Assembly (NCBI GenBank): GCA_048882045.1
Contig: JBHLRZ010000002.1
Coordinates: 32,001 to 96,000 of the forward strand
Length of the DNA stretch: 64,000 nt
Origin: Candidatus Thorarchaeota archaeon
GTDB lineage: Archaea > Asgardarchaeota > Thorarchaeia > Thorarchaeales > Thorarchaeaceae
Direction of reading: 5' to 3'
Part shown: positions 1-64,000 of the stretch, piece after piece
Layout: every line of letters begins with the position of its first letter
Numbering within the stretch: the stretch's first letter is position 1
Notes under the pieces: generated by a model
The model's database searches: none
Seen by the model: the letters and a program-made list of their open reading frames with translations, nothing else
Told to the model about the DNA's origin: nothing
Position numbers and translations under genes: made by a program

Positions 1-1028
1 TCCATTACGATTCTCGGACTGAACTCGTACGTTCGTGCAAAGTAACCTTGCTCTTTCCCAAGGATGTCAACATCGATCTTGTTGAGTTGTGCCAGTCTTC
101 TTGCATGAGTTTCGAGATACGGTTCAAGCTCTTCAACAACCAGGACTTGTGCGTGTCGCGAAAGGAAATCCATAATCATCTTTTCAGGAATTGGATGAGT
201 TATTCCAAGCTTCAGTACTTCTGCTTTGACACCTATGGTTGATAATGCTTCAACGACATAATTGTAGGATACACCACTTGTGATTATTCCAAGATCTCCC
301 TTGCCTTCTGTATAGTTCAGTGGACTCTTCTCAGAGAATTCACGTGCAAGTTCTATCTGACCAAGGAGCCAAGGATGTCGTTTCCTTGCAACAGAAGGAA
401 CAGGCACAAACCGAAATGGTTCCTTTTCGAACTCTACCTTGCTTGGACGAGGTAGTATCTTTCCGAATTCTATAGGAGCTCGTGTGTGATTGACTCGAGT
501 TGTAGTACGGAACAAGACTGGAAGTTCAAATTGTTCAGAAAACTTGTAGGCTTCAAGGAGCATTGACTTTGCTTCTATTGGATCAGCTGGTTCCATCATT
601 GGCATGTTTCCCATCAGTGCATAATACCTGCTGTCATTCTCGTTCTGGGAACTCCACATACTGGGATCATCGGCGACTACTATCACCATTCCAGCACGAA
701 CACCGACATAGCTCAGTGAGAAGAATGGGTCTGCAGCAACGTTTAGTCCTGGACCCTTACAGACCATCATTGATCTCACACCAGATACTGCGGCTGCACC
801 CGCTACTTCCAATGCAACCTTTTCGTTCGTACTGAATTCAAAATAGAAGTCTGGAATGTGTGGTGCCATGGAAGTCAGGTTGTTACCAATTTCACTACTC
901 GGCGTTCCAGGATATAGGGCAACAAGCCGTACACCTGCTTCCAACACTCCGCGTGCTATAGCTTCATTGGCAAGAAGAAGTATTTTCTTTCCTGGTTTGT
1001 CCTCAAGAAGTTCCTTGGGTTTGGCCAA
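1..1028 (-). CDS. iorA: Indolepyruvate:ferredoxin oxidoreductase alpha subunit, N-terminal part (runs off window start)
   Basis: Not in ORF track. Manual translation from TTG at 1028: MAKPKELLEDKPGKKILLLANEAIARGVLEAGVRLVALYPGTPSSEIGN, a typical IorA N-terminus; GGAGG upstream. Confidence 0.9.
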   Translation of the reverse strand, partial: MAKPKELLEDKPGKKILLLANEAIARGVLEAGVRLVALYPGTPSSEIGNNLTSMAPHIPDFYFEFSTNEKVALEVAGAAAVSGVRSMMVCKGPGLNVAADPFFSLSYVGVRAGMVIVVADDPSMWSSQNENDSRYYALMGNMPMMEPADPIEAKSMLLEAYKFSEQFELPVLFRTTTRVNHTRAPIEFGKILPRPSKVEFEKEPFRFVPVPSVARKRHPWLLGQIELAREFSEKSPLNYTEGKGDLGIITSGVSYNYVVEALSTIGVKAEVLKLGITHPIPEKMIMDFLSRHAQVLVVEELEPYLETHARRLAQLNKIDVDILGKEQGYFARTYEFSPRIVM

Positions 1029-1113
1029 TCACAGATCCTCCGTTCATGGATATTTCGAGTGAGATTATGAACGATGTATCAGTTTTGTGGTACTGGACAA
1101 GTATCATAACGTT

Positions 1114-1129
1114 TGGAACACGTGTTCTA
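1114..1129. repeat. 16-bp palindrome copy 1 (TGGAACACGTGTTCTA)
   Basis: Perfect core GAACACGTGTTC at 1116-1127; identical 16-mer at 1390-1405. Confidence 0.9.
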
Positions 1130-1149
1130 GTTAGTATTGCGCACATAAG

Positions 1150-1170
1150 ACCCCTTCATTTCCACTGGAA
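1150..1170 (-). promoter_or_regulatory. Origin recognition box (ORB), Orc1/Cdc6 binding site
   Basis: Minus strand TTCCAGTGGAAATGAAGGGGT matches the archaeal ORB (TTCCAnTGGAAA dyad + G-string). Confidence 0.85.
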
Positions 1171-1295
1171 GAGATCTATGGAAAAGTCTACGGCGGGCGT
1201 GTGTGTATGCATTATAAAAATGGAGATAAAGAACGGCTGCATAAACGATTATAAATACTTTTGGATATTTTACCGATTAGACATATTTGAATAGT

Positions 1296-1316
1296 TTCTA
1301 GTGGAAACAAGGGGGT
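1296..1316 (+). promoter_or_regulatory. Origin recognition box (ORB), inverted relative to 1150-1170
   Basis: TTCTAGTGGAAACAAGGGGGT; AT-rich spacer between the two ORBs. Confidence 0.8.
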
Positions 1317-1326
1317 TCAATTGTCA

Positions 1327-1344
1327 TTAGAACACATGTTCTAA
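1327..1344. repeat. Palindrome copy 2 (TTAGAACACATGTTCTAA)
   Basis: 18-bp dyad with central CA instead of CG. Confidence 0.85.
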
Positions 1345-1389
1345 GCCATTTTTGAAGATCCTATTGTGTGTATTACAATTAATAGAATC

Positions 1390-1405
1390 TGGAACACGTG
1401 TTCTA
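1390..1405. repeat. Palindrome copy 3 (TGGAACACGTGTTCTA)
   Basis: Overlaps the stop codon of the 99-aa ORF. Confidence 0.9.
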
Positions 1406-1702
1406 AAAGATTTCTTCAACTACTTCAAAGATCTTGATTTTTAGAATGTCTTCATACATCTCAAAGAGAGCATCAAATACGATTCGATGTTCCACTGGAA
1501 CTAGGATTGCTGAATCAGCAACAGCTTTTGCTCCTGGACACTCATCTAGAAGACCAGGCTTCTTTTTCTTTTTGATACCAGATTTGGTTCTCCATGAATA
1601 CACAAATCCATAGAGCTCCTTTGTAAAAGAAACACGTCGTGCGTTACTACGTCTTGCCTGTCGACAATCATAGAGATACAGATATGCTGTCACTCGAATC
1701 AA
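1403..1702 (-). CDS. Small basic hypothetical protein, probable Cas2/VapD-like ferredoxin fold
   Basis: Pattern YLYLYD..RRVSFTKELYG..KKKKKPGLL..AVADSAILVP..helix..KIFEV suggests a ferredoxin-like fold with a lysine-rich insert; fold is inferred. Confidence 0.6.
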   Translation of the reverse strand: MIRVTAYLYLYDCRQARRSNARRVSFTKELYGFVYSWRTKSGIKKKKKPGLLDECPGAKAVADSAILVPVEHRIVFDALFEMYEDILKIKIFEVVEEIF

Positions 1703-1711
1703 CCAGACAAA

Positions 1712-1725
1712 AGAACACGTGTTCT
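1712..1725. repeat. Palindrome copy 4 (AGAACACGTGTTCT)
   Basis: Perfect 14-bp dyad about 10 bp upstream of the 99-aa ORF start. Confidence 0.9.
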
Positions 1726-1835
1726 GATTTTGAGTGCTAGTAATACATGGCCTGCACGGAAAAGTTAAAGCGTATGTAGCTCGGCCCTCGAGTCTGTCAA
1801 CGAGGACATCCGACAGCAGATCAGGAGGACAATCA

Positions 1836-3128
1836 ATGAACCGGATTGGTCTTAGGAAAGAAGAAAAAGCGTATGAAACCCGAGTTCCATTGGTACCTGA
1901 TCATGTAAAATTACTACATGACAAACACGGTATTGAGTTTGTTCTTGAACCAAGCAATCAACGTGCTTTCAAGGAAGATGAGTACCATGCTGAAGTCCTA
2001 CCCCTAAAAGGAAGCAACACTCCAGTTGTATTGGGTATCAAAGAGATGCCAGCAGATTTCTTTGAAAAGAACGTAGTCTATGTATTCTTCAGTCACACTA
2101 TCAAAGGACAAGACTACAATATGCCTATGCTCAAACGTATCTTGGATGTCGGAGCCACATTGATTGACTATGAAAAAGTAGTTGACGATAAAGGTCGAAG
2201 GCTGATATTCTTTGGAAACTGGGCAGGGATGGCTGGTATTTCTGATACACTCCGCATGCTTGGCGATCGTCTAGAAGTCCTAGGTATAACACCTAATCCA
2301 TTTGCTCAGATGAATCCCACTCTTGAACTAGGTGGAGTCGAACAACTGAAACATGAGTTCGCAGAGCTTGGCAAACGTATCAAAGAACAAGGCCTACCCG
2401 AAAAACTCACTCCTTTTGTGCTTGGTTTCGCTGGTTATGGTAATGTATCAAGAGGAGCTCAGACAATATTTGACATCCTCCCACACAAAACCATCGAACC
2501 AGAAGAAATCGAAAAGGTCACTCAAGAATCACACTTGATCTACAAATGTGTCTTCAAAGAGGAACATATGGTTGAACCCCGAGATTCATCTCAACAGTTT
2601 GATCTCCAAGATTACTACATGAATGGTAAAGCAAAGTACGTCGGTGTATTTCACAAGTACATCCCATACATCACTGTGTTGATGAACTGTATCTACTGGA
2701 CTAGCAAATACCCCCGACTGGTCACAAAGGAGTTTATTCAGAACCATTGGAAACAGAAGTCCCGAAGACTACAGATTGTGGGAGATATTTCCTGTGATGT
2801 AGAAGGTGCTATCGAATTCACCCTAAAATGTACAAAACCAGATAACCCTGCATTCACCTACATTGTTGATGAAGATCGAGCCGAACTGGGTATCAAAGGC
2901 AATGGCCCAGTGGTGATGTCAGTTGATAACCTTCCAGCAGAACTTCCACGTGAATCATCCACATCATTCAGTGAAACACTTCTTGATTTCATACCTGCAC
3001 TTGCAAGAACTGACTTCACTGTTCAATTCTCTGAGCTTGACTTACCTCGGGAGCTCAAAGATGCCATAATCGTTTACAAAGGTAAACTAACTGAGAACTA
3101 TCAGTATCTCACTCAATATATCCAATAG
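1836..3128 (+). CDS. Lysine-ketoglutarate reductase / saccharopine dehydrogenase (lysine-forming), AlaDH/PNT-like fold
   Basis: ETRVPLVP, FFSHTIKGQ.YNM, LIDYE, GYGNVSRGA, DISCD, VDNLPAELP motifs; start placed at ATG 1836 after GGAGG. Confidence 0.88.
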   Translation: MNRIGLRKEEKAYETRVPLVPDHVKLLHDKHGIEFVLEPSNQRAFKEDEYHAEVLPLKGSNTPVVLGIKEMPADFFEKNVVYVFFSHTIKGQDYNMPMLKRILDVGATLIDYEKVVDDKGRRLIFFGNWAGMAGISDTLRMLGDRLEVLGITPNPFAQMNPTLELGGVEQLKHEFAELGKRIKEQGLPEKLTPFVLGFAGYGNVSRGAQTIFDILPHKTIEPEEIEKVTQESHLIYKCVFKEEHMVEPRDSSQQFDLQDYYMNGKAKYVGVFHKYIPYITVLMNCIYWTSKYPRLVTKEFIQNHWKQKSRRLQIVGDISCDVEGAIEFTLKCTKPDNPAFTYIVDEDRAELGIKGNGPVVMSVDNLPAELPRESSTSFSETLLDFIPALARTDFTVQFSELDLPRELKDAIIVYKGKLTENYQYLTQYIQ

Positions 3129-3139
3129 GAGGACAACGA

Positions 3140-4456
3140 ATGAAGAATATATTATGTCTGGGTGCAGGCCTAGTCGCCCGCCCATACATCCAATATCTCT
3201 CAGACAATGGTTTCCATGTCACTGTTGCAAGTCGTACTGTGAGTAAAGCTGAACGTCTGATTGAGGGATGCAAAAATACAGAAGCAGTAGCTTTCAATAT
3301 AGGAGATGATGATGAGCTCCTTGAGGAACTTACCAAAAAATCTGACCTTGTCTGTTCTCTGCTACCCTATACATACCATGTTAAGGCTGCTAAGGTAGCA
3401 ATTAAACACAAGACCCATTTCTGTACAACGTCATACATTTCAGATGAGATGAAAGCACTAGATGACGATGCCAAGAAAGCTGGTATACTTCTTCTGAACG
3501 AGTGCGGAGTCGATCCAGGTATCGATCATATGAGTGCAATGAAGATTATCGATGAGGCTCACAACAACAATGGAAAGATTGTAAGTTTCACTTCATTCAC
3601 AGGTGGTCTTCCAGCACCTGATGCGAACAACAATCCATATGGTTACAAACTTTCATGGAGTCCACGAGGAGTACTACTTGCTGGTCGCAATGATGCACAT
3701 TTTCTCCGTGACGGAAAAGAAGTAATGATTCCTGGCCCTGAACTTTTCCAGAACTATGACCTCATGGAGGTCCCTGGAATAGGCACGTTTGAAGGGTATC
3801 CCAATCGTGACAGCCTTTCCTATATTGATATCTACAATATTCAAGAAACAGAAACAATGCTTCGTGGGACATATAGGAATGTGGGCTGGTGCGACACACT
3901 TGACAAGATAGCCGACTTGGGTCTTTTGAGTATCGAAGAAAGGACTTTCGATGGAATGACATACGGTGATCTCATACGAGAACTGACATCAACCAGCGAA
4001 TCAGATGTGAAATCTGCTGTTGCCAAGTTCTGCGGTTTCGAAATCGAAAATCCTATCATGAAACGTCTAGAATGGCTGGGCTTGTTTGAAGAGAATGAGA
4101 TTCCTTCAGGTATCAACACAATCCTGGATTCTGTCTGTAACCTCTTTGAAGAGAAGCTACAATATGCACCTGGCGAGCGTGACATGATTGTTATGCACCA
4201 CGAATTCTTAATTCAATTTCCAGACAAGAAGCAAAGGGTGACTTCTACTCTCATCGACTATGGCATCCCAAATGGGGACAGCTCAATGTCAAGGACCGTA
4301 GCCTTACCTGTTGCCATAGCAAGTAGAATGATTCTAGATGGAAAAATCACTCTGACTGGAGTTCATAGACCTATCATCCCTGAAATCTACGAACCAATTC
4401 TCAAGGAACTAGAATCACTAGACATCAAGATGGACGAGAAAACATTTGATTTGTAA
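3140..4456 (+). CDS. Saccharopine dehydrogenase (glutamate-forming, Lys9/SDH type)
   Basis: LGAGLVA Rossmann motif, SLLPY, NECGVDPGIDHM, GGLPAP, YKLSWSPRG, YPNRDS, MSRTV. Confidence 0.92.
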   Translation: MKNILCLGAGLVARPYIQYLSDNGFHVTVASRTVSKAERLIEGCKNTEAVAFNIGDDDELLEELTKKSDLVCSLLPYTYHVKAAKVAIKHKTHFCTTSYISDEMKALDDDAKKAGILLLNECGVDPGIDHMSAMKIIDEAHNNNGKIVSFTSFTGGLPAPDANNNPYGYKLSWSPRGVLLAGRNDAHFLRDGKEVMIPGPELFQNYDLMEVPGIGTFEGYPNRDSLSYIDIYNIQETETMLRGTYRNVGWCDTLDKIADLGLLSIEERTFDGMTYGDLIRELTSTSESDVKSAVAKFCGFEIENPIMKRLEWLGLFEENEIPSGINTILDSVCNLFEEKLQYAPGERDMIVMHHEFLIQFPDKKQRVTSTLIDYGIPNGDSSMSRTVALPVAIASRMILDGKITLTGVHRPIIPEIYEPILKELESLDIKMDEKTFDL

Positions 4457-4486
4457 AAGATTGAGGAATGGGGTTTGAACTTGAGT

Positions 4487-5113
4487 TCATTCCCCAACTC
4501 GCATCTGTATTGCAGCTAGAATCTCTTCAGCTCTATCGGTTTCTTTCTGAACTTCTGCAATCTCAGTCCGGAGTCTGTACGTATAACCAGAACGGTTTCC
4601 ATAACGCTCGAGATGTCCCTTTCCATTATTCCACATTCTTGCAAGGTATGTTGAAGCAGTACTCTTTGGTAGGTCTTCATTGAAAGAATCTTGGTAGATT
4701 TCAGTCACGTCCAATGAGGAGAACTTTCCATGCTTGAATGATGCATAGATGATCACCTGCATCTTGTCATAGTTACTCATCGACTCAAATCGAGTGTCAT
4801 CTAATCCGACTTCTGTGACCTCTTCACTAATTGGCTTGAAGATGAATCCAGTGCTTGTTTCCAAAAAAACCTTGAATTTGACAAACATCTCTTCGATGCT
4901 GCCACCTTTGACCTGAAAACTTGATTCTTCTCCCATCGTTTCGTCTGATACAACAATTTTGAAGTCGAACGGTGATTCTGTGAGAGCCAATATTTTCCGG
5001 AATCTGTTGAGGGCTTCATCAGGTTTGACATACTTGCACTGAAAGATCTCACGAAGACCAGGCGCCGAGCTATATGTGAATTCGTATACATAGTTAGTCC
5101 GGTCTTCAGTCAA
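4487..5113 (-). CDS. Hypothetical protein with C-terminal winged-helix DNA-binding domain
   Basis: FSSLDVTEIY..LPKSTASTYLARM..GHLERYGNRSGYTYRL = wHTH pattern. Confidence 0.7.
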   Translation of the reverse strand: MTEDRTNYVYEFTYSSAPGLREIFQCKYVKPDEALNRFRKILALTESPFDFKIVVSDETMGEESSFQVKGGSIEEMFVKFKVFLETSTGFIFKPISEEVTEVGLDDTRFESMSNYDKMQVIIYASFKHGKFSSLDVTEIYQDSFNEDLPKSTASTYLARMWNNGKGHLERYGNRSGYTYRLRTEIAEVQKETDRAEEILAAIQMRVGE

Positions 5114-5139
5114 ACATCATATCTCCTATCTTCTTGATT

Positions 5140-5581
5140 ATTCACAATCCACTACATTCACTTTGCAAATAAGTGTGAGTATGTGAATTGTGTATACCAT
5201 GATAAGAGCTACATAGTGCGTCTATACACATATAGGACTCGTCCACCCCGTTTTTGCTGTGCTGACGTCCTGTGAAGTCCATTTGACTACAAAAAAGGGT
5301 TATGCATCCTTATTTGAACAAATGAACACGATTCTCCTTTTGTTTCACTATTCACTAATTTATGGCCCTTGTGAATGAGTGTGTAAGTATTTCATATGTC
5401 TTCTTACTTGTTTCCAATGGAAACGAAGGGGTGTGTTCATTCACAGGCTTCATCGCACTTATCATCACCCCGTTCCATCCTTAAAGCAATAAGATGCTTG
5501 TTTTTTCTAGAGTATTCACAATATTGGCGCCATTCACAAGAGAAAAGTGTGAACTGATGTAGATATGAACAACCAGTGAAT
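5140..5581. repeat. Array of nine ATTCAC/GTGAAT hexamers
   Basis: Exact copies start at 5140, 5156, 5183, 5350, 5371, 5439, 5514, 5532, 5576, plus near matches. Confidence 0.75.
5411..5432 (+). promoter_or_regulatory. Origin recognition box (ORB)
   Basis: TTTCCAATGGAAACGAAGGGGT, canonical dyad + G-string. Confidence 0.8.
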
Positions 5582-5593
5582 CAGAAAGATACC

Positions 5594-6601
5594 CTATCCG
5601 AGAGGAATCAAGTAGTCTTCGGGACGTTCTCCTAAGATGAGATGCGAGTACTGACTACCAGTTCTATGATCTGTGACCAGCTCCATTCTTCCAAGTGCTT
5701 CAAACTGATCACCTGCAGAAACTTGTTCAGTGAATCGTCCGCGATAGCTTGTAAGTTCTTCAATTCCTATACGTTCATCATCACACTCAACATGGTATTC
5801 ACAGGGTGTGAATATCGAGTCCTGACTACTCAACACTTTTCCAGACACTTTCTGATACTTCATCATTTGATATGACAAATCTCCATAGACAAAGTCTAGA
5901 TCACTTGGAGTCTTTACTAGTCTAATGAAGAAGTGATATTCTCCAACCAGTCCCTGTAGCAACTTCTCTCTCTCAATTTCTAGAAGAACAGGACGTAAAT
6001 CAGTCTGTTGTCCCCATCTGAATGAAACATGTTCTTCAAGCAGTTGTCCTGAATATCTGGTTATTTCCGGAATGTTGTCAATTACTGAGCTGAGTCTAGA
6101 GTAAAACTGTCTGCATGCTTTCAATCCATAGATGACTAGATCGATGTCTGAGCCTTCGCGTGCTATACCCACTAATTGAGACCCTGTGAGTCCGATGTCA
6201 TTCCATTCGATTCCAGTCATTTCAATAAGTTTCTCTGATAATAAAATTGTACTATGTTGAAGAGGTGTCAATTCATCCAAGGTTTGCAGGTGAGTCAGAA
6301 ATTCCACAGGATGGAGAATTGTCGATACTTTTTCTCTTGGTACTGACTGCACAATTCTTCCGTGTGAATCACTGGTCCACAAGTACTCAGGATATCTCTC
6401 TCTGAGATAGATTTCTCGTTCACCAAGATCATACACTTTTTTGAATCCAGTACTTGAATCAGACGAAGGGACATATCGAAGATATGCAATAATTCGGTCT
6501 TTGGGGTGAATCACACCTTTCACTTCAAATACAAGACCTTCTGTTGTTATGACAAAAAATCCTTCAATAGGATCTTCGAGCACTGTAATCAACACAATCA
6601 A
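5594..6601 (-). CDS. Predicted archaeal nucleotidyltransferase (COG1665-like)
   Basis: VKGVIHPKDRIIAYLRY N-terminus; GLTGS..SDIDLVIYG Pol-beta-type motif; SYRGRFTEQ. Confidence 0.8.
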   Translation of the reverse strand: MIVLITVLEDPIEGFFVITTEGLVFEVKGVIHPKDRIIAYLRYVPSSDSSTGFKKVYDLGEREIYLRERYPEYLWTSDSHGRIVQSVPREKVSTILHPVEFLTHLQTLDELTPLQHSTILLSEKLIEMTGIEWNDIGLTGSQLVGIAREGSDIDLVIYGLKACRQFYSRLSSVIDNIPEITRYSGQLLEEHVSFRWGQQTDLRPVLLEIEREKLLQGLVGEYHFFIRLVKTPSDLDFVYGDLSYQMMKYQKVSGKVLSSQDSIFTPCEYHVECDDERIGIEELTSYRGRFTEQVSAGDQFEALGRMELVTDHRTGSQYSHLILGERPEDYLIPLG

Positions 6602-6645
6602 TGTATAGCATGGTATTAAAGCCGCTCGTCCTATGATAAATCATC

Positions 6646-7854
6646 ATGACTGACACACTTGACATCAAGCAAGATTTCCATATTTTTGATCAGTATCCAG
6701 ATTTGGTCTATCTTGATTCTGCAAGTACTACACTTGTTCCAAAACCTGCTGTAGATGCTACAGCAAACTTTCTGAACTCTATAGTAGTGTCTACTCGTCG
6801 AGGAGCACACAACCTTGCAGTAAAAGGTGGAGCAATTGTCGAAGATGTCAGAAAATCCTTGGCCAAATTTCTGACTACCGAAGGACCACAGATATCATTC
6901 CAAAAGTCGATTCCTAGTGCTATTGCATCAATCGTTTATGGCTATGATTGGAAAACAATGAACAAGAACAAAATCATAGTTACCCAAAGCGAAGAGAACT
7001 CTGTTCTTGTTGCACTACTACGAGCTGCTGAAGTACTCGGTCTCACAGTTGAAACAATTCCCATTGACACTGAAGGTATCATGTCTCTCAAAGTGTTGGA
7101 AGCGACAATAGATGATGAAACTGGTCTTGTAGCAGTCGGTCATGTAACACCAGGACTTGGAGTATACAACCCAATCAAGAAGGTAGCAAAAATTGTTCAC
7201 AAGACTGATGCACTTCTACTTACAGATGCAACTCGATCTGTAGGATTCTATGATTCGATTTTATCATTAGGTTCTGACATATTGATTTTCTCAGCCAACA
7301 TAGGCCTAATGGGACCTCCTGGCTTGGCTCTTCAATGGATAGACAAGTCACTAGGAGAGAAAATTCGTCCTGGAATACTTGGGGGTTCTGCAGTTTCTGA
7401 TGTTCAAACAAATTCCTTTGAGCCAGCGTTACAACCTGACAAATTTGAACCAGGTTTCTTGAACATACCTGCAGTAGCTGGACTGGGTGTTTCCTTGGAT
7501 TATCTCACAAACCTGTATTCTATTGGATTCTACACTCATATGAAGGTCCTATCAGAATACATGCAAAAAAGACTGACAGAAGTTCCTGATATCGTTATAT
7601 ATGGCTCACCTAATGAGAAAACGACTATCTTTGGATTTAACTTGAGTCCAGAGGTCGTAAACTGTCATGACATCGCTCTGTTCCTTGACGAATCAAACAT
7701 TGCAGTCCGGAGTGGTCTTATTTGTGCTCATCCATCGGTTCAAGCAGTAGCTAACGAGGGATTAATCCAGGCATCGCTTCATGCTTACAACTCAATTGAA
7801 GACATTGATCGTCTTGTAGACACACTCATAGTGATATCCAATCAGCTTCTATAA
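6646..7854 (+). CDS. SufS/cysteine desulfurase-like class V aminotransferase homolog with degenerate PLP site
   Basis: YLDSASTT, KFEPG..N, IAVRSGLICAHP present; FSGHK replaced by FSANI and EHH by EEN. Confidence 0.8.
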   Translation: MTDTLDIKQDFHIFDQYPDLVYLDSASTTLVPKPAVDATANFLNSIVVSTRRGAHNLAVKGGAIVEDVRKSLAKFLTTEGPQISFQKSIPSAIASIVYGYDWKTMNKNKIIVTQSEENSVLVALLRAAEVLGLTVETIPIDTEGIMSLKVLEATIDDETGLVAVGHVTPGLGVYNPIKKVAKIVHKTDALLLTDATRSVGFYDSILSLGSDILIFSANIGLMGPPGLALQWIDKSLGEKIRPGILGGSAVSDVQTNSFEPALQPDKFEPGFLNIPAVAGLGVSLDYLTNLYSIGFYTHMKVLSEYMQKRLTEVPDIVIYGSPNEKTTIFGFNLSPEVVNCHDIALFLDESNIAVRSGLICAHPSVQAVANEGLIQASLHAYNSIEDIDRLVDTLIVISNQLL

Positions 7855-8145
7855 TGTAAATACAGGTGGATAGAAAACGAAGTACTGAACAATGATAGCA
7901 AGAAGAATACCACTAAAGACCAACCCTTTTCCTCTCTTATCGTTCACTCCAGTGAACCACAGAATGGCTCCTACAAGGACGACAACGAAAGCAGAGATAT
8001 TCCCGATAAAGATTAAGAAATCCCAGATTTCCATGAAGTACCCTGCAATTAGATTGGCAAAATCAGTCAGAGGACTTAGAATTGTATACATCCACATTGG
8101 TTTCACACAATGATTTACCAGTCCTGCTGAATTTAAGGACCTCAA
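7849..8145 (-). CDS. Small two-helix membrane protein, VirB2/TrbC (T4SS pilin)-like; start possibly 8097
   Basis: IGNISAFVVVLVGAILWFTG-VNDKRGKG-LVFSGILLAIIVQYF: two hydrophobic helices with a basic loop. Confidence 0.55.
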   Translation of the reverse strand: MRSLNSAGLVNHCVKPMWMYTILSPLTDFANLIAGYFMEIWDFLIFIGNISAFVVVLVGAILWFTGVNDKRGKGLVFSGILLAIIVQYFVFYPPVFTL

Positions 8146-9965
8146 AGAACTGTAACTGACTTAGCAAGATTGCGGGGCTTGTCTGGATCATAATCTTTTC
8201 TTAGTGCCATATAGTAACTGAAGAGCTGCAAAGGAACAATATAAGGCAAGATAGAAAATTCAGGTTCCATTTCCATTGGGATTGTGAATGAATAATCAGA
8301 CAGATTTGCCAAGTCGTCATCGTTCTTTTGAATGACTGAAATGATAGTAGCTCCTCTAGCCTTCATCTCCATAATGTTTCCAATTATCCTGTTTCGAGTA
8401 TCATCGTTTGGAGCAATAAAGATGACAGGATATTCATCTTGGACGAGTGCAATAGGTCCATGCTTGGATTCCCCAGCAGAATAAGCTTCAGCATGATTGT
8501 ACGCTATTTCTTTGAGTTTGAGTGCACCTTCCTCAGCAGTTGCCATCGAGATACCCCGACCTAGGAACAAAAGACTTGGTCTATCATAGAAGAGGCCTGC
8601 GAAACTCCTTGCTTTCTCCTCGTTCCGTGAAATGACATCAGAAACAAGTTCGGGCATATTATACAAGGAATCACGTTTTCTCTTGATGGTTGATGCATCA
8701 CTGATTCCTGTTATTTCACCTAATGCTAGAGCGATTAATGCAAGAGAGGTCAATTGTACCATGAAGGTTTTTGTTGCTGCGACTCCAATCTCTGGTCCTG
8801 CCTGAGTAATTATTGTATGGTCAGCATAACGAGTAATCGAGCTTCCTACAACATTGGTAATCGCTACAACCTTTGTACCAAATTCTTTGGCGTATTTTAC
8901 TGCGGTAATCGTATCTGTGGTTTCACCTGATTGTGTAATAGCAATAATACAATCTTTCTTAGACAAGGATCCATAAACAGTATCCGAAAAGTCACTTGCT
9001 AATTCAAAAGTAGGGACTATCCCAGCAATTGATGCAAACATATGTCTTCCAGCCATTGCTGCATGACCAGATGTTCCCATTGCCAACATGTATACTTTCT
9101 CAGATGAGCTAATTATCTTAGCAGCTTCATTGATAGTTTCCGGACGAAGTCTTAGTGTGTTCCTAATCGATTCTGGCTGTTCATGAATCTCTTTCAACAT
9201 AAAATGAGGGTAACCACTTTTCTGTGCTTGATCTGCAGTCCAACTTATCTTGATTGTATCCCGTTCTACTGATGATCCGTCAGAGAGCTTTTCTATTCTA
9301 ATGTCATCTGTTGTCAGGGTTGCCAGTTCACCATCCAACAACAGAATCATGTCATTGGTCATCGGAAGAAAGGCAGGAATATCTGACGACACATATGAAA
9401 CCCCAGATTTTGTTCCAATGACTAGAGGATTACCATCACGTGTACATACCATCTTCCCATCTTCTTTCGTTGACATCGCTACTATAGCATATGTTCCTTC
9501 TATTCTCTTTGAAACTTCTTTTAGAGCCTCAGCAAGACCAAGCCCGTCTTTCATATAATCCTCAAGCATATGTGGGATTATCTCGGTATCCGTTTCCGAG
9601 TTGAACTTGTGTCCTTTCTCGTTCAGCTCTAATCTTAGTTCCATGAAATTATCAATCACACCATTATGAACAACAGCAATCTCATTGTGACAATCAAAGT
9701 GTGGATGAGAATTGAGCATAGATGGGGCACCATGAGTTGCCCAGCGTGTGTGGCCAATACCAATGAATCCTGGCATCTCATCAAGATTCAGTCTTTTGTG
9801 TACTTCCTCAATTTTCCCCTTGTCCTTCTTGACGTGTAGTTTGGCATCTGAAATAGTTGTTACTCCAACAGAATCGTAACCCCTGTATTCAAGACGTTTC
9901 AGTGCTTGGTGTAGAAATGGTGCCACAACACCTCGTTTCTGCACAACACCAATTATGCCACACAT
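8142..9965 (-). CDS. glmS: Glutamine--fructose-6-phosphate aminotransferase
   Basis: MCGIIG, LEYRGYDS, GHTRWATHG, SIS domains, C-terminal PRNLAKSVTV. Confidence 0.98.
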   Translation of the reverse strand: MCGIIGVVQKRGVVAPFLHQALKRLEYRGYDSVGVTTISDAKLHVKKDKGKIEEVHKRLNLDEMPGFIGIGHTRWATHGAPSMLNSHPHFDCHNEIAVVHNGVIDNFMELRLELNEKGHKFNSETDTEIIPHMLEDYMKDGLGLAEALKEVSKRIEGTYAIVAMSTKEDGKMVCTRDGNPLVIGTKSGVSYVSSDIPAFLPMTNDMILLLDGELATLTTDDIRIEKLSDGSSVERDTIKISWTADQAQKSGYPHFMLKEIHEQPESIRNTLRLRPETINEAAKIISSSEKVYMLAMGTSGHAAMAGRHMFASIAGIVPTFELASDFSDTVYGSLSKKDCIIAITQSGETTDTITAVKYAKEFGTKVVAITNVVGSSITRYADHTIITQAGPEIGVAATKTFMVQLTSLALIALALGEITGISDASTIKRKRDSLYNMPELVSDVISRNEEKARSFAGLFYDRPSLLFLGRGISMATAEEGALKLKEIAYNHAEAYSAGESKHGPIALVQDEYPVIFIAPNDDTRNRIIGNIMEMKARGATIISVIQKNDDDLANLSDYSFTIPMEMEPEFSILPYIVPLQLFSYYMALRKDYDPDKPRNLAKSVTVL

Positions 9966-10068
9966 CTCTAGGATACCTCATAAACTGTAGAAGTCCAATG
10001 TAGAATAGTGCAAAAAGGGTTTGTATCGTGTCACAATTGAACTGTACGACAGTTTGTATCAGAAAAAA

Positions 10069-10380
10069 CTAGCCAGTCAACTCAATTTCTATGTACACAG
10101 AGTCAGGAATTCGAACTCGCATTATCTGTCGGATCGCTCTTTCGTCAGCATCGATATCAATTAGACGTTTGTGAACCCTCATTTCCCATTTGTCCCATGA
10201 CTCAGAACCCTGACCACAAGGTGTCTTCCTAGTAGGAATCACCATTCTACGAGTGGGAAGTGGAATCGGACCTGCCATACGGACTCCTGTCTTACGAGTA
10301 ATCCTCTTGATTTGATTACAAACACCATCTAGATGTTCAGTGCTTGTGCTTGATAGTCTGATTCTTGCTCTTTGAGTCAT
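10069..10380 (-). CDS. rps10: 30S ribosomal protein uS10
   Basis: [32 protein letters not shown]. Confidence 0.98.
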
Positions 10381-10522
10381 ATGGAATATCCCTCACAGTA
10401 GGGGGTGTCCGAGGCTTCCCAAATGTGAACCGGATAAAAACCTTGTCTTGTGTAGGAGGAACTCTCAAGTTGGAGTAAAAGTAATGTCCATAAGGAATGC
10501 TCACAGTTGGACCTGTAAGTGA

Positions 10523-11323
10523 ATGCAATTGAAAGGTCTCACACTTGTGAAACTTGGTGGATCAGTCATAACACACAAAGGAGCATCTCCACCCACAATA
10601 AATGAAGAGAATATCATTCGTATTGCCGAGGAACTATCAACACACAAAGATGGTCTGATTGTGGTTCTAGGAGGGGGTGCTCATGGACATCAAGTCGCCC
10701 ACTCTTATGGTTTTGGAAATTCTTCCACAAAAAGTGAACGATTACTGATGGGAATCCCACATATACGTCACAACATGTCGATTCTAGCAATGGAGGTTGA
10801 ATCAGTACTAAATGACAAGGGAATACCCACAGTCGTGATTCCTCCATTTACTGTTTCGATATTAAAGAATAGAAAAGTCAAAACCTTCTCGACTACAATA
10901 ATGGAAAAAGTGCTAGAAAGTAAATCCGTAGTACTGACTCATGGAGACGTGTGCTTTGATGAGGAGAGGGATGCTTCTATACTAAGTGGTGACACAATCG
11001 CAGTATATCTTGCCAAGACACTTGCTACGAAATCAGTGTACATTGGAACCGATGTTGATGGAGTTCTAGATGACGATCCATCATTGAATCCATCTGCAAA
11101 GTGTATTCCGATTATAAATCAAACTAACAAAGATGAAATCTTGAAAAAAACAGGTCCTTCCAAGAACACCGATGTCACAGGCGGTATGTCAAAGAAGGTT
11201 AACGAGCTCCTTGAATTGGCAAAACATGATATCGATGTCGTCATTTTCAATTTGACTGTACCTGGTCGTCTAACATCCCTGTTATCTGGAAAACCAACTA
11301 TCTGTACAAGGATAATGCCGTAA
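10523..11323 (+). CDS. ipk: Isopentenyl phosphate kinase (amino-acid kinase family)
   Basis: KLGGSVITHK, GGGAHGH, HGDV, ILSGD, DVTGGM..K. Confidence 0.9.
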   Translation: MQLKGLTLVKLGGSVITHKGASPPTINEENIIRIAEELSTHKDGLIVVLGGGAHGHQVAHSYGFGNSSTKSERLLMGIPHIRHNMSILAMEVESVLNDKGIPTVVIPPFTVSILKNRKVKTFSTTIMEKVLESKSVVLTHGDVCFDEERDASILSGDTIAVYLAKTLATKSVYIGTDVDGVLDDDPSLNPSAKCIPIINQTNKDEILKKTGPSKNTDVTGGMSKKVNELLELAKHDIDVVIFNLTVPGRLTSLLSGKPTICTRIMP

Positions 11324-11324
11324 T

Positions 11325-14300
11325 TTATGAAATCAGTGTTGACACATTGTCGTCCATTGTCTTCACAATCAGATTGCTAGGTGTAGTAACATTGTCTTCG
11401 AGATATTCTGACGCAGTCAGAACACAGACAACCTTTGTAGATTTACACGTTCTACAAGCCACATCGCTGTGTAGATGAAGCAACGTATTCAGTTGCTGCT
11501 GATTTGGAAATATCACAAAAGATGTATCTCCAACACATAGATCATAGTATCCATGGTCTCTAGATACTCTCTCGTTTCGTTCTTTTAGAGCCATTTCTAT
11601 AACATGGACAGCACTTCTCTTCAAATTCTGTAGAACTGAGGAATTAACCAACCAAAGACCCTCATCAAGCTCTACAAATTGAGAACCATTTTCAACACGG
11701 AGTGCGATTAGGACTTCATCAGCCAACAGCTCTGTTAAAGCTCTCTTACCCTCCTCAATATTCAATGGAGCTGCTCTGCCTTTGAGAGACTGCAAAGCAG
11801 TTGTTTCAATGAATTCCAATAGGTCTTCCCATTTCACCTGACCGTTTGAGATATCAACCAAATCCTGAATCAGACCGAACCATAGTCTAATCTGAATTGC
11901 ACGATTTGTTGCTGATCCCACTTCATGCATGGCCTCAATCAGATCCGTTTTGTTTGTAGATTCAGTATCCTCTGTTAATTTGGATTGGACAGTAGATTCA
12001 CTGGAAAGATCGGAAGTACCACTCAAACCCTCGAGAATCGAATCAAGGGAGCTAGGAAATGCCGAAACTACGCTAACTTCATTGAACTCCTCAGAAGTGT
12101 CCATCATCTCTCTCAATTTTGCTGCCGCAACACTTCCTCTAACAATAACAAATAGTTCTCTTACACCATTTTGGAGTCTTCTCATCTGGTTCTTTATCTC
12201 ATCCAAAGTTGACTCCATTGAAGAAGCTCTCAGATGCTCTGGAATAATCACTATTGCTTTATCTTCAATGATGATATCCGGAAATTCTTGTATATCTGAT
12301 GATGTGATATCTTCTATCCCAAGCTTTTCATAGATGTATTCGACGATAACACGTCTTACTGCATTCAGAGCTTGCCCAGGAAGAGTAAACACAAATCCTC
12401 CCGGTACTAATGCCAAGGCCTCCCTTTCTACTGTTCCTAATGAAACAAGATTTCGAATAACTTCTGAAATATCATCATCCAAATTACTTGGATCTAACGT
12501 CGATAGTAGATTTCGAATCTCTTCCTCGGTCGCCCAACCTTCAGCAGCTAGAAAAGCCACTACATGTCTTCCCAATTTGTCAAGTCTATTGAACACGAGT
12601 GTCTGAGCTTCAACCACATGGGCTGGTTTATCATCATCCTTGGGTGAATCTACCGCATCATTAGCAGTTTCATTATAATCCAATATCGTTTCTTCACTTT
12701 GTGGTAGTACTACAGCCAGCGACTCGGTTTCTGATGGAACGATGAAAGGTTTGGTAGCAATTTCAAATGTTTGAGTATGCGGAATGCTCATCAATGCTCT
12801 TCCTCGTTTTAAGACTCGTAGATACCGTTCCTGTTGATCATCTATTGATAGAAACCTAGCACCAACCTGACTATCATAGGGCAGTCTGAACACAATCTTC
12901 GTTGAAGTGTTTGCGAGAATATTAGAAGATATGTTAGGTCGAGTTGATATCACAACTACTCCCTGTCCAGTTGCACGTTGGAGCATCACCATGGATTCTC
13001 CTGTAGTCACATCTGCAGCTGAATGCCTAGTATAGCTCTCAGGAACAAGATTACTGGCTTCTTCTAGAACTACAACATGGTGCAATCCATCAGATATTCC
13101 TCGTTTCATAGAACTGTCAAAGATTCTTTTGGCAACGAGATTGTAGAATAATCGGGCAGCATCCATTCCTCCAGTCCTTGCTATGAAACTCAAATCGAGA
13201 ATTACTCGTTTCTCGAGGAAACTCGAAATCTTTACAGCTTCAGATCCTCCTCGTAGTATAGACCCCAGAGGTTCTCTACTTAGAACCTCAAGCCGATTGA
13301 GAAGTGCGTCTCTCGTCATACTTCCTGTTCTGTCTTTACTAGCTAGTTCAGAAACCTTACGAAGAAGGGCCTGCACTGAATTGTCCTTATCTAATGAATT
13401 CACGACAGCACTTACTGAATCCCTGAGTAGTTTTTCCATTGCTGGTGAGAGTTCAGAGGAGTCCCCTCTCTCATTGAGTAGTTCCTTTAGAATGACGAAG
13501 GTCGAATGAGCACAATTTTCATCACCCCTCAGTTCAGGATCAATAAGATCTATAGTGAATGAACTGTCATGCCCCGGCTTCAAGACCGAAACTTCGGAGT
13601 CACTCAAGCTCACTAAATCATAATACTCTGATCCCTTGACATCGAAAATCCACCAAGGTATGTTTGTCTGACTACTCAACTGTGCCATAAGATGTTTCAC
13701 TAATGTGGTCTTTCCAGTTCCTGTAGCTCCTAAGACTGCAACGTGCTCCCTTAGCCACTCTGTTCTCAGTCCAACACTGGATAATTTGCGACCTCCAAAG
13801 ACAGTTTCTGCTATGACTAAATCATTATCCATCAGTTCCTTAGCCGGTACTGGAAATACTGGAGTAATGGCTGGTGCGATAACAGGTAGCTGTTGCATTG
13901 GAGTATTAACAAATGATGTTAAATTGGTTAAATGCAATCGCTGGCTCTTCAAATGTCTTCTAGAAAGCAACCTGAAAGCAGTACGTTTTCTGATTTTCCT
14001 GATGGCCAGTTTTATTGAATCACTTCCTCCCCAGATGGAGTACACAAGCCCAATGACACCATCCAAATCATGGGTAGTCTTTCTGTTGAGAGGGGATTTT
14101 ACAATGAAATACACAGTTGTATCAAACCAACCCACGCTGTCTTGGATTTCCTCATACCTAGTCAATAATCTCTTCTTAACTGCATGATCTTGAAGTGATT
14201 CCTCTCTTCGTCGTTCCTTATCCTGAATGCTTCTCCATTGTCCTTCCAGATTTCTCTTTTCTTTACCTGGTTTTGCAGCTGAAAAGACACATGTCATACA

Positions 14301-15104
14301 GGCCGTATATCCTTGTCTAAGTGCAGTAAAGATGAAGGTGCCAACCTGTGTTGTGTCGATTGATGGATAGGTTCGAGGATTTCCTTCTAGAAGCAACAGA
14401 GTTGAAGATTCAGAGTCTTCTACTGATTTATAATCGTCATTATTGAGAATACCATGGACGTGACTCGCAGCAACTTCCAGTAATTGATCACCCTCGAGGA
14501 GATTCAATTCAACATTGTTTAGAGATGCCAATAGAATGGCTTCAGTTCTAGTTGCTTCTCTTTGTAGAATATCCTTAATCTGTTTTACAGAATGACCTGT
14601 TGTTGTAATGAAGATACGTAAATAGGGCTCTCCTTTTGAAACTCCAGCTTCAAAAGCCATGTTGACTGACTTGTTCATTCCTGCACGCATAGCCAATAAC
14701 ATAGTTTCATTGTATCTTGGTTTGCCATTCTCATCTACATAGACAGAACCTGAAACAGACACAATATCCAAGCAACAAGTTCCGATGACATAATCATCCA
14801 GCTGAATTTGTAGGACATTACCATCTACAGAGATTAAAGGCGTCTGAAAACGAATTTTTCGAATAGTCAATAATGAACCTGTTAGAAGAGGTAGTATACA
14901 GATTATCATCTCTATTGACATCTTAAGAGGGATTTGAGGTTGTGCGACCATTCCAATGAGGGGTAGCAAATATACCACAAACAAATAGAACAGAACGATT
15001 GTTGTTTCAATCATCCAACTCAATCTTATCAAAGACCAAATTCTGGTCCTTCTGGAAGAAGAATCTGTTTTTGATTCATCTGCACTCGATAAGTAAAGTG
15101 GCAT
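11325..15104 (-). CDS. Membrane-anchored VirB4/HerA/FtsK-superfamily ATPase (DUF87-type) with long C-terminal extension
   Basis: Two N-terminal TM segments; HVAVLGATGTGKTT, IFDVKGSEY, VVVLEEA, ILANTSTKIVFRL. Confidence 0.8.
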   Translation of the reverse strand: MPLYLSSADESKTDSSSRRTRIWSLIRLSWMIETTIVLFYLFVVYLLPLIGMVAQPQIPLKMSIEMIICILPLLTGSLLTIRKIRFQTPLISVDGNVLQIQLDDYVIGTCCLDIVSVSGSVYVDENGKPRYNETMLLAMRAGMNKSVNMAFEAGVSKGEPYLRIFITTTGHSVKQIKDILQREATRTEAILLASLNNVELNLLEGDQLLEVAASHVHGILNNDDYKSVEDSESSTLLLLEGNPRTYPSIDTTQVGTFIFTALRQGYTACMTCVFSAAKPGKEKRNLEGQWRSIQDKERRREESLQDHAVKKRLLTRYEEIQDSVGWFDTTVYFIVKSPLNRKTTHDLDGVIGLVYSIWGGSDSIKLAIRKIRKRTAFRLLSRRHLKSQRLHLTNLTSFVNTPMQQLPVIAPAITPVFPVPAKELMDNDLVIAETVFGGRKLSSVGLRTEWLREHVAVLGATGTGKTTLVKHLMAQLSSQTNIPWWIFDVKGSEYYDLVSLSDSEVSVLKPGHDSSFTIDLIDPELRGDENCAHSTFVILKELLNERGDSSELSPAMEKLLRDSVSAVVNSLDKDNSVQALLRKVSELASKDRTGSMTRDALLNRLEVLSREPLGSILRGGSEAVKISSFLEKRVILDLSFIARTGGMDAARLFYNLVAKRIFDSSMKRGISDGLHHVVVLEEASNLVPESYTRHSAADVTTGESMVMLQRATGQGVVVISTRPNISSNILANTSTKIVFRLPYDSQVGARFLSIDDQQERYLRVLKRGRALMSIPHTQTFEIATKPFIVPSETESLAVVLPQSEETILDYNETANDAVDSPKDDDKPAHVVEAQTLVFNRLDKLGRHVVAFLAAEGWATEEEIRNLLSTLDPSNLDDDISEVIRNLVSLGTVEREALALVPGGFVFTLPGQALNAVRRVIVEYIYEKLGIEDITSSDIQEFPDIIIEDKAIVIIPEHLRASSMESTLDEIKNQMRRLQNGVRELFVIVRGSVAAAKLREMMDTSEEFNEVSVVSAFPSSLDSILEGLSGTSDLSSESTVQSKLTEDTESTNKTDLIEAMHEVGSATNRAIQIRLWFGLIQDLVDISNGQVKWEDLLEFIETTALQSLKGRAAPLNIEEGKRALTELLADEVLIALRVENGSQFVELDEGLWLVNSSVLQNLKRSAVHVIEMALKERNERVSRDHGYYDLCVGDTSFVIFPNQQQLNTLLHLHSDVACRTCKSTKVVCVLTASEYLEDNVTTPSNLIVKTMDDNVSTLIS

Positions 15105-15160
15105 AAATTATTCCTCTTTGATAGCCTCTGGAACCAAGACATCGTACTTGTGCTCACCAT

Positions 15161-16921
15161 ATGAACACCCCTCAAATGTTCAATGTGAAGTCCACACACT
15201 ATAGGAGAATAAAAACCTACAATCAGACTGAATATCTGACTATTGCCCAGGGGGTGTCCATCATCAGAAGGTCACATTGGTTTCCAGTATTGTTAGCAAT
15301 CATTATTCCTCTTCTCTATGTTTCAATGACATCTGATTTTGTGACAGCTGATGATGAAATACAGGTGTTTCGAGGTAGTACAATAAGAATACAGGTCACG
15401 ATTCTTCAGAATGGTAGTTATGGTGAGCCTGTCCTAAATCAGCCAATCTATTACTTCGACCAAACTTATAACATGTATCTAGGTTTTTCAATCTCTGACC
15501 AATACGGGATTACATGGATTGATTGGGAAATACCATTGAATCATCCTCTTGGACTCACAGTTCTTAATGCAACCTTCTATGGGAATGCAACCTTCTCTTT
15601 GGCACCCTCTTTCCAACAAGTAACCATATCAGTCGGGGCTCGAACTCACCTAGAAATTGACCAGATCCCCACAGAACTCTCACTAGGAGATGTGTTGTCA
15701 TTCGATGTCCGACTAGAAGATGACATGAATATCTCTCTTCAAAATCAGATTCTCGAGGTAACTTTAGATGATTCTCACCTTTCTTTCATCACTACAAATA
15801 GCTCAGGAATGGCTCACTTCAATACGATTATTGATGAGAGATTTTCATTAGGAATCCAATCACTGAAAATCAACTATGCTGGATCACAAAACTACTCAGA
15901 ATCATCTTTTGAAGTCTTTACAGAAATTAGTAGTCCTATCTCGATTGCTGTACTTATATCAGATACTGCTGTAATTGGATCAAACTTGCTCATCGAAGCC
16001 ACAATAACAGACTTTCTTAACAGGTCTCTCTTAGATTCGACACTTCACTTCACAGATACGACCTCAAATCATAGTTTCTCTGTTCGAGTAGATGACGAAG
16101 AAAAAGTCACTTTTCAGTATCTAATTCAAGGACCTCCAGGATTGCATCAAATTGTCATAGATATCTTGGACAATCCGTTTATATCTAACAATCAATATAC
16201 ACTGAACTTTACTGCATGGTCAAAATCTGAGATAGTTCTGGTGAACTCTAATGTAGAACACTATGCTTCTCCAAGTCAAGAAGTAACACTTGAAGTCAGA
16301 CTTACGGACTGGTATGGAAATGGCTCTTTGAAAGACCTTCATCTGTTCATTGATAGTGAAGCACAAATATCAAGAACTACCAATAGTGAGGGATTAGCAA
16401 TCTTTTCCTTTAAAGCTTCTATGATTGAATCACAGTACAACATATCCATTTTCTACGCTGGTAACACTAGTCGATTCGAACTTCCTACAAATTACAATTA
16501 CATCCTTTTTGTCACTACTCTGATGCCTATAACAATCAATCTGGACTCGTATGAGATAGTTGCACCTTTGCATCAGATATCGATACAGCTTATAGTAAAA
16601 GGTTTCAATGGAACATTACTGAGAGGAGTATGGGTGAATTTCAATTGGCTCTCCTCCAATTTCAATGCTGAAAGTACTGAAAGAGGGTTAATAGTTCTTC
16701 AAATTGCAATTCCACCAGTGAGTGGAAGTTACTATTTGGATTATGAATCAAAACCTACGAGTTTTGTTGATACGACATCTGGTTCCATATTGATTGAAGT
16801 GGAATCAAGTGACATCAGCTCAATTGAAGGAGTCGGAATTACGGGAATGATATTTGCCTTATGTGCATCAATAGGATTGATAGCTGTTCCAGTTATTAGA
16901 CGTAGGTATCTTGTAGGCTAA
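15161..16921 (+). CDS. Cell-surface Ig-like repeat protein with signal peptide and C-terminal TM anchor (start possibly GTG 15254)
   Basis: Hydrophobic N-terminus, repeated TNSxG.A.F / YAG motifs, many N-x-S/T sequons, C-terminal TM + RRR. Confidence 0.75.
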   Translation: MNTPQMFNVKSTHYRRIKTYNQTEYLTIAQGVSIIRRSHWFPVLLAIIIPLLYVSMTSDFVTADDEIQVFRGSTIRIQVTILQNGSYGEPVLNQPIYYFDQTYNMYLGFSISDQYGITWIDWEIPLNHPLGLTVLNATFYGNATFSLAPSFQQVTISVGARTHLEIDQIPTELSLGDVLSFDVRLEDDMNISLQNQILEVTLDDSHLSFITTNSSGMAHFNTIIDERFSLGIQSLKINYAGSQNYSESSFEVFTEISSPISIAVLISDTAVIGSNLLIEATITDFLNRSLLDSTLHFTDTTSNHSFSVRVDDEEKVTFQYLIQGPPGLHQIVIDILDNPFISNNQYTLNFTAWSKSEIVLVNSNVEHYASPSQEVTLEVRLTDWYGNGSLKDLHLFIDSEAQISRTTNSEGLAIFSFKASMIESQYNISIFYAGNTSRFELPTNYNYILFVTTLMPITINLDSYEIVAPLHQISIQLIVKGFNGTLLRGVWVNFNWLSSNFNAESTERGLIVLQIAIPPVSGSYYLDYESKPTSFVDTTSGSILIEVESSDISSIEGVGITGMIFALCASIGLIAVPVIRRRYLVG

Positions 16922-16928
16922 GAAGAAA

Positions 16929-17037
16929 TGGTGCTCCGGCCGGGATTTGAACCCGGGTCGGGGGATCGAGAGTCCCCCATGCTGGGCCGGACTACAATCG
17001 GTATCATTGCAGGAATTCTACAACATTCTACCGGAGC
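16929..17037 (-). tRNA. tRNA-Glu(CUC) with a 31-nt non-canonical intron (16997-17027) at position 10/11
   Basis: Acceptor GCTCCGG/CCGGAGC, anticodon arm GGGGA-CTCTCGA-TCCCC, T-loop TTCAAAT, encoded CCA; removing the intron restores D-stem GTGT/GCAT. Confidence 0.92.
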
Positions 17038-17123
17038 CAGGTATGGTATGCCAGTCCGGAGCGCAAGAGCCCCCTTTTGAGCTCTACAAATAAGCCTTTC
17101 TCAATGGATAAACAAGATTCTTG

Positions 17124-17333
17124 CTATGGTGTACCAAATAGCTGAGTTAGGCTACTCCAACTGTCCTGCAAGAGTTGAAGTAATCCTTCTACAACATCCT
17201 GTGCCCATCCTGTTGCTTGGAGGATGACAGCAATCACAATAGAAACGGTCACGACAGCTAGACCTAGAAGAAGACTTTCTTCAACTAACGGTCCGCCTCT
17301 CTCATCTTGGATTAAACCGGCATCCTCTGTCAT
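17124..17333 (-). CDS. Flp-like type IV pilin with class III signal peptide
   Basis: DERG|GPLVEE followed by a hydrophobic helix (E at +5). Confidence 0.75.
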   Translation of the reverse strand: MTEDAGLIQDERGGPLVEESLLLGLAVVTVSIVIAVILQATGWAQDVVEGLLQLLQDSWSSLTQLFGTP

Positions 17334-17383
17334 AGACTCTTGTTTGTCTTCGTCCTTTTAAAGCCCCCAAAGAATTGAAAACC

Positions 17384-19072
17384 CTATGATTCGGTTCCAA
17401 TGAAGTTCAGTGGATGGCCCTTGGACCACATACGTTCGTTAAGCAATTCCAAATCTGACCTATAGGATCCTGCCGTCAATATCTCAGTCAGACTCCCAAG
17501 AGCTGACACATGGCTCTCGAATCCCGAATCTCTGGCATAGGATAGAAATGCGCCATCATGAGCCCAGCTACCATGACCAGTTCTGGAGTCATAGACTACA
17601 TTGAGTCCAGAGAACTGTAAAAGCCCATTTACTTTCTTTCTGCGAATTTCAACAATTTCTTTTACTCTGCGTTTGGAATCACCAGGTATTGGTCTTTCAA
17701 GGGTGACAATTAGATCCATCATTGACAAACTGGTATCCTGTATTCCATGGTTTAGTTTCCATCGAGAAATGAGACTGGATGATGAACTACTATGACAGGT
17801 CTGCATGGTTCGAAGACCTGCTGCAATTGCCTGAAAAAGTGCATTACTGTGTTCTGCTGTCTGAATCTCACCCAGAATCAGGTAGTCCGGAGACCTATGT
17901 AGACACTTGACAATCTCACTACTTTTGTCAGATCTATTCGATTGTTCATCTACAGGATTTACTCTGAACCTAACCTGATGATGCTTATCTTGATATCTAC
18001 TTTCTAAAGCGTCTTCAATGTAGATTTTTCTCCACCAACGGGGTGTTGTTAAATCTAAAGCATTAAGAAGTGTCGTCTTGCCAGTACCTGGTCCTCCTGT
18101 TATTGTAATATTGAACCGACACGCAACTGCAAGAAGTAGAATAGATGCTATCTCAGGTGTGATTGTTTCATTTGAAATTAAATCTGCTATCGTAAACGGA
18201 CGATTCCTTGCACGACGTATTTCAAGATGCAGTCCGTCTGGACTAAGCGGAGGAATACTAACTGAAAACCGTAATGAAGCTCCAAGAATCTCAAACTCCA
18301 TCTTCAGAGAAGGATTACTCCTGTCTAGGTGAAGATTACTTTCAGCACGAACAAACGTGATAATCTTGGGTACGTCACTCTTGGATAACGTAATAGTCGT
18401 ATCACATCTTCCTAGCTTTTGATGGTCAAAGTACAGACATGCTTCAGGACTATCAAGATAGATTTCTTCTACCTTGTCATCTAGGATAATTGGGATTATT
18501 GGTCCAAGAACACTCCTTCGCTGAGCAACGATCTCAGATAGACTTCTTCTAGTAGTTTCATTTATCTCAGGGATTAGCTTCAAAATATGTTCAGAGATAA
18601 TATCAGTAGTATCTTCAAGTCGCTGAGTGATTTTCTGTCTTCTTGAAACCGAGTTCTGTTCGAAGCCATTCTCCGAATCACTCAACTCTTTTACTAATGA
18701 GAATTCAAGAGCTGTTCTTACAATTGGAATGGAATGATATTGCACTCTTCCTTCTTTACCTTTGAACAGAGCCAGATATGACTGGACCTTGTAGATTTCT
18801 AGAAAATCATCTAACTCCTCAAAAAGCGGATTGTTCCCTCCTATGAACACAGTTTCCCATTCATCCACATACCATGGAGGATTTGGTTGGTACAATTTCC
18901 CAATGTCACAAAAGTGAAGAAAGCCGCGTTCTGCTTCAATCAACATAACACGACTTTCACTCGATGACGACTTCATAACCTGTTTGAGAATACGACATCC
19001 TGAATCAAATCTATCAGGGCAACCCTCACATCTGCCAACTGGGCATCTGATAAAATTCGTTTCTGAATTCAT
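17384..19072 (-). CDS. TadA/CpaF/VirB11-family secretion ATPase
   Basis: GGPGTGKTTLLNAL, IEDALE, RSPDYLILGEIQ, TCHS; N-terminal Cys cluster. Confidence 0.88.
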   Translation of the reverse strand: MNSETNFIRCPVGRCEGCPDRFDSGCRILKQVMKSSSSESRVMLIEAERGFLHFCDIGKLYQPNPPWYVDEWETVFIGGNNPLFEELDDFLEIYKVQSYLALFKGKEGRVQYHSIPIVRTALEFSLVKELSDSENGFEQNSVSRRQKITQRLEDTTDIISEHILKLIPEINETTRRSLSEIVAQRRSVLGPIIPIILDDKVEEIYLDSPEACLYFDHQKLGRCDTTITLSKSDVPKIITFVRAESNLHLDRSNPSLKMEFEILGASLRFSVSIPPLSPDGLHLEIRRARNRPFTIADLISNETITPEIASILLLAVACRFNITITGGPGTGKTTLLNALDLTTPRWWRKIYIEDALESRYQDKHHQVRFRVNPVDEQSNRSDKSSEIVKCLHRSPDYLILGEIQTAEHSNALFQAIAAGLRTMQTCHSSSSSSLISRWKLNHGIQDTSLSMMDLIVTLERPIPGDSKRRVKEIVEIRRKKVNGLLQFSGLNVVYDSRTGHGSWAHDGAFLSYARDSGFESHVSALGSLTEILTAGSYRSDLELLNERMWSKGHPLNFIGTES

Positions 19073-19145
19073 CTAGTTAATCACCTTTCTAGGATTCCAA
19101 TTATTGTCCAGACGATTCAAAGATAATCTCATAGCAAAATGAGAA

Positions 19146-20207
19146 CTATTGAACTGCTTCATGAGACAGTTCAATTATCTTCTTCATCATTCCAAAGTGA
19201 TCACGAATGCTATACTCTGCAACCTTTGTTGCATTTGATGCAAGCTTTTGAGTAAGAACTGCACGCCTATTGTGTTGAATTGCTATCACTCTATCACTTG
19301 CATAGGCTACTGAAACCGTGAATATGAAAGGATTCCGTCCACCCCGTTTGGATGCTGGTATCATATCAAGAACCTCCAATACTTTGTTTCTTAGAGCGCT
19401 TTCGTACTCCTTTACATTCCACCCTCTTGCTTGTACCTTACTTGCCACTTTTGGGTCGTTCATCAGCATTGATATCACTCTTGGGACATAGTCCTCTGGC
19501 TTTCGGATTTTAGGAGAATATCCGGTCAATGATTTCAGTCTAAGTGCCTCTCTTACAATCGCTCTAACATTAACGCGGTGTCCACATTTTTCGAAGACTT
19601 CAGCTATCTCATCAAGGGTTATTGGTGCCTCATTTTCAAACTCTCTTACAGCCATCAAAAGACACACCGCTATCAACAGTATGTTGTTACTCACTCTATG
19701 AGGCGATTCCGACACCACTTTCTTGTACAGATATGCTGTACGATCCCGGACCTGTTCATTTAGCATAAGAAGTTTGGACACATGGTTCAGTGTCCTGAGA
19801 GCCCGGTATTTCGCCTCGTTCTTTCCAATTCGGATTCTGGTACTATAGATTGTTTTCAGCCGTTTGAACTTCTTCTGCATTCTTCCTGACAATGCTTGGC
19901 CTTGTGCATCTTGGAAATATTTGTCCTTGTGAAAACCAATGTAGCTGCCAAGTCCATCTACGATATGCATTCGATTTCCTAATGATACATAGACACTAGC
20001 ATCAGGAGAGTCGTCATTAGGTCGTTGTCCCATCTGATATGTTGGCAAAACGTACTCTCTTGAAAGTACTAAACCACATTCAGCGCATACTATGTGTCCC
20101 TGACTGGTGATTAGAAAACCACTGCAGTCCGGACAGGATTTCAAACCTATCGTTTGAGATTCACATATTCCATTAGTCAAAACCACACCCATTAAAGAGA
20201 TGTACAA
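19146..20207 (-). CDS. Transcription initiation factor IIB (TFB) family protein, divergent
   Basis: CPDC..VCAECGLV Zn ribbon, cyclin repeats, LTQK..S.ATKVAEYSIR HTH. Confidence 0.8.
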   Translation of the reverse strand: MYISLMGVVLTNGICESQTIGLKSCPDCSGFLITSQGHIVCAECGLVLSREYVLPTYQMGQRPNDDSPDASVYVSLGNRMHIVDGLGSYIGFHKDKYFQDAQGQALSGRMQKKFKRLKTIYSTRIRIGKNEAKYRALRTLNHVSKLLMLNEQVRDRTAYLYKKVVSESPHRVSNNILLIAVCLLMAVREFENEAPITLDEIAEVFEKCGHRVNVRAIVREALRLKSLTGYSPKIRKPEDYVPRVISMLMNDPKVASKVQARGWNVKEYESALRNKVLEVLDMIPASKRGGRNPFIFTVSVAYASDRVIAIQHNRRAVLTQKLASNATKVAEYSIRDHFGMMKKIIELSHEAVQ

Positions 20208-20339
20208 TCACTCCTAACTAACTTTCAGATATTATATATACACTCACACGGACTACTAGTTCATCCGAATGGATTCTTGTCGACATAGAACAGGTCCTGT
20301 CGGCTTGGTCAGAAAGAGATAGCCGAAAGTATTCTCATA

Positions 20340-20705
20340 TCACATAATTGCTAAGAAAAATTTGTCAGAACTAAAAGTGCTAATTTGACTCGTAGTAGGT
20401 TTTCCAAGGGAAAAAATCAGTCTTAGTCCTCCTATAGACCCGATAACTTCCAACCCTTCTTTCAGATTCTTCTTGAATACACCACCTTCCACATAGAGCT
20501 TGGCCTGGTCTCCTTTGGGAATGGACTTTGAATCAATAACAACACTGATCGAATCGTTAGTATTCAGTGTATCACAAAGTGCATCGGGTAATTCCAATGT
20601 GAATGTAGCACCTTCACTTTTCGAAGATACCTTTAACAACTTCAATCTTCTAGTTTCTGTTTCATCAATAGAATCAATGATTGCATCTTTGAGTCGAATC
20701 ACCAT
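20340..20705 (-). CDS. rpo8: RNA polymerase subunit Rpo8/RPB8-like
   Basis: OB-fold size and pattern with signature SIGGLRL (RPB8 SFGGLLM). Confidence 0.7.
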   Translation of the reverse strand: MVIRLKDAIIDSIDETETRRLKLLKVSSKSEGATFTLELPDALCDTLNTNDSISVVIDSKSIPKGDQAKLYVEGGVFKKNLKEGLEVIGSIGGLRLIFSLGKPTTSQISTFSSDKFFLAIM

Positions 20706-20829
20706 TTGAAATACACACTCTATCTTGTTAGACTCTTTGATTGACGGCTAGTCGATGCGAATTAAACCTACCGTTGAAACCATGTGCTGTTTTTTAGGAA
20801 GGAAAATGACAGTCTTTTGGTGTAGATAG

Positions 20830-22641
20830 GTGAAGAAAAGGAAGCGCGCACTAATCCCTATGTCTCTTTTACTCATAACATGTCTTATTGTCCCAGTCAA
20901 TGCCTTCTACTTCAATTTCGAGTACTTTGAAACTGACAAGCTTGTATACGAGGTTGGCGAAACGATAAACATGGTAGCAAAATTGACTGCAGATTTTAGC
21001 CCTGAGGGTTGGTGCTATGTTTCATTTGCCGTAGTTACAGATCTTGGTCCAGCATTTGCTGATGAATATTTTATTTCACCTTCTCCTGATGTTCGTTATC
21101 TGAACTCATCGTATATTATCTCACCAGACCATACTGCTCCGAACATTACCGGAGTCCAGTCATTTGTTCTCTTCAACGTCGAAATATTCGATACTGTTTC
21201 ACAAGGTGCAGGTGATAACATCGAAATCACGATATTACGAGGACAACTAGATGTGGTCCCAGTGTCACTTCTCTCTATTCAGGCTGGGATTGACAGTTCC
21301 CTCATATTCAATGTGGAGAGTGTACACAATAGCGGCATAGTCTATGCCAACGATATGGTCCATCTCCATATAGAAAACGAAAGTTCTCAGACTATTCTTG
21401 ACATTGATACAACAACAAATACAATGGGACAAACAACATTGAACTGGACTGATTCATTTGGGCCTCCAGGATTGTATAATGTTACCATTTCCAGTGTTGG
21501 AAACGAGGATTTCTTGCCTTTCTCAGAATCATTCCAGGTCACTGTTTTACCAGCTCTATCAAACTTGTCTATAGTTTCTGTGCCATCATCAGTTCACTGT
21601 CAATCACCTGATGGAACTTACATAGATCAAGCAGATATTACTGTTGAACACATCAATTTAGACTCAGTCCCTGTTAATGACAGTTTGGTCATTTGGGAAA
21701 CAAGTTTTGGAAGCGGTTTTATGACGAGCCAAGGGGGAGGAGAGTATGCTGCTACTATTCCATTTCAGACTAGTCCAGGGAGTCATTTGGTCAACATCAC
21801 AGCTACCAATCCAAGATATCAAACCGTCCAAAGATCAGTTCTTGTTGATGTCCTTGCCAACACTTTGTTGTTCACACCAACTCAAACTACTTGGAGTATA
21901 ACAAGGGGAATGAATGCTACAATTGGTTTTTTTGTTGAATCCGAAATCGACTGGAATCAATCCGTGCGGATAAAATTCACTGATGAGAACAACGGATTTT
22001 CTTTTGAGTCAGATATCCTTCCTGGATTCACAAGTTATCTCGAAATATCCACTTCGTCTGATTTCTCGGTGGGTACTCACACCTTCAATGTATCCTCTGA
22101 AAGTATCTACTATTCGTTTCAAAACAGTCCCCAAATAGACCTAGAAATAATAGGGTTTCTGGGTATGACAACATCTATTGATTCTGCATTCTATGGAGAA
22201 ACCTTGAACTTGTCTCTCAGCATTCATGATGACGCAAATGATACCGTTGAATTGGTCGATATCTATGTATACTACGGTAACAGTCTATTACCATTCTCGA
22301 TAATTAGTGACGCCAACGTAAGTATACAACAATGCTTTGCTCTTCCTACATGGATTTCTCCTGGTCTACATAACATTACAATCCGAATTGAAAGCGCCTT
22401 CTATCATCAAATAAACCAGACAATTACTGTTCAGGTCTGGATGCGAACAAACATTACAATCGTAATTACGCTCAACCATGAAAGCAGCCATAGTCAAGCG
22501 GTTGATTGGAGAAGTTCATCTGGTTCTATCATTCGTCCTCCTCCTATTTTACTGAGCGGAATGACTTCAGCTGAACCTTCTACTGCTCTTTCTACTTCCC
22601 TTGAAAGTTGTCCAAGATTAAGTTCAGGAACTAATATCTGA
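20830..22641 (+). CDS. Secreted Ig-like/S-layer-type glycoprotein
   Basis: Signal peptide MKKRKRALIPMSLLLITCLIVPVNA, PG.YNVTI/PG.HNITI repeats, many sequons. Confidence 0.75.
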   Translation: MKKRKRALIPMSLLLITCLIVPVNAFYFNFEYFETDKLVYEVGETINMVAKLTADFSPEGWCYVSFAVVTDLGPAFADEYFISPSPDVRYLNSSYIISPDHTAPNITGVQSFVLFNVEIFDTVSQGAGDNIEITILRGQLDVVPVSLLSIQAGIDSSLIFNVESVHNSGIVYANDMVHLHIENESSQTILDIDTTTNTMGQTTLNWTDSFGPPGLYNVTISSVGNEDFLPFSESFQVTVLPALSNLSIVSVPSSVHCQSPDGTYIDQADITVEHINLDSVPVNDSLVIWETSFGSGFMTSQGGGEYAATIPFQTSPGSHLVNITATNPRYQTVQRSVLVDVLANTLLFTPTQTTWSITRGMNATIGFFVESEIDWNQSVRIKFTDENNGFSFESDILPGFTSYLEISTSSDFSVGTHTFNVSSESIYYSFQNSPQIDLEIIGFLGMTTSIDSAFYGETLNLSLSIHDDANDTVELVDIYVYYGNSLLPFSIISDANVSIQQCFALPTWISPGLHNITIRIESAFYHQINQTITVQVWMRTNITIVITLNHESSHSQAVDWRSSSGSIIRPPPILLSGMTSAEPSTALSTSLESCPRLSSGTNI

Positions 22642-23609
22642 TCGACAGATTTTCCCAAACTTTTGACTGCATCATCCGGGAATGGCCATAGAGTCCTTAA
22701 TCTCAAAGATCTATACTTGGATCCAGCACTGCTAGCTAAGAGTTCTTCAACTGAGCGAGAAGTAGAACCATATGATACAATTCCCCATTCAGCTGAAACC
22801 GGTCCAGAAATAAGGTAGTCTTCTATGGCATCCTTAGCATTCCTAATCTTTTCTGAAAGTCTCCTAACCAACTCATCATGAACCTGTGGATCAGCAGTTT
22901 TTCTGAATCCTTGGTTGTTATGAGTAGAACCAGTCACAAGTAGGTCATGACCATCTCCAAATCTAGGCATCAGTGCATGACCTTCTGAATCAACACCTCC
23001 AAAGGGTTGAGTTCCAGATTTAGCAAACCTCCTCTTTACTGTGACATCCAATGTTTGATCAACAACAACTTTCTCCCGAGAGTGTGCGACTACCTCATCG
23101 GACAATAGAATCACTGGATGTCTGAGTCTTTCAGATAGTGAAAAAGCCTTGATTGTCAACTCGTAGGTGTCCTGTGCAGAATTAGGTGCTAGAACTACAC
23201 TTTCATAGTCCCCATGAGACCCCCACCTAGCTTGCATGAAATCGCCTTGAGCAGCCTTGGTGGCTTGTCCAGTACTAGGACCTGCTCTTTGAACATCCAC
23301 TATGACACAGGGTGTTTCAGTCATTATTGCATACCCGATATTTTCCTGCATAAGACTAAACCCTGGCCCGGAAGTGGCGGTCATTGAAAGCTTTCCTCCC
23401 CATGAGCTTCCAATGACAGCAGAAATTGCAGCTATTTCATCTTCCATCTGGAGATATACTCCATCTACTTTGGGGAGTTTTAACGACATTATTTCTGCAA
23501 TTTCTGAAGCAGGTGTAATCGGATAACCTGCAAAAAACCTACATCCCGCAGCAAGGGCCGCTTCCGCACATGCCTGATTTCCCTGCCAAAATCCGATGGT
23601 CTTAGTCAT
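22494..23609 (-). CDS. korA: 2-oxoacid:ferredoxin oxidoreductase alpha subunit
   Basis: GNQACAEAA, AGYPITPASE, QMEDE, TATSGPG, QRAGPSTG, ELNLGQ. Confidence 0.93.
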   Translation of the reverse strand: MTKTIGFWQGNQACAEAALAAGCRFFAGYPITPASEIAEIMSLKLPKVDGVYLQMEDEIAAISAVIGSSWGGKLSMTATSGPGFSLMQENIGYAIMTETPCVIVDVQRAGPSTGQATKAAQGDFMQARWGSHGDYESVVLAPNSAQDTYELTIKAFSLSERLRHPVILLSDEVVAHSREKVVVDQTLDVTVKRRFAKSGTQPFGGVDSEGHALMPRFGDGHDLLVTGSTHNNQGFRKTADPQVHDELVRRLSEKIRNAKDAIEDYLISGPVSAEWGIVSYGSTSRSVEELLASSAGSKYRSLRLRTLWPFPDDAVKSLGKSVDQILVPELNLGQLSREVERAVEGSAEVIPLSKIGGGRMIEPDELLQSTA

Positions 23610-23716
23610 GATTCAGGTCACCAAACTTGCAATGACTAGATGTTCAAGATAAGTATAGTCTTACGGTCCTATTTGCCGATAGTCTTTTATCAAATACCAC
23701 TCGGATGAGTCATACT

Positions 23717-23793
23717 GCGACCGTGGTCTAGCCTGGTTAGGACGGAAGCCTCCCAAGCTTCCAAGCCGGGTTCAAATCCCGGCGGTCGCACCA
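23717..23793 (+). tRNA. tRNA-Gly(CCC)
   Basis: GCGACCG/CGGTCGC acceptor, GAAGC-CTCCCAA-GCTTC anticodon arm, encoded CCA. Confidence 0.96.
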
Positions 23794-23822
23794 CTACATT
23801 GCAGAATTGTTAATCTCAGTGT

Positions 23823-24404
23823 TCAAGAGATGGGTTGAGCAAGGACGCTTGCTCGCATTGCATTTTGAAACAGATATTGGAAGGCTTCTACTATATTATA
23901 ACCCTCTCGTGCAATGCTCATGAACACAGGTACGGAATTTGGGATTTTCAGATGAGTTCTAAGCTGGTCTTCTCCTATTGCTCCTAGGATGTCTTGCTTG
24001 TTTAAACAGACAATTAGTGGGAGTGGTCTTTCCTCTTCTTCTATCATTGACATGAGCTCGTTCCAACTAGCCAAATTCTCATCTTGGAGATGTTCTTGTG
24101 AATCTGCAACAAAGATTACACCATCGGCTCCAACAAGCACGACCTCTCTGGTCGATCTATAGAAGTCTTGACCAGTTGCAGACCAAACATGTGCGTTTAT
24201 CGTCCAGCTATTACTAAGAGAGAATGGAATAGTACCAAAGTCACAGAACATCGTACGGCCCACGGTGTTTTCTATTGACGTGAGTTTCTCAGCATAATCA
24301 AGTGTTGAAAACAACCAACGAATGGAAGTGGTCTTTCCACTCATAGCTGGTCCAAAGAAGACGATTTTCAATCCCACTGTTCGATTTCCATAGTCAATAA
24401 TCAA
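23823..24404 (-). CDS. MglA-family small GTPase
   Basis: KIVFFGPAMSGKTT, GRTMFCDFG, SATGQDFY, NKQD, SIA. Confidence 0.9.
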   Translation of the reverse strand: MIIDYGNRTVGLKIVFFGPAMSGKTTSIRWLFSTLDYAEKLTSIENTVGRTMFCDFGTIPFSLSNSWTINAHVWSATGQDFYRSTREVVLVGADGVIFVADSQEHLQDENLASWNELMSMIEEEERPLPLIVCLNKQDILGAIGEDQLRTHLKIPNSVPVFMSIAREGYNIVEAFQYLFQNAMRASVLAQPIS

Positions 24405-24419
24405 CTTCTAGAATTCCTC

Positions 24420-25340
24420 CTATGTTCCCCACATACTGTCTACCCATGCGCCTAGTCCTGAAAGCGCACCACTTTTTACACAATCAGAGAAGTCCTCATG
24501 CCACTCAGCCCTGATGAACTGGATGAGGGCTGGTAATTCACCACCATCCCATCCAATAGCCTCATAGAGGTTCCTTTCTGTGAGTGTAGTAGATGCACCA
24601 AGTTCCCGTGCTAGACGAATTCGTGATAATAGAGTAACAGCTCTTCTAGCAGCATGAACATAGTTGTTAATCTCCTCCTCGAAGACGTCTTGTGTGAGCT
24701 TTTCAGACTCATCATCAAGTTTCAGTACAGCAGCTAGGATATGCTCGGAAACATTAAGTCCACGAAGGGACTTTGTCAAGAGTCTTCTTATTCTCTCAAG
24801 TGATTGTTTCTTACGGACTAGTATTTTACTCACAATTTTCTTCTCGACCTCAAGACTATTGTTTGAAGTTTTGACAAGGGAGAATGTTATTGATGATGGT
24901 GAATTTACTCTCAAGATTCCACAGTCTCTCGAGTTCTTGAGGATATGTGCTGTGACATCTTGAAGTGTGTTTTCAGTCACTTGAACTCCTAGAACTGTGA
25001 ATCCAATGGGGACAGCCAGTACCCATCCTGCAAAGTATGTGATTCGATCCATTGCAAGTCTAAGATTCCCTGAGAGTCCACAGATGGCAGTTCTACTTAC
25101 CTCATAGTTGTGCTTCTCTTCTTCCCAAACTGAAAGAATCTCAGACTCTGACGTGAAATCTCGCCAAAACACCAATTTATGACGGTGTGGACTGAGAGTA
25201 ATAAGACTCTCAGTGATATCATCTACTAACTCAATATCTTCTCCAGCCACAATCACAGGCATTCGTTCCAAAATTGTGTTTAATAGAATCGGAAACTGAT
25301 CGTCCATTATCTCTATCATTCGCATGATTGAATATGTCAT
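24420..25340 (-). CDS. Hypothetical protein, probable DENN-core-like domain
   Basis: LLNTILERMPVIVAGEDIELVDDITESLITLSPH resembles the cDENN LLERxIIxxS..L..LLYP pattern; fold is inferred. Confidence 0.55.
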   Translation of the reverse strand: MTYSIMRMIEIMDDQFPILLNTILERMPVIVAGEDIELVDDITESLITLSPHRHKLVFWRDFTSESEILSVWEEEKHNYEVSRTAICGLSGNLRLAMDRITYFAGWVLAVPIGFTVLGVQVTENTLQDVTAHILKNSRDCGILRVNSPSSITFSLVKTSNNSLEVEKKIVSKILVRKKQSLERIRRLLTKSLRGLNVSEHILAAVLKLDDESEKLTQDVFEEEINNYVHAARRAVTLLSRIRLARELGASTTLTERNLYEAIGWDGGELPALIQFIRAEWHEDFSDCVKSGALSGLGAWVDSMWGT

Positions 25341-26284
25341 GGTTCTCTCCTCGTTAGCATCAAACCGCCTTCAGAACCCCCGGACAACAACAGTTCCTTC
25401 AAATCATCTGGAACAGCAGGTTTGACCGCTGCAGCTGCTGCCAAGACTCGTCTTACCTCCTCAATGTAGTGTTTCAAGAGTAGTCTCATGAGACCTAGTT
25501 TTTGGCTGTCTTTGTCCACCCACAGACTGAACACACCATTTGGAACAGCATAGATGAAGTGGCGTGTGTCATCAGTTTCACAAAGGACAGTCTGAAGTGA
25601 ACTGTTCCGCAAAGTTCGCACTACTCTTTCTGAGGCATCATGAAGTGCAAAGGACATAGCGGCAAGTCTATCGTTTGTGAAACCTTCCAGTGACACTCGT
25701 ACACCTCCACTCAATGACAAGAACACCGAGCCAATATTGGGAATACAATCATGTACTTGACGTAACAAAGCTCTTAGACTGAGGGCTTGTGAGCGGTCCA
25801 AAGAAATCATTGATCGTGAAACGCCGTATGTAGTGTCCCTTCCCTCTGCCACTGCAAAGCCTTGGAGAACTTGTTGTGTTTCATCTCGGCTGTATGATCG
25901 AAGAGGCGGCAATCTGCCATCCACATGTTCCCTCAGGAGGAATGTGAGTCTAGATAGACTATCTTTCATTTCTATGAACAATGCAGCAAGATTAACCCTT
26001 GGCGCCGTGGTCACAGTTAGAAAATAGTCAGGATCATTTGGAAGCGACGCAAGAAACACCTTGGATGTGTCAGATTCCATAAGCAGATAGTTGAAATCTC
26101 CATGAATGAGTTTAGCAACGCCAAAGATGGCACATGTTGAAGAAGCTACAGCAAAGACTTCATCCTTGCTGAACCATACTCCAGCGCTAGCAACAGGAAG
26201 TCCATCCTTCTGAATTAGGACAACATTTTCAACACCGGTAATAGCCTTAACATTTTGCAGGGTTTCAGTTAATTCGTCGCTCAA
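25337..26284 (-). CDS. Tandem Roadblock/LC7 (MglB-like) domain protein
   Basis: GVENVVLIQKDGLPVASA..VNLAALFIEMK, and a second repeat VFLSLSGG..LAAMSFAL..KLGLMRL. Confidence 0.85.
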   Translation of the reverse strand: MSDELTETLQNVKAITGVENVVLIQKDGLPVASAGVWFSKDEVFAVASSTCAIFGVAKLIHGDFNYLLMESDTSKVFLASLPNDPDYFLTVTTAPRVNLAALFIEMKDSLSRLTFLLREHVDGRLPPLRSYSRDETQQVLQGFAVAEGRDTTYGVSRSMISLDRSQALSLRALLRQVHDCIPNIGSVFLSLSGGVRVSLEGFTNDRLAAMSFALHDASERVVRTLRNSSLQTVLCETDDTRHFIYAVPNGVFSLWVDKDSQKLGLMRLLLKHYIEEVRRVLAAAAAVKPAVPDDLKELLLSGGSEGGLMLTRREP

Positions 26285-26371
26285 GTCCTCAGCCCCGGAC
26301 GGATCGTTGGGTTCACAGTAGAATCCATCTCGTGACTATATAATCACCACACAGATTTTGTGAGGGCTAAA

Positions 26372-27667
26372 TCACATGTGAATAAGGGCTGTATCTGGGA
26401 CCTCTTGGAAGACTGAACGTGCAGCTTTACCTACCTTTATGCGATGCTTATCGAAGGTGTACACTCGAATCACATCTAGATATACCTTCATCATCTCTGC
26501 AATATTGGAGTACTCTGAGAGATTATGAGGGATTTTCTTTCCCTCGATGACTTCAAAGATATTAATTTCCATAGGATCAAGCTGATGTGGATTATAAGGA
26601 ACTGATGGTAAAGTAGGAACATCAACAATGACTTCCTCTTTATCAATACCAGCAATAGAAGCAATTTCCTCCTGAATGCTCTCACGGACTTTGCTCTTAG
26701 TGAGAATCTTGGAAACGAATCTGTCTTGGGTATGGAGTACCTTTTCAAAGGCTGATTTGTAGAGAACTCGTGAGTCAAGGAGGTTCACCATCCTTGTGGC
26801 TTCTGCTGCATCTTCAGACTCGGAAGGATCAATGTTTCGTATCTTAGAGATCAGTGACATGTCATCTAGCTCCAAGAATTCTTCTGGTGACGAAAAACTG
26901 GTAAGATTCAGTACATTGTCTGCAGCATTAATGAGTTTGACTAGCATCACCTCAACGCTTCGCACAGTTTTATGATAGTAGACATTTAGAAACATCTCAT
27001 ATCTTGCTACGAGGAACGACTCAAGGGCTCCCCTAGCAGCAATATCAAATTGCATCTTATACTCTTTCGAAATCTCAATACTATCAATAAGACGATGAAT
27101 ATCAACCAGTCCATAATTGACTCCGCAATAGAAAGAGTCACGAATCAAGTAATCCATTTTATCAGAGTCTATTTGTCCAGCTACAATCCCTGCAATAATT
27201 GAGTCCTTCTTTGTCTTTTGACGTCCTCGGACAAGATCCCCAATACGTTTCTTTGATATACCAGCAGTTTCTATCAAGTCACCAATTTCACTTTTGAGAA
27301 TAATCCACTCCGTAACATCTTCATGGTTCATCTCACGTTTCTCAAGCATGACTTCCTCAAAGACATGACTAAACGGTCCATGTCCAATATCATGAAGTAA
27401 GCCAGCTAGTCGCACTTCTTGGAGATTCTTGCCTCCCAGTCCCATTCGATCTAGGAGCCTCCTGCCACTTAGTCCTGCAAGGTACATCACGCCAATACAG
27501 TGAGCGAATCTTGTATGCTCAGCTGTTGGATAGACAAAGTGTCCACCTGAGAGTTGTTTGATTCTTCGTAATCTCTGATAGGGTTGTGAATTGATTATCT
27601 TGGCCTCAATATCTGTCAGACCGATGAAACCATGAATGGGATCGTTGATTTCCATTGTGAACTTCAT
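26372..27667 (-). CDS. HD-domain phosphohydrolase (SAMHD1/dNTPase-like)
   Basis: DPIHG, QRLRRIKQL, HTRFAH, LLHDIGHGPFSH, DSDKMDYLIRD, VYYHKT. Confidence 0.92.
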   Translation of the reverse strand: MKFTMEINDPIHGFIGLTDIEAKIINSQPYQRLRRIKQLSGGHFVYPTAEHTRFAHCIGVMYLAGLSGRRLLDRMGLGGKNLQEVRLAGLLHDIGHGPFSHVFEEVMLEKREMNHEDVTEWIILKSEIGDLIETAGISKKRIGDLVRGRQKTKKDSIIAGIVAGQIDSDKMDYLIRDSFYCGVNYGLVDIHRLIDSIEISKEYKMQFDIAARGALESFLVARYEMFLNVYYHKTVRSVEVMLVKLINAADNVLNLTSFSSPEEFLELDDMSLISKIRNIDPSESEDAAEATRMVNLLDSRVLYKSAFEKVLHTQDRFVSKILTKSKVRESIQEEIASIAGIDKEEVIVDVPTLPSVPYNPHQLDPMEINIFEVIEGKKIPHNLSEYSNIAEMMKVYLDVIRVYTFDKHRIKVGKAARSVFQEVPDTALIHM

Positions 27668-27693
27668 TGAAAGTCACCTTTATTGGATGATTA

Positions 27694-28437
27694 TTACATC
27701 TGAGGATTAAACTGCCTGATATCACGAATCAATTCCTCAGCAGTTTCAATTTCTGATACACATAGAGGAATGTGAATACTATCAGCTATTTTTACAGCTA
27801 CAGAATCTATCTCTTTTACTCCTTGTAATATGACAACTGCTGGTTTTACTGCAACAGATGTTCCTATCTGACTGGCTTTTATCGCTACCATTGGGGATCT
27901 TCCTGTGGACACATTGGTAAGTATTGCCCCACGTTGAGTTGTACCACCATAGAGACGAAGCAACTGTTGAGGTGTTAGATTCACTATGGCTTTGATGCTG
28001 TCCAGAGCAGTATAACCATAGATGTCTCTATCCAATAGATTCCGGTGAGTGAGTACTTTGCAGTTAAGATGATCCACAAGCAGACGTGCAGGAATTGGGA
28101 CTCCAAATTCACGACTATCAAGAATTGCATCAGAGGCAATCTCTGGTGTAATCAGCTTTTCAAGTGCCATTGCCACCCTTCCTCCGTCGACTGCATCCAT
28201 CTCTATTAGTCCTTCAACAAACCGCTTAATGGTTTCTACACGAGGAGACTTCCTTCTACCACTTTCATAATCACTTATGACTGACGGAGAAACGCTGAGG
28301 TGTTTTGCAAGATTCTTTTGAGAGATATGAAATCGTTCACGCCAACGACGCATAATTGATCCAGGATCGTGTTCAGCAAGGCAAATCTCGCCAGCCATTG
28401 CCTCTGCAAGCCTCCGGAGTGCCTCACTATTGTCCAT
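27694..28437 (-). CDS. XRE-HTH transcriptional regulator (COG1709-like)
   Basis: MAGEI, WRERFHISQKNLA..SPSVISDYESGRRKSP, VSTGRSPMVAIK; start moved to ATG 28437. Confidence 0.88.
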   Translation of the reverse strand: MDNSEALRRLAEAMAGEICLAEHDPGSIMRRWRERFHISQKNLAKHLSVSPSVISDYESGRRKSPRVETIKRFVEGLIEMDAVDGGRVAMALEKLITPEIASDAILDSREFGVPIPARLLVDHLNCKVLTHRNLLDRDIYGYTALDSIKAIVNLTPQQLLRLYGGTTQRGAILTNVSTGRSPMVAIKASQIGTSVAVKPAVVILQGVKEIDSVAVKIADSIHIPLCVSEIETAEELIRDIRQFNPQM

Positions 28438-28583
28438 AGATGGTTGCCCTCGGGAATCGCAGATAAGAGTTGTGTATCCGCCGATTTCAGATTCGTTGAC
28501 TGCCGACTGGCATTTTTGTACCAATATGAACTGTACCGAAGAACTCAAAGAGGGTTCTCAGACCATTCATGTTGTGGCTTTAG

Positions 28584-29348
28584 ATGTTCTTCACATTCAT
28601 TGTGGGTACAGCAGGGTCTGGTAAGTCTCTGCTTACTTCATCATTGGAAAAGTGGCTTGTTGGATCAGACTTGAGTGTCACCGTGGTCAATCTTGACCCT
28701 GGTGTTGATTCACCACCATACACAAGTGATGTGGATATCAGAGAATATGTTGACTATGGAGAAGTGATGAACTCTTTCAGCCTAGGACCAAATGGTGCTC
28801 TTGTTGCATCTTTGGACATGGCAATTAGCCATGTCAATGACTTACGGGATGAGATTATCGAAACAGAGCGAGACTATATTCTCGTAGACTGTCCGGGCCA
28901 GATGGAACTGTTTGCATATAGGAACTCAGGGCCTTTGATGGTGTCTAGTCTCAAAGGAGATGACCCAGCACTTTCACTCTATCTTCTTGATTCCAATATC
29001 GCTCGTACTCCGACGGGATATCTCTCATCCACACTCTTAGGAATTTCCATCAGTATTAGGTTTGGGCTTCCACAGTTGAACGTCCTTAGCAAGCCTGATA
29101 TTCTTAATAAAATCGAGCTGGAAGAAATTGTTGGATGGGGATCAGAACTGTATCTGCTTGAAGATGCCCTTGAAGCATCTGATGAAGGACTACGTAGAGA
29201 ATATTCGAGATCTATTCTTGAGATGCTGGAAACTCTTGACACAGCCACCGGTTGTATACCTGTTTCGGCCAAGAATATGACTGGGATTGACGTGTTGTAT
29301 GGTGAGATGCAACGAGTTTTTTCAGGCGGAGATAATCTATACGAGTAG
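28584..29348 (+). CDS. GPN-loop GTPase
   Basis: GTAGSGKS, NLDPG, LGPNG, DCPGQMELF. Confidence 0.95.
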   Translation: MFFTFIVGTAGSGKSLLTSSLEKWLVGSDLSVTVVNLDPGVDSPPYTSDVDIREYVDYGEVMNSFSLGPNGALVASLDMAISHVNDLRDEIIETERDYILVDCPGQMELFAYRNSGPLMVSSLKGDDPALSLYLLDSNIARTPTGYLSSTLLGISISIRFGLPQLNVLSKPDILNKIELEEIVGWGSELYLLEDALEASDEGLRREYSRSILEMLETLDTATGCIPVSAKNMTGIDVLYGEMQRVFSGGDNLYE

Positions 29349-29358
29349 TGATGTCTAG

Positions 29359-30381
29359 TTGACCAGATATTTCGTCCATACATCTGGCGAAAACAGCAGT
29401 ATTGCTCAAGCTGAAGTCAATACCCTAGTTCGTCTTTTGGATTTGAAACAACCCTTATGGAAAGGTCGTATAGGGCTAATCGATAGTGTGAAAGATCCTG
29501 TTCCTTTCTTACTTGATAGGGCTGCAATGGTCAAGGAAGCTGGAATTGTTCTTGCAACATCAACAGATATCGATTCGGTATTAGTAGATGTTTCTGATGA
29601 TGATTTGATGCGGTCTGTTCTTCGCACTGATACATTCTCAGTGAGGACTATACCACTGGGAAAAAAGAACGAATTCAGTTTGAGACAGGACATAGAAATA
29701 GCAGTAGGAGCTCATATCAAAAAAGTAACAGGCGCTCAGGTTTCCCTTAACAACCCACGAGTACGAATACTCATTTTTCTTTCTGAAATTGCTAATTGGG
29801 TTTGTGTGTCAAAAGCTTCCAAGCTTCGGTTTGAACTTCGCAATCGCGAACCCGGACAGAAGCCTTTCTTTCACCCGAGCATGATGAATGCATCCCTTGC
29901 AAGGGTCATGTGTAATCTTGCTGGTGTAATGCCTGATGAGGTTGTCCTAGATCCGTTTTGTGGAGGAGGAGGAATCCTATGTGAGGCATCTCTGATTGGA
30001 GCAAAAACAGTTGGTATTGATTTGAATTGGAGATTATTACGGGGAGGACTGAAAAATCTGGCCGCAATAGGAAACAATCATAGCTTTATTCAGGGTGATG
30101 TCCGGAAAATACCAATTAGTAAGTGTGATTGTATCGTAACTGATCCACCATACGGAAGGGCGAGTTCGACAAGAGGAGCACACTCTATCAATCTCATTGA
30201 AAGCCTAATGAAAAAAATCGATTCACTTCTCAGGAGGCGCGACGAGAGTTTGTGTATCTGTGGGGATATTGAAATGAATATTCAAAACATTGCAGAGTTG
30301 TATGGTCTTACTATCAATAAAGCGCTTCGGATTAGAGTGCATAGTGGACTTGTCAGAGAAGTATTGACAATCGGATTCTAG
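29359..30381 (+). CDS. tRNA (guanine-10-N2)-methyltransferase (Trm11/TrmG10), THUMP + MTase
   Basis: FFHPSMM, LDPFCGGGG, TDPPYG, RVHSGLVR. Confidence 0.88.
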   Translation: MTRYFVHTSGENSSIAQAEVNTLVRLLDLKQPLWKGRIGLIDSVKDPVPFLLDRAAMVKEAGIVLATSTDIDSVLVDVSDDDLMRSVLRTDTFSVRTIPLGKKNEFSLRQDIEIAVGAHIKKVTGAQVSLNNPRVRILIFLSEIANWVCVSKASKLRFELRNREPGQKPFFHPSMMNASLARVMCNLAGVMPDEVVLDPFCGGGGILCEASLIGAKTVGIDLNWRLLRGGLKNLAAIGNNHSFIQGDVRKIPISKCDCIVTDPPYGRASSTRGAHSINLIESLMKKIDSLLRRRDESLCICGDIEMNIQNIAELYGLTINKALRIRVHSGLVREVLTIGF

Positions 30382-30800
30382 GCAATTATACGCCCATTCT
30401 TTGTCGGAGGTGTAAACCAATGAAGAAACTCCTCGAATTGAGATTCGTCATTAAAGACAAGAACGATTTCGATGGTTCCCAAAGGTGGCAAAGTTTCACT
30501 GTCATCAATGACCCGCAATTTTCCAATGAATGCTGTTTGTTTGTCGAAATGAATTTGAGTGGATGTCCCATTCCAGTTCGATAACAGTCGCTTGCGTGCT
30601 ACATCGATTATTCTTTCATCATGGATTGACTGACGTACAAATCCAAGAGAATCCTTTTTAGAATCACTAAATACGAGTTCAGAAATCTCTTTGTATTCCT
30701 CATACAATATTTCGTGTGGTCCAATGATGTTCTTGATGGCTTGTTCGACTTTTTGTAAATCCTCTGTTGGGTTGACTGAACATCTGACCAAAATGTCCAT
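30378..30800 (-). CDS. DUF54/UPF0201 RNA-binding protein
   Basis: VNPTEDLQKVEQAIKNI, IIDVARK, KQTAFIGK, PLGTI. Confidence 0.85.
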   Translation of the reverse strand: MDILVRCSVNPTEDLQKVEQAIKNIIGPHEILYEEYKEISELVFSDSKKDSLGFVRQSIHDERIIDVARKRLLSNWNGTSTQIHFDKQTAFIGKLRVIDDSETLPPLGTIEIVLVFNDESQFEEFLHWFTPPTKNGRIIA

Positions 30801-30801
30801 C

Positions 30802-31341
30802 TCAAGTCAACCTCTTAACGAGTTCCACTGACAGTTTCTGAAATTCAGTTAACGTTCCATCATTGACAATCATTATGTCACTTAGTGCGATTACGCCTCC
30901 TAGTCCAACCGAGATCTCTCTTATGTCACGCTCTTTAAAAATCTCCCAAGTAGGAGGTGCGTCATCTCTGTTCCGTTCTTTTAGCCGTCTGAACCTTTCT
31001 TTTGGTGCAGAATGGACACAAACTATTACAACATCATCAGAATAGTCATCAAAGACTTCAACTTCTGCTATACTTCTACACCCCTCAATGACAACTATCT
31101 CTGTTTCAATTCTCTTCAACTCATCAACGCAGCATGATGCAACAGCTCCAGGACCACCTTTCTCTCGCAACTCCAACATGACTTTCTTGGTGTTCTCTGG
31201 ATCTGGCTCAAGACCGCGTCTCCTAGTTTCCTCGCGAATGACATCCCCCATCACAATTACTGGCACTCCGACATCATTGAATGCCTCTGCAATCCCACTC
31301 TTACCTGCTCCAGGCATTCCGGTCACAATTATCAGTTTCAA
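30802..31341 (-). CDS. UPF0200 P-loop kinase (dephospho-CoA-kinase-like)
   Basis: VTGMPGAGKS, MGDVIRE, R.R.DAP, RDIREI..GLG.VIA. Confidence 0.85.
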   Translation of the reverse strand: MKLIIVTGMPGAGKSGIAEAFNDVGVPVIVMGDVIREETRRRGLEPDPENTKKVMLELREKGGPGAVASCCVDELKRIETEIVVIEGCRSIAEVEVFDDYSDDVVIVCVHSAPKERFRRLKERNRDDAPPTWEIFKERDIREISVGLGGVIALSDIMIVNDGTLTEFQKLSVELVKRLT

Positions 31342-31473
31342 TCTGTTTCTCCTCAGACCTGACTTTGCATGCGACCATTCGTTCTTGATGGTCCTTTAAG
31401 AATTCCCGTACTACTCCCAAGCGTTACCATAATATTGAGTTGGACACATCAAAACTCGTCAGGGTGGTATATT

Positions 31474-32034
31474 ATGAGTGACCTAGTAAGAGCATTTCTT
31501 AGTATCGATATTGATGATTCGTTATTGCTCTCTAAAATTGAACAAATTCAGCAGAGATTGGATCAACAGGCTGCTAAGATGAAACTTGTAGAAATCAATA
31601 ACATCCATTTCACTTTGCATTTCTTTGGTGATACTAGACAGGAAAGAATTAATGAAATCAGAAATCAACTTGGCAAGATTACAGTTGACCCTTTTGAAAT
31701 TGGAATTGAAGGAGTAGGAGCTTTCCCCAACATACGACGACCGAGAGTAGTATGGATTGGAGTGCAGAAAAACTGGGAACAAGTTCGTAATCTCAAGCTA
31801 CAAATCGATTCACTGCTCGAGGATATAGGGTATCAACCAGAGAAGAGAAAGTACACCCCTCATGCAACAATTGCAAGGGTACGTTACGTCAAAGACTCAA
31901 GTAAGGTTGTTGATAATCTTGAAGAGCTAGTCGACGAGTCGATAGGACTTATGAAAATTTCCGAGTTTACTATGAAGAAGAGTATTCTTACTCCAAAAGG
32001 TCCAATATATGATACATTATGGAGAATATCGTAG
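31474..32034 (+). CDS. thpR: RNA 2',3'-cyclic phosphodiesterase (2H family)
   Basis: RAFLSID, HFTL, GAFP..RPRVVW, PHATIAR, TPKGPIY; start moved to ATG 31474. Confidence 0.92.
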   Translation: MSDLVRAFLSIDIDDSLLLSKIEQIQQRLDQQAAKMKLVEINNIHFTLHFFGDTRQERINEIRNQLGKITVDPFEIGIEGVGAFPNIRRPRVVWIGVQKNWEQVRNLKLQIDSLLEDIGYQPEKRKYTPHATIARVRYVKDSSKVVDNLEELVDESIGLMKISEFTMKKSILTPKGPIYDTLWRIS

Positions 32035-32113
32035 ATTGTTGGTAGGTGGATACACTTCTTCAAGAAAAGATGAATGTTATATTGCAGCATTCTATGAATT
32101 TTGTCAAGTGAAT

Positions 32114-32152
32114 GTTCGCAATCTGCGAACGTTTATATATACCAGCGAACAC
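32114..32152 (+). repeat. 39-bp direct repeat, left copy (palindrome GTTCGC-N5-GCGAAC + TATA + half site)
   Basis: 34/39 identical to 33653-33691. Confidence 0.88.
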
Positions 32153-32160
32153 TTTAAGAT

Positions 32161-32841
32161 ATGCGTTTGGTAGACAATATTTTTTCCCCGACTGCATCGA
32201 GAGTTATTAGATGTTTACTCGTAAATATCGGGAAAAATTGGACAATCCGAGAACTGGCAAAAGAAGCTAACACTTCTGTCGGGTATACACACGCGATTAT
32301 AGCTACATTAGAGAGAATGGAATATGTAGTGAGAACTGAAGAACTCAAACTTGCTCTTATGAATCCCTTAACACTGATTAGAAGATGGGCTGCTCATCGT
32401 GATTATAATTACGTCAATGATTTTCTTGATTATTATACATTTGACAATGAAATCGAAAGTGTCTTCCATACATTTGAGAGAAATCTCAAGAATGAGGATT
32501 ATTCAGTCACTTCTCTTGCTGGTGCTTGGTTAGTTTCAGGTTATGTTAGACCTATCGATATTCACCTTTACATCAAGAATCGGAAAGACGCAGAGAGAAT
32601 ATCTCAATTGCTGGACATCAAACCAACTGCTGGGAAAGGAAACATCAGAATGGTTATTCCAGATGATTCAGGAGTCTTCTATGGTTCTAGGATAATTCAA
32701 GGAGTAAAGGTTGTGTCGAATATACAGCTTTTTGTTGATCTCCAAAGCTATCCTACAAGGGGTGAAGAGGCTGCACAGAATTTGTATAACTCTATAGAAA
32801 AGAGATGGATTGAACATTCAACAGGTGAGCTACATGTATGA
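32161..32841 (+). CDS. Type IV toxin-antitoxin antitoxin, AbiEi-like (wHTH + C-terminal domain)
   Basis: TIRELAKEANTSVGYTH wHTH; VTSLAGAW, GNIRM, VSNIQLFVDL..RGEEAA. Confidence 0.82.
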   Translation: MRLVDNIFSPTASRVIRCLLVNIGKNWTIRELAKEANTSVGYTHAIIATLERMEYVVRTEELKLALMNPLTLIRRWAAHRDYNYVNDFLDYYTFDNEIESVFHTFERNLKNEDYSVTSLAGAWLVSGYVRPIDIHLYIKNRKDAERISQLLDIKPTAGKGNIRMVIPDDSGVFYGSRIIQGVKVVSNIQLFVDLQSYPTRGEEAAQNLYNSIEKRWIEHSTGELHV

Positions 32842-33652
32842 TAGAGTTCTAACTGAAATCTCAAAAGGGTGTCTAGTTGAAATTCTACTTGAACTCGGTG
32901 CATATCGACAAGACATTGTACTTGTAGGAGGATGGGCGCCTTATTTTCTAACCCAGAACTACTTCGACCATTGTGGTTCAATTGACATTGATTTCGTTCT
33001 AAATCCATCAATCATGATCAAATATCAAAGTATAGAAGGAATTATTCGAAATCTAGGTTATATTCAGACATCTAACATTTTTAGATGGAAACGAACTATA
33101 ACTAATTCTAATACTAAACGACAAACTACTATTCATCTAGATTTTCTCACTGAACCAGAAGCTGCCCACAAAACTATGGAGATGAAGCATCTAATAGAAG
33201 TTCAAAAAGATTTGAAGGCTTGCCTGATTAAAGGAGTAAGTATTGTATTGAGCTTCAACTATGAAGAAAATGTCGAAGCCACTATCCCGGATAATGGAAT
33301 AGCCAATGCTAAAGTCAGAGTTGCTGATAGCGTTGGTTCTCTAACAACAAAAGGACAAGCAATACTGGGTAGGAAAAAAGCAAAGGATTACTATGACATT
33401 TATGCCATAACAGGATTTCACAAAGGGGGCCCAGATAAAGCCGGAAAAGCTTTTGCACAATCGATTAACAACAAGGGATTCAATATTTCAAACCCATTAA
33501 TCTCATCCAGTATTTCAACAATTAGAAACTCTTTTTCTAGTATAAATAGAATTGGTCCCAATGAGGTTTCAAGATTCATTGGATCTGATACCAAAACCGA
33601 TGCTTATGAACGAGTTAATAGATTTCTTGAAATTGTGCATGGAGAGTTGTAA
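32810..33652 (+). CDS. AbiEii-like nucleotidyltransferase (putative toxin)
   Basis: LVGGWA, GSIDIDF, LDFL, K..A..GR.KAKDYYDIY. Confidence 0.82.
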   Translation: MNIQQVSYMYDRVLTEISKGCLVEILLELGAYRQDIVLVGGWAPYFLTQNYFDHCGSIDIDFVLNPSIMIKYQSIEGIIRNLGYIQTSNIFRWKRTITNSNTKRQTTIHLDFLTEPEAAHKTMEMKHLIEVQKDLKACLIKGVSIVLSFNYEENVEATIPDNGIANAKVRVADSVGSLTTKGQAILGRKKAKDYYDIYAITGFHKGGPDKAGKAFAQSINNKGFNISNPLISSSISTIRNSFSSINRIGPNEVSRFIGSDTKTDAYERVNRFLEIVHGEL

Positions 33653-33691
33653 GTTCGCTATCTGCGAACATATATGTATACAAGCGAACAC
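33653..33691 (+). repeat. 39-bp direct repeat, right copy
   Basis: Starts immediately after the toxin stop codon. Confidence 0.88.
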
Positions 33692-33773
33692 CTTCTTTTT
33701 CCAATGATTCTGCTTTGTAAATTGATTATCTTCAAAGTATGATTAATTTACAACTAGTGATTTCTTAGAATAA

Positions 33774-33882
33774 TGGTGGGCCGGGGGCGACTCGAACGCC
33801 CGATCTCTTGCATTCTGTGACTTGAGGCTTGACTTCCTCAGCCGCCCCAAGCAAGAATCATACCAAGCTAGACTACCGACCC
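33774..33882 (-). tRNA. tRNA-Pro(GGG) with a 32-nt intron at 37/38 (33813-33844)
   Basis: GGGTCGG/CCGGCCC acceptor, CTTGC/GCAAG anticodon stem, loop TTGGGG|T, intron hairpin, encoded CCA. Confidence 0.92.
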
Positions 33883-33945
33883 GTGATTGTTTGCCGTAAC
33901 TCGAAGTGAAGATAAACATTACCACTCATCAAGATAAACGAATCT

Positions 33946-33961
33946 TAGAACATGTGTTCCA
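33946..33961. repeat. Palindrome copy 5 (reverse complement TGGAACACATGTTCTA)
   Basis: 15/16 match to copies 1 and 3; between tRNA-Pro and the HDAC gene. Confidence 0.75.
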
Positions 33962-34034
33962 AAATCATGATTGCGAGGGAATCATTAGACTTCAGACTTA
34001 TCAGTATCTTTCTATTCATCATTCTAGATTGACC

Positions 34035-35084
34035 ATGACCGATTTGGTATATCATGAGAAATTTGTCCAACATGTGATGTCACCTGGACATCCAGAAAAC
34101 CCAGATCGGCTGAGTAGTGCAATGAACTCCTTCAAAAAAGCGAATTTGCTCGATAATCCAAAGGTAAATTTCCTCTCACCTCAGAAAGCTCCACTTGAGA
34201 AGATATACCCTGTCCATGAGGAAAGATATCTGGATGGGATTAAAGCCAAGTCGGAGAAAGGGGGTGGATTCTATACCATGGACACTTCTGTCAATCAGCA
34301 CACTTACGATGCTGCGTTGTTGGCAGCAGGTGGTGGAATCAACGCTGTTGACAGAATCATGCAGGGCGATTCTGAAAATGCGTTCTTGTTGTGCAGGCCT
34401 CCTGGCCATCATGCAGAATACAATCGAGCCTTTGGGTTCTGTTTCATCAACAATATTGCAGTAGCTGCTCAACATCTACTTAGTGAATACAACTTGCAAC
34501 GAATATTGATAGTCGATTATGATGCTCATCATGGTAATGGAACTCAGCATACATTCTACTCATCAGACAATGTGCTGTATGTTGGATTACACCAAGATGG
34601 TAGGACTCTATTCCCGGGCTCTGGATTTCCCAATGAAATTGGGGAAAATAGAGGAGTTGGGTATACTGTAAATCTCGCGATGTATCCAGGAGCAGGAGAT
34701 ACCTCATACAAGCTCTCGTTTGATCGTGTAATTGGTCCTCTTGTGAAATCGTACAAACCAGATTTCGTACTTGTGTCAGTTGGGTACGATGGCCACTTCA
34801 GAGACCCATTGACTTCTCTAGGTCTCACAACATCTGGCTTTGCTATGATGAACTCACGTTTGAACCAATTGGCCAAGTCCTACTCAGATGGTAGAATAGC
34901 TTGTTTCTTGGAGGGAGGATACAATCTGGATGTTATGGCCAAATGTCCACTCAATCTACTTCAGGAGTTAGCAGGATTGAAAGTGTCATCGTTCGATGAT
35001 ACCTATACTGAAAGCGAAACAAGTTTGAAGTATACAGAAGAACTCATTGAGGTAGTTGTTCAAAATTCTCCATTGCTAAAGTGA
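34035..35084 (+). CDS. Histone deacetylase/acetoin utilization family Zn-dependent deacetylase
   Basis: HPENPDRL, RPPGHHA, GFCFINN, DYDAHHGNGTQ, GYDGH..DPL, LEGGY; start moved to ATG 34035. Confidence 0.95.
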   Translation: MTDLVYHEKFVQHVMSPGHPENPDRLSSAMNSFKKANLLDNPKVNFLSPQKAPLEKIYPVHEERYLDGIKAKSEKGGGFYTMDTSVNQHTYDAALLAAGGGINAVDRIMQGDSENAFLLCRPPGHHAEYNRAFGFCFINNIAVAAQHLLSEYNLQRILIVDYDAHHGNGTQHTFYSSDNVLYVGLHQDGRTLFPGSGFPNEIGENRGVGYTVNLAMYPGAGDTSYKLSFDRVIGPLVKSYKPDFVLVSVGYDGHFRDPLTSLGLTTSGFAMMNSRLNQLAKSYSDGRIACFLEGGYNLDVMAKCPLNLLQELAGLKVSSFDDTYTESETSLKYTEELIEVVVQNSPLLK

Positions 35085-35086
35085 AA

Positions 35087-37339
35087 CTAACTATCAAAAT
35101 CCTCTAGTAATGTCTGAATGGAATTACCTTCGTCGTCATCTATCAGAAGTTCGTCCACTATCACAGTTCCTGGCTTTACGTCAACACCCAACTGTTTCTT
35201 AATTGATTCTGCAATTGATGAACCGATAGTTGGAATCCTTGCCAGTTTTTCAATAGGAACATTGTAGAGGTCAGATAATGATGTTAGATCATGATTGTGA
35301 AGCATTCGACCTCGAACACGACCTATGCCTTTCAGATTCACAAGTTCAAGTATCTCTGGTTTTACTCCATAGCGGAGTCTTGATCGTAACTCATGAAGTG
35401 GAGGGATGTGGTCTGGGGCATCAACAATTCGAGCGATTTCTGATGCGGCATATGCCAACCATTCCGCTGATTGGACAAATCTGTGAACATCCCCCATTCC
35501 GACATTGTATTGCTCTGTTATGTTCTTGTCAGTCACTTCAGAGATCCAATCTTGAAGCAGCTTTGCTGTCTTTAATTCTGCCAGAAAGTCTGCATATCTT
35601 CGAACCCCCTCTTCCTCGATAGGAGGTTCTATCATGAGCTCTTCTGAAAAATCATAGAGCAGACTATCGTATTCTTCAGCCTCAGACTGAGTGACGTATG
35701 AAACCGGTTGATCGGGCGTATGACAGATAAGATGTAGCAGTCCAATTGTACTGTGTCTTTTCGTTTCTGTGAGAACATCTCGGAGAAGCATAGCAGTGTA
35801 GGGATTAATATAGAGTCGTGATGCTCTTTTCCCTAAGGGTGTAGCTTTAAGCTTGTTTGACGATGATTCAATGAGTCCTCCGGTTTCAAGGAATCCCAGA
35901 GCATCAGAGATGAGGGAATCAATTTCCATTTGCCCATTTTTATGAAAGAAGAAAGTACCCGAGATTAATGAGTCGATTTCTTTTCGGTTCAAGGTCATCT
36001 CAGTAGCTATGGAAGCCAAAAGGTGAAACCGAACAGCTTGAGGAGATGCAAGTTTCGAGTTAATCTCTTCTGGTTCTGAAAGAGTATAATTATCAATCAA
36101 AAAATCATGTTCAGGTTCAGTCCTTGCGAATAACACAGCCTCTCCATAATCATCATACTTGGGACGACCGGCACGACCAGCCATCTGTTTGTATTCTAAG
36201 ACCGGGATGGGATAGCTTCCTCGATCCTGTTCGAATCGACGATAATCACGAATGATTACACGCCTTGCAGGTAAATTGACACCTGCAGCAAGTGTTGGTG
36301 TGGCAACAATTACCTTCAGTAAGTTGTCTTTGAAGTAATCCTCGACAAGTGTTCGTTCCTTGTTATCAAGTCCTGCATGATGGAATGCTACACCATTTGA
36401 TATGAGCCGAGCAAGGGTTTTGGAGGCTTCTGGTGCTGAAGGAGTCGAAGCAATCTTCTTGGCACCATTTGCCAAGAGGTGCATTGCTTCCTCTGGTATA
36501 TAACGGCGTAGTGACGATGAAAGTTTCTTTGCTACAGTAACAGTAGAACGACGACTTGATACGAACACAAGGACCTGTCCATCTTCTTCTAGAGTGTCAC
36601 AGACTATGTCAGCTAGTTCTTCTCTTCTCTCTCTGGGTATAATCCTTGAACTGCTTCTTCCATCCTGATAGAAGCTAATCTTGCCATCAAGATAGACTCC
36701 CTCATTGAGGGGTACTGGCCTCCATGTACTTTTTACTAGCTCAGCATTGAGCCATTCAGCAATCTGGTCAGCATTAGAAATCGTGGCACTCAACGCAATA
36801 ACTTGGATGTTCTCAACAATCTGCATGAGCTTGGCTAAGACCATCTCTAGAGTTGGACCCCGATGAGAATCATTGATGAGATGAACTTCATCTGCAACAA
36901 CTATCCCAATATCTTCAATCCACTCTGTTTTGTTACGGACCAGAGAGTCTGCACGTTCTGTCGTTACTACAACTATATCAGCATCTTTCAAAGTCCTTCC
37001 AGGGGAATCATAATCTCCGACAGACATAGCAGTGGTAATCCCTAACTCTTCGTATTTCTTGAAATCAGCATACTTCTCGCGTGCAAGTGATCTCAGAGGA
37101 ACAAGATATAGTGCTTTTCCACGCCCATCAAGAATTGACTTCAACATACAAATCTCGGCGACTAAGGTTTTTCCAGAGCTCGTAGGAATTGCTAGGACTA
37201 GATTCTTTTCTTTGAGAACCCCTGTTTCAAACGCCTTCTGTTGCGGTTCAAAGAGCTCTGAAACACCATGCTTCTGAAGATGTGAGATTATCTTCTTGTT
37301 GATTTCCAGCTCTTCCAACCGAATAGTTTTCATCTCCAC
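35087..37339 (-). CDS. hel308: Hel308/Hjm SF2 helicase
   Basis: PTSSGKT, DEVH, LSAT, HHAGL, QMAGRAGRP, GIGRVRGR; C-terminal PIP-like QTLLEDF. Confidence 0.96.
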   Translation of the reverse strand: MEMKTIRLEELEINKKIISHLQKHGVSELFEPQQKAFETGVLKEKNLVLAIPTSSGKTLVAEICMLKSILDGRGKALYLVPLRSLAREKYADFKKYEELGITTAMSVGDYDSPGRTLKDADIVVVTTERADSLVRNKTEWIEDIGIVVADEVHLINDSHRGPTLEMVLAKLMQIVENIQVIALSATISNADQIAEWLNAELVKSTWRPVPLNEGVYLDGKISFYQDGRSSSRIIPRERREELADIVCDTLEEDGQVLVFVSSRRSTVTVAKKLSSSLRRYIPEEAMHLLANGAKKIASTPSAPEASKTLARLISNGVAFHHAGLDNKERTLVEDYFKDNLLKVIVATPTLAAGVNLPARRVIIRDYRRFEQDRGSYPIPVLEYKQMAGRAGRPKYDDYGEAVLFARTEPEHDFLIDNYTLSEPEEINSKLASPQAVRFHLLASIATEMTLNRKEIDSLISGTFFFHKNGQMEIDSLISDALGFLETGGLIESSSNKLKATPLGKRASRLYINPYTAMLLRDVLTETKRHSTIGLLHLICHTPDQPVSYVTQSEAEEYDSLLYDFSEELMIEPPIEEEGVRRYADFLAELKTAKLLQDWISEVTDKNITEQYNVGMGDVHRFVQSAEWLAYAASEIARIVDAPDHIPPLHELRSRLRYGVKPEILELVNLKGIGRVRGRMLHNHDLTSLSDLYNVPIEKLARIPTIGSSIAESIKKQLGVDVKPGTVIVDELLIDDDEGNSIQTLLEDFDS

Positions 37340-37360
37340 TGAGATTGTTGTAGGGTCTTT

Positions 37361-39445
37361 CTAGCTTTGAGAATGTCTAATCTTGCCCTCTCTTGGACTG
37401 TAGAGTATCCCGTCTTCACGTAATTTCTCGATGACCTTTTCAGCTCTTTCAGGAGATAGACCCATCGATACACATCTCTGAATTAGAGCATCGATGTTTA
37501 CTGTGGATGTACCCTCAGCCTCCATGTCACGAAGTGCCTTAATGATGATGTCAGATGAGCTTCTCTGTTCAGCACTCATTCTGGAAACCTGACGATCGAT
37601 GTCGATTCTGCCTGTTATTCTATCCAAGGCCACCATTCGTAGAGATTCTTCCATTAGGCGGACTGCAGCTCTGGCATCTTCCTTATTGACTTCGGATCTA
37701 AGTGCCATTCTTGCACGAGCTTCTGCTAGACGTACTAGAGATTCGAGCTGTCGAGCAGTGATTGGTATTGCGCCTCCACCCTCCGCACTCTTCCTGAGGT
37801 CGACATAGAAGTTCTCAATGACTTCTGCAGCCTCAGCAGTGAGTTGTGGAAACACGTTAAGATTAGCATATCCGATATACTTCTTCAGAAAGTCTGGCGA
37901 TATTGGTGGCAACGCACCTTGATCTTGTATTTTCTTCATTTGGTGCATGTCTAAGATAAACTTGGCCAGCTCACGATCTTGGTCCACATTCACAGTATCG
38001 ACCATAATCCAAATCAGATCAAATCTTGAAAGAATTGTGAATGGTAATCTGATATTTTCTTGGAGAGTAAGTGAGTCCTCATAGCGACCCAGAGTTGGGT
38101 TAGCAGCAGCAAGGATTGATGTTCTTGCGTTGAGTGTAGCCACAATTCCTGCCTTTGCAATACTGACAGTATGTTGTTCCATTGCCTCATGTATTGCTGT
38201 ACGATCATTAGGGTCCATTTTGTCGAACTCATCGATACAAGCTATTCCCTGATCTGCTAGTACAAGGGCTCCAGCCTCAAGAGTCATTGCGCTGGAATCT
38301 GTGTCATGAACAACAGCTGCAGTTAGACCAGCGGCAGTCGTACCCTTTCCAGAGGTGTACAATCCTCGAGCAGCCAGTCCAGCAACAAACTTGAGTATCT
38401 GGCTCTTGCCTGTTCCGGGGTCTCCAATCATCAATATGTTAGATTTTCCTCTCAAACGAGTTCCATCTGAGAGAAGCTTTGGCACGCCTCCGAACAACAG
38501 GAGGGCAATTGACTCTTTGATATCATCATGTCCCTGAATGGAGGGTGCGATAGATGCATGGATCCGCTCATGAACTTGCTGATGTTGGGAAAGTTCTTCT
38601 ATGCGTTTGATGTCCTCCTCGGAAATCTGAAGTTGTTCATACTCCTTCTCAGAGATTTCAACACCGTTTGCTTCTATGAAAACGTTGAACGTCGCCAGCT
38701 TTCCACCTCTTCTAGAAAAATCTGGAGTTGTCTGGAGAATTCCTGTTACCTTGACCAAATCTCCAGGTCGAGAAATGTCAACGATATCGCCCTCCAAGAT
38801 TACATCCACTGAACGAGGCATCTGCCCCGGAGGAAGCTCTTCTGGCGATTCCTGAATTCTAACTTTCTGCCAGTCTTTAAACTGTGACTTTTGAGGTACA
38901 AGCCGCATTGGCGTTTTCTTCGTACAAACGGGACATAATGCAGGTTCTGTGTATTTGCCTTCATCCTGATCTTGAGGAATTTCAGATTGACAGATTCGAC
39001 ATACAAAAACAGCTTTCACAAGTAAAGGTTTGACCTCACTGGCACGCATCATGATTCCACTGATGTGAATCAATTTTCCAATATGCCGAGACCGTATCGT
39101 ACGGAGTGGGACATGTTCTGGGTATCCTATGAACCGAGTCTTGATGACACTAGTATCGATTAGACTATTGACATAGTCGGGATCTTCAATCCGCAGCACA
39201 GAAACCAATGCATTATTGACCATATCCAAGAATCTCTTTGGGTCTTCGGCAGCAATTGCCATGAACACATTATCGAAACTTGTAAGATCCTGAAAGTTTA
39301 CGGTTAATGAAACCTCATCATTGATAGACATCTGTTGAACTTTAGTCCAATAGGCGGAGTTTCCTTGTTCATCCTTAAAGGTCCTCAGAAACTCCTCGAA
39401 CCTTTCTTGTTCGTCATACCCAGACATCTTTCTTTGCCTCGACAT
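37361..39445 (-). CDS. mcm: MCM replicative helicase
   Basis: C4 Zn finger, GDPGTGKSQ, IDEFDKM, SRFD, ITARQLE; no intein. Confidence 0.98.
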   Translation of the reverse strand: MSRQRKMSGYDEQERFEEFLRTFKDEQGNSAYWTKVQQMSINDEVSLTVNFQDLTSFDNVFMAIAAEDPKRFLDMVNNALVSVLRIEDPDYVNSLIDTSVIKTRFIGYPEHVPLRTIRSRHIGKLIHISGIMMRASEVKPLLVKAVFVCRICQSEIPQDQDEGKYTEPALCPVCTKKTPMRLVPQKSQFKDWQKVRIQESPEELPPGQMPRSVDVILEGDIVDISRPGDLVKVTGILQTTPDFSRRGGKLATFNVFIEANGVEISEKEYEQLQISEEDIKRIEELSQHQQVHERIHASIAPSIQGHDDIKESIALLLFGGVPKLLSDGTRLRGKSNILMIGDPGTGKSQILKFVAGLAARGLYTSGKGTTAAGLTAAVVHDTDSSAMTLEAGALVLADQGIACIDEFDKMDPNDRTAIHEAMEQHTVSIAKAGIVATLNARTSILAAANPTLGRYEDSLTLQENIRLPFTILSRFDLIWIMVDTVNVDQDRELAKFILDMHQMKKIQDQGALPPISPDFLKKYIGYANLNVFPQLTAEAAEVIENFYVDLRKSAEGGGAIPITARQLESLVRLAEARARMALRSEVNKEDARAAVRLMEESLRMVALDRITGRIDIDRQVSRMSAEQRSSSDIIIKALRDMEAEGTSTVNIDALIQRCVSMGLSPERAEKVIEKLREDGILYSPREGKIRHSQS

Positions 39446-39511
39446 CCTTTATTTTGTGTTCAGTTTTTTGTTCCTTAGAGTTCATATTTAATGGACACTA
39501 TTACGCTCACC

Positions 39512-40081
39512 CTATTCCAAAATGTTTTGGCGCCATCCAGAAAGAAGTTCTATTAGCTCCTCACAGAGCCATCGCTCTTCATATGCCATTTGTTTTCGTT
39601 TTTCTTGATAAGCACCTGATTTAGCTACACGCAAGATTTTGGAAAGTCTGGTTTCCACCAGAAAAGGAACCATTCGCTGTAGTTTTTCAATCTCTTCGTA
39701 TTTACGTGGATCCATAGATGTTCTGTCACTCTGAAGACGAAGTAGCTTTCTTCCGAAGGCAGTATACAGGAAGGGTTGAAATGTTTGTAGTTTGTGAGGT
39801 TGTTTTTCTTCCTCTCGATAAAGGTTCTGAAGACGTCTTACAGAATCATAGGCATCTTCTGGAGCAATATCCACCACGTCATGGATTAATAGTTTTTCAA
39901 TCACCCAATTCGGAAGGTTTGCTCTGTCACCCTTTTTGAATGGGCCTAATTTTTGTCCACTCACGTCGAGACCTGGAAGGGATTTCTGAAAGATACATTC
40001 CCGGACTTCATTGAGGAACAACATATCAAACCGTTTCATCACATCATTTGCTTCACTACACAGCTTCATGAGTTCCCACAT
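39512..40081 (-). CDS. GINS23-like subunit
   Basis: GPFKKGDRANLPNW B-domain, RLSKILR, EERWL; directly upstream of mcm as is typical. Confidence 0.8.
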   Translation of the reverse strand: MWELMKLCSEANDVMKRFDMLFLNEVRECIFQKSLPGLDVSGQKLGPFKKGDRANLPNWVIEKLLIHDVVDIAPEDAYDSVRRLQNLYREEEKQPHKLQTFQPFLYTAFGRKLLRLQSDRTSMDPRKYEEIEKLQRMVPFLVETRLSKILRVAKSGAYQEKRKQMAYEERWLCEELIELLSGWRQNILE

Positions 40082-40237
40082 CTCAGTCAGTATTATCAGA
40101 GATAAAGGCCTTGCTCTTTAATAACGAGCCAATAGTGATTATGTGTGAAAAGCTTTCAAAGCATATCTAAACTGTCAGAGAATCTTTTAAGGCGTCGTGG
40201 ATGTGTCGTGCCAGATTCTGACATAGCTTGACTGAAA

Positions 40238-41212
40238 ATGGAAGGAGTATCAATGGATCTTGATTTGTGGACTGAAAAATACCGACCACCAACTTTGAGT
40301 GGAATAATTGGTCAGGAATCGGTGATTGATAGCCTGAAGAAATTCGTTGAGAACAGAGCTGTGCCACACTGTCTATTCTCGGGACCTCCAGGAACTAGTA
40401 AGACCACCGCAGCAATGGCAATGGCAAGAGACCTCTTTGGTGATACATTTAATCGAAATTTCATGGAACTCAATGCAAGTGATGAAAGAGGAATTGATGT
40501 CGTTAGAAACCAGATCAAGAATTTTGCAAGAACAATGCCTTCTGGAGATGCTCCATTTAAGATATTAGTTCTCGATGAAGCTGATCACCTTACTGCAGAT
40601 GCCCAGCATGCTCTTCGACGAACGATGGAGTCGTTTGCAGTCTCATGTAGAATGGTGTTGATTTGTAACTATTCAAGTAGAATTATACCCCCAATCCAGT
40701 CCAGATGTGCAATCTTCCGTTTTTCAAGACTGAGTGATGAAGATATCTCTGGTCGACTCAAGTTTGTCGCCAAGAAAGAAAGCGTAGACCTCACAGCAGC
40801 AGGCAACAAGGCAATTCTGTATCTCGCAGAAGGTGATATGAGAGCAGCTTTGAACCTTCTGCAGGCTGCATCATCTACTGGAGAAAAAGTGACAGACGAA
40901 ATTGTATACTCCATCTCAGGAAGAGCGAATCCTGAAACAATTAAACAAATGTTAGTTGATGCGCAGGAAGGAAGGTATGTCGACTCCCTAGAGAGTCTTA
41001 GAAATCTAATCTACCAACAAGGAGTTTCTCCTGTTGATCTTGTAAAGCAGATGCATCGGGAAGTTGATAGTCTTGGTCTTGAATCTCACAAAAGAATGGA
41101 TATCTTAGAGCACACTGCAGAGATAGAGTTTCGTGTAGGAGAGGGTGCAAACGGAGAGATTCAGCTGGCATCGCTTCTAGCGCGAATAGGAACTGGTAGT
41201 GAGTCCGAATGA
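40238..41212 (+). CDS. rfcS: Replication factor C small subunit
   Basis: WTEKYRP, ELNASDERG, LDEAD, IQSRC. Confidence 0.97.
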   Translation: MEGVSMDLDLWTEKYRPPTLSGIIGQESVIDSLKKFVENRAVPHCLFSGPPGTSKTTAAMAMARDLFGDTFNRNFMELNASDERGIDVVRNQIKNFARTMPSGDAPFKILVLDEADHLTADAQHALRRTMESFAVSCRMVLICNYSSRIIPPIQSRCAIFRFSRLSDEDISGRLKFVAKKESVDLTAAGNKAILYLAEGDMRAALNLLQAASSTGEKVTDEIVYSISGRANPETIKQMLVDAQEGRYVDSLESLRNLIYQQGVSPVDLVKQMHREVDSLGLESHKRMDILEHTAEIEFRVGEGANGEIQLASLLARIGTGSESE

Positions 41213-42420
41213 AAGATAATTTGCCTTGGGTTGAAAAATATCGACCAAAACATCTCAGTGACGTGGTTGGAAATTCAGAATCAGTCAAGGCATTGAATAA
41301 TTGGATAGAATCTTGGGCATCAGGAATATCAAATAAGAGAGCTGCTCTTCTCATTGGTCCTCCAGGTACAGGAAAAACTGCATCGGTGGGTGCCATTTCA
41401 AATGATCTTGACATGGAATTGGTCGAATTCAATTCCAGTGACAAAAGGAACAAGGATAGTATTGAAACTCTTGTTTGGCGAGCTGCTTCACAGATGACTC
41501 TGGATGGCCGAAACAGACTCATACTCTTGGATGAGGTCGACGGTCTTTCAGGTACTAGTGATAGAGGAGGAGTTGGAGCAATCCTGAAGGTAATCAAGGA
41601 TGCCGTACACCCGATTGTCATGACTGCAAACGATCCAGAGAGCCCAAGAATCAAAGACCTATTCAAAGTGTGTCAGGTATTCAACTTTGGTTTCATTGAT
41701 AATGACGACATGATGTTAGTCCTGAAACGGGTTTTGTCAGAGAACAAGGAAACTCTGGATACCGACATTCTTGAGGACATCATTGAGAATGCGGGAGGAG
41801 ACCTCCGAGCTGCAATTTCGGACTTGGAGTCACAAGTTCGGGGTGGTTCAACATCTCTGGTCAATATGTCTTCTAGGGACATCAGACGGGGTACAGAAGA
41901 AACCCTGAGACATCTTTTCGCATCAAATGACCCAAAGATGGCTAGGAGGATATTATCGGAATCAGAGCTCACTCACGACTCCTTGATTCTTTGGCTGGAA
42001 GAGAATCTACATCTCCATTTACTTTCGTCTGAAGAGCTAAATGAGGGGTTGGAAGGTCTATCTCTTGCAGATGTATCACTTGGTAGAATAATGAGAAACC
42101 AGAATTGGAAGCTTCTAGCATACTTCTATGAATTTTTAGCTACTGGAGTTGCAATGAGTAGGAAAGTAACACCTTTCCGGAGGGTTGAATATTCACAGCC
42201 TACTTGGCCAATGCTTGTTTGGCAGGGCAATAGAAAACGAGACAAACAGGTTTCTATTGGAAACGCACTTGGACCTTATGCAGGGGTATCGAAAAGACGT
42301 ATTCGCCAAACCCATCTTGATACAATTCAACAGATAATTAGAATCAATCCTCAATCTCTGAATCAGTTTGTTTCTTGGTTGAAGGTTGAGAAGTCATTAT
42401 TGGTTCAGAGAAAAAAGTGA
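41209..42420 (+). CDS. rfcL: Replication factor C large subunit
   Basis: PWVEKYRP, GPPGTGKT, LDEVDG, GDLRAAI. Confidence 0.95.
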   Translation: MKDNLPWVEKYRPKHLSDVVGNSESVKALNNWIESWASGISNKRAALLIGPPGTGKTASVGAISNDLDMELVEFNSSDKRNKDSIETLVWRAASQMTLDGRNRLILLDEVDGLSGTSDRGGVGAILKVIKDAVHPIVMTANDPESPRIKDLFKVCQVFNFGFIDNDDMMLVLKRVLSENKETLDTDILEDIIENAGGDLRAAISDLESQVRGGSTSLVNMSSRDIRRGTEETLRHLFASNDPKMARRILSESELTHDSLILWLEENLHLHLLSSEELNEGLEGLSLADVSLGRIMRNQNWKLLAYFYEFLATGVAMSRKVTPFRRVEYSQPTWPMLVWQGNRKRDKQVSIGNALGPYAGVSKRRIRQTHLDTIQQIIRINPQSLNQFVSWLKVEKSLLVQRKK

Positions 42421-43213
42421 TGACATTTTCCAGCGTCCTCATTGACCGATCATAGTAATCAAATCTTTCTTTTAGAATAACTATAATCTTACGAATTGCA
42501 TATCTACTCGTACGAAACTTCAGAGGAACTATCGATTCAACCAAGACCAGATTCTCAGGAGGAGCAGGTCTTATTCCGCTTGGTATCGTCGCTCTTCCTG
42601 TGAGAATGCTCTCAATCTCATCAGATCCGATTTCCCCAGATCCAACATCTAATAATAGAGTGATGATTTTACGAACTAATTTCCACAGAAATCGGGTTCC
42701 GAATATATCAAGCCAAAATCCATTCTCACTCTGTTGGAGGGACATGTTGAGAATTGTAGTTGTAGTGTTCCGACCGTCGTCTGGCTTGGAAAGATGATTG
42801 AAGTCATTTGAGCCAATCAATAAGTTGATAGCGTCCTTAACTGCACTGAGATTTAGTGCTTCCCAAGAATTTGGAAGATAGTATCGATAATGACGCATTA
42901 GCACACTGTAACGTGGTTTGAAATCAATAGGCGCCTCTACAGAGGCCCACAATTTGATATCTTCTGGGAGGTGTTTATTGATTTTGTCAACATCGATTTC
43001 TTCGCTCGTACGCACCATCACTAACTGACCTATACTATGAACACCTCTGTCGGTTCTTCCTGAAAGTCGAATTGTTTGAGGAGTATGTGTTTCTTTGCTC
43101 CAATTAGATATTGCATCAATCAGTTTTCCTTGGACAGTATCCATCCCAGGTTGGTACTGGGAACCGTGGTATCTGTCACCAAGATAGAACAGACGTGCTA
43201 GATACTCAGTCAT
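42344..43213 (-). CDS. truA: tRNA pseudouridine(38-40) synthase
   Basis: YHGSQYQP, SGRTDRGVH, RHYRY, FLWKLVR, APPENL. Confidence 0.92.
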   Translation of the reverse strand: MTEYLARLFYLGDRYHGSQYQPGMDTVQGKLIDAISNWSKETHTPQTIRLSGRTDRGVHSIGQLVMVRTSEEIDVDKINKHLPEDIKLWASVEAPIDFKPRYSVLMRHYRYYLPNSWEALNLSAVKDAINLLIGSNDFNHLSKPDDGRNTTTTILNMSLQQSENGFWLDIFGTRFLWKLVRKIITLLLDVGSGEIGSDEIESILTGRATIPSGIRPAPPENLVLVESIVPLKFRTSRYAIRKIIVILKERFDYYDRSMRTLENVITFFSEPIMTSQPSTKKQTDSEIED

Positions 43214-43214
43214 A

Positions 43215-43517
43215 TCATGACTCCCATAGATTGAACAGGCTTTTCAGCGACCGTGCTCTTAAGTCCTCAATCCTGTACCGATAAATCTTGATTCTCGCAC
43301 CTCTGTATGTCTTCTCTTCAACTAGACCCGATTTAATCAATACCCTAAGATGTGATTTCGTTGAACTGTGATTGAGATCCACCTCTCTACATAGCTCAGA
43401 GATTGGTAGCTCATTATGCTTGGCTTTGGCTAATGCCTTGAGTATTTTGATTCGTCCACGTGATGAGAATATATCCTCTATTGGAACAGTTTCAGGATTC
43501 ATTTTGTTTTCACACAA
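43215..43517 (-). CDS. ArsR-like winged-helix protein downstream of cdc6
   Basis: IFSSRGRIKILK..ISELCREVDLNH..HL..L..GLVEE. Confidence 0.85.
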   Translation of the reverse strand: MCENKMNPETVPIEDIFSSRGRIKILKALAKAKHNELPISELCREVDLNHSSTKSHLRVLIKSGLVEEKTYRGARIKIYRYRIEDLRARSLKSLFNLWES

Positions 43518-44721
43518 CCTTCTTTGTTGAATCGAGCAGACCAGATAGGAACTGTTCTAACATTTCTGCGGGAACTTCTGAAAAACCAATGAGAGTTGTC
43601 TGACCTCTCTGACCCATACCAGATTTTTTAGCATCGATTATTCCGTGAGCATTGAGATCTTGCACCCACTCCCAAATCTGAGTATGAGCCCTTGGTTCTT
43701 CGGAGTATTCTTCACACACAGACCGATACATTTCCTCGACTTCACCTATTGTGATATAGGCACTACGAATTTCTCTGAGTTGTCTTGCTGCAGCTAAGAG
43801 AAACAGCTTGTGTTGGATGGGCAAAGTAGCAAAGATCTCTTTTCTCAATTCAGGATGAGTATCAGTCTTGGCACGTCTTGCATAATCTGGAATTATTATA
43901 TTCTTCTGGTCGCGATCTGCACTTTTTCCAGCTCTCCATAGGAGCTCGATAGCATATCTTGCATCTCCGTGTTCTGAGGCAATGTCACATATGACTTGAA
44001 TTGTTTCATCCATTACCGCATTTTTCACGAATGCCATCTCAACACGGTCTTGTAGAATATCATGAAGCGCTTCTCGATTGTATCTAGTGAATCGTAGAAT
44101 GTTTCGTTGAAGTGTACTGAGTGTGCTTGCGTCAAGAATTTCGTCATCCAGTGGGATCTTTCGACCGATTCCAATGATAGATAGCCGTTGGGTTGCATTC
44201 AGCCGGTCGTCCATGATTCGGGTCAAATCATAGAGAATATCTGCACCTCTCTGTCTGATGAAATAGTCTAGCTCATCTAGAATCAGAAGAAGATATCTGT
44301 CCTCCTCATCGAGAACTTCAATCAACATCTGAAGCAACTCGTCAGGAGAATGTCCACGTCTTGGAAACTTTGGTTTGAACTCCCTCAACGCTCGAAGAAA
44401 AACAAGATAGGCGGTCTTATTGACTCGACAATTGATATGTATACTGTGAAGTCTGATGTTACGTCGCTTGGCCGCTTGAATCATCTGTTCAGAGAAACGC
44501 TTTGCTACCGCGGTCTTCCCGGTACCCACTGGTCCTTCAATAATGAACTTATGACTTGTGCGACCTGGTGAACTAATTAGCGTCTTGAAGCTTTGAACTA
44601 GAGTTCGAATCTCAGTCTGTCTATGTGGAAGACTTTCTGGAACATAGTCTATAGATAGGAACTGTTCTGATTTGAAAACACTACTTTTACTGAGCTCATC
44701 CTCGATATAGTCGTGTGACAT
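43510..44721 (-). CDS. cdc6: Orc1/Cdc6 replication initiator
   Basis: YVPESLPHR, GPVGTGKT, HINC, ILDELD, GDARYAIELL, C-terminal wH with GQRGQTT. Confidence 0.97.
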   Translation of the reverse strand: MSHDYIEDELSKSSVFKSEQFLSIDYVPESLPHRQTEIRTLVQSFKTLISSPGRTSHKFIIEGPVGTGKTAVAKRFSEQMIQAAKRRNIRLHSIHINCRVNKTAYLVFLRALREFKPKFPRRGHSPDELLQMLIEVLDEEDRYLLLILDELDYFIRQRGADILYDLTRIMDDRLNATQRLSIIGIGRKIPLDDEILDASTLSTLQRNILRFTRYNREALHDILQDRVEMAFVKNAVMDETIQVICDIASEHGDARYAIELLWRAGKSADRDQKNIIIPDYARRAKTDTHPELRKEIFATLPIQHKLFLLAAARQLREIRSAYITIGEVEEMYRSVCEEYSEEPRAHTQIWEWVQDLNAHGIIDAKKSGMGQRGQTTLIGFSEVPAEMLEQFLSGLLDSTKKVV

Positions 44722-44813
44722 AACACTCAGAAATCAGCTCTGATTATGCACCTTAAAAGGATTTGCGGATTGTACGATTAAAAGAACAATCACAGTGGAG
44801 GTTACCGAAAGTA

Positions 44814-44890
44814 TTGGCGAGCTCCTAACTCAAGATCCATATCATCGTCATTTCTGACTCATTGGGGTCATAGCAATCATCACTCGCCAA
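44814..44890 (-). ncRNA. Possible box C/D-like small RNA
   Basis: 8-bp terminal stem TTGGCGAG/CTCGCCAA enclosing GTGATGA..ATGA..ATGACGA..TTGA; TTTAAG upstream. Confidence 0.25.
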
Positions 44891-45028
44891 CCCAATAGTT
44901 GTCTTTCCTCCCTTAAAGTTGACGACAAACAGTAGACAAACCATTTATACGACTAAAGGTGACTCCAACCGCAGTTCTGGAATGTTTGACATTCAATTGA
45001 TATAGGACAATATCTGAGGCTAGAGGTC

Positions 45029-46717
45029 TTGAGTTCAAATCAAAATAAGACAAAGTTCGTATTCATAACTGGTGGTGTCCTATCAGGCATAGGCAAGGGT
45101 GTAACAACAGCCTCAATTGCAAAGTTGTTCCAATTCCGTGGGTATGATATTCGAATAATCAAAATTGATCCCTACCTCAACATCGACCCAGGCACACTGA
45201 ATCCCATTGAACACGGAGAAGTCTTTGTGACAGATCAGACTTGGACATTCAGACCAGTCAGCGATTTCGAATTCAAAATCTCTGAAATTGACCTGGACTT
45301 CGGAACCTATGAGCGTTTTACAGGAATGGAAGTGCATCCATCTCAGAACATCACATCGGGACAAATCTACATATCTGTCATTCTAGAAGAGCGAAAGGGA
45401 GGTTTTCTTGGTCGGACTGTGCAGATAATTCCACATGTTACAGAACGCATTAAACAGAGGATATGGGAAGTTGTTGAAAAAGAACCAGTACCAGATGTCT
45501 TATTGGTCGAAATTGGCGGTACTGTTGGTGATATCGAAGCAAGTCCATTTCTTGAAGCTGTGAGGCAATTTGTCAGTGAACTAGGTCCTAAAAACACAGC
45601 AGTGGTTCATGTGACCCTCGTACCTTACATGAAGTCAGTAGGAGAGTTCAAAACCAAACCAACTCAGCATAGTGTTAGAACTCTTCAAAGTCTGGGGCTC
45701 CAACCTAATGTCATGATATGTAGAGCTGAGCAACCTCTTCCCGATTCAGCAAAAGAGAAGATTGCCCTGTTCTGTAATGTCCCCAGGGATCGGGTCATTT
45801 CGAATCCAGATATTCCTGTTATCTACCAGCTTCCACTGTCATTCGAAGATGAAGGATTAGGTACCACACTCATAGATCACTTTAGACTTGAACAGAGAGA
45901 GCCCAAGACCGAAACTTGGAAAAAGATGGTAAAATCGTTCGAGAACCTTTCTGAAAAAGTAGTTATTGCGATGCCAGGCAAATACACAACACTCGGTGAC
46001 TCTTACAAGAGTATCAACCAAGCACTGTCACATGCTTCTGCAGCGTGCGGTGCTCAGATCGAAATCAAATGGATTGAAACCGAGGAGAGGGCGACCGAAG
46101 AGTGTCTTACTGAGGACTTGTCTGGCGTGGATGGTGTTCTCCTCACACCAGGATTTGGAGAACGTGGTGTTGAAGGAATGATCTGTGCAGCCACTGTCAC
46201 ACTAGAATCCAAAATACCACTTCTGGGAATCTGCTATGGAGCTCAACTCTCCACAGTTGCATTTGCTCGTAACGTAATGGGCTGGAAAGGAGCACACACT
46301 ACCGAGGTGGATGTTGATAGTCTGTATCCTGTCGTGGATCTCATGGATGAACAGAAGCTCATGGAGGACAAGGGTGGTACTATGCGGCTCGGAGGTCATG
46401 ATGTAGTCATCGTCAAAGGCACTCGACTCCACGAAATATACAAGAAAGATATCGTTCATGAGAGGTTTCGCCATCGGTTCCATCTGATAGACCGATATCT
46501 AAACAAGATGGACGAGAAAGGTCTGAGAGTTTCAGCTCATGACTCAACTGGACACATCATCAATGCAATCGAACATGTAGATCATCCATTCTGGATAGGA
46601 GTTCAGTATCATCCTGAATTCAAATCAAGACCGGATGAGCCACATCCACTTTACTTGGGGCTAATAAGGGCAGCACTGGAATATAAGAAAGTGAGAGGGA
46701 AGACTAGTGGAACGTAA
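45029..46717 (+). CDS. pyrG: CTP synthase
   Basis: TGGVLSGIGKG, KIDPYLN, KTKPTQHSV, GICYG, QYHPEF. Confidence 0.98.
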   Translation: MSSNQNKTKFVFITGGVLSGIGKGVTTASIAKLFQFRGYDIRIIKIDPYLNIDPGTLNPIEHGEVFVTDQTWTFRPVSDFEFKISEIDLDFGTYERFTGMEVHPSQNITSGQIYISVILEERKGGFLGRTVQIIPHVTERIKQRIWEVVEKEPVPDVLLVEIGGTVGDIEASPFLEAVRQFVSELGPKNTAVVHVTLVPYMKSVGEFKTKPTQHSVRTLQSLGLQPNVMICRAEQPLPDSAKEKIALFCNVPRDRVISNPDIPVIYQLPLSFEDEGLGTTLIDHFRLEQREPKTETWKKMVKSFENLSEKVVIAMPGKYTTLGDSYKSINQALSHASAACGAQIEIKWIETEERATEECLTEDLSGVDGVLLTPGFGERGVEGMICAATVTLESKIPLLGICYGAQLSTVAFARNVMGWKGAHTTEVDVDSLYPVVDLMDEQKLMEDKGGTMRLGGHDVVIVKGTRLHEIYKKDIVHERFRHRFHLIDRYLNKMDEKGLRVSAHDSTGHIINAIEHVDHPFWIGVQYHPEFKSRPDEPHPLYLGLIRAALEYKKVRGKTSGT

Positions 46718-47873
46718 CCTCGATAAGATGTTGTCCAAGCTTGTTGAGGAAATCGAACATATTGAAGTCACAAGAAACCGATTTGGTGAGGTACTTCGAG
46801 AAGTCAAGAAGAAGATAGATCTTAGCAAATTCCCAGCTGTAGCATCCAACATACTTGACACTCAGCTTACTACGAAAATCGAACCTACAACTCTATCTGG
46901 ACTCAAAATTGTTGGTGTTGACGGGGGACTTGTCCGAAGACGTTTCAGATCCATGGACCTTGTATTGACGAGAGGGATTGCAGTCATATTCCATTTTGGT
47001 CCTGAAGAAGGTCCTGTTGTCGATTTCTTTCCTGATGCCTTTCCTGAGCCAAAAATCAGACCACTGATGCTTACATTATCAGGGAATGAGCTGGAACAAC
47101 TAGCATCGCTCGAGCGGATTGCAGCTGAACTTCGAGTAACACTATCAGTTCTGGATGAGTTCAGACCGTATCTCATTTTGATTGATGGGTCTCTAATTTA
47201 CCATCCACGAGACCGTCCACAAAGCGGATCTATAGTTTATGAGAAGTTTCAAGAGGTTCTCGCACTCTATAAGCAACTCTACAACAAAGCGAGGAAAAAA
47301 CAGACCATTCTTGTCGGGATAGTCAAGGATAGTAGGTCCACTAGAGTAGCCACAACCATGGGAGAGATACTGCCACACATCATTCGAAGACCTGAAATCT
47401 TCGAGCTGATGCAAGGCGTAGACTACAGATGGTTGTTGAAGATATCAAGAGACTGTGATCTTCTGGACACCTTTCTTGAAGAACAAGAGAGATCTTTTGT
47501 ATTTCGATATTCATCAGAACTGCCTTTCAGTACAAATAGCATTGCAGACGATCTCTCAGTCTGGGCATCATCTATCTGGGTGACCTATCTTAAAACTGCG
47601 CGTGACGACTTACCACTACGAATTGAGTATCTTTCAGATAATGATGAGGACATAAATGTATCAAAACTCAATGCTGCCTTGTCCGCGATTCTCCCTCTCT
47701 CTTCACAACACCCAGAATATGGTATCCCAACACCCATCCTAGAAGCTGATGCCAGAGCTAAGATTACTACCAATGAAACAAGCTTGATCATCGACAGACT
47801 CATGGCATTATCTGGACTGACCTATATGTCTCTTGAAAAGAGAAGATCACGCAATCCCTTTGGAGGTGGTTAG
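46707..47873 (+). CDS. nurA: NurA 5'-3' nuclease
   Basis: GVDGG, IDGSL, GIVKDS, YGIP..ILEAD..A; upstream of herA. Confidence 0.88.
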   Translation: MERNLDKMLSKLVEEIEHIEVTRNRFGEVLREVKKKIDLSKFPAVASNILDTQLTTKIEPTTLSGLKIVGVDGGLVRRRFRSMDLVLTRGIAVIFHFGPEEGPVVDFFPDAFPEPKIRPLMLTLSGNELEQLASLERIAAELRVTLSVLDEFRPYLILIDGSLIYHPRDRPQSGSIVYEKFQEVLALYKQLYNKARKKQTILVGIVKDSRSTRVATTMGEILPHIIRRPEIFELMQGVDYRWLLKISRDCDLLDTFLEEQERSFVFRYSSELPFSTNSIADDLSVWASSIWVTYLKTARDDLPLRIEYLSDNDEDINVSKLNAALSAILPLSSQHPEYGIPTPILEADARAKITTNETSLIIDRLMALSGLTYMSLEKRRSRNPFGGG

Positions 47874-47876
47874 AGA

Positions 47877-49391
47877 ATGACTGAATTCCCTGCCAACATG
47901 CGCCTTGGTACAGTTGTTTCCACAGAATCTGGTCCTAATGTTATGGAGTTTGCATTCGTATTGGAAGGTGGACCACGAGAAATTATTGCCCGGCGTGGTG
48001 AGTTCATTTCAGTGACTGCTGACGCAGGAACTGTGATTGCAAGAGTCCAAGATTTAATCCGGACTAATCGTTATTATCAACACGCTGAGGCTGTGCGTGA
48101 ATATCAGTCTAGAGGTGAACCATTACGATCTATATTTCCAACTGATAGGTGGCAATATACCATTGCAAAGGCAAGAGTTCTAGGACTATGGTCAAATGGA
48201 AAAACAGTCCGTCCATATTTCGCTGTCTCACCAGGAGCCATAGTACGACGAGCTGACGAAGAAACCCTTGCTGCGTTCTTGAACATGGACTTGAAAGAGG
48301 GACTCCATCTTGGACATCTTGCATATCAAAACTTGCAATTTGTGCCAACAGTTGATCGTCTTCTATCGAAGCATCTTGCTATTCTAGCCATGAGTGGTGC
48401 TGGAAAATCATACTTTGTGTCTGTGCTACTCGAAGAACTTCTTGCCCGGACCAAAGAACAAGGGCGACTCTCAGTTGTCGTGGTTGATGTTCATGGTGAG
48501 TACACATACCTAAAGGACCTCAAGCCCAAAGATTTGGGCCTGTCTTCGCAGCATTTTGAGATCGAACACATTCGAGGATCACATTTTCAGATTCCGGTTC
48601 AGATGCTTTCCGCTGAGGCACTAGGTTCTCTTGTAGCTGATATGAGCGCAATCCAAATTCGCGACTTGCGGCGAGTCATTTCTGATGTTAAGGAAACAAT
48701 GAAAGAGGGATATACTCTGGCAGATCTTGTAGAGCATATTCGTGATGATGAGTCTATCAGTAAAAACACCCGCGAAGCACTTGCGGGTTGGTTGATCAAT
48801 CTTGATCAAACACTTCTCTTTGGCAAGACTGCTGTTCCCAGTATCACAAACATAGTCAGACCTGGAAAAATCACTCTGATAGATCTGAGTGACTTCATCA
48901 GTCTCAAGAAGAAGCAAATTGTGGTTTCATTCTTGGCTAGTGAACTCCTCTATTTACGAAGGCGTGAACAAATACCACCATTTCTCTTAGTTCTTGAAGA
49001 GGCCCATCAATTCTGTCCAGAGAGCCGTCATGAGCTAGCGTTGCCCAAGAGTCGCATTGAAACAATAGCGCGTGAGGGAAGAAAGTTCCATGCTCTTCTC
49101 TGTCTTATTTCACAGAGACCTGTGAAACTCTCTACTACAGTACTGAGTCAGTGTAGTAACCAAGCGATTCTCAGGTGTACCAATCCATATGATTTGGAGC
49201 ATATTGGTAGGTCGAGTGAAGGAATCGATCGATCCTCCCTCGACGCAATTACTACCCTAGAAATAGGTGAGGCTCTCTTTGTTGGTGAAACAGTATCAGT
49301 GCCAACATTCGTCAAAATTCGTCAGAGAAAGTATGAACCAAAATCTATCACCAAAGATTTGACTGATGCCATAATCAAAGCCGATAGATGA
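47877..49391 (+). CDS. herA: HerA bipolar DNA helicase
   Basis: HAS barrel, HLAILAMSGAGKS, DVHGEY, LEEAHQF, AREGRK, SQRP. Confidence 0.92.
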   Translation: MTEFPANMRLGTVVSTESGPNVMEFAFVLEGGPREIIARRGEFISVTADAGTVIARVQDLIRTNRYYQHAEAVREYQSRGEPLRSIFPTDRWQYTIAKARVLGLWSNGKTVRPYFAVSPGAIVRRADEETLAAFLNMDLKEGLHLGHLAYQNLQFVPTVDRLLSKHLAILAMSGAGKSYFVSVLLEELLARTKEQGRLSVVVVDVHGEYTYLKDLKPKDLGLSSQHFEIEHIRGSHFQIPVQMLSAEALGSLVADMSAIQIRDLRRVISDVKETMKEGYTLADLVEHIRDDESISKNTREALAGWLINLDQTLLFGKTAVPSITNIVRPGKITLIDLSDFISLKKKQIVVSFLASELLYLRRREQIPPFLLVLEEAHQFCPESRHELALPKSRIETIAREGRKFHALLCLISQRPVKLSTTVLSQCSNQAILRCTNPYDLEHIGRSSEGIDRSSLDAITTLEIGEALFVGETVSVPTFVKIRQRKYEPKSITKDLTDAIIKADR

Positions 49392-49472
49392 TATTGCCAC
49401 GAGTAAGCCTGATAAGATGTGAAATGAAGTTCAATTCAGAACTGAAACGTCGATGAAAAGGGGATTTCCACC

Positions 49473-50048
49473 ATGTCTGATGATGAATTGAATGATATAA
49501 GACAACTCATAGACTCTATGCAATCGGGTCTTGTTGAGCTCTTTGACCAGCTTCGTGACCTGAGGACTCGACTGAATCTAGTATCAGAAAATGCTTCTGA
49601 AACCGTTTCAACACCTGCTATTCTCCCCCTTTTTTCAGAAGTCAAAAGTTCATCTTCAGATACAGTAGAAGATGAAGTCCTTGAGGGTTCCGAATTACCC
49701 ACTGAAAAGGAAGAACCTGCGCCACCTGTTATTATTGATGAACCACCAATAGAGGTCGAAGAGTCTGATGCTGAGCAGTCGGCCAGTAGTGCAAGAGTGA
49801 ATCGAGTCCTCGATCCTATCTCACACGAACTTCGTACCGGTGAAGCTCCAGCAGATATCATCTATGAATATCTCCAATCTGCACGAGAATACCTCATCGA
49901 TGAAGCATCAGAGAAAGGGAAAGTAGCCAGAGATATGGATATAGTCCTGAATTTTCTCAAGGCTCGAGGAAAGAAGGCAATCCGTCCAGATGAACGAGAT
50001 AATATTCTAAAAAGAATCCGTCGCTGGAAAGCTCATCTTGTTGTGTAG
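49473..50048 (+). CDS. Hypothetical protein (N-terminal coiled coil, acidic linker, helical C-terminus)
   Basis: Protein-like composition; co-oriented with herA. Confidence 0.7.
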   Translation: MSDDELNDIRQLIDSMQSGLVELFDQLRDLRTRLNLVSENASETVSTPAILPLFSEVKSSSSDTVEDEVLEGSELPTEKEEPAPPVIIDEPPIEVEESDAEQSASSARVNRVLDPISHELRTGEAPADIIYEYLQSAREYLIDEASEKGKVARDMDIVLNFLKARGKKAIRPDERDNILKRIRRWKAHLVV

Positions 50049-50077
50049 TCTAGCTCTCCAGCTGACTGAATTATCTT

Positions 50078-50368
50078 CTATTCCAAATCGATAATGACTC
50101 GCTTCACTTTGGTTTTTGATATCTTTTTGAGACCGTGCTGGCCTGGTTCATAGCGACATTCAAGCAAGCCTGCATCAAAAAGAATCTTGATTTGGGCGCT
50201 GGCGTTGGCCTCAGTTCCACCGAGGTGTCGTGCTACTCGTGTTACATCTTTCTCTCCTTGAAGCAGAAGTTTTAGAATCTTTAGCCGAGTTCCTGAAGAA
50301 AGAGCGCGTCCAATGCGTAGTACTGCGTCGTCATTGTTAATCTCTAGTATTTCGGACAATTGTTGCAC
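50078..50368 (-). CDS. ArsR/SmtB-family transcriptional regulator
   Basis: RALSSGTRLKILKLL..DVTRVA..ANASAQIKIL..AGLL. Confidence 0.88.
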   Translation of the reverse strand: MQQLSEILEINNDDAVLRIGRALSSGTRLKILKLLLQGEKDVTRVARHLGGTEANASAQIKILFDAGLLECRYEPGQHGLKKISKTKVKRVIIDLE

Positions 50369-50456
50369 CTTGAAGGAGTGTTACATGATTCCTCAAGTAG
50401 GGGTTTATTATACTTGTTGTTTGGGGATATTAAAAACCAGTAACTGTACAGCCTTA

Positions 50457-50480
50457 GACCTATGAACAAGTTCATAGGTC
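50457..50480. promoter_or_regulatory. Perfect 11-2-11 inverted repeat, candidate ArsR operator
   Basis: GACCTATGAAC-AA-GTTCATAGGTC between the divergent arsR and DUF460 genes. Confidence 0.65.
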
Positions 50481-50513
50481 ATCTAGATTAATTACAACTG
50501 AGAGTTAAGACAG

Positions 50514-52532
50514 ATGAGTTTTGAAGGTGTAATCATTGTAGGATTTGATATACTACCTTCTCATAGTGCAAGTTCAAAGAAAGCTCCCAAGTTTGCTTGT
50601 GTTGTTACACGAGATGAGGTTGTTCTGAACGAATATCATGAGATATCCAGAGGAGCTCTTCTAAAATTGGTAAGAGATATTGCACCGAAGTGGCTCTGTA
50701 CTGACAACATCTTTGAGATAGTTCCTGATACAAAGTCACTCTTTCACTTGGTAGATAGAATACCCTCAGAAACCAGAATTGTTCAGGTCACTGGAGTCCC
50801 ACCTCGACAGACACCTCTCAAAATTCTAGCAAAACGACATGGACTACCAGCACGTGGTAAGCCGACCCCCTTGGAATCAGCCCGTATTGCAGCCCAGTTG
50901 GCCGCAAGAGGTGTTGGATATACACTAGAATGTTTTAGCGAACAGACTGAGATCAAGGTGACCAGGGGTCGTAAACCCGGACGTGGTGGACAGAGCGCAA
51001 ATAGATTCAGACGAAGAGTCCACTCACAAATACAACAGATGACTCGATTCATTGAGTCCGAAATAAAGACAGCAGGAATCGACTATGATATCGATGTCCG
51101 AGAATCTGATTTTGGTTATGCAAGCGCAAGACTGGTCACCTACGCTCCACTTCCGACTATAAGCAAGATAATCAAGGCAAAACGTGGAGGCGACTTCAAT
51201 ATACTCGTTTCTCCAGTAAGAAAGAGAGTAGAATTTGTACCCCTCGAACCACGACAGGTAACTCATCTCAAACCAAAGTACTTCATTCTTGGTATCGACC
51301 CTGGAACCACAGCTGCTTATTGCTTACTATCTCTAGATGGTCATGTTCGCGCTGTTAGAAGTAGGAAAGGCCTGACCCGGGCAGATATGATTCGTGAAGT
51401 CTACGAAACTGGTATTCCAGCTATTGTCGCTTCGGATGTCCCACAGGTGCCTCATTTTGTAGAAAAGTTCGCTAGTACTGTGAACGCTCCTGTTTTCACA
51501 CCCAAGAAACCAATAGCCGTCGCAGATAAACAAGAGCTTGCAAGAGAATATGGTACTGAAAAGAGGATACGTAATGCCCATGAACGGGATGCATTGACTG
51601 CCGCTGTCTATGCCTACAGGTCCCTTCATCCAAAGCTCGAGCAGATTGACAGAATCATCCATGAGCAGCAGATTTCTGTGGACCGGAACTATCTCAAGGC
51701 ATTAGTGATTAAGGGCTCCTCAATCAACGAGGCAATAGCACAAATTGAACATGAGTCTGCTGAAGTCATAGAAACAGTTCCTGAACAACTCCCCATAAAG
51801 GAGGAACCGCTGACACAGGAGCGATTTGATGCGCTCCAGGCAAAGATTGACCATATAGAATCCGAAAACAGAATTCTTCTTGACAAGATAGAAGACCTGC
51901 AGAGGTATGTAGAATATCTGAAGTTCAGAGAGAGTGAACTATCTGACAACCTTGAGATTGTAAGTGATGAGAATTATTGGAAAATCAAGCGTGACCGTGA
52001 AATTTCAAGAGACCAATCTGCATTGGTGAACTCCAAACAAGAAGCCGCCTCACTGAGGAAAGATGTTAAGGAACTAGAGAAGCGTCTTGAACTTCTAAAA
52101 GGAGTAAAGCGGCTTGAGATTCGAGGCGACATGCTCGCAGTAAAGGTCATCCCCCAGTTTACTAGAGAGAGTATTGAAGAGTATGCTAAGAAGGTTGGTC
52201 TCAAGAGTCACGATATAGTCCTTTTTGAGGATGCATCCGGTGGAGGTCCACAAACAGCTGGTATTCTCATTGATCATGAGATTCGAGCAGTCGTTGTAGA
52301 TACACCTCTTTCACATCTTCCTCAAGATGAACTAATCAAAGCAATGATTCCTGTGATTGATGCAGAAGAGGTCGATCTTCAACGTGTTGATGAATTTGCG
52401 TTCATAAGCAGAGGAAAATTCGAACAACAGCTCCAGACCTTCATCAAGTCTGTACGTGAACAAGCGCGACAGAAAGGTGAAGCAAAACTGGTTGAACTCA
52501 TCGAACGTTATCGACGTGAAATCGAGCGATGA
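50514..52532 (+). CDS. DUF460 (COG2433-like) RNase H-fold protein with coiled coil
   Basis: GRGGQSANRFRR, LGIDPGTT, HERDALTAA, coiled coil, DASGGG. Confidence 0.88.
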   Translation: MSFEGVIIVGFDILPSHSASSKKAPKFACVVTRDEVVLNEYHEISRGALLKLVRDIAPKWLCTDNIFEIVPDTKSLFHLVDRIPSETRIVQVTGVPPRQTPLKILAKRHGLPARGKPTPLESARIAAQLAARGVGYTLECFSEQTEIKVTRGRKPGRGGQSANRFRRRVHSQIQQMTRFIESEIKTAGIDYDIDVRESDFGYASARLVTYAPLPTISKIIKAKRGGDFNILVSPVRKRVEFVPLEPRQVTHLKPKYFILGIDPGTTAAYCLLSLDGHVRAVRSRKGLTRADMIREVYETGIPAIVASDVPQVPHFVEKFASTVNAPVFTPKKPIAVADKQELAREYGTEKRIRNAHERDALTAAVYAYRSLHPKLEQIDRIIHEQQISVDRNYLKALVIKGSSINEAIAQIEHESAEVIETVPEQLPIKEEPLTQERFDALQAKIDHIESENRILLDKIEDLQRYVEYLKFRESELSDNLEIVSDENYWKIKRDREISRDQSALVNSKQEAASLRKDVKELEKRLELLKGVKRLEIRGDMLAVKVIPQFTRESIEEYAKKVGLKSHDIVLFEDASGGGPQTAGILIDHEIRAVVVDTPLSHLPQDELIKAMIPVIDAEEVDLQRVDEFAFISRGKFEQQLQTFIKSVREQARQKGEAKLVELIERYRREIER

Positions 52533-52533
52533 C

Positions 52534-52764
52534 TCATTCAGGTATTTGAATCCAAAGAATATTGTTGCCTCTCACGAGAACCTGACCATACTTGGCTTTG
52601 GTGTTGTCTTCCTCAAGTTCCTCTGCATCGGCAAGCGTGAGGTTCATGTACATATCACACCGCGTCAGACGACCACGAAAGATTCTCTGATCCTTCAACT
52701 TGACTGACACAATATCATTGAGCTGTTGCTCGAGAGCTTTGATTGGCATCTTCTCTGGCACCAC
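52534..52764 (-). CDS. Sm-like (LSm/SmAP) protein
   Basis: RGRLTRCDMYMNLTLADAEE, VLVRGNNI. Confidence 0.93.
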   Translation of the reverse strand: MVPEKMPIKALEQQLNDIVSVKLKDQRIFRGRLTRCDMYMNLTLADAEELEEDNTKAKYGQVLVRGNNILWIQIPE

Positions 52765-52902
52765 AGGATACCTCTCGACAGTGGCCCCTAGAGTCCATTA
52801 TAAAGCCTTTGCTCCATGATTATGTCTTTGGTCGAAGCGTAAGAGTCAACAGACAATGTGCCTCAAAAGGTAGTCAGTACAAAGCATTCAGGAAATTCAA
52901 TT

Positions 52903-53898
52903 ATGACAAAGATATGTCTTGGACTTGAAGGAACCGCTCACTCATTTGGAGCCGGTGTCGTGACTAGTGAGGGAAAAGTCCTTTCTAACGAATGGGACAT
53001 GCTCAAACCAGATCAGGGAGGTATCCATCCACGTGAGGCAAGCAGGCATCATTCGGAGCTTGGTCCAAAGATAATCAAAAAGGCTATCCATAAAGCCGGA
53101 ATAGGATTTCAAGACATTGATTTCATAGCCTTCTCGAGGGGGCCTGGACTGGGTCCATGTCTGAGAACTACTGCGACAATTGCCCGTACAATCTCTCTCA
53201 AACTTGGTATTCCTCTCGTTGACGTCAATCATTGTGTTGCACACATTGAGATAGGTTGTCTTGAATCAGGATTCAAGGATCCCGTAACTGTATATTTGTC
53301 AGGAGGAAACACTCAGATAATTGCTTTTGCAGGAGGGAGATTTAGGACCTTTGGAGAAACCCTTGATATTGCAATTGGCAATATGTTGGATGTCCTTGGT
53401 CGTGACCTAGGCATGGGATTTCCAGCTGGTCCTGTTATTGAAACTAAGGCGAAAGAAGGAGGAACCTACTACAATCTGCCTTATTCAGTCAAAGGAATGG
53501 ATCTCAGTTATTCTGGAATACTCACTGCTGCACGGCGACTTCATTCTGAGGGTGTTCCCACTCAAGATATCTGTTTCAGTGTTCAAGAAACCGCCTTCGG
53601 CATGATAGCAGAAATTGCAGAACGTGCTCTTGCGCATACAAAAAAGAGAGAAATTCTTCTGACTGGTGGGGTCGCTCGTAATAACCGGATGACTGAGATT
53701 CTTGCTGGAGTCGCTGAACGACACGAATCACAATTTCATCGAGTTTCCCCATCCCTCGCTGGTGATCAAGGAGCTATGATTGCTTGGAATGGTATCCTTC
53801 AGTTCAATGCAGGTTGTCAGATAAAAATTGAAGAATCCCATGTTCTGCCCAAGTGGAGAACTGATGATCAAGATGTCATCTGGAGGGAGTCTTCGTGA
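52903..53898 (+). CDS. kae1: KEOPS t6A synthase Kae1
   Basis: LGLEGTAH, GGIHPRE, NHCVAHIE, SGGNT, ETLDIAIGN, DQGAMIA; start ATG 52903. Confidence 0.97.
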   Translation: MTKICLGLEGTAHSFGAGVVTSEGKVLSNEWDMLKPDQGGIHPREASRHHSELGPKIIKKAIHKAGIGFQDIDFIAFSRGPGLGPCLRTTATIARTISLKLGIPLVDVNHCVAHIEIGCLESGFKDPVTVYLSGGNTQIIAFAGGRFRTFGETLDIAIGNMLDVLGRDLGMGFPAGPVIETKAKEGGTYYNLPYSVKGMDLSYSGILTAARRLHSEGVPTQDICFSVQETAFGMIAEIAERALAHTKKREILLTGGVARNNRMTEILAGVAERHESQFHRVSPSLAGDQGAMIAWNGILQFNAGCQIKIEESHVLPKWRTDDQDVIWRESS

Positions 53899-54521
53899 AA
53901 CAGATGTTAGCCCGAGGAGCGGAGTCTATCATCTTCAAGATAGAACGATGGGGTCATACCTATGCGTTGAAGTGGAGACAAAGTAAACCCTATCTCTTGA
54001 GTGATATAGACACTCAACTCAGGAGAACTCGGATTAACAGAGAGTGCAAGATGTTGACAATATCCAGAACTCTTGGAGTACGTACTCCTGCAGTCTATTC
54101 GGTGGATTTACACAATTACACAATAATGATGGACTTCATTGAAGGAACACAGTTCAAAGAGATTGCCAATCAAGTACCAAAACAAAAGCTCGTTCATTTC
54201 AGTCGTGAATTTGGTCGTCTCATAGCATATCTCCATTATGGAAATGTTGTCCATGGGGACCCAACCACGAGTAATGTCATTATAGACCAAAGTAATAAGC
54301 TGTGGCTGGTTGACTTCGGACTTTCTGAGATGAATGCTACAACCGAAACAAAAGGAGTCGATCTACATCTCATCCAGAGGGCATTAGAAACGACACACTG
54401 GGATCTCCAAGAAACCATGCTCGAAGCGACACTTGAAGGCTATTCTGAGGTCTGTGGTAGTGAAGCTGAACCAGTACTTTCAAGAATGAAGGAAATAAGG
54501 GAACGAGGAAGATATCTCTGA
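53895..54521 (+). CDS. bud32: KEOPS kinase Bud32
   Basis: RGAES, HGDPTTSN, DFGL, VDL, RGRY. Confidence 0.95.
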   Translation: MKQMLARGAESIIFKIERWGHTYALKWRQSKPYLLSDIDTQLRRTRINRECKMLTISRTLGVRTPAVYSVDLHNYTIMMDFIEGTQFKEIANQVPKQKLVHFSREFGRLIAYLHYGNVVHGDPTTSNVIIDQSNKLWLVDFGLSEMNATTETKGVDLHLIQRALETTHWDLQETMLEATLEGYSEVCGSEAEPVLSRMKEIRERGRYL

Positions 54522-54619
54522 GAGTGGACTCGCCACAAGGCAATCTTTATATCCACAGCCTTAGGCCATGGGGCAGACCCGGTTTTTGAGGGTACAATTT
54601 GGACTTAGAGGTAGTCCCA

Positions 54620-55081
54620 ATGGCAAGAATGCATACTAGGCGCAAGGGCCAATCTGGAAGTAAACGTCCCTCCACACTTAGAATTCCTGATTGGATGGAG
54701 AAGGACAAAGACGCTCAGTGGGTAGAAGCCCAGGTTGTCGAACTTGCCAAAGCTGGAAACACTCCCTCTATGATTGGAAAGATACTCAGAGACCAATATG
54801 GCATTCCACTTGTCAGAGTGATTACCAATAAGCGAGTAATGGACATTCTACGTGAGAACGACCTTGAACGAAGAGTACCAGAGGACCTCCGAAATATGAT
54901 TGCAAAAGCTGTGACAATTCGGAAACATCTTGAAGAAAACAAGAAAGATTTTGTTTCAAAACGAGGACTCCAGCTTGTTGAGAGCAAGATTCATCGACTT
55001 TCCAAGTATTATCGTAAAAAGAAAGTACTCCCTGCTGATTGGAAGTACAGTCCCGATCAAGCAGCCGTCCTTTTGAGATAG
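54620..55081 (+). CDS. rps15: 30S ribosomal protein uS15
   Basis: MARMHTRRKGQSGSKRP, LRDQYGIP, ESKIHRL..YY. Confidence 0.98.
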   Translation: MARMHTRRKGQSGSKRPSTLRIPDWMEKDKDAQWVEAQVVELAKAGNTPSMIGKILRDQYGIPLVRVITNKRVMDILRENDLERRVPEDLRNMIAKAVTIRKHLEENKKDFVSKRGLQLVESKIHRLSKYYRKKKVLPADWKYSPDQAAVLLR

Positions 55082-55102
55082 TTTTATCATCAGCCTATTG
55101 AC

Positions 55103-56461
55103 TTGATTCACCAAATGAGCAAGAAATCAGGCAAGTCTCCATCCTTAAGAGCATTAAAGACTCAATGTGGCGAAATCTCGTTCAAGAGCGATGACCACCT
55201 ACTATTAGTATCATCACCTACACCCGAATCCACGCTAGCCACAGCCCTGATTTGTAGAGCGGCGATGAGGGTTGAAGGATCATTTCATGTTTCATTTGAA
55301 GAACCCATTATGAGTATAGAATCAGTAAACAACTACAGGGCACAGTATGAATCTTCAACCCTTGTCTTAGTTGGTCTTGAAATCGTAGGAAAAAAGAAAC
55401 TCAGAAAGGGAAAGGGCTATCCCATATTCGTGGGTGGTTCTTCTGAGTCTGAACAGGTCACATCTCTCACCATCGGAAATTCTCACACCGTTTCAGCCTC
55501 AGCATATGCCCTTTCAGATGAGCAATTCACAACAGGTGATTATGAACTCCAAATGGCGACAGCAGCTTCATTGATTTATGATACATCACCGATTTCCCCA
55601 AAAACAACGAGTTCGGCTAACAGGACAATCCTCAAACTGGCTGAGAAAAATAATCTAGTGGAGGAACGTGCTGGAATACGACTCTTTGGATTGAATTTTC
55701 TACCAATCGACGAAGTCTTAGTCTTCAGTACTCGACCATACATTGAAGGAATCAGTGGGAATCAGAAATCCTGTGACGCATTCCTTAGTGCGGCTGATGT
55801 CCCTATCACAAAATTACGGGACCCATTGACTTCACTCAACAGTCGTGAGATTCAACAATTCTCACAGCATCTGACGTCACGTCTATTGGAAAAAATGGCA
55901 CCCGACAAAATTCCATTTGGCACAGACTATATTCTCAATCTCGAGAATGAAAATAGTCCATTGCGATATCTATCAGGTCTAGAATCTATCGCTGATACGT
56001 TTTGGGCGCGTCAAGAGCTGGGTGCAGTGATGAGCATCTGGATTGGAGATCGTGGAAGATCATTACGTACTGTAATTGACAATCATCTGAGCCACAACAG
56101 AGATGTCATATCAGCTGTTCACAGACTTGCATCAAAGATGAAAGGCGCATCAAGTGAAGTTAGCACCTCGATTGAGCTTGCTGGAGTCCGAGCTGAACTT
56201 CTAACAGATATAGGTCGAGTGGCTCTTCAGAGTGAGATTGCGAATCCAGAAAGACCTTTGATTATTTACAATGAGGAATCTAGCATCATCATTTGGACCT
56301 ATACAAATGTCAACGTTAATCACATTCTTCCAGTTTTAATTGAACAAGATATGCAACCTCTCACAACCTCCAACCAATCAGTCATGTTGAGAGGTACGAG
56401 CCCTGAGTCTGTTACTGAAACCCTCAAACTTGTTAAGTCTCTAAGTGAGAAAAAGAGGTGA
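55103..56461 (+). CDS. RecJ/DHH-family (Cdc45-related) homolog, apparently catalytically inactive
   Basis: Occupies the rps15-recJ-pcc1 syntenic slot; STRPYIEGISGN motif; DxD and DHH motifs absent. Confidence 0.7.
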   Translation: MIHQMSKKSGKSPSLRALKTQCGEISFKSDDHLLLVSSPTPESTLATALICRAAMRVEGSFHVSFEEPIMSIESVNNYRAQYESSTLVLVGLEIVGKKKLRKGKGYPIFVGGSSESEQVTSLTIGNSHTVSASAYALSDEQFTTGDYELQMATAASLIYDTSPISPKTTSSANRTILKLAEKNNLVEERAGIRLFGLNFLPIDEVLVFSTRPYIEGISGNQKSCDAFLSAADVPITKLRDPLTSLNSREIQQFSQHLTSRLLEKMAPDKIPFGTDYILNLENENSPLRYLSGLESIADTFWARQELGAVMSIWIGDRGRSLRTVIDNHLSHNRDVISAVHRLASKMKGASSEVSTSIELAGVRAELLTDIGRVALQSEIANPERPLIIYNEESSIIIWTYTNVNVNHILPVLIEQDMQPLTTSNQSVMLRGTSPESVTETLKLVKSLSEKKR

Positions 56462-56711
56462 TTTGATGTTTGCACAAATTGTACTAGATTTCGAGTCTGA
56501 AGCCATAGCAGAAAGAATGCTCTCCACCATAACTCCTGATAACACTCCACTACCATCTGGCCTAGAAATCGAATGTACAGTCCAAAACAAATCACTGTCC
56601 ATTGAAATCCACTCAAAACGTAGCTTAGAAAGCCTTGGTTCAACACTAGAAGACATAATGAGTGCAATCGATCTCTCAATGAGAACATCGGATACTTTGG
56701 AGATGCAATAA
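56445..56711 (+). CDS. pcc1: KEOPS subunit Pcc1
   Basis: ITPDN..P..IE..SLESL..TLEDI; syntenic position. Confidence 0.82.
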   Translation: MRKRGDLMFAQIVLDFESEAIAERMLSTITPDNTPLPSGLEIECTVQNKSLSIEIHSKRSLESLGSTLEDIMSAIDLSMRTSDTLEMQ

Positions 56712-56713
56712 TT

Positions 56714-58249
56714 CTACTCCATAGATGAAGCAAGTTCATCGCATATGGACTGAGCCTTGGACCGAGATTCTTCTGCCATTTCCTTCGTGATGAACCCTCT
56801 TTGGACTGCACGTTTCAGAAGATGTTGATCAATGATTCTAGGTTCCTCATTTATTGGTGCCTTGACCACATCAATTTCTAGATCTATGTATCGAATCTTG
56901 CCTGGACTGTTTCCATTGCTTGGATACACTTCTACACCAGTATTGATATTCACATATTTACCCTTGATTTCTCCATCACGTGTGTAGTAATTGGTTTCAA
57001 GCGTGAGCTCACCAGGAATGACCTGAGTCAAAGCATAGTCGCCCTCATCACCAATGACATCTACACTCTCATCAGGATCTTGGGTCAGTTTGAGCTTCCT
57101 GTTTGTATGTCTGAATTGTCTTCTGATGACGAATCCTTTTGCGTTAATCTCTGTTATGCGTCCTCTCGAAAGCACAATATTTCTACCATCAAGTTTGACA
57201 TGCTCAATGTTTATCGATTCATCAAGACGCGGTAGGTCTCGTGAAACTATCTTATCCAGTTTGGATGTGATATAGCTGCGTTCTTCTGGCCGTTCCTCGA
57301 TAATCATCTCAGCCAAGTCAACGAGTGAAGAATAACCTGCACTCTTGTAGAAATGATGTCGTCTTATTGTAGGTTTGATTTTTGCTCTAGTATTGTCAAG
57401 TGCATCTTTGACTTCTAGTGGGAACTCGATGTCTGCGTTGCTGGTCCCTTCGAACAGAATACCCGCGGTGTCCAATTCGTTGTATTTGTTATACACAGCC
57501 TGTGCAGTATCAAGAAGATCATCAACCTCATTACGAAGCTCCTCTTCCGTGAGTTTCTCAGCAGCTGTCCTCCACAGAATTCCCCAATTCTCCGTGTGCT
57601 CACGTATCTTTCGTCCAAGGACTAGCAATTCGCTTCTCGAGTCTGGATCCTTGATCTTCGTACTCAACCGAACAACAGGTTCTGGCAACAAGACTGCTGC
57701 TTGTCCAGGAATGGTTATACTTGAAGATAAAACAGGTGCCTTTCTCCCATAATCATGAGCCCTAATCTGGACCATTATCTGTTGGCCTTTTTGAAATCCT
57801 CTATCAGGAAGAAGTCCTGATATTGCACCCAAATCAACCTTGGTCTGACCCGTCCTCTCATCTCGTCCAAGAATTACACCCCGATAAACAGAACTTTTTG
57901 CAACCCTTGGTGTTCTTGTAATGACACCTCCCAGACGTCTTCTTAACACATCAGTGAGTCGGACTAGGACCGATTCATATGCAATCGCGACTATTCCTTG
58001 AAGATCGCTACGATCCCAAATATCCACATCAGGAATATCACTCCGATAAGGAAGACCAAACCTTCTTGCCACTTCTGGCGTAGGTTGAACCACGTCAAAA
58101 TGGTTCTGCAGCATTATCTGCGTCAACGATTGCGAATAGATTCCTCTTATCCTTGCCTTCATCATGAGCAAACACTGGCCTGGGCCATAGGTGCTAGTCC
58201 TCCACTCTAGAGAGCGTTGGCTGGCTGTACGACAGGTAGTAATACCCAA
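56714..58249 (-). CDS. FAU-1 / RNase E-G-like RNA-binding protein (DUF402 C-terminus)
   Basis: ARIRGIYS, WGILWRTAA, HHFYKS, YVNINT.VE, YIDLEIDVV; true start probably near 58165. Confidence 0.88.
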   Translation of the reverse strand: MGITTCRTASQRSLEWRTSTYGPGQCLLMMKARIRGIYSQSLTQIMLQNHFDVVQPTPEVARRFGLPYRSDIPDVDIWDRSDLQGIVAIAYESVLVRLTDVLRRRLGGVITRTPRVAKSSVYRGVILGRDERTGQTKVDLGAISGLLPDRGFQKGQQIMVQIRAHDYGRKAPVLSSSITIPGQAAVLLPEPVVRLSTKIKDPDSRSELLVLGRKIREHTENWGILWRTAAEKLTEEELRNEVDDLLDTAQAVYNKYNELDTAGILFEGTSNADIEFPLEVKDALDNTRAKIKPTIRRHHFYKSAGYSSLVDLAEMIIEERPEERSYITSKLDKIVSRDLPRLDESINIEHVKLDGRNIVLSRGRITEINAKGFVIRRQFRHTNRKLKLTQDPDESVDVIGDEGDYALTQVIPGELTLETNYYTRDGEIKGKYVNINTGVEVYPSNGNSPGKIRYIDLEIDVVKAPINEEPRIIDQHLLKRAVQRGFITKEMAEESRSKAQSICDELASSME

Positions 58250-58255
58250 ACAGAG

Positions 58256-58549
58256 CTAGTCACGTATTGGTTCCAGCAAGCTGGACACGTGCCAAATCTT
58301 TGTCCGAGCATGATTCGGACAGTTTGGATCCTGACTAGGTTCATCCAACATCGAAATCGCGTTCTGAGCTCTCACAGCTGGAGAGTCTGCTTCGTTCTCA
58401 AGAACAGCAATTGCTTCATTGGCAGCACGCCTTATGTTCCTAGGAACTGAGGAATCCTCCGAAATCTGTTTTAGGAGGTGTTTAGACTGGTCTATGCTCT
58501 TCTGTGTTTCGGGGTCCAAAGGACTCACCTCTGAATGGTCTTGACGCAC
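58256..58549 (-). CDS. UPF0147 family protein
   Basis: DSSVPRNIRRAA, RAQNAIS.LDE.SQDPN.P.HARTKIW. Confidence 0.92.
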   Translation of the reverse strand: MRQDHSEVSPLDPETQKSIDQSKHLLKQISEDSSVPRNIRRAANEAIAVLENEADSPAVRAQNAISMLDEPSQDPNCPNHARTKIWHVSSLLEPIRD

Positions 58550-58669
58550 AAACGGAGTGCGAACAACATCTACGCTCTCAGCGAGTTAGCCATATCAACG
58601 TTTTCATCAGAACGATTTTTTATTAGACTGAAACAATAGGATATTGGATTTACTCGTGGAGGTTCATGG

Positions 58670-59317
58670 TTGCAAAGAAGATACAACAATAGGCTTGTGA
58701 TTGTTGGAATCATTTCTCTAATTGTTGGTCTGAACTTGATGATCTTTCATGAATCACTGAGATTCCAATACTTAGTACCTGAACAGGATACTATTCTCAT
58801 AGGTGAAGACAGATGGAATCAGGGACCATATTACCCAGTAACACTAAAGGTCAATTCGTCCTTTCCCAACGCTTCAATATTCATACCTCACAATCATGCT
58901 TTGGAGATTCCCCACTTCAATATCACACAGGGACCTGTGACGATAAGAGTTAATTCCATGTTCTGGGCGGGAGCTACGATTATCACAGGTACAGATCGAT
59001 ACATAGATGGAGCTTCAGGAGACTTGGTTCTAGGTATCCCTCCTCCAGAGAGATCACCAAGTGCGCAGCAATATAATCGCAATACAACCATAACTGTGTA
59101 TTTTGAAGGACAGAATTCGATAGTGCGGTTCACATATTCTGTCTGGAATGTATATTTGTACGAATACACAATGGTGACGAACTGGACTACTACTGTCACT
59201 GCTAATATCTTCGGTGTGGAGATAGCCAACCTAGTTGGAGGAGGGATGACTGCGTGCGGGATACTGGCAGTCGTACTAATACTAGAATCAAGGAGAATTA
59301 CAATTATAGATGAATGA
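58670..59317 (+). CDS. Orphan membrane protein (TM at both ends), flanked by 13-bp direct repeats
   Basis: Hydrophobic termini, GGAGG RBS; CGTTTTCATCAGA at 58599-58611 and 59361-59373. Confidence 0.7.
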   Translation: MQRRYNNRLVIVGIISLIVGLNLMIFHESLRFQYLVPEQDTILIGEDRWNQGPYYPVTLKVNSSFPNASIFIPHNHALEIPHFNITQGPVTIRVNSMFWAGATIITGTDRYIDGASGDLVLGIPPPERSPSAQQYNRNTTITVYFEGQNSIVRFTYSVWNVYLYEYTMVTNWTTTVTANIFGVEIANLVGGGMTACGILAVVLILESRRITIIDE

Positions 59318-59463
59318 AAATTGCTAAGAAAGCATGGTCTTATTAAAAACTGAGTTAAGTCGTTTTCATCAGACCTATCGAGTTAACACGGTTTTTATTC
59401 TCATTCCAATTCCTCCCTAGTAATGCAGCTTATCTTATATCAGAATGCAACAAAATCACTCGA

Positions 59464-59826
59464 GTGCTAACTATGGATGAGAAAGATGATTCCTCGGTCA
59501 GAAAGATGGCTGAACTCTTACGCCAAGGAGCAACCATGCTTGCTGATGCGTGTCCACAGTGTGGGTCTCCTCTTTTCAAGGTAAAAGATGACATCTATTG
59601 TGCAAAGTGTGATAGAAGGATAGTATATGCACAGTCAGATGAGGAGGCCGTGTCTCATGCAGTACAAAATCTGATTCCAGAACTACGGGAAACATTGATT
59701 ATTAAACTGAAGGCGCTTACTGAAATTGTAAGTGCTGAAACTGATACCGAAGCTCTTACAAAGCTAGCTAATTTAATGGTCCTTTTGCTACAAGCCTTAC
59801 ACAAGCTTGAGAACATGAACCAATAG
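59464..59826 (+). CDS. UPF0148 / SSSCA1-like zinc-ribbon protein
   Basis: KMAELLRQGATMLADACPQCGSPLF..YCAKC. Confidence 0.9.
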   Translation: MLTMDEKDDSSVRKMAELLRQGATMLADACPQCGSPLFKVKDDIYCAKCDRRIVYAQSDEEAVSHAVQNLIPELRETLIIKLKALTEIVSAETDTEALTKLANLMVLLLQALHKLENMNQ

Positions 59827-59827
59827 G

Positions 59828-60481
59828 CTAGTCTTCTTTTTCTGCAGATGTCCCTCTCCTGAGCCGAGACCTTCGAATCTTGACCTCTTCTGGTCCTTTG
59901 AGCACCTTACTCTTGCGAATTTCACAATCACGGATTGGCATGATCTGTTTCACTTCTTTGTGAACGTCACCAGCCAAATCACCAAGAATTACCTTGGTAA
60001 CCAACTCATCGAATGTATGCTTCTTTGCATGCTTCCTGATTATTTTCTCAATACCCTTTCTGACAGCATGCTCTTGACTGGACTTTGAACGAGTGTGAGT
60101 GAAAACGATGACTGAGATACGCATTAGATAGTCGTCCTTCGTGAGAATTGGTCCTATCCAGTCTATTCTAGAAGTTCCTCTCCTGACAAGCCCTCTGAGG
60201 TAGTCAGAACTCCATTCATGTCCGTAAAATACAGTCTTAGCTTGGTTTCCAGTCACTTCCAGTACCTTGAATTTTAGCTTGACGTGAATTTTGTCGAAGT
60301 CACCAGTCAAGTCATAAAGTGTGGGCTGCACAGTCCTGCCAATCAACGCCTCGGGACTGCCGGCCGGCGTAGTACCTATCTCTTTGTTATCGAAATAGTC
60401 TGGAGCAAGAATCTGATACCAAACCTTCTCTCGCCACTTGTCCTTGGTCCTTGCCGCTGCTTGTTTACTTTTTGATGACAT
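59828..60481 (-). CDS. rps3ae: 30S ribosomal protein eS1 (S3Ae)
   Basis: KDKWREKVWY, TLYDLTGD, LVRRGTSRID, EIRKSKV; start moved to ATG 60481. Confidence 0.96.
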   Translation of the reverse strand: MSSKSKQAAARTKDKWREKVWYQILAPDYFDNKEIGTTPAGSPEALIGRTVQPTLYDLTGDFDKIHVKLKFKVLEVTGNQAKTVFYGHEWSSDYLRGLVRRGTSRIDWIGPILTKDDYLMRISVIVFTHTRSKSSQEHAVRKGIEKIIRKHAKKHTFDELVTKVILGDLAGDVHKEVKQIMPIRDCEIRKSKVLKGPEEVKIRRSRLRRGTSAEKED

Positions 60482-60652
60482 CTGAGTATCACACTCACGC
60501 TGGATACTGGAAATCCAGAGAATCATGAACTGCTCTATGGCTGTTGACCACAGAAACGCGCCGACATCTAATGAGTCGAATAAAAACATTGTGACGTAGC
60601 CCGATACAACCAACATAACTAGATATGACAATCGTTCTCCAAGGAGGCCGAG

Positions 60653-60799
60653 ATGGATACTATGGCCGAAGTGTTATGCACCCGATGTGGATTCAATGAG
60701 GTCGCCCTTGTCAAGAAAGAGATGTTTGGAGGCGGCAAATACAGGAAGATATGGCGCTGTCCACGTTGTAGCCACTCTTGGGAAACCATCGAGGACTAG
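60653..60799 (+). CDS. 48-aa zinc-ribbon microprotein, TFS/TFIIS C-terminal-like
   Basis: Below the ORF-track cutoff. MDTMAEVLCTRCGFNEVALVKKEMFGGGKYRKIWRCPRCSHSWETIED with GGAGG RBS. Confidence 0.8.
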   Translation: MDTMAEVLCTRCGFNEVALVKKEMFGGGKYRKIWRCPRCSHSWETIED

Positions 60800-60871
60800 T
60801 TATCAGAACTCCGAGTTTGTTAGAATCATTTAGTTTCGACTTCACACAGTCTAGATCTGAAACATACTATC

Positions 60872-61705
60872 TTACAATTTGTCTTCAGCCGAAGATATTG
60901 CACGTCTAGTATTAATCAGCATGTTGTACGTGCGTTTGAGAGCCTTTTCCGGATCAAAGAGCCACAATTTCTTTGCCAACATCCATTTGGTCTTCACTTC
61001 TCGATAACCACGTGACAATACTGTGTAATTCTTCTTCAGTTGTCTAATCTTCGTGTTAGAGCTCTTCAAGTGCTCACGAAGTGTCTGGATTCTCTCTTCT
61101 ATTGTTTTCAGGTCTCTTACAAAAGTACGTTGTACTGCATCTTCGATTTTGTCAGCTCCATTCAGGTTTGATATTCTAAGGCGCGACCAACGCAAGGCAT
61201 CTCCACCATTCATACGAACAAGTCTTGCGAATTCAGCCGAATCAATCAATACTTTTTCATCATCAGAACCAATTATTCGTCTACGTTCTTTTGATCTGAG
61301 AAGTGGGAATAGAATCACTCCTGGTCTGAGTCTTATTCCAGTGGATTTTCGAATGAGTCTTTCTACGTATTTCTTCTGCTGTGTTGTTGGATCTTTATAA
61401 CTAAACGAAACCAACGTGTAGACTCGATCGGAGTATGCATTTTTTGATTGCTCACGAATCGTAGGTATCTCTCGGGTTTTAGAAAAGGAAATGACTGAGT
61501 GAAACTGCAATAACATATCATGGGATTCCAAATACTCGTGAACGATGAATACTCCTCGCCGAATTCTTGTAACACCTTTCAGAGAGGTGAGTTTCTTTGA
61601 AATACCTTTCAAACCATCAGGTGAACCAAGTAAAACCACTATTCTAGAAGAACTCTTGAGTTCGGGAGCAATTGAAAATGCTTCATCCGCGCTGATTTCG
61701 GTCAT
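60872..61705 (-). CDS. Hypothetical protein with PaaX/ChrB-N (Cas2-like) domains and coiled coil
   Basis: TLVSFSY..QKKYVERLIRK.TGIRLRPGVILFP pattern, partly duplicated at the N-terminus. Confidence 0.55.
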   Translation of the reverse strand: MTEISADEAFSIAPELKSSSRIVVLLGSPDGLKGISKKLTSLKGVTRIRRGVFIVHEYLESHDMLLQFHSVISFSKTREIPTIREQSKNAYSDRVYTLVSFSYKDPTTQQKKYVERLIRKSTGIRLRPGVILFPLLRSKERRRIIGSDDEKVLIDSAEFARLVRMNGGDALRWSRLRISNLNGADKIEDAVQRTFVRDLKTIEERIQTLREHLKSSNTKIRQLKKNYTVLSRGYREVKTKWMLAKKLWLFDPEKALKRTYNMLINTRRAISSAEDKL

Positions 61706-61960
61706 CTTGCACTATTTGAAAGAGTTTTGACTATCATCCAATTCCCTTGGTGACACAAATGGGCGACTACAATAAGCGTTAATATCTTTGTCTACTACAT
61801 CATAGAACCTATAGATTATAAAATAGTTTAGATATCATCCATTTGTCAATATAAGAGTTTTAGATGTCTATTTTTTCTTTTTAAAGGATTATGAACAATC
61901 AATAAATCCCTAGACGAATTTTACTAATGATATGCATGATATCACTCTGAGGTGTAAATC

Positions 61961-62059
61961 ATGCACTTCGAATACGAATATGTTGAACCAGAAGATGAAG
62001 AAGAAGATTGGGACGACAACGACGACTGGGAAGACGACGACGACGACGACGACTGGTAG
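61961..62059 (+). CDS. 32-aa polyacidic microprotein
   Basis: MHFEYEYVEPEDEEEDWDDNDDWEDDDDDDDW; GAGGTG RBS upstream. Confidence 0.7.
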   Translation: MHFEYEYVEPEDEEEDWDDNDDWEDDDDDDDW

Positions 62060-62123
62060 TCATGAATCATCAAGTCAGTTCCAATTTAACTTCTCAATAT
62101 AACTAAACCTAGATGTGAATACT

Positions 62124-62189
62124 ATGGCAAAGAAGAAACCAGCAAAGAAAACCAAAGCAGAACCAGCAACTAAGAAAAAGAAGAAGTAA
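62124..62189 (+). CDS. 21-aa lysine-rich microprotein (histone H1-tail-like)
   Basis: MAKKKPAKKTKAEPATKKKKK, followed by a terminator hairpin. Confidence 0.65.
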   Translation: MAKKKPAKKTKAEPATKKKKK

Positions 62190-62197
62190 CACAATGA

Positions 62198-62237
62198 AAC
62201 CAGGACTCAATTGGTAGTCCTGGTTCCTTCTTTTTTC
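62198..62237 (+). terminator. Hairpin + U-tract terminator
   Basis: 10-bp stem AACCAGGACT/AGTCCTGGTT, 8-nt loop, then CCTTCTTTTTTC. Confidence 0.7.
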
Positions 62238-62298
62238 ATTTTGCCATAATAATGGGCGCAACCGTTATATCCGGTCTGATTTTCAAACTCCTGCACAT

Positions 62299-62386
62299 GC
62301 GGAGGTTGCCAAGCCAGGTCAAAGGCGCGAGGTTTAGGTCCTCGTCTTGTAGGAGTTCGCGAGTTCGAATCTCGCCCTCCGCACCA
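62299..62386 (+). tRNA. tRNA-Leu(UAG)
   Basis: GCGGAGG/CCTCCGC acceptor, CGAGG-TTTAGGT-CCTCG, long variable arm, encoded CCA. Confidence 0.96.
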
Positions 62387-62983
62387 CTTCTTCTAGTTTA
62401 GTGATCTTAGGCATAGTATCGTTGTACAAGTATACTGAATTCTCTACCAAGTAATGATGTGGTTGCATTTTGCCCAATAAGTGCATTGAGAATGGTGAAC
62501 GGTTCGCTATCATGGGAATCAAAACAAATTCTTACCCAAAAACTAAGTAGATCCTCTTGAATATTGATAAGATAGAGGTGGTGCTCTTCATCGTCTGAAG
62601 GTTGTACTTTAAGGACAATTCCCAGTAATTTATCTACTTGCTCTTCTGCATTCTGTTGTGACCTGTAGAAATCCAGATACATAGAGAATTCTTCTTCCAG
62701 CGGTGATATCCACACTGTAAGAGAATGAGATAACTCGTACTCAGTATCAGTGTTATTACTAAAATTGTGTACAATAATAACAGCTGGTAACACAACGAAA
62801 ATGATGATAATCAATGCAACAGGTCTTCTATTCTGATGTAACCAATCACCTTTTACAGGTGGTTCCTCCATTGTTTCCCACCACTTAGGATAGGATAAGA
62901 TTCTTCTTACGTTTTTCCATAATTCTAGTTCTTTTCTGAATCAGGAATATCAGAAACGAGTTCGAATCTCGCCCTCCGCACCA
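62360..62983. mobile_element. Mini-island at tRNA-Leu bounded by a 27-bp att-like duplication
   Basis: CGAGTTCGAATCTCGCCCTCCGCACCA at 62360-62386 and 62957-62983. Confidence 0.8.
62407..62871 (-). CDS. Orphan single-TM membrane protein (island cargo)
   Basis: N-terminal TM VALIIIIFVVLPAVIIV; GGTGG upstream. Confidence 0.7.
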   Translation of the reverse strand: MEEPPVKGDWLHQNRRPVALIIIIFVVLPAVIIVHNFSNNTDTEYELSHSLTVWISPLEEEFSMYLDFYRSQQNAEEQVDKLLGIVLKVQPSDDEEHHLYLINIQEDLLSFWVRICFDSHDSEPFTILNALIGQNATTSLLGREFSILVQRYYA

Positions 62984-63036
62984 TATTTTCAGCAATCCTC
63001 ATTATCTGGTTAGTTCTCACCCACATTGGGATTGTC

Positions 63037-63378
63037 ATGAAATACATGTTTCTAGCAACCGACGATAACAAGATGCAGCTGTATCATCTTCTCCTTAATG
63101 CAGTCAATTTCCATGAGAATGGACACGAAGTCGTAACAGTTCTTGAATGCGCTTCTCCGAAACTTCTGATTGGAATTGCTGAAGGATCCATCAAGCTCCC
63201 AATTTTTGACCAAGCCATGGAGTTGGGAATCATCGACCACGCTTGCAGGGCCTGTACGGCCAATTTCTCAGCCACCGAGGCTGCAGAGAAACTCGGAGTC
63301 CCGCTCAAGGGCGAGCTAAAGGGACATAGTGATCTGTTGAAGTTCATGGAGTCAGGATACTCTATCCTCACATTCTGA
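63037..63378 (+). CDS. DsrE/DsrF-like family protein
   Basis: HLLLNA..GHEV.VLE, ACRAC, GHSDL..GY.ILTF. Confidence 0.82.
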   Translation: MKYMFLATDDNKMQLYHLLLNAVNFHENGHEVVTVLECASPKLLIGIAEGSIKLPIFDQAMELGIIDHACRACTANFSATEAAEKLGVPLKGELKGHSDLLKFMESGYSILTF

Positions 63379-63393
63379 TATAACACTCCACAC

Positions 63394-64000
63394 TCACAAG
63401 TTTTGCGCATGAATCTTTGCTGCTGCTGCTTCATCATGTTTTCCCTGGGCGCTCAATGCCATTCCTAGCAAATCCCAAGCTTCTGGCATATGGGGTGCCA
63501 CTTCAGTCAGTTTCCTAAATGCCTTTTCTGAATTCTCAGCCTGTCCACTTCTTAGAAAGATAATTCCCAGAACTATCCACCCCTCGAAGAAGTTGGGATT
63601 TAGTTCGATACTCTTCAGCGCGGCCTCCTCTGCCTCTTTATCCCTTCCCTGTCCCATTAGAATCGTACCCAAGCCACTCCATGATGTAAAATCCTTTGGA
63701 TTGAGCTCTAGCGCCTTCCGGAAATACGACTCTGCTTCAGTGAATGCTTCCTTAGCTTTCAAAACACACCCCATAAGATTCCAGTTATGTGAAAACTTGT
63801 CATTCAACTCGAGAGCTTTTCGTGCTGAAACTTCTGCATCAGCGAGTTTGTTCAGAGCTAGTTGACATCTCCCTAGTGACATCCAGTTTGTCCAATTATC
63901 AGGCTCGATTTCAACTAGTTTCTTGGTAACCGCCTCAGCCTCTGCCATTCTTCCCTCCTGTATCAACCTCAGACTCTCTTCAAATAGATCAAATCGCTCA
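63394..64000 (-). CDS. TPR-repeat protein (start lies beyond the window end)
   Basis: Repeated W..LG / A..A.KALELNP TPR units; frame is open to the window edge. Confidence 0.9.
   Translation of the reverse strand, partial: ERFDLFEESLRLIQEGRMAEAEAVTKKLVEIEPDNWTNWMSLGRCQLALNKLADAEVSARKALELNDKFSHNWNLMGCVLKAKEAFTEAESYFRKALELNPKDFTSWSGLGTILMGQGRDKEAEEAALKSIELNPNFFEGWIVLGIIFLRSGQAENSEKAFRKLTEVAPHMPEAWDLLGMALSAQGKHDEAAAAKIHAQNL

Follow-up and report, generated by a model that had tools for sequence, protein, structure and literature searches.

What does a short palindrome do on either side of a replication origin, and which protein reads it? The question arises from a 64,000-nucleotide stretch of a Thorarchaeota genome (the window, to which positions refer unless a contig or locus is named), in which four GAACAYRTGTTC palindromes frame an inverted pair of ORB elements together with the gene for a 96–99-aa Cas2-fold protein. 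Archaeal control of origin firing beyond Orc1/Cdc6 is largely open, and the final question of the paper on the Sulfolobus origin protein UBP is whether analogous proteins exist at the origins of other lineages (PMC12141716). An initial annotation of the window had proposed that a sequence-specific factor marks this origin for segregation or licensing.

The palindromes and their probable origin

The core GAACACRTGTTC was found in the window at 1116, 1330, 1392, 1713, and 33948, and the palindromes in register are the 16-mers 1114–1129, 1328–1343, 1390–1405, 1711–1726, and 33946–33961. The four at the origin are self-complementary at 14 of 16 positions and the fifth at 12 of 16. Ten strand-matches to the core occur in the window compared to a shuffle mean of 0.76, and none of 100 shuffles reaches 10, which bears out the earlier report of four copies within about 610 bp and a fifth at 33946. 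Of the copy starts given there, 1114, 1390, and 33946 hold, and 1327 and 1712 were each one base off. The whole host genome holds 10 exact 12-mers, where a 4th-order Markov model predicts 0.18. The region from 938 to 2400 shows zero differences to a contig from a second study.

The left ORB lies at 1150–1170 on the minus strand and the right ORB at 1296–1316 on the plus strand, 136 bp apart center to center. Both have their G-strings pointing outward, which is the geometry of Sulfolobus oriC1 as seen in the probe printed in PMC12141716. Between them is a DUE-like AT-rich core (1171–1295) with a GC content of about 0.30 (measured over 1200–1289) versus 0.44 genome-wide. A central DUE word near 1217–1229 is conserved within the Thorarchaeota family, and inverted ORB pairs 129–138 bp apart are present in 41 of the 42 Thorarchaeota loci that carry the small gene. 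Taken together, the sequence features make this locus the probable ORB-type chromosomal origin (oriC1) of the Thorarchaeote. The central DUE word, AAAATGGAGATAA, and a TATA-like stretch about 25 bp away are conserved across Thorarchaeota and form an element in the position of the Sulfolobus ucm motif; the DUE of Odinarchaeum has a different conserved word.

The orc1-1 gene of the host is found 129 kb from the origin locus rather than beside it. In six other families (f2, f3, f7, f16, f19, and f21), among them Jordarchaeales, Freyarchaeum, and Odinarchaeum, the small gene and the ORB elements are within a few kilobases of orc1/cdc6 and the PolD small subunit gene. The window also contains a second orc1/cdc6 paralogue (43510–44721, minus strand), which is 31% identical to Odin Orc1-1 and has no good ORB upstream. 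A lone ORB at 5412–5432 lies upstream of a winged-helix gene (4487–5113, minus strand) whose orthologues adjoin orc1/cdc6 in other Asgard families, and the two are probably a remnant of the cdc6-side region left behind when cdc6 moved.

One palindrome lies to the left of the ORB pair and three to the right, so the copies do occur on both sides of it, as had been claimed. Copy 1 (1114–1129) is outside the left ORB, 43.5 bp from it center to center, and the start of IOR-alpha follows about 88 bp downstream of the copy. Copy 2 (1328–1343) lies 34.5 bp from the center of the right ORB, the modal spacing across lineages. Copies 3 and 4 mark the two ends of the small gene, again in agreement with the initial annotation: copy 3 (1390–1405) contains its stop codon, and copy 4 (1711–1726) is in its promoter and start region, an operator position, 8 bp upstream of a TTG and 17 bp upstream of a GTG at 1693. 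Copy 5 (33946–33961) is far from the origin. It lies between two divergent genes, one for a tRNA-Pro(GGG) with an intron (about 33774–33882, minus strand) and one that is histone-deacetylase-like (ATG near 34036, plus strand), and its position is kept in 5 of 10 Thorarchaeota genomes checked. The intron of this tRNA is 32 nt long, a default ARAGORN scan missed the gene, and its exons are nearly identical to those of an intron-less tRNA-Pro in locus L140. Beside the 3′ end of the tRNA gene, an HTH gene and a nucleotidyltransferase-like gene (32161–33652) form an AbiE-like pair that is possibly an integrated element.

Distribution and conservation of the site

From 136 sites the consensus WTTRGAACAYRTGTTCYAAW is obtained, and its core does not vary. 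In 40 of 41 Thorarchaeota origin loci the ORB pair is framed by palindromes, the exception ending at a contig edge, and they are almost never found between the two ORBs. The modal distance from ORB center to site center is 34.5 bp in Thorarchaeota, and distances of 31–36 bp are also seen in families f2, f7, and f21. At the modal spacing, the site would fall just beyond the G-string, beside the expected seat of Orc1. The distances fit a helical period best at 10.5–10.6 bp, but R is 0.52 for all values, 0.34 when only values distinct within each genus are used, and 0.25 for distinct values, and the phasing is suggestive only.

Among 301 Asgard genomes, the 16-bp site is present in 75 of 76 Thorarchaeota (f1), 1/1 in f2, 5/5 in f7, 5/5 in f16, 3/6 in f19, and 3/3 in f21; it is near the origin in Thorarchaeota and in the five other families, six in total. 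Conservation at ORB pairs in six families supports the earlier claim that a sequence-specific factor marks the origin. In the same set the site is absent from f5 (0/28), f9 (0/68), f14 (0/11), and f27 (0/11), as well as from f20 and f24, and sporadic non-origin copies occur in f12, f15 (2/4), f17, and f22 (3/21), of which f15 and f22 lack the gene. A mild excess of the 12-mer in f5 was rejected as a signal, the matches being coding and without the flanks. In the complete genome of Ca. Freyarchaeum deiterrae there are just two copies, and they flank the gene at oriC. Copy numbers are about 2–23 per genome, with 19–23 in one family other than Thorarchaeota.

A few loci depart from this layout. 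L164 (G070:C422) is a Thorarchaeota-type palindrome locus in a bin of family f12 and is probably a contaminating Thorarchaeota contig. In one f16 genome, a LAGLIDADG-like ORF is inserted beside the origin palindromes (L084:880–1398). In four Jordarchaeales loci (L033, L036, L200, and L201), where the GAACA site is missing, another conserved palindrome of the GTTAACA-N3-5-GTTAAC type takes up the promoter region upstream of the Cas2-fold gene.

The site is not confined to origins. A PWM scan of the host genome gives 13 strong sites with almost no weak tail; four are at the origin, and the other nine are spread over seven contigs in promoters, convergent gaps, and genes. Eleven of the 13 are outside genes (taking copy 5 as upstream of the deacetylase ATG), although the genome is about 90% coding. 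By rough ORF calls in 10 Thorarchaeota genomes, about 36 of some 55 non-origin sites are upstream of a gene, often 45–125 bp from its start, 7 are in convergent gaps, and about 12 are inside genes. One dispersed position is conserved in 9 of the 10 genomes, 127–139 bp upstream of a lone ORB that precedes a gene of 123–130 aa. In the host, this palindrome lies about 132 bp upstream of the lone ORB at the gene start, behind rubrerythrin-like genes (L041:2251–2403, contig C82), and the gene is possibly under joint control by Orc1 and the palindrome binder. The remaining dispersed positions mostly differ between Thorarchaeota genomes, and their targets have no common pathway. Some in-gene sites arose in single lineages with amino-acid changes relative to the host orthologue, and one in PolX is base-for-base identical in three genomes whose proteins are 60–80% identical. 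Few sites are near tRNAs, and an association with tRNA genes was rejected.

Such a pattern invites the explanation that the palindrome serves an ordinary small regulon or acts as a transcription roadblock, with autorepression, a few targets, and origin copies that only stop or tune flanking transcription and play no direct part in initiation. The roughly two-thirds of dispersed sites that lie upstream of genes, the conserved targets at the lone-ORB gene (9/10) and at tRNA-Pro/HDAC (5/10), the seven sites between convergent genes, and the placement of copy 3 on the stop codon of a gene transcribed toward the origin would all suit it. However, the targets are mostly genome-specific, perfect sites have arisen inside genes, and the copies beside the ORBs are the most conserved class and keep their spacing, which makes this account improbable. 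The initial annotation had taken scatter through ordinary promoters as a sign of a regulon, and its call for a scan of the genome and of related Asgard genomes has a mixed outcome: clustering at the origin is conserved, yet scattered copies, many in promoters, are also present. Since the origin cluster is conserved, the palindrome is not merely a regulon element despite this scatter, and the dispersed sites as a whole resemble neither a clean pathway regulon nor parS.

The origin core itself has changed direction. The DUE occurs in two orientations relative to the small gene in Thorarchaeota loci, and parsimony on a 42-locus tree gives five changes, several on well-supported branches and one resting on a weak orientation call; the flipping involves window positions 1114–1405 and was seen across loci L001–L073. 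The ORB-to-palindrome spacings flip together with the core, so that the breakpoints fall on the outer palindromes or close to them. The palindrome could then serve in recombination or mark where a mobile cassette ends. Two palindromes, though, always form an inverted repeat, and turning a bidirectional origin around should be neutral; in addition, the small gene is single-copy and syntenic across families, and no recombinase gene is seen beside it. We regard this as the least probable of the explanations considered and read the inversions as neutral flipping between short repeats, with a dedicated recombinase conceivable but unsupported. No inversion joint at the palindromes was seen in the contigs, a result that carries no weight since contigs drop rare variants.

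The part of the initial annotation that fares worst is the marking of the origin for segregation, in which the cluster would nucleate a partition complex for the origin region as parS does. A 16-bp dyad centered on CACGTG, clustered at the origin and present in few copies of high information content, as for parS, does look the part. Against this, the 16-mers match the bacterial parS consensus quoted in that annotation at only 6–9 of 16 positions, in line with its own remark that the arms are non-canonical. Its statement that the window lacks parA and parB extends further: ParB_N (PF02195) has no match in the 93%-complete host genome, by a search that was positive in 10 of 14 control genomes, and the six matches to the ParA family (PF13614) include none on the origin contig, C2. 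Sites also occur beyond the origin region and over many contigs. In genome G110, four are spread over 0.9 Mb of a contig without an origin, and G245 has 18 over 11 contigs; these and the host are draft genomes, whose contigs give the distances of dispersed sites to oriC only in part.

The neighborhood contains a different origin-proximal array, which also weighs against a partition role for the palindrome. A field of GTAWTAC heptads (G000:C2:22600–33750) lies to the left of the window and reaches positions 1370 and 1740. Its density, 13 heptads per 10 kb compared to about 0.5 expected, is the highest of any bin in the host genome, and inside it are genes for a non-ParA AAA ATPase (C2:24823–25797) and a 120-aa RHH-like protein (C2:25730–26092). 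Two heptads, at 1370–1376 and 1740–1746, flank the small gene. The first is 24.5 bp from palindrome 3 and the second lies the same distance upstream of palindrome 4, a spacing that most Thorarchaeota loci share. The field is a better centromere candidate than the palindrome, and the locus may thus have a centromere-like system, though not the palindrome; that the palindrome is itself a parS-like centromere seems very unlikely. In Hermodarchaeia (L159, L160, and L189–L199), a Cas2-fold/winged-helix fusion gene, the distant form of the small gene in that group, follows genes for a related AAA ATPase and an RHH-like protein, within a field of 9-bp-phased TTCAWTRAA words that extends over 7–8 kb around the ATPase and RHH-like genes; no ORB was seen in these loci.

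The small Cas2-fold protein as candidate binder

The small gene (1403–1702, minus strand) encodes 99 aa when read from the TTG, and its start is probably the GTG at 1693, giving 96 aa. Its neighbors are IOR and lysine-ketoglutarate reductase-like genes. Close homologues of its product carry the name Ca. Thorarchaeota, which places the host among the Asgard archaea. It is present in single copy in 65 of 76 Thorarchaeota genomes, and orthologues (E<1e-28) occur in f1, f2, f3, f7, f16, f19, and f21 among the 301 genomes of the Asgard archaea, which the homologue searches covered. The gene and ORB module is kept across families, as a check of the synteny suggested earlier has now established.

The annotation of the protein as lysine-rich and Cas2-like was apt. 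Its pI is 9.1–9.3, and an AlphaFold2 model (pLDDT 92) predicts a ferredoxin-like, Cas2-like core with an 18-residue Lys/Arg-rich beta-hairpin inserted at residues 31–48. A Tyr-Asp pair of the Cas2 type at the end of strand 1 is invariant in the family alignment. A homodimer through the C-terminal strand is predicted with a score of 0.43 versus 0.00 for the best control (of 30 solved homodimers 20 attain this mark, and of 23 single chains only 1 does), with contact agreement of at least 87% and pLDDT of at least 83 between runs; this score may be owed to likeness to Cas2 dimers. The hairpin is outside the named interface residues, so a dimer could offer two hairpins to a dyad site.

Database searches place the protein only loosely. 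None of 19 family members matches Pfam at E≤1, no NCBIfam family fits, and the best PDB sequence match is a Cas2 with an E of 0.26. Fold searches of the PDB gave no clear match: the best Foldseek E is 0.065, and the best VIA Z is 8.1, to generic ferredoxin folds. The Cas2 protein SSO8090 aligns with the model at a Z of 6.8 and an rmsd of 2.4 over 68 residues, tied with many generic ferredoxin folds. The nearest predicted structures (TM 0.84) belong to unnamed archaeal families, some fused to nucleotidyltransferases. UBP (PDB 9EFD–9EFF) is not among the fold matches listed, which is evidence neither for a new fold nor against a relation to UBP.

That the protein binds the palindrome was only suggested in the initial annotation. 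It is now the best candidate by its co-distribution with the site, by the promoter copies, and by the worse fit of rival genes. Site and gene co-occur at the family level, with Odinarchaeum as the exception, where the gene is kept at the origin and the site is found in 0 of 4 genomes. A copy is present on the promoter of the small gene in Thorarchaeota (−23 to −27), f21 (−17), and f19 (−79 to −88), and in the Odin-related lineage the sole copy in the locus sits there. The promoter copy is missing in f2, f7, and f16, the sites in f16 being 0.6–0.9 kb from the gene. A sigma-70 promoter scan is uninformative for archaea. Given the kinship among the families and the closeness of site and gene on the DNA, their co-occurrence is not independent evidence, and the identity of the binder with the Cas2-fold protein is favored only somewhat over the alternatives combined. 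Two further points count against a role in reading DNA, namely the invariant nuclease-type Tyr-Asp and the fact that characterized proteins of the Cas2/VapD fold are nucleases or scaffolds (PMC9510766).

Hermodarchaeia (f12) were considered as a test of co-variation, as another palindrome brackets their divergent Cas2-winged-helix fusion gene, and were set aside. Their field is the counterpart of the GTAWTAC field of Thorarchaeota and is therefore not counted in favor of a Cas2-fold binder.

The binder could instead be some other, unlinked transcription factor or nucleoid protein, with the small gene merely one of its targets. This would account for Odinarchaeum, which has the gene without the sites, and for f16, f7, and f2, in which the sites follow the ORBs and not the promoter of the small gene. 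The GAAC-N4-GTTC shape is, moreover, one that winged-helix dimers read, for example Gram-positive LexA (PMC11442139). On the other hand, the only copy in the locus of the Odin-related lineage is on the promoter of the small gene, LexA has no match at cut-off, and four linked candidates that were tested all fit worse than the Cas2-fold protein. An unlinked binder is unlikely on balance, although it is the strongest of the alternatives. As for the individual candidates, a TrmB-like HTH protein and a helical protein were not found in the host genome; the origin-linked winged-helix family occurs in many families without the site; and a 181-aa HTH protein occurs in the site-less f12, f13, and f27, while a search of f16 did not find it. 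For LexA, PF01726 has no match over the cut-off in the host genome.

The explanation that we consider best, with its chances about evenly balanced when taken as a whole, is that the locus is an oriC1 with a palindromic site for a dimeric protein that is both an origin accessory and an autoregulator. The palindrome TRGAACAYRTGTTCYA would be bound with high specificity by a protein dimer, most likely that of the Cas2-fold protein, whose two basic beta-hairpins would each read one half-site. Seated just outside each Orc1-bound ORB, the protein could frame, loop, or shield the ORB-DUE-ORB module and so affect initiation. From the promoter copy it would repress its own gene, and it would occupy about 5–20 further chromosomal sites. 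In a bolder version, a Cas2-fold dimer independent of CRISPR has turned into a sequence-specific DNA bridge. It would clamp the oriC flanks beside Orc1 and thereby control initiation, form a loop at its own gene, and employ a few perfect sites in other places, including some that evolved recently within unrelated genes, as anchors on the scale of the chromosome that couple replication to chromosome architecture. We consider that version unlikely.

The element is real and conserved, and it is apparently undescribed: no publication on the palindrome and gene was found, nor any literature joining Asgard, replication origin, ORB, and Thorarchaeota; of three papers that contain the exact 12-mer, none concerns archaea; and a 2025 paper on the Asgard replisome makes no mention of ORBs or palindromes. 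What it adds for the Asgard archaea, the prokaryotic relatives of eukaryotes, is a site of defined sequence, 18 bp long, and a candidate protein of 96 aa, and a cheap in vitro test of both would need only synthetic DNA and the recombinant protein. A confirmed binder would be a case of the Cas2 fold being used to read specific DNA sequences, of which a limited search found no published example.

Comparison with known systems

The origin itself shares with Sulfolobus oriC1 (ORB3-DUE-ORB2, bound by Orc1-1) the inverted ORBs about 130 bp apart, the AT-rich core, and the outward G-strings. As in ORB-type origins in general, orc1/cdc6 is nearby, but in the relatives outside Thorarchaeota. It is unlike them in the relocation of orc1-1 in Thorarchaeota, in the additional palindromes beyond the ORBs, and in the repeated flipping of the core.

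The palindrome resembles parS of bacterial ParABS (PMC7333895) as a 16-bp dyad with few copies and a cluster at the origin, and differs in its arms, in the lack of any ParB found and of ParA on the contig, and in its copies beyond the origin region. Another archaeal system, SegAB/segS of Sulfolobales, likewise has a centromere-type site adjoining the gene of its binder, and SegB is a ribbon-helix-helix protein on short repeats beside the ParA-like SegA (PMC12139799). This layout resembles the neighboring GTAWTAC field, not the palindrome, though the ATPase of the field is a non-ParA AAA protein. A third likeness is to the LexA SOS box of Gram-positive bacteria (PMC11442139), since the umuC and yolD boxes of S. 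aureus have exactly the same 12-bp GAAC-N4-GTTC core. In contrast to the SOS box, there is no LexA over cut-off, the flanks differ, and the inspected sites are not upstream of repair genes, and the similarity is probably convergent.

The protein has in common with Cas2 and VapD (SSO8090 and LinCas2C; PMC9510766) a ferredoxin-like core, an invariant Tyr-Asp at the end of strand 1, and a predicted dimer through the C-terminal strand. Unlike these, it has no Pfam or NCBIfam match, carries the inserted basic hairpin, and is linked to an origin. Cas1 has no match in the host genome, and by these comparisons the small gene is not a CRISPR Cas2 module.

By analogy, the palindrome appears to work most like the ucm/UBP system at oriC1 of Sulfolobus islandicus (PMC12141716). 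Both have a non-ORB motif at an ORB-type origin with further copies that are mostly intergenic, and in both a small basic protein with beta-hairpins and a dimer through the C-terminal strand is involved, here as a candidate and by prediction. UBP binds the 11-bp ucm motif, which is located within the DUE, as a monomer and has 329 sites (Dhanaraju et al. 2025, PMC12141716), and UBP has been reported only in Sulfolobales and Desulfurococcales (PMC12141716). The likeness fails on position, symmetry, and site number: ucm lies in the DUE midway between the ORBs, whereas the Asgard palindromes are outside the ORBs, form a 16–18-bp dyad, and have the candidate gene at the origin, and the 329 ChIP peaks of ucm compare with 13 strong sites in the host, the latter being the count of a sequence scan and not of ChIP.

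Follow-up and report, generated by a model that had tools for sequence, protein, structure and literature searches.

A pilus-type ATPase module and a VirB4-like membrane ATPase in the chromosome of a Thorarchaeota archaeon

Genes of the region and the pilus-type module

We analyzed a stretch of 64,000 nt of Candidatus Thorarchaeota archaeon DNA (the window), in which six genes at 7849..22641 had been joined by a sequence-only reading into a hybrid T4SS/Tad surface machine, dispersed among housekeeping genes. The six genes are real and conserved; they are not parts of one such machine. Module A (17124-20705) consists, in this order, of genes for an Rpo8-like protein, a divergent paralogue of TFB, an ATPase of the TadA/CpaF type and a Flp-like protein of 69 aa. 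Module B comprises a 1259-aa VirB4-like membrane ATPase and a divergently oriented surface glycoprotein; a two-helix protein, in one of its copies, is probably a further member.

The region is chromosomal core and not a mobile element, in agreement with the earlier reading: six genus members are collinear with it over all 20 kb, and no relaxase, coupling protein or integrase is present among the genes of the window. The GC content across the region is flat (0.39-0.43). All genes are conserved at the protein level in the six genus members, and each key gene has relatives in further Asgard families as well. As the housekeeping genes inside the 20 kb are equally collinear, collinearity within the genus is uninformative on function. 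Between the flagged genes lie glmS, rps10 and a member of the amino-acid-kinase family (Pfam); the first two were named correctly before, and the proposed identity of the third as ipk is plausible. The tRNA-Glu(CUC) at 17037..16929 (minus strand), with an insert of approximately 32 nt after U8, was missed by ARAGORN and by Rfam at gathering score, and is a real gene despite these automated misses, as had been claimed.

The ATPase of Module A (562 aa; 17384..19072, minus strand) matches the Pfam family T2SSE over cut-off (6.6e-19). Its best solved relatives are the archaeal GspE-type protein of PDB entry 2oap (1e-23) and CpaF (1.8e-22), and the NCBIfam TadA-family model scores 7.5e-28, below cut-off. 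The former assignment as a TadA/VirB11-type ATPase is thus confirmed, in its TadA/CpaF-like form. Homologues are found in 37 of 41 relatives. Four N-terminal cysteines (Cys10, 15, 18, and 26) are conserved in all three genus sequences examined; elsewhere, cysteine pairs are present at the N-terminus in families f9 and f12, and none in f4, f5, f6, f7, and f10.

Beginning 50 bp past the ATPase gene, a 69-aa single-helix membrane protein (17124..17333, minus strand) is a candidate prepilin with a Flp-like G|xxxxE site. This site, R12-G13|G14 (R-G|G-P-L-V-E-E), places a glutamate at +5, and the residues P15, E18, E19, L22, G24, and W43 are invariant in nine sequences from six families. The gene is single-copy in the Thorarchaeota genome. 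To assess the conservation of Module A we used a sample of 14 loci from other Asgard families, and a Flp-like gene (55–86 aa) lies beside the ATPase module in five of these (L027, L028, L032, L034, and L038); a further one is present at L085. The Pfam families Flp_Fap and Class_IIIsignal gave no match at E<=10 in any of the nine members, and of the Flp-type pilin proposed earlier it is the putative processing site that is supported.

A gene that ends 74 bp before the ATPase gene, with the same orientation, encodes a divergent TFB/TFIIB paralogue of 353 aa (19146..20207, minus strand; Pfam TFIIB 1.1e-6, Zn ribbon 0.0011; NCBIfam TFIIB 3.6e-17, below cut-off). It is the seventh TFB-like gene in the genome and scores 27.9 bits over one repeat, where the six other ORFs score 55–84 bits over both repeats. 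The protein is 36–43% identical to ATPase-side TFB-like genes in eight other families and just 24–26% identical to the canonical TFBs of its own genome. Upstream of it lies an Rpo8/RpbG-like protein of 121 aa (20340..20705, minus strand), for which the match to RNA_pol_RpbG is weak (E 0.0089, below cut-off); the genes at the same position in L027 (1e-8) and L032 (2e-6) match over cut-off. Of the names TFB and rpo8 given previously, the first thus applies to a divergent paralogue, and the second is weakly matched here and more strongly at these two loci, which represent two other families.

Their placement among interleaved housekeeping genes is rejected, as their linkage in other families makes them conserved members of Module A. 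A TFB-like gene is found at most 2 kb from the ATPase in eight of the 14 loci (L027, L028, L029, L030, L032, L033, L034, and L038), which cover seven other Asgard families. The gene order of Module A recurs in seven other Asgard families, and the Module A set spans at least eight.

TadB/C and a prepilin peptidase are absent from the window, as noted in the sequence-only reading; both are encoded elsewhere in the genome, where the search for TadC that it had proposed was successful. Contig C32 encodes a fused TadBC protein of 503 aa (PF00482 39.3 bits, over cut-off) that matches a TadB-like profile at 1.5e-40 and whose second half matches the TadC-like proteins of Asgard loci. Contig C22 encodes an A24 peptidase of 160 aa (PF01478 39.1 bits, over cut-off) in which both Asp motifs are present. 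In the sample, a TadB-like gene (~280 aa) follows the ATPase in eight of the 14 loci (L027, L028, L030, L031, L033, L034, L035, and L039), and three of the seven that were scanned (all except L034) match T2SSF. In the Thorarchaeota genus the TadB/TadC platform is relocated and not lost, which is a new observation.

As for processing and assembly, we infer that the A24 peptidase would cut the Flp-like protein after G13, giving a product of approximately 56 aa. A short filament, or a pseudopilus, could then be built from this product by a hexamer of the T2SSE ATPase docked on TadBC, and the private TFB paralogue may drive transcription of the Module A set.

The VirB4-like ATPase and its neighbors

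The large ATPase of Module B (1259 aa; 11325..15104, minus strand) belongs to the HerA/FtsK superfamily (DUF87/HerA P-loop, Pfam 6e-14). It comprises two N-terminal TM helices (predicted hydrophobic helices at residues 28–44 and 58–74), a VirB4-like N-domain, the P-loop domain and a C-terminal extension of approximately 470 aa. Structural modeling of residues 85–800 with AlphaFold2 (pLDDT 79.9) supports a VirB4-like fold. In a Foldseek comparison with this model the best ten rows are all full-length TrwK/VirB4, at E 4.8e-21 over approximately 800 alignment columns, with HerA behind at 3.8e-14. VIA-align gave a Z-score of 29.7 against the VirB4 C-domain and 17 against FtsK motor domains. The N-domain is spanned by TrwK alone, with 591 residues aligned across model positions 6–716. 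The two proteins are 12–13% identical, and their global rmsd is ~22 Å because the domains are positioned differently. The comparison with VirB4 that had been suggested for this protein hence bears out, at the level of the predicted fold, its description as a membrane-anchored VirB4/HerA ATPase.

Family models gave a different result, as the ATPase scores 27.2 bits with TIGR00929 (VirB4 family; cut-off 643.1), 54.7 bits with the CedD model (cut-off 600) and 17.6 bits with the CedB model (cut-off 700). The CedD model prefers the NurA-linked HerA of the window (75 bits). Homologues of the ATPase at E<=1e-20 are present in 198 of the 301 Asgard genomes; none was found in the other 103, including 21 of the 90 high-quality ones. 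The gene is usually single-copy among core genes and lies among ribosomal, CBS, PGK, and ATP-synthase genes in other families. Of 16 tabulated loci, 15 have an ATPase gene with predicted N-terminal hydrophobic helices; the remaining locus, L081, has a split gene whose N-terminal piece carries the helices. None is predicted for the ATPase gene of L086, which contains an internal stop.

Divergent from the ATPase gene lies that of a sequon-rich Ig-like surface protein of 586 aa (15161..16921, plus strand), with hydrophobic helices at both termini. It carries 14 N-X-S/T sequons, and its Ig match is weak (Big_3_5 7.5e-7, Pfam, below cut-off). A genome of the same order (L017) keeps this divergent neighbor at 27% identity, and a sequon-rich secreted neighbor is likewise present in f12 (L087); three families have a surface glycoprotein beside the ATPase. 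The second flagged surface protein, a secreted sequon-bearing protein of 603 aa (20830..22641, plus strand) that we assign to neither module, has an N-terminal hydrophobic leader and is 44–63% identical across the six genus members; outside the family it has a single weak match, in L087 (E 1.3e-4). No Pfam family matches it at E<=0.01 (only FlgD_ig, at 0.014). Both had been called Ig-like surface proteins, which is consistent with the weak Ig match of the first; in the second the hydrophobic leader was confirmed and a Pfam Ig domain was not.

The two-helix membrane protein (82 aa; 7849..8097, minus strand), a member of a multi-copy Asgard family, is real and conserved, with orthologues in the genus at 75–90% identity. 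Its start had been placed at 8145; we corrected it to the ATG at 8097, because this Met is conserved and two orthologues have in-frame stops upstream of it. AlphaFold2 predicts a helical hairpin (H2–49 and H53–75) with a basic loop (pLDDT 89.6). The fold comparison proposed for it thus agrees on a hairpin, and nothing specific to VirB2 emerged: Foldseek and VIA-align returned generic hairpins only, which makes the fold non-discriminating. The protein has no sequence match in the PDB, and the TrbC/VirB2 model gives below-cut-off scores in three of 21 family members and six of 64 distant relatives. Kinship with VirB2/TrbC is unproven.

The two-helix family is present in 126 of the 301 Asgard genomes, with 4–5 scattered copies per genome (here four close copies and one tandem-duplicated copy), and paralogues are located among ribosomal, SecY/EMC3, and ATP-synthase genes. 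In the window the gene lies 3.2 kb from the VirB4-like ATPase. In f15 (L082) a two-helix gene precedes the ATPase gene by 62 bp in the same orientation, with the same arrangement in three further loci of that genus (L081, L083, and L084); in f4 (L026) the distance is 29 bp, also upstream, and in f12 (L087) it is 5 kb. The co-occurrence of the two, whose absence was to count against the earlier reading, thus appears as direct adjacency in f15 and f4, and not genome by genome. Outside f1, the ATPase (E<=1e-20) is found in 25 of 50 two-helix-positive genomes versus 126 of 224 overall (hand tally), which shows no genome-level association, and within f12 18 of 19 genomes have the two-helix family and five of 19 the ATPase. 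The direct adjacency in two further families favors a link between the two, and we regard the two-helix protein as a candidate small partner of the ATPase. Like VirB4, CedB, and CedD, this ATPase could power the extraction and assembly of the small protein; alternatively, its substrate may be a polymer, possibly DNA, transported through the membrane.

Association of the two modules

Our preferred reading, with a probability of roughly 60%, is that this region contains two Asgard membrane systems, separable from each other and fixed in the chromosome, which adjoin only in the Thorarchaeota lineage and a few others. That both ATPase sets form one hybrid machine is not supported, given their dissociation across genomes. 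In one genome, G025 (96% complete), the VirB4-like ATPase is present together with its glycoprotein neighbor and the two-helix protein, and no T2SSE match was found. The reverse, a T2SSE gene and no VirB4-like match, applies to G026 and G037 (97–98% complete), G033, and G035. Moreover, the two ATPase genes lie on separate contigs or 40–270 kb apart in f4, f5, f6, f7, f8, f13, and f15. The dispersed T4SS/Tad machine originally proposed is therefore not borne out, and six parts of one machine scattered among housekeeping genes are a very improbable explanation, even though a stretch of 15 kb contains them all and six genus members keep them collinear, in an order that takes in the housekeeping genes and is silent on function. 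The modules may nevertheless be functionally tied, because the ATPases are kept close in 21 of 25 genomes of the Thorarchaeota genus (2.3–3 kb), in G068 of f12 (15 kb) and in G249 of f28. In the latter, which could also be quoted for the hybrid machine, a TFB-like gene is immediately upstream of the VirB4-like ATPase, a Flp-like gene follows at a distance of 2.3 kb, and ~9 kb separate the T2SSE gene from the VirB4-like ATPase, all four within ~16 kb.

Such a tie could take the form of separate but co-operating machines, in which a pilus joins cells, the VirB4-like module moves DNA and the TFB paralogue activates both. There is a precedent for this in Sulfolobales, where the Ups and Ced systems are described as separate complexes co-regulated by TFB3, a TFB-family activator (PMC11823120, PMC11868833). 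The four functional classes within 13 kb and the TFB-like gene directly before the VirB4-like ATPase in G249 fit this explanation. It remains unlikely in our view, as no Ced, Ted or VirB4 model reaches cut-off, the CedD model rates the NurA-linked HerA higher and no VirB6/CedA/TedA-like channel is found among the annotated neighbors. TFB3 is truncated, unlike the full-length paralogue of Module A. By analogy with Ups, Ced, and TFB3, Thorarchaeia might possess a chromosomal DNA-exchange or cell-contact apparatus with contact through a Flp-type pilus, transfer through a VirB4-like translocase with a VirB2-like subunit, and a private TFB that would switch both on and would have been inherited with Rpo8 since before the split of Asgard archaea and Thermoproteota; we think this speculative and doubtful, and equally its extension in looser form to other Asgard archaea. 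If such an apparatus exists, the closest prokaryotic relatives of eukaryotes would have a regulated exchange of chromosomal DNA. Any DNA uptake by these genes we purely infer.

The remaining alternatives concern one module each. The VirB4-like ATPase could be a housekeeping DNA pump, acting like FtsK in division or segregation and unrelated to the two-helix proteins, as suggested by its usual single copy in core genes, its wide presence and housekeeping neighbors, and by the scattered two-helix paralogues lacking genome-level co-occurrence. We regard this as distinctly unlikely, since the N-domain matches VirB4 and not FtsK, the C-domain scores higher with VirB4, two further families have a two-helix gene immediately beside it, a surface glycoprotein is the neighbor in three, and about a third of the genomes gave no match. 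Module A, for its part, may no longer be a pilus; the description of subclade 4D in Thermoproteales includes the alternative, by Makarova and colleagues, of a transcription-linked ATPase system (PMC4858521). The tight and ancient tie of the ATPase to Rpo8 and the TFB paralogue, and in many cases to an LSm gene, would agree with this, as would the loss of the platform gene from the locus in the Thorarchaeota genus. A cytoplasmic role needs none of the Flp-like membrane protein, TadB/TadC-like proteins and A24 peptidase that are kept, which makes this alternative improbable.

Comparison with known systems

TrwK of the R388 T4SS is the best structural match to the Module B ATPase over both domains. 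VirB3-VirB4 fusions exist, and the N-terminal helices of the ATPase are reminiscent of these. In addition to its low sequence identity, Module B differs in that no VirB6, VirB8, VirB10, VirD4 or relaxase was identified among the annotated genes. With the crenarchaeal Ced and Ted DNA importers (CedA, A1, A2, B, D; TedA-D) it shares the membrane-anchored HerA/VirB4-superfamily ATPase, whose layout resembles that described for CedD (TM, N-domain, ATPase; PMC11868833), and a small two-helix protein without signal peptide, like CedA1. It is also chromosomal and without relaxase, and a type IV pilus-type set and TFB paralogue are nearby. It differs in scoring far below cut-off with all Ced models, of which that for CedD favors a genuine HerA, in the C-terminal extension of its ATPase and in the multi-copy nature of its two-helix family.

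Module A resembles the Tad/Flp pili of bacteria and their archaeal relatives (CpaF/TadA, TadB, TadC, Flp, TadV) in its CpaF-related ATPase, in having both TadB- and TadC-type membrane proteins and an A24 peptidase of short length, and in a candidate single-helix subunit with a predicted mature length of ~56 aa and Glu at +5. The Flp prepilin site has the form G|xxxxEY, in contrast to the G|(G/S)P(L/I)(V/L/M)EE motif of Module A. Its locus further differs in the presence of the TFB paralogue and Rpo8.

By its published description, subclade 4D, a type IV pilus-like group of archaeal systems in Pyrobaculum and Thermoproteus, has an ATPase with an N-terminal Cys domain (arCOG05558), a TM protein, a TFIIB homologue (arCOG05559) and RPB8, the partner being a TadC-like protein of 4–5 TM segments (PMC4858521). 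The Rpo8-TFB linkage of Module A is thereby known from Thermoproteales (PMC4858521). The same description calls the TFIIB variant Pyrobaculum/Thermoproteus-specific and the 4D loci devoid of pilins (Makarova 2016, PMC4858521). Module A differs from 4D in its conserved Flp-like small protein and, in the Thorarchaeota genus, in a platform that is fused and located on another contig, not beside the ATPase. It shares with 4D the T2SSE ATPase and TFIIB homologue in a predicted operon and, in most Asgard families, a short TadC-like membrane partner adjoining the ATPase. Probable further likenesses are the adjacent Rpo8-like gene, weakly matched here and over cut-off at L027 and L032, and the Cys-bearing ATPase N-terminus in the genus (elsewhere cysteine pairs in f9 and f12). 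Judged by these sequence features, Module A is probably the Asgard form of subclade 4D.

Genomic setting of the flagged genes

The window is a stretch of Asgard core chromosome, encoding MCM, GINS, RFC, Cdc6, NurA-HerA, ribosomal proteins, an Arf-like GTPase and Roadblock proteins, and its GC content is even across the flagged region (0.39–0.43). In view of this core synteny and flat GC, an interpretation of the region as a mobile-element remnant was dropped. An AbiEi/AbiEii-type toxin-antitoxin pair (32161–33652, + strand) lies in a GC dip (0.37) amid core genes.

Gene calls and family searches confirmed the existence of all six genes flagged in the sequence-only reading, with three corrections needed. 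The small gene at 7849 is present, with its start moved to the ATG at 8097 (7849–8097, – strand; 82 aa); two orthologues carry in-frame stops upstream of this Met. The gene annotated as TFB (19146–20207, – strand) is indeed TFB-like, and represents a divergent seventh paralogue in the genome. Apart from the three corrections, the 3′ end of the ORF for the 603-aa Ig-like protein Ig2 (20830–22641, + strand) overlaps the convergent POR-alpha gene (22494–23609, – strand) by 148 bp (22494–22641), and the final ~45 residues of Ig2, which are of low complexity, may not be real.

The third correction concerns the tRNA-Glu located between these genes, as listed in the sequence-only reading; it is real (17037..16929, – strand, anticodon CUC). 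Its 5′ exon, GCTCCGGT, is followed by an insert of ~32 nt after U8, a non-canonical intron position, and the acceptor, anticodon and T arms fold (z –3.3). The gene is missed by ARAGORN in the window, and likewise in the fetched loci L012, L015, and L016, and it falls below the Rfam gathering score (27 bits vs 29). At the same place in L011, L013, and L014, ARAGORN calls a 76-nt gene. The insert is common to at least three of the six genus members.

The VirB4-like ATPase and the two-helix protein

At the sequence level, DUF87 is the sole match of the 1259-aa membrane ATPase (11325–15104, – strand). Among NCBIfam models CedD scores best, with 54.7 bits for a cut-off of 600. As a control, the same model gave 75 bits for the NurA-linked HerA of the window; the CedD match is thus generic, and the label "CedD-like" was dropped. 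The genuine NurA-HerA pair is found at 46707–49391 (+ strand), 32 kb from the ATPase. None of the CedB, CedD, and VirB4 models reached its cut-off anywhere in the genome, and the C-terminal 459 and N-terminal 84 residues of the ATPase yielded nothing usable from Pfam at E ≤ 1.

A clearer answer than that from sequence comes from an AlphaFold2 model of residues 85–800 (pLDDT 79.9), which points to a VirB4-like protein. In a Foldseek search with this model, the first ten ranks went to TrwK/VirB4 of R388 at full length (E 4.8e-21 to 1.3e-14 over ~800 alignment columns), followed by HerA (3.8e-14) and by TrwB and the VirB4 C-domain alone (~5e-11). VIA-align of the P-loop domain gave Z-scores of 29.8 for DndH-C, 29.7 for the VirB4 C-domain, 27 for TrwB and 26 for HerA; TrwK alone extends over the N-domain as well, searched here as part of the 85–800 model (591 residues aligned). 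The nearest ESM Atlas clusters, taken as a lead only, are archaeal TrwB_AAD_bind/DUF87 proteins (0.93–0.94).

Of 301 Asgard genomes, 198 carry homologues of this ATPase (E ≤ 1e-20), with 50 of 70 genera represented, and outside this family these homologues are set amid unrelated housekeeping genes. In the relative G036 the gene lies between atpA, which carries an intein, and atpB (L023 8236–11997, – strand). In family f6, a 172-aa four-helix protein is encoded directly upstream of the ATPase (L019 11703–12221, – strand); it shares with the A24 peptidase of the genome studied here an equivalently placed GGAD(S/A)K motif (BLASTP E 0.002, 25 residues) and, judged by this motif, may be a prepilin-type peptidase.

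The 82-aa protein had been described as VirB2-like. It is confidently predicted as a helical hairpin with a basic loop, and the VirB2 relationship is a putative one. Foldseek returned no PDB match at E ≤ 0.001, and each of the 703 chains at Z ≥ 5 among the 48,161 compared by VIA-align is a generic helical hairpin (ESCRT-III, histidine-kinase DHp, coiled coils), so that the fold comparison suggested in the sequence-only reading does not discriminate here. PDB sequence profile searches with 21 and 66 members of the two-helix family found no pilin. In Pfam, TrbC/VirB2 is the only recurring family, always below cut-off (3 of 21 members, best E 0.032; 6 of 64 distant relatives, best E 4.6e-4). An hhalign match to P0197 (residues 57–102, 39% probability) was rejected, as it lies outside the T4SS_pilin domain of that protein (353–422).

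The two-helix family is present in 126 of 301 Asgard genomes. In the genome studied here it is represented by four close copies plus a tandem-duplicated one, each surrounded by housekeeping genes; the tandem-duplicated copy lies between atpA-UDG and atpB (L070 on contig C62, 5810–6313, + strand). A link with the ATPase is favored by gene order: in f15 (62 bp; four genomes from a single genus) and f4 (29 bp), a gene of this family immediately precedes that of the ATPase in the same orientation, and the distance is 5 kb in f12 and 3.2 kb in the window. The genome-level distribution, for which the sequence-only reading had expected co-occurrence, counts against it: outside this family, the ATPase is found in 25 of 50 genomes positive for the two-helix family, vs 126 of 224 overall (hand tally). 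Core-chromosomal in most Asgard genomes and in some cases sharing an operon with a small two-helix protein, the VirB4-like ATPase may represent a conjugation-type apparatus that has been domesticated, here in archaea other than Crenarchaeota.

The pilus-type ATPase and its neighbors

The 562-aa ATPase (17384–19072, – strand) belongs to the T2SSE family; among solved structures, an archaeal GspE-type protein and CpaF come closest to it. Homologues with 38–46% identity were found in 37 of 41 relatives (12 of 14 genera). We compared 14 loci around such homologues, from 11 other families, and identified a recurrent gene order: Rpo8/RpbG or LSm, a TFB-like protein, the ATPase, membrane proteins of ~280 and ~240 aa, and a small protein. 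The ~280-aa protein shows weak T2SSF matches in three of the seven scanned. In 8 of the 14 loci, from 7 families, the TFB-like gene and the ATPase are no more than 2 kb apart. As the TFB-like protein shares 36–43% identity with the cross-family neighbors of the ATPase and only 24–26% with the canonical TFBs of its own genome, these sequence identities indicate an old, separate orthologous group.

The small protein, present in 5 of the 14 loci and encoded at 17124–17333 (– strand; 69 aa) in the window, carries a (G/A)-(S/G)-P-(L/I)-(V/L/M)-E-E motif followed by a single hydrophobic helix. It matched no pilin family, and the putative label "Flp-like" is therefore based on its size, the helix and an invariant G|xxxxE site (nine sequences, six families). 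None of the small proteins, Ig-like proteins and TadBC proteins had a match in NCBIfam.

The platform of this module has moved, not been lost, in this genus: its gene is absent from the ATPase locus, yet is kept on contig C32. There, locus L071 (1111–9184) encodes Nre, a 447-aa secreted C-anchored protein, a fused TadBC (503 aa) and a 216-aa six-helix protein. The 503-aa protein matches a TadB-like profile (1.5e-40), and its C-terminal half matches TadC-like proteins; the 216-aa and 447-aa proteins gave nothing usable from Pfam at E ≤ 1. Contig C22 encodes an A24 peptidase of 160 aa in which both Asp motifs are present. Two genes for fusions of an Mrr-type nuclease domain with Rpb5_C are found further along L071.

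A triad of an Arf-like GTPase, an unknown 306-aa protein and a Roadblock/LC7 protein (23823–26284, – strand) is located 3.6 kb from the TFB-like gene. Families f12 and f28 also have the triad close to the Flp-like gene (L028 3126–5522; L085 1–2054), and Roadblock alone is found at the locus edge in f3 (L027 2–574). In Myxococcus, type IV pili are steered by GTPase-Roadblock pairs, and by this analogy the triad is a candidate regulatory lead.

Two modules and their relation to known systems

The sequence-only reading had assigned these genes to one dispersed hybrid T4SS/Tad machine. Across genomes, the two ATPase sets dissociate. G025, of the same order and 96% complete, has the VirB4-like ATPase, a divergent neighbor like the glycoprotein Ig1 (15161–16921, + strand) and the two-helix family, with no T2SSE match; conversely, the T2SSE gene is present, and a VirB4-like match absent, in G026 and G037 (97–98% complete) as well as in G033 and G035. 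No linkage of the two ATPases is seen in f4, f5, f6, f7, f8, f13, and f15, and they lie near each other only in this genus (2.3–3 kb in 21 of 25 genomes), in G068 (f12; 15 kb) and in G249 (f28). In G249 a TFB-like gene directly precedes the VirB4-like ATPase, which is the strongest point against full independence of the two modules. The Ig-like proteins are poor evidence for either: the sequon-rich secreted neighbor of the VirB4-like ATPase is limited to f1 (this family), f2, and f12, and Ig2 has no clear relative outside this family; neither protein gave anything usable from Pfam at E ≤ 1.

The account of crenarchaeal Ced/Ted biology given in the sequence-only reading agrees with the relevant passages of PMC9905601, PMC11868833, and PMC11823120, and Asgard archaea are named in none of the three papers. 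Listings and abstracts on Asgard VirB4, type IV pili/TadC, arCOG numbers, "subclade 4D", Rpo8 and TFB paralogs describe neither module in Asgard. For Thermoproteales, the sections on "subclade 4D" in Makarova, Koonin and Albers (2016; PMC4858521) list an ATPase with an N-terminal Cys domain, a 4–5 TM protein, a TFIIB homologue and RPB8, report no pilin and suggest a possible transcription-related role. The recurrent gene order of the pilus-type ATPase module across Asgard families corresponds to this arrangement. Its TFB-like and Rpo8-like (20340–20705, – strand) genes had been regarded as interleaved housekeeping genes; the recurrent gene order and the subclade 4D arrangement place them within the module instead. 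The TFB paralogue may be a rare instance in which a paralogue of a general transcription factor serves a single membrane machine. According to a 2026 paper, Rpo8 itself is reported from Thermoproteota and Asgard alone, and the Rpo8-TFB-ATPase link is seen across these same two groups. This link was previously published for two Thermoproteales genera only, and left unexplained. Whereas subclade 4D was published without a pilin, the Asgard loci add a candidate filament subunit, which, together with the presence across Asgard families, makes the ATPase-TFB-Rpo8 link an old and testable system.
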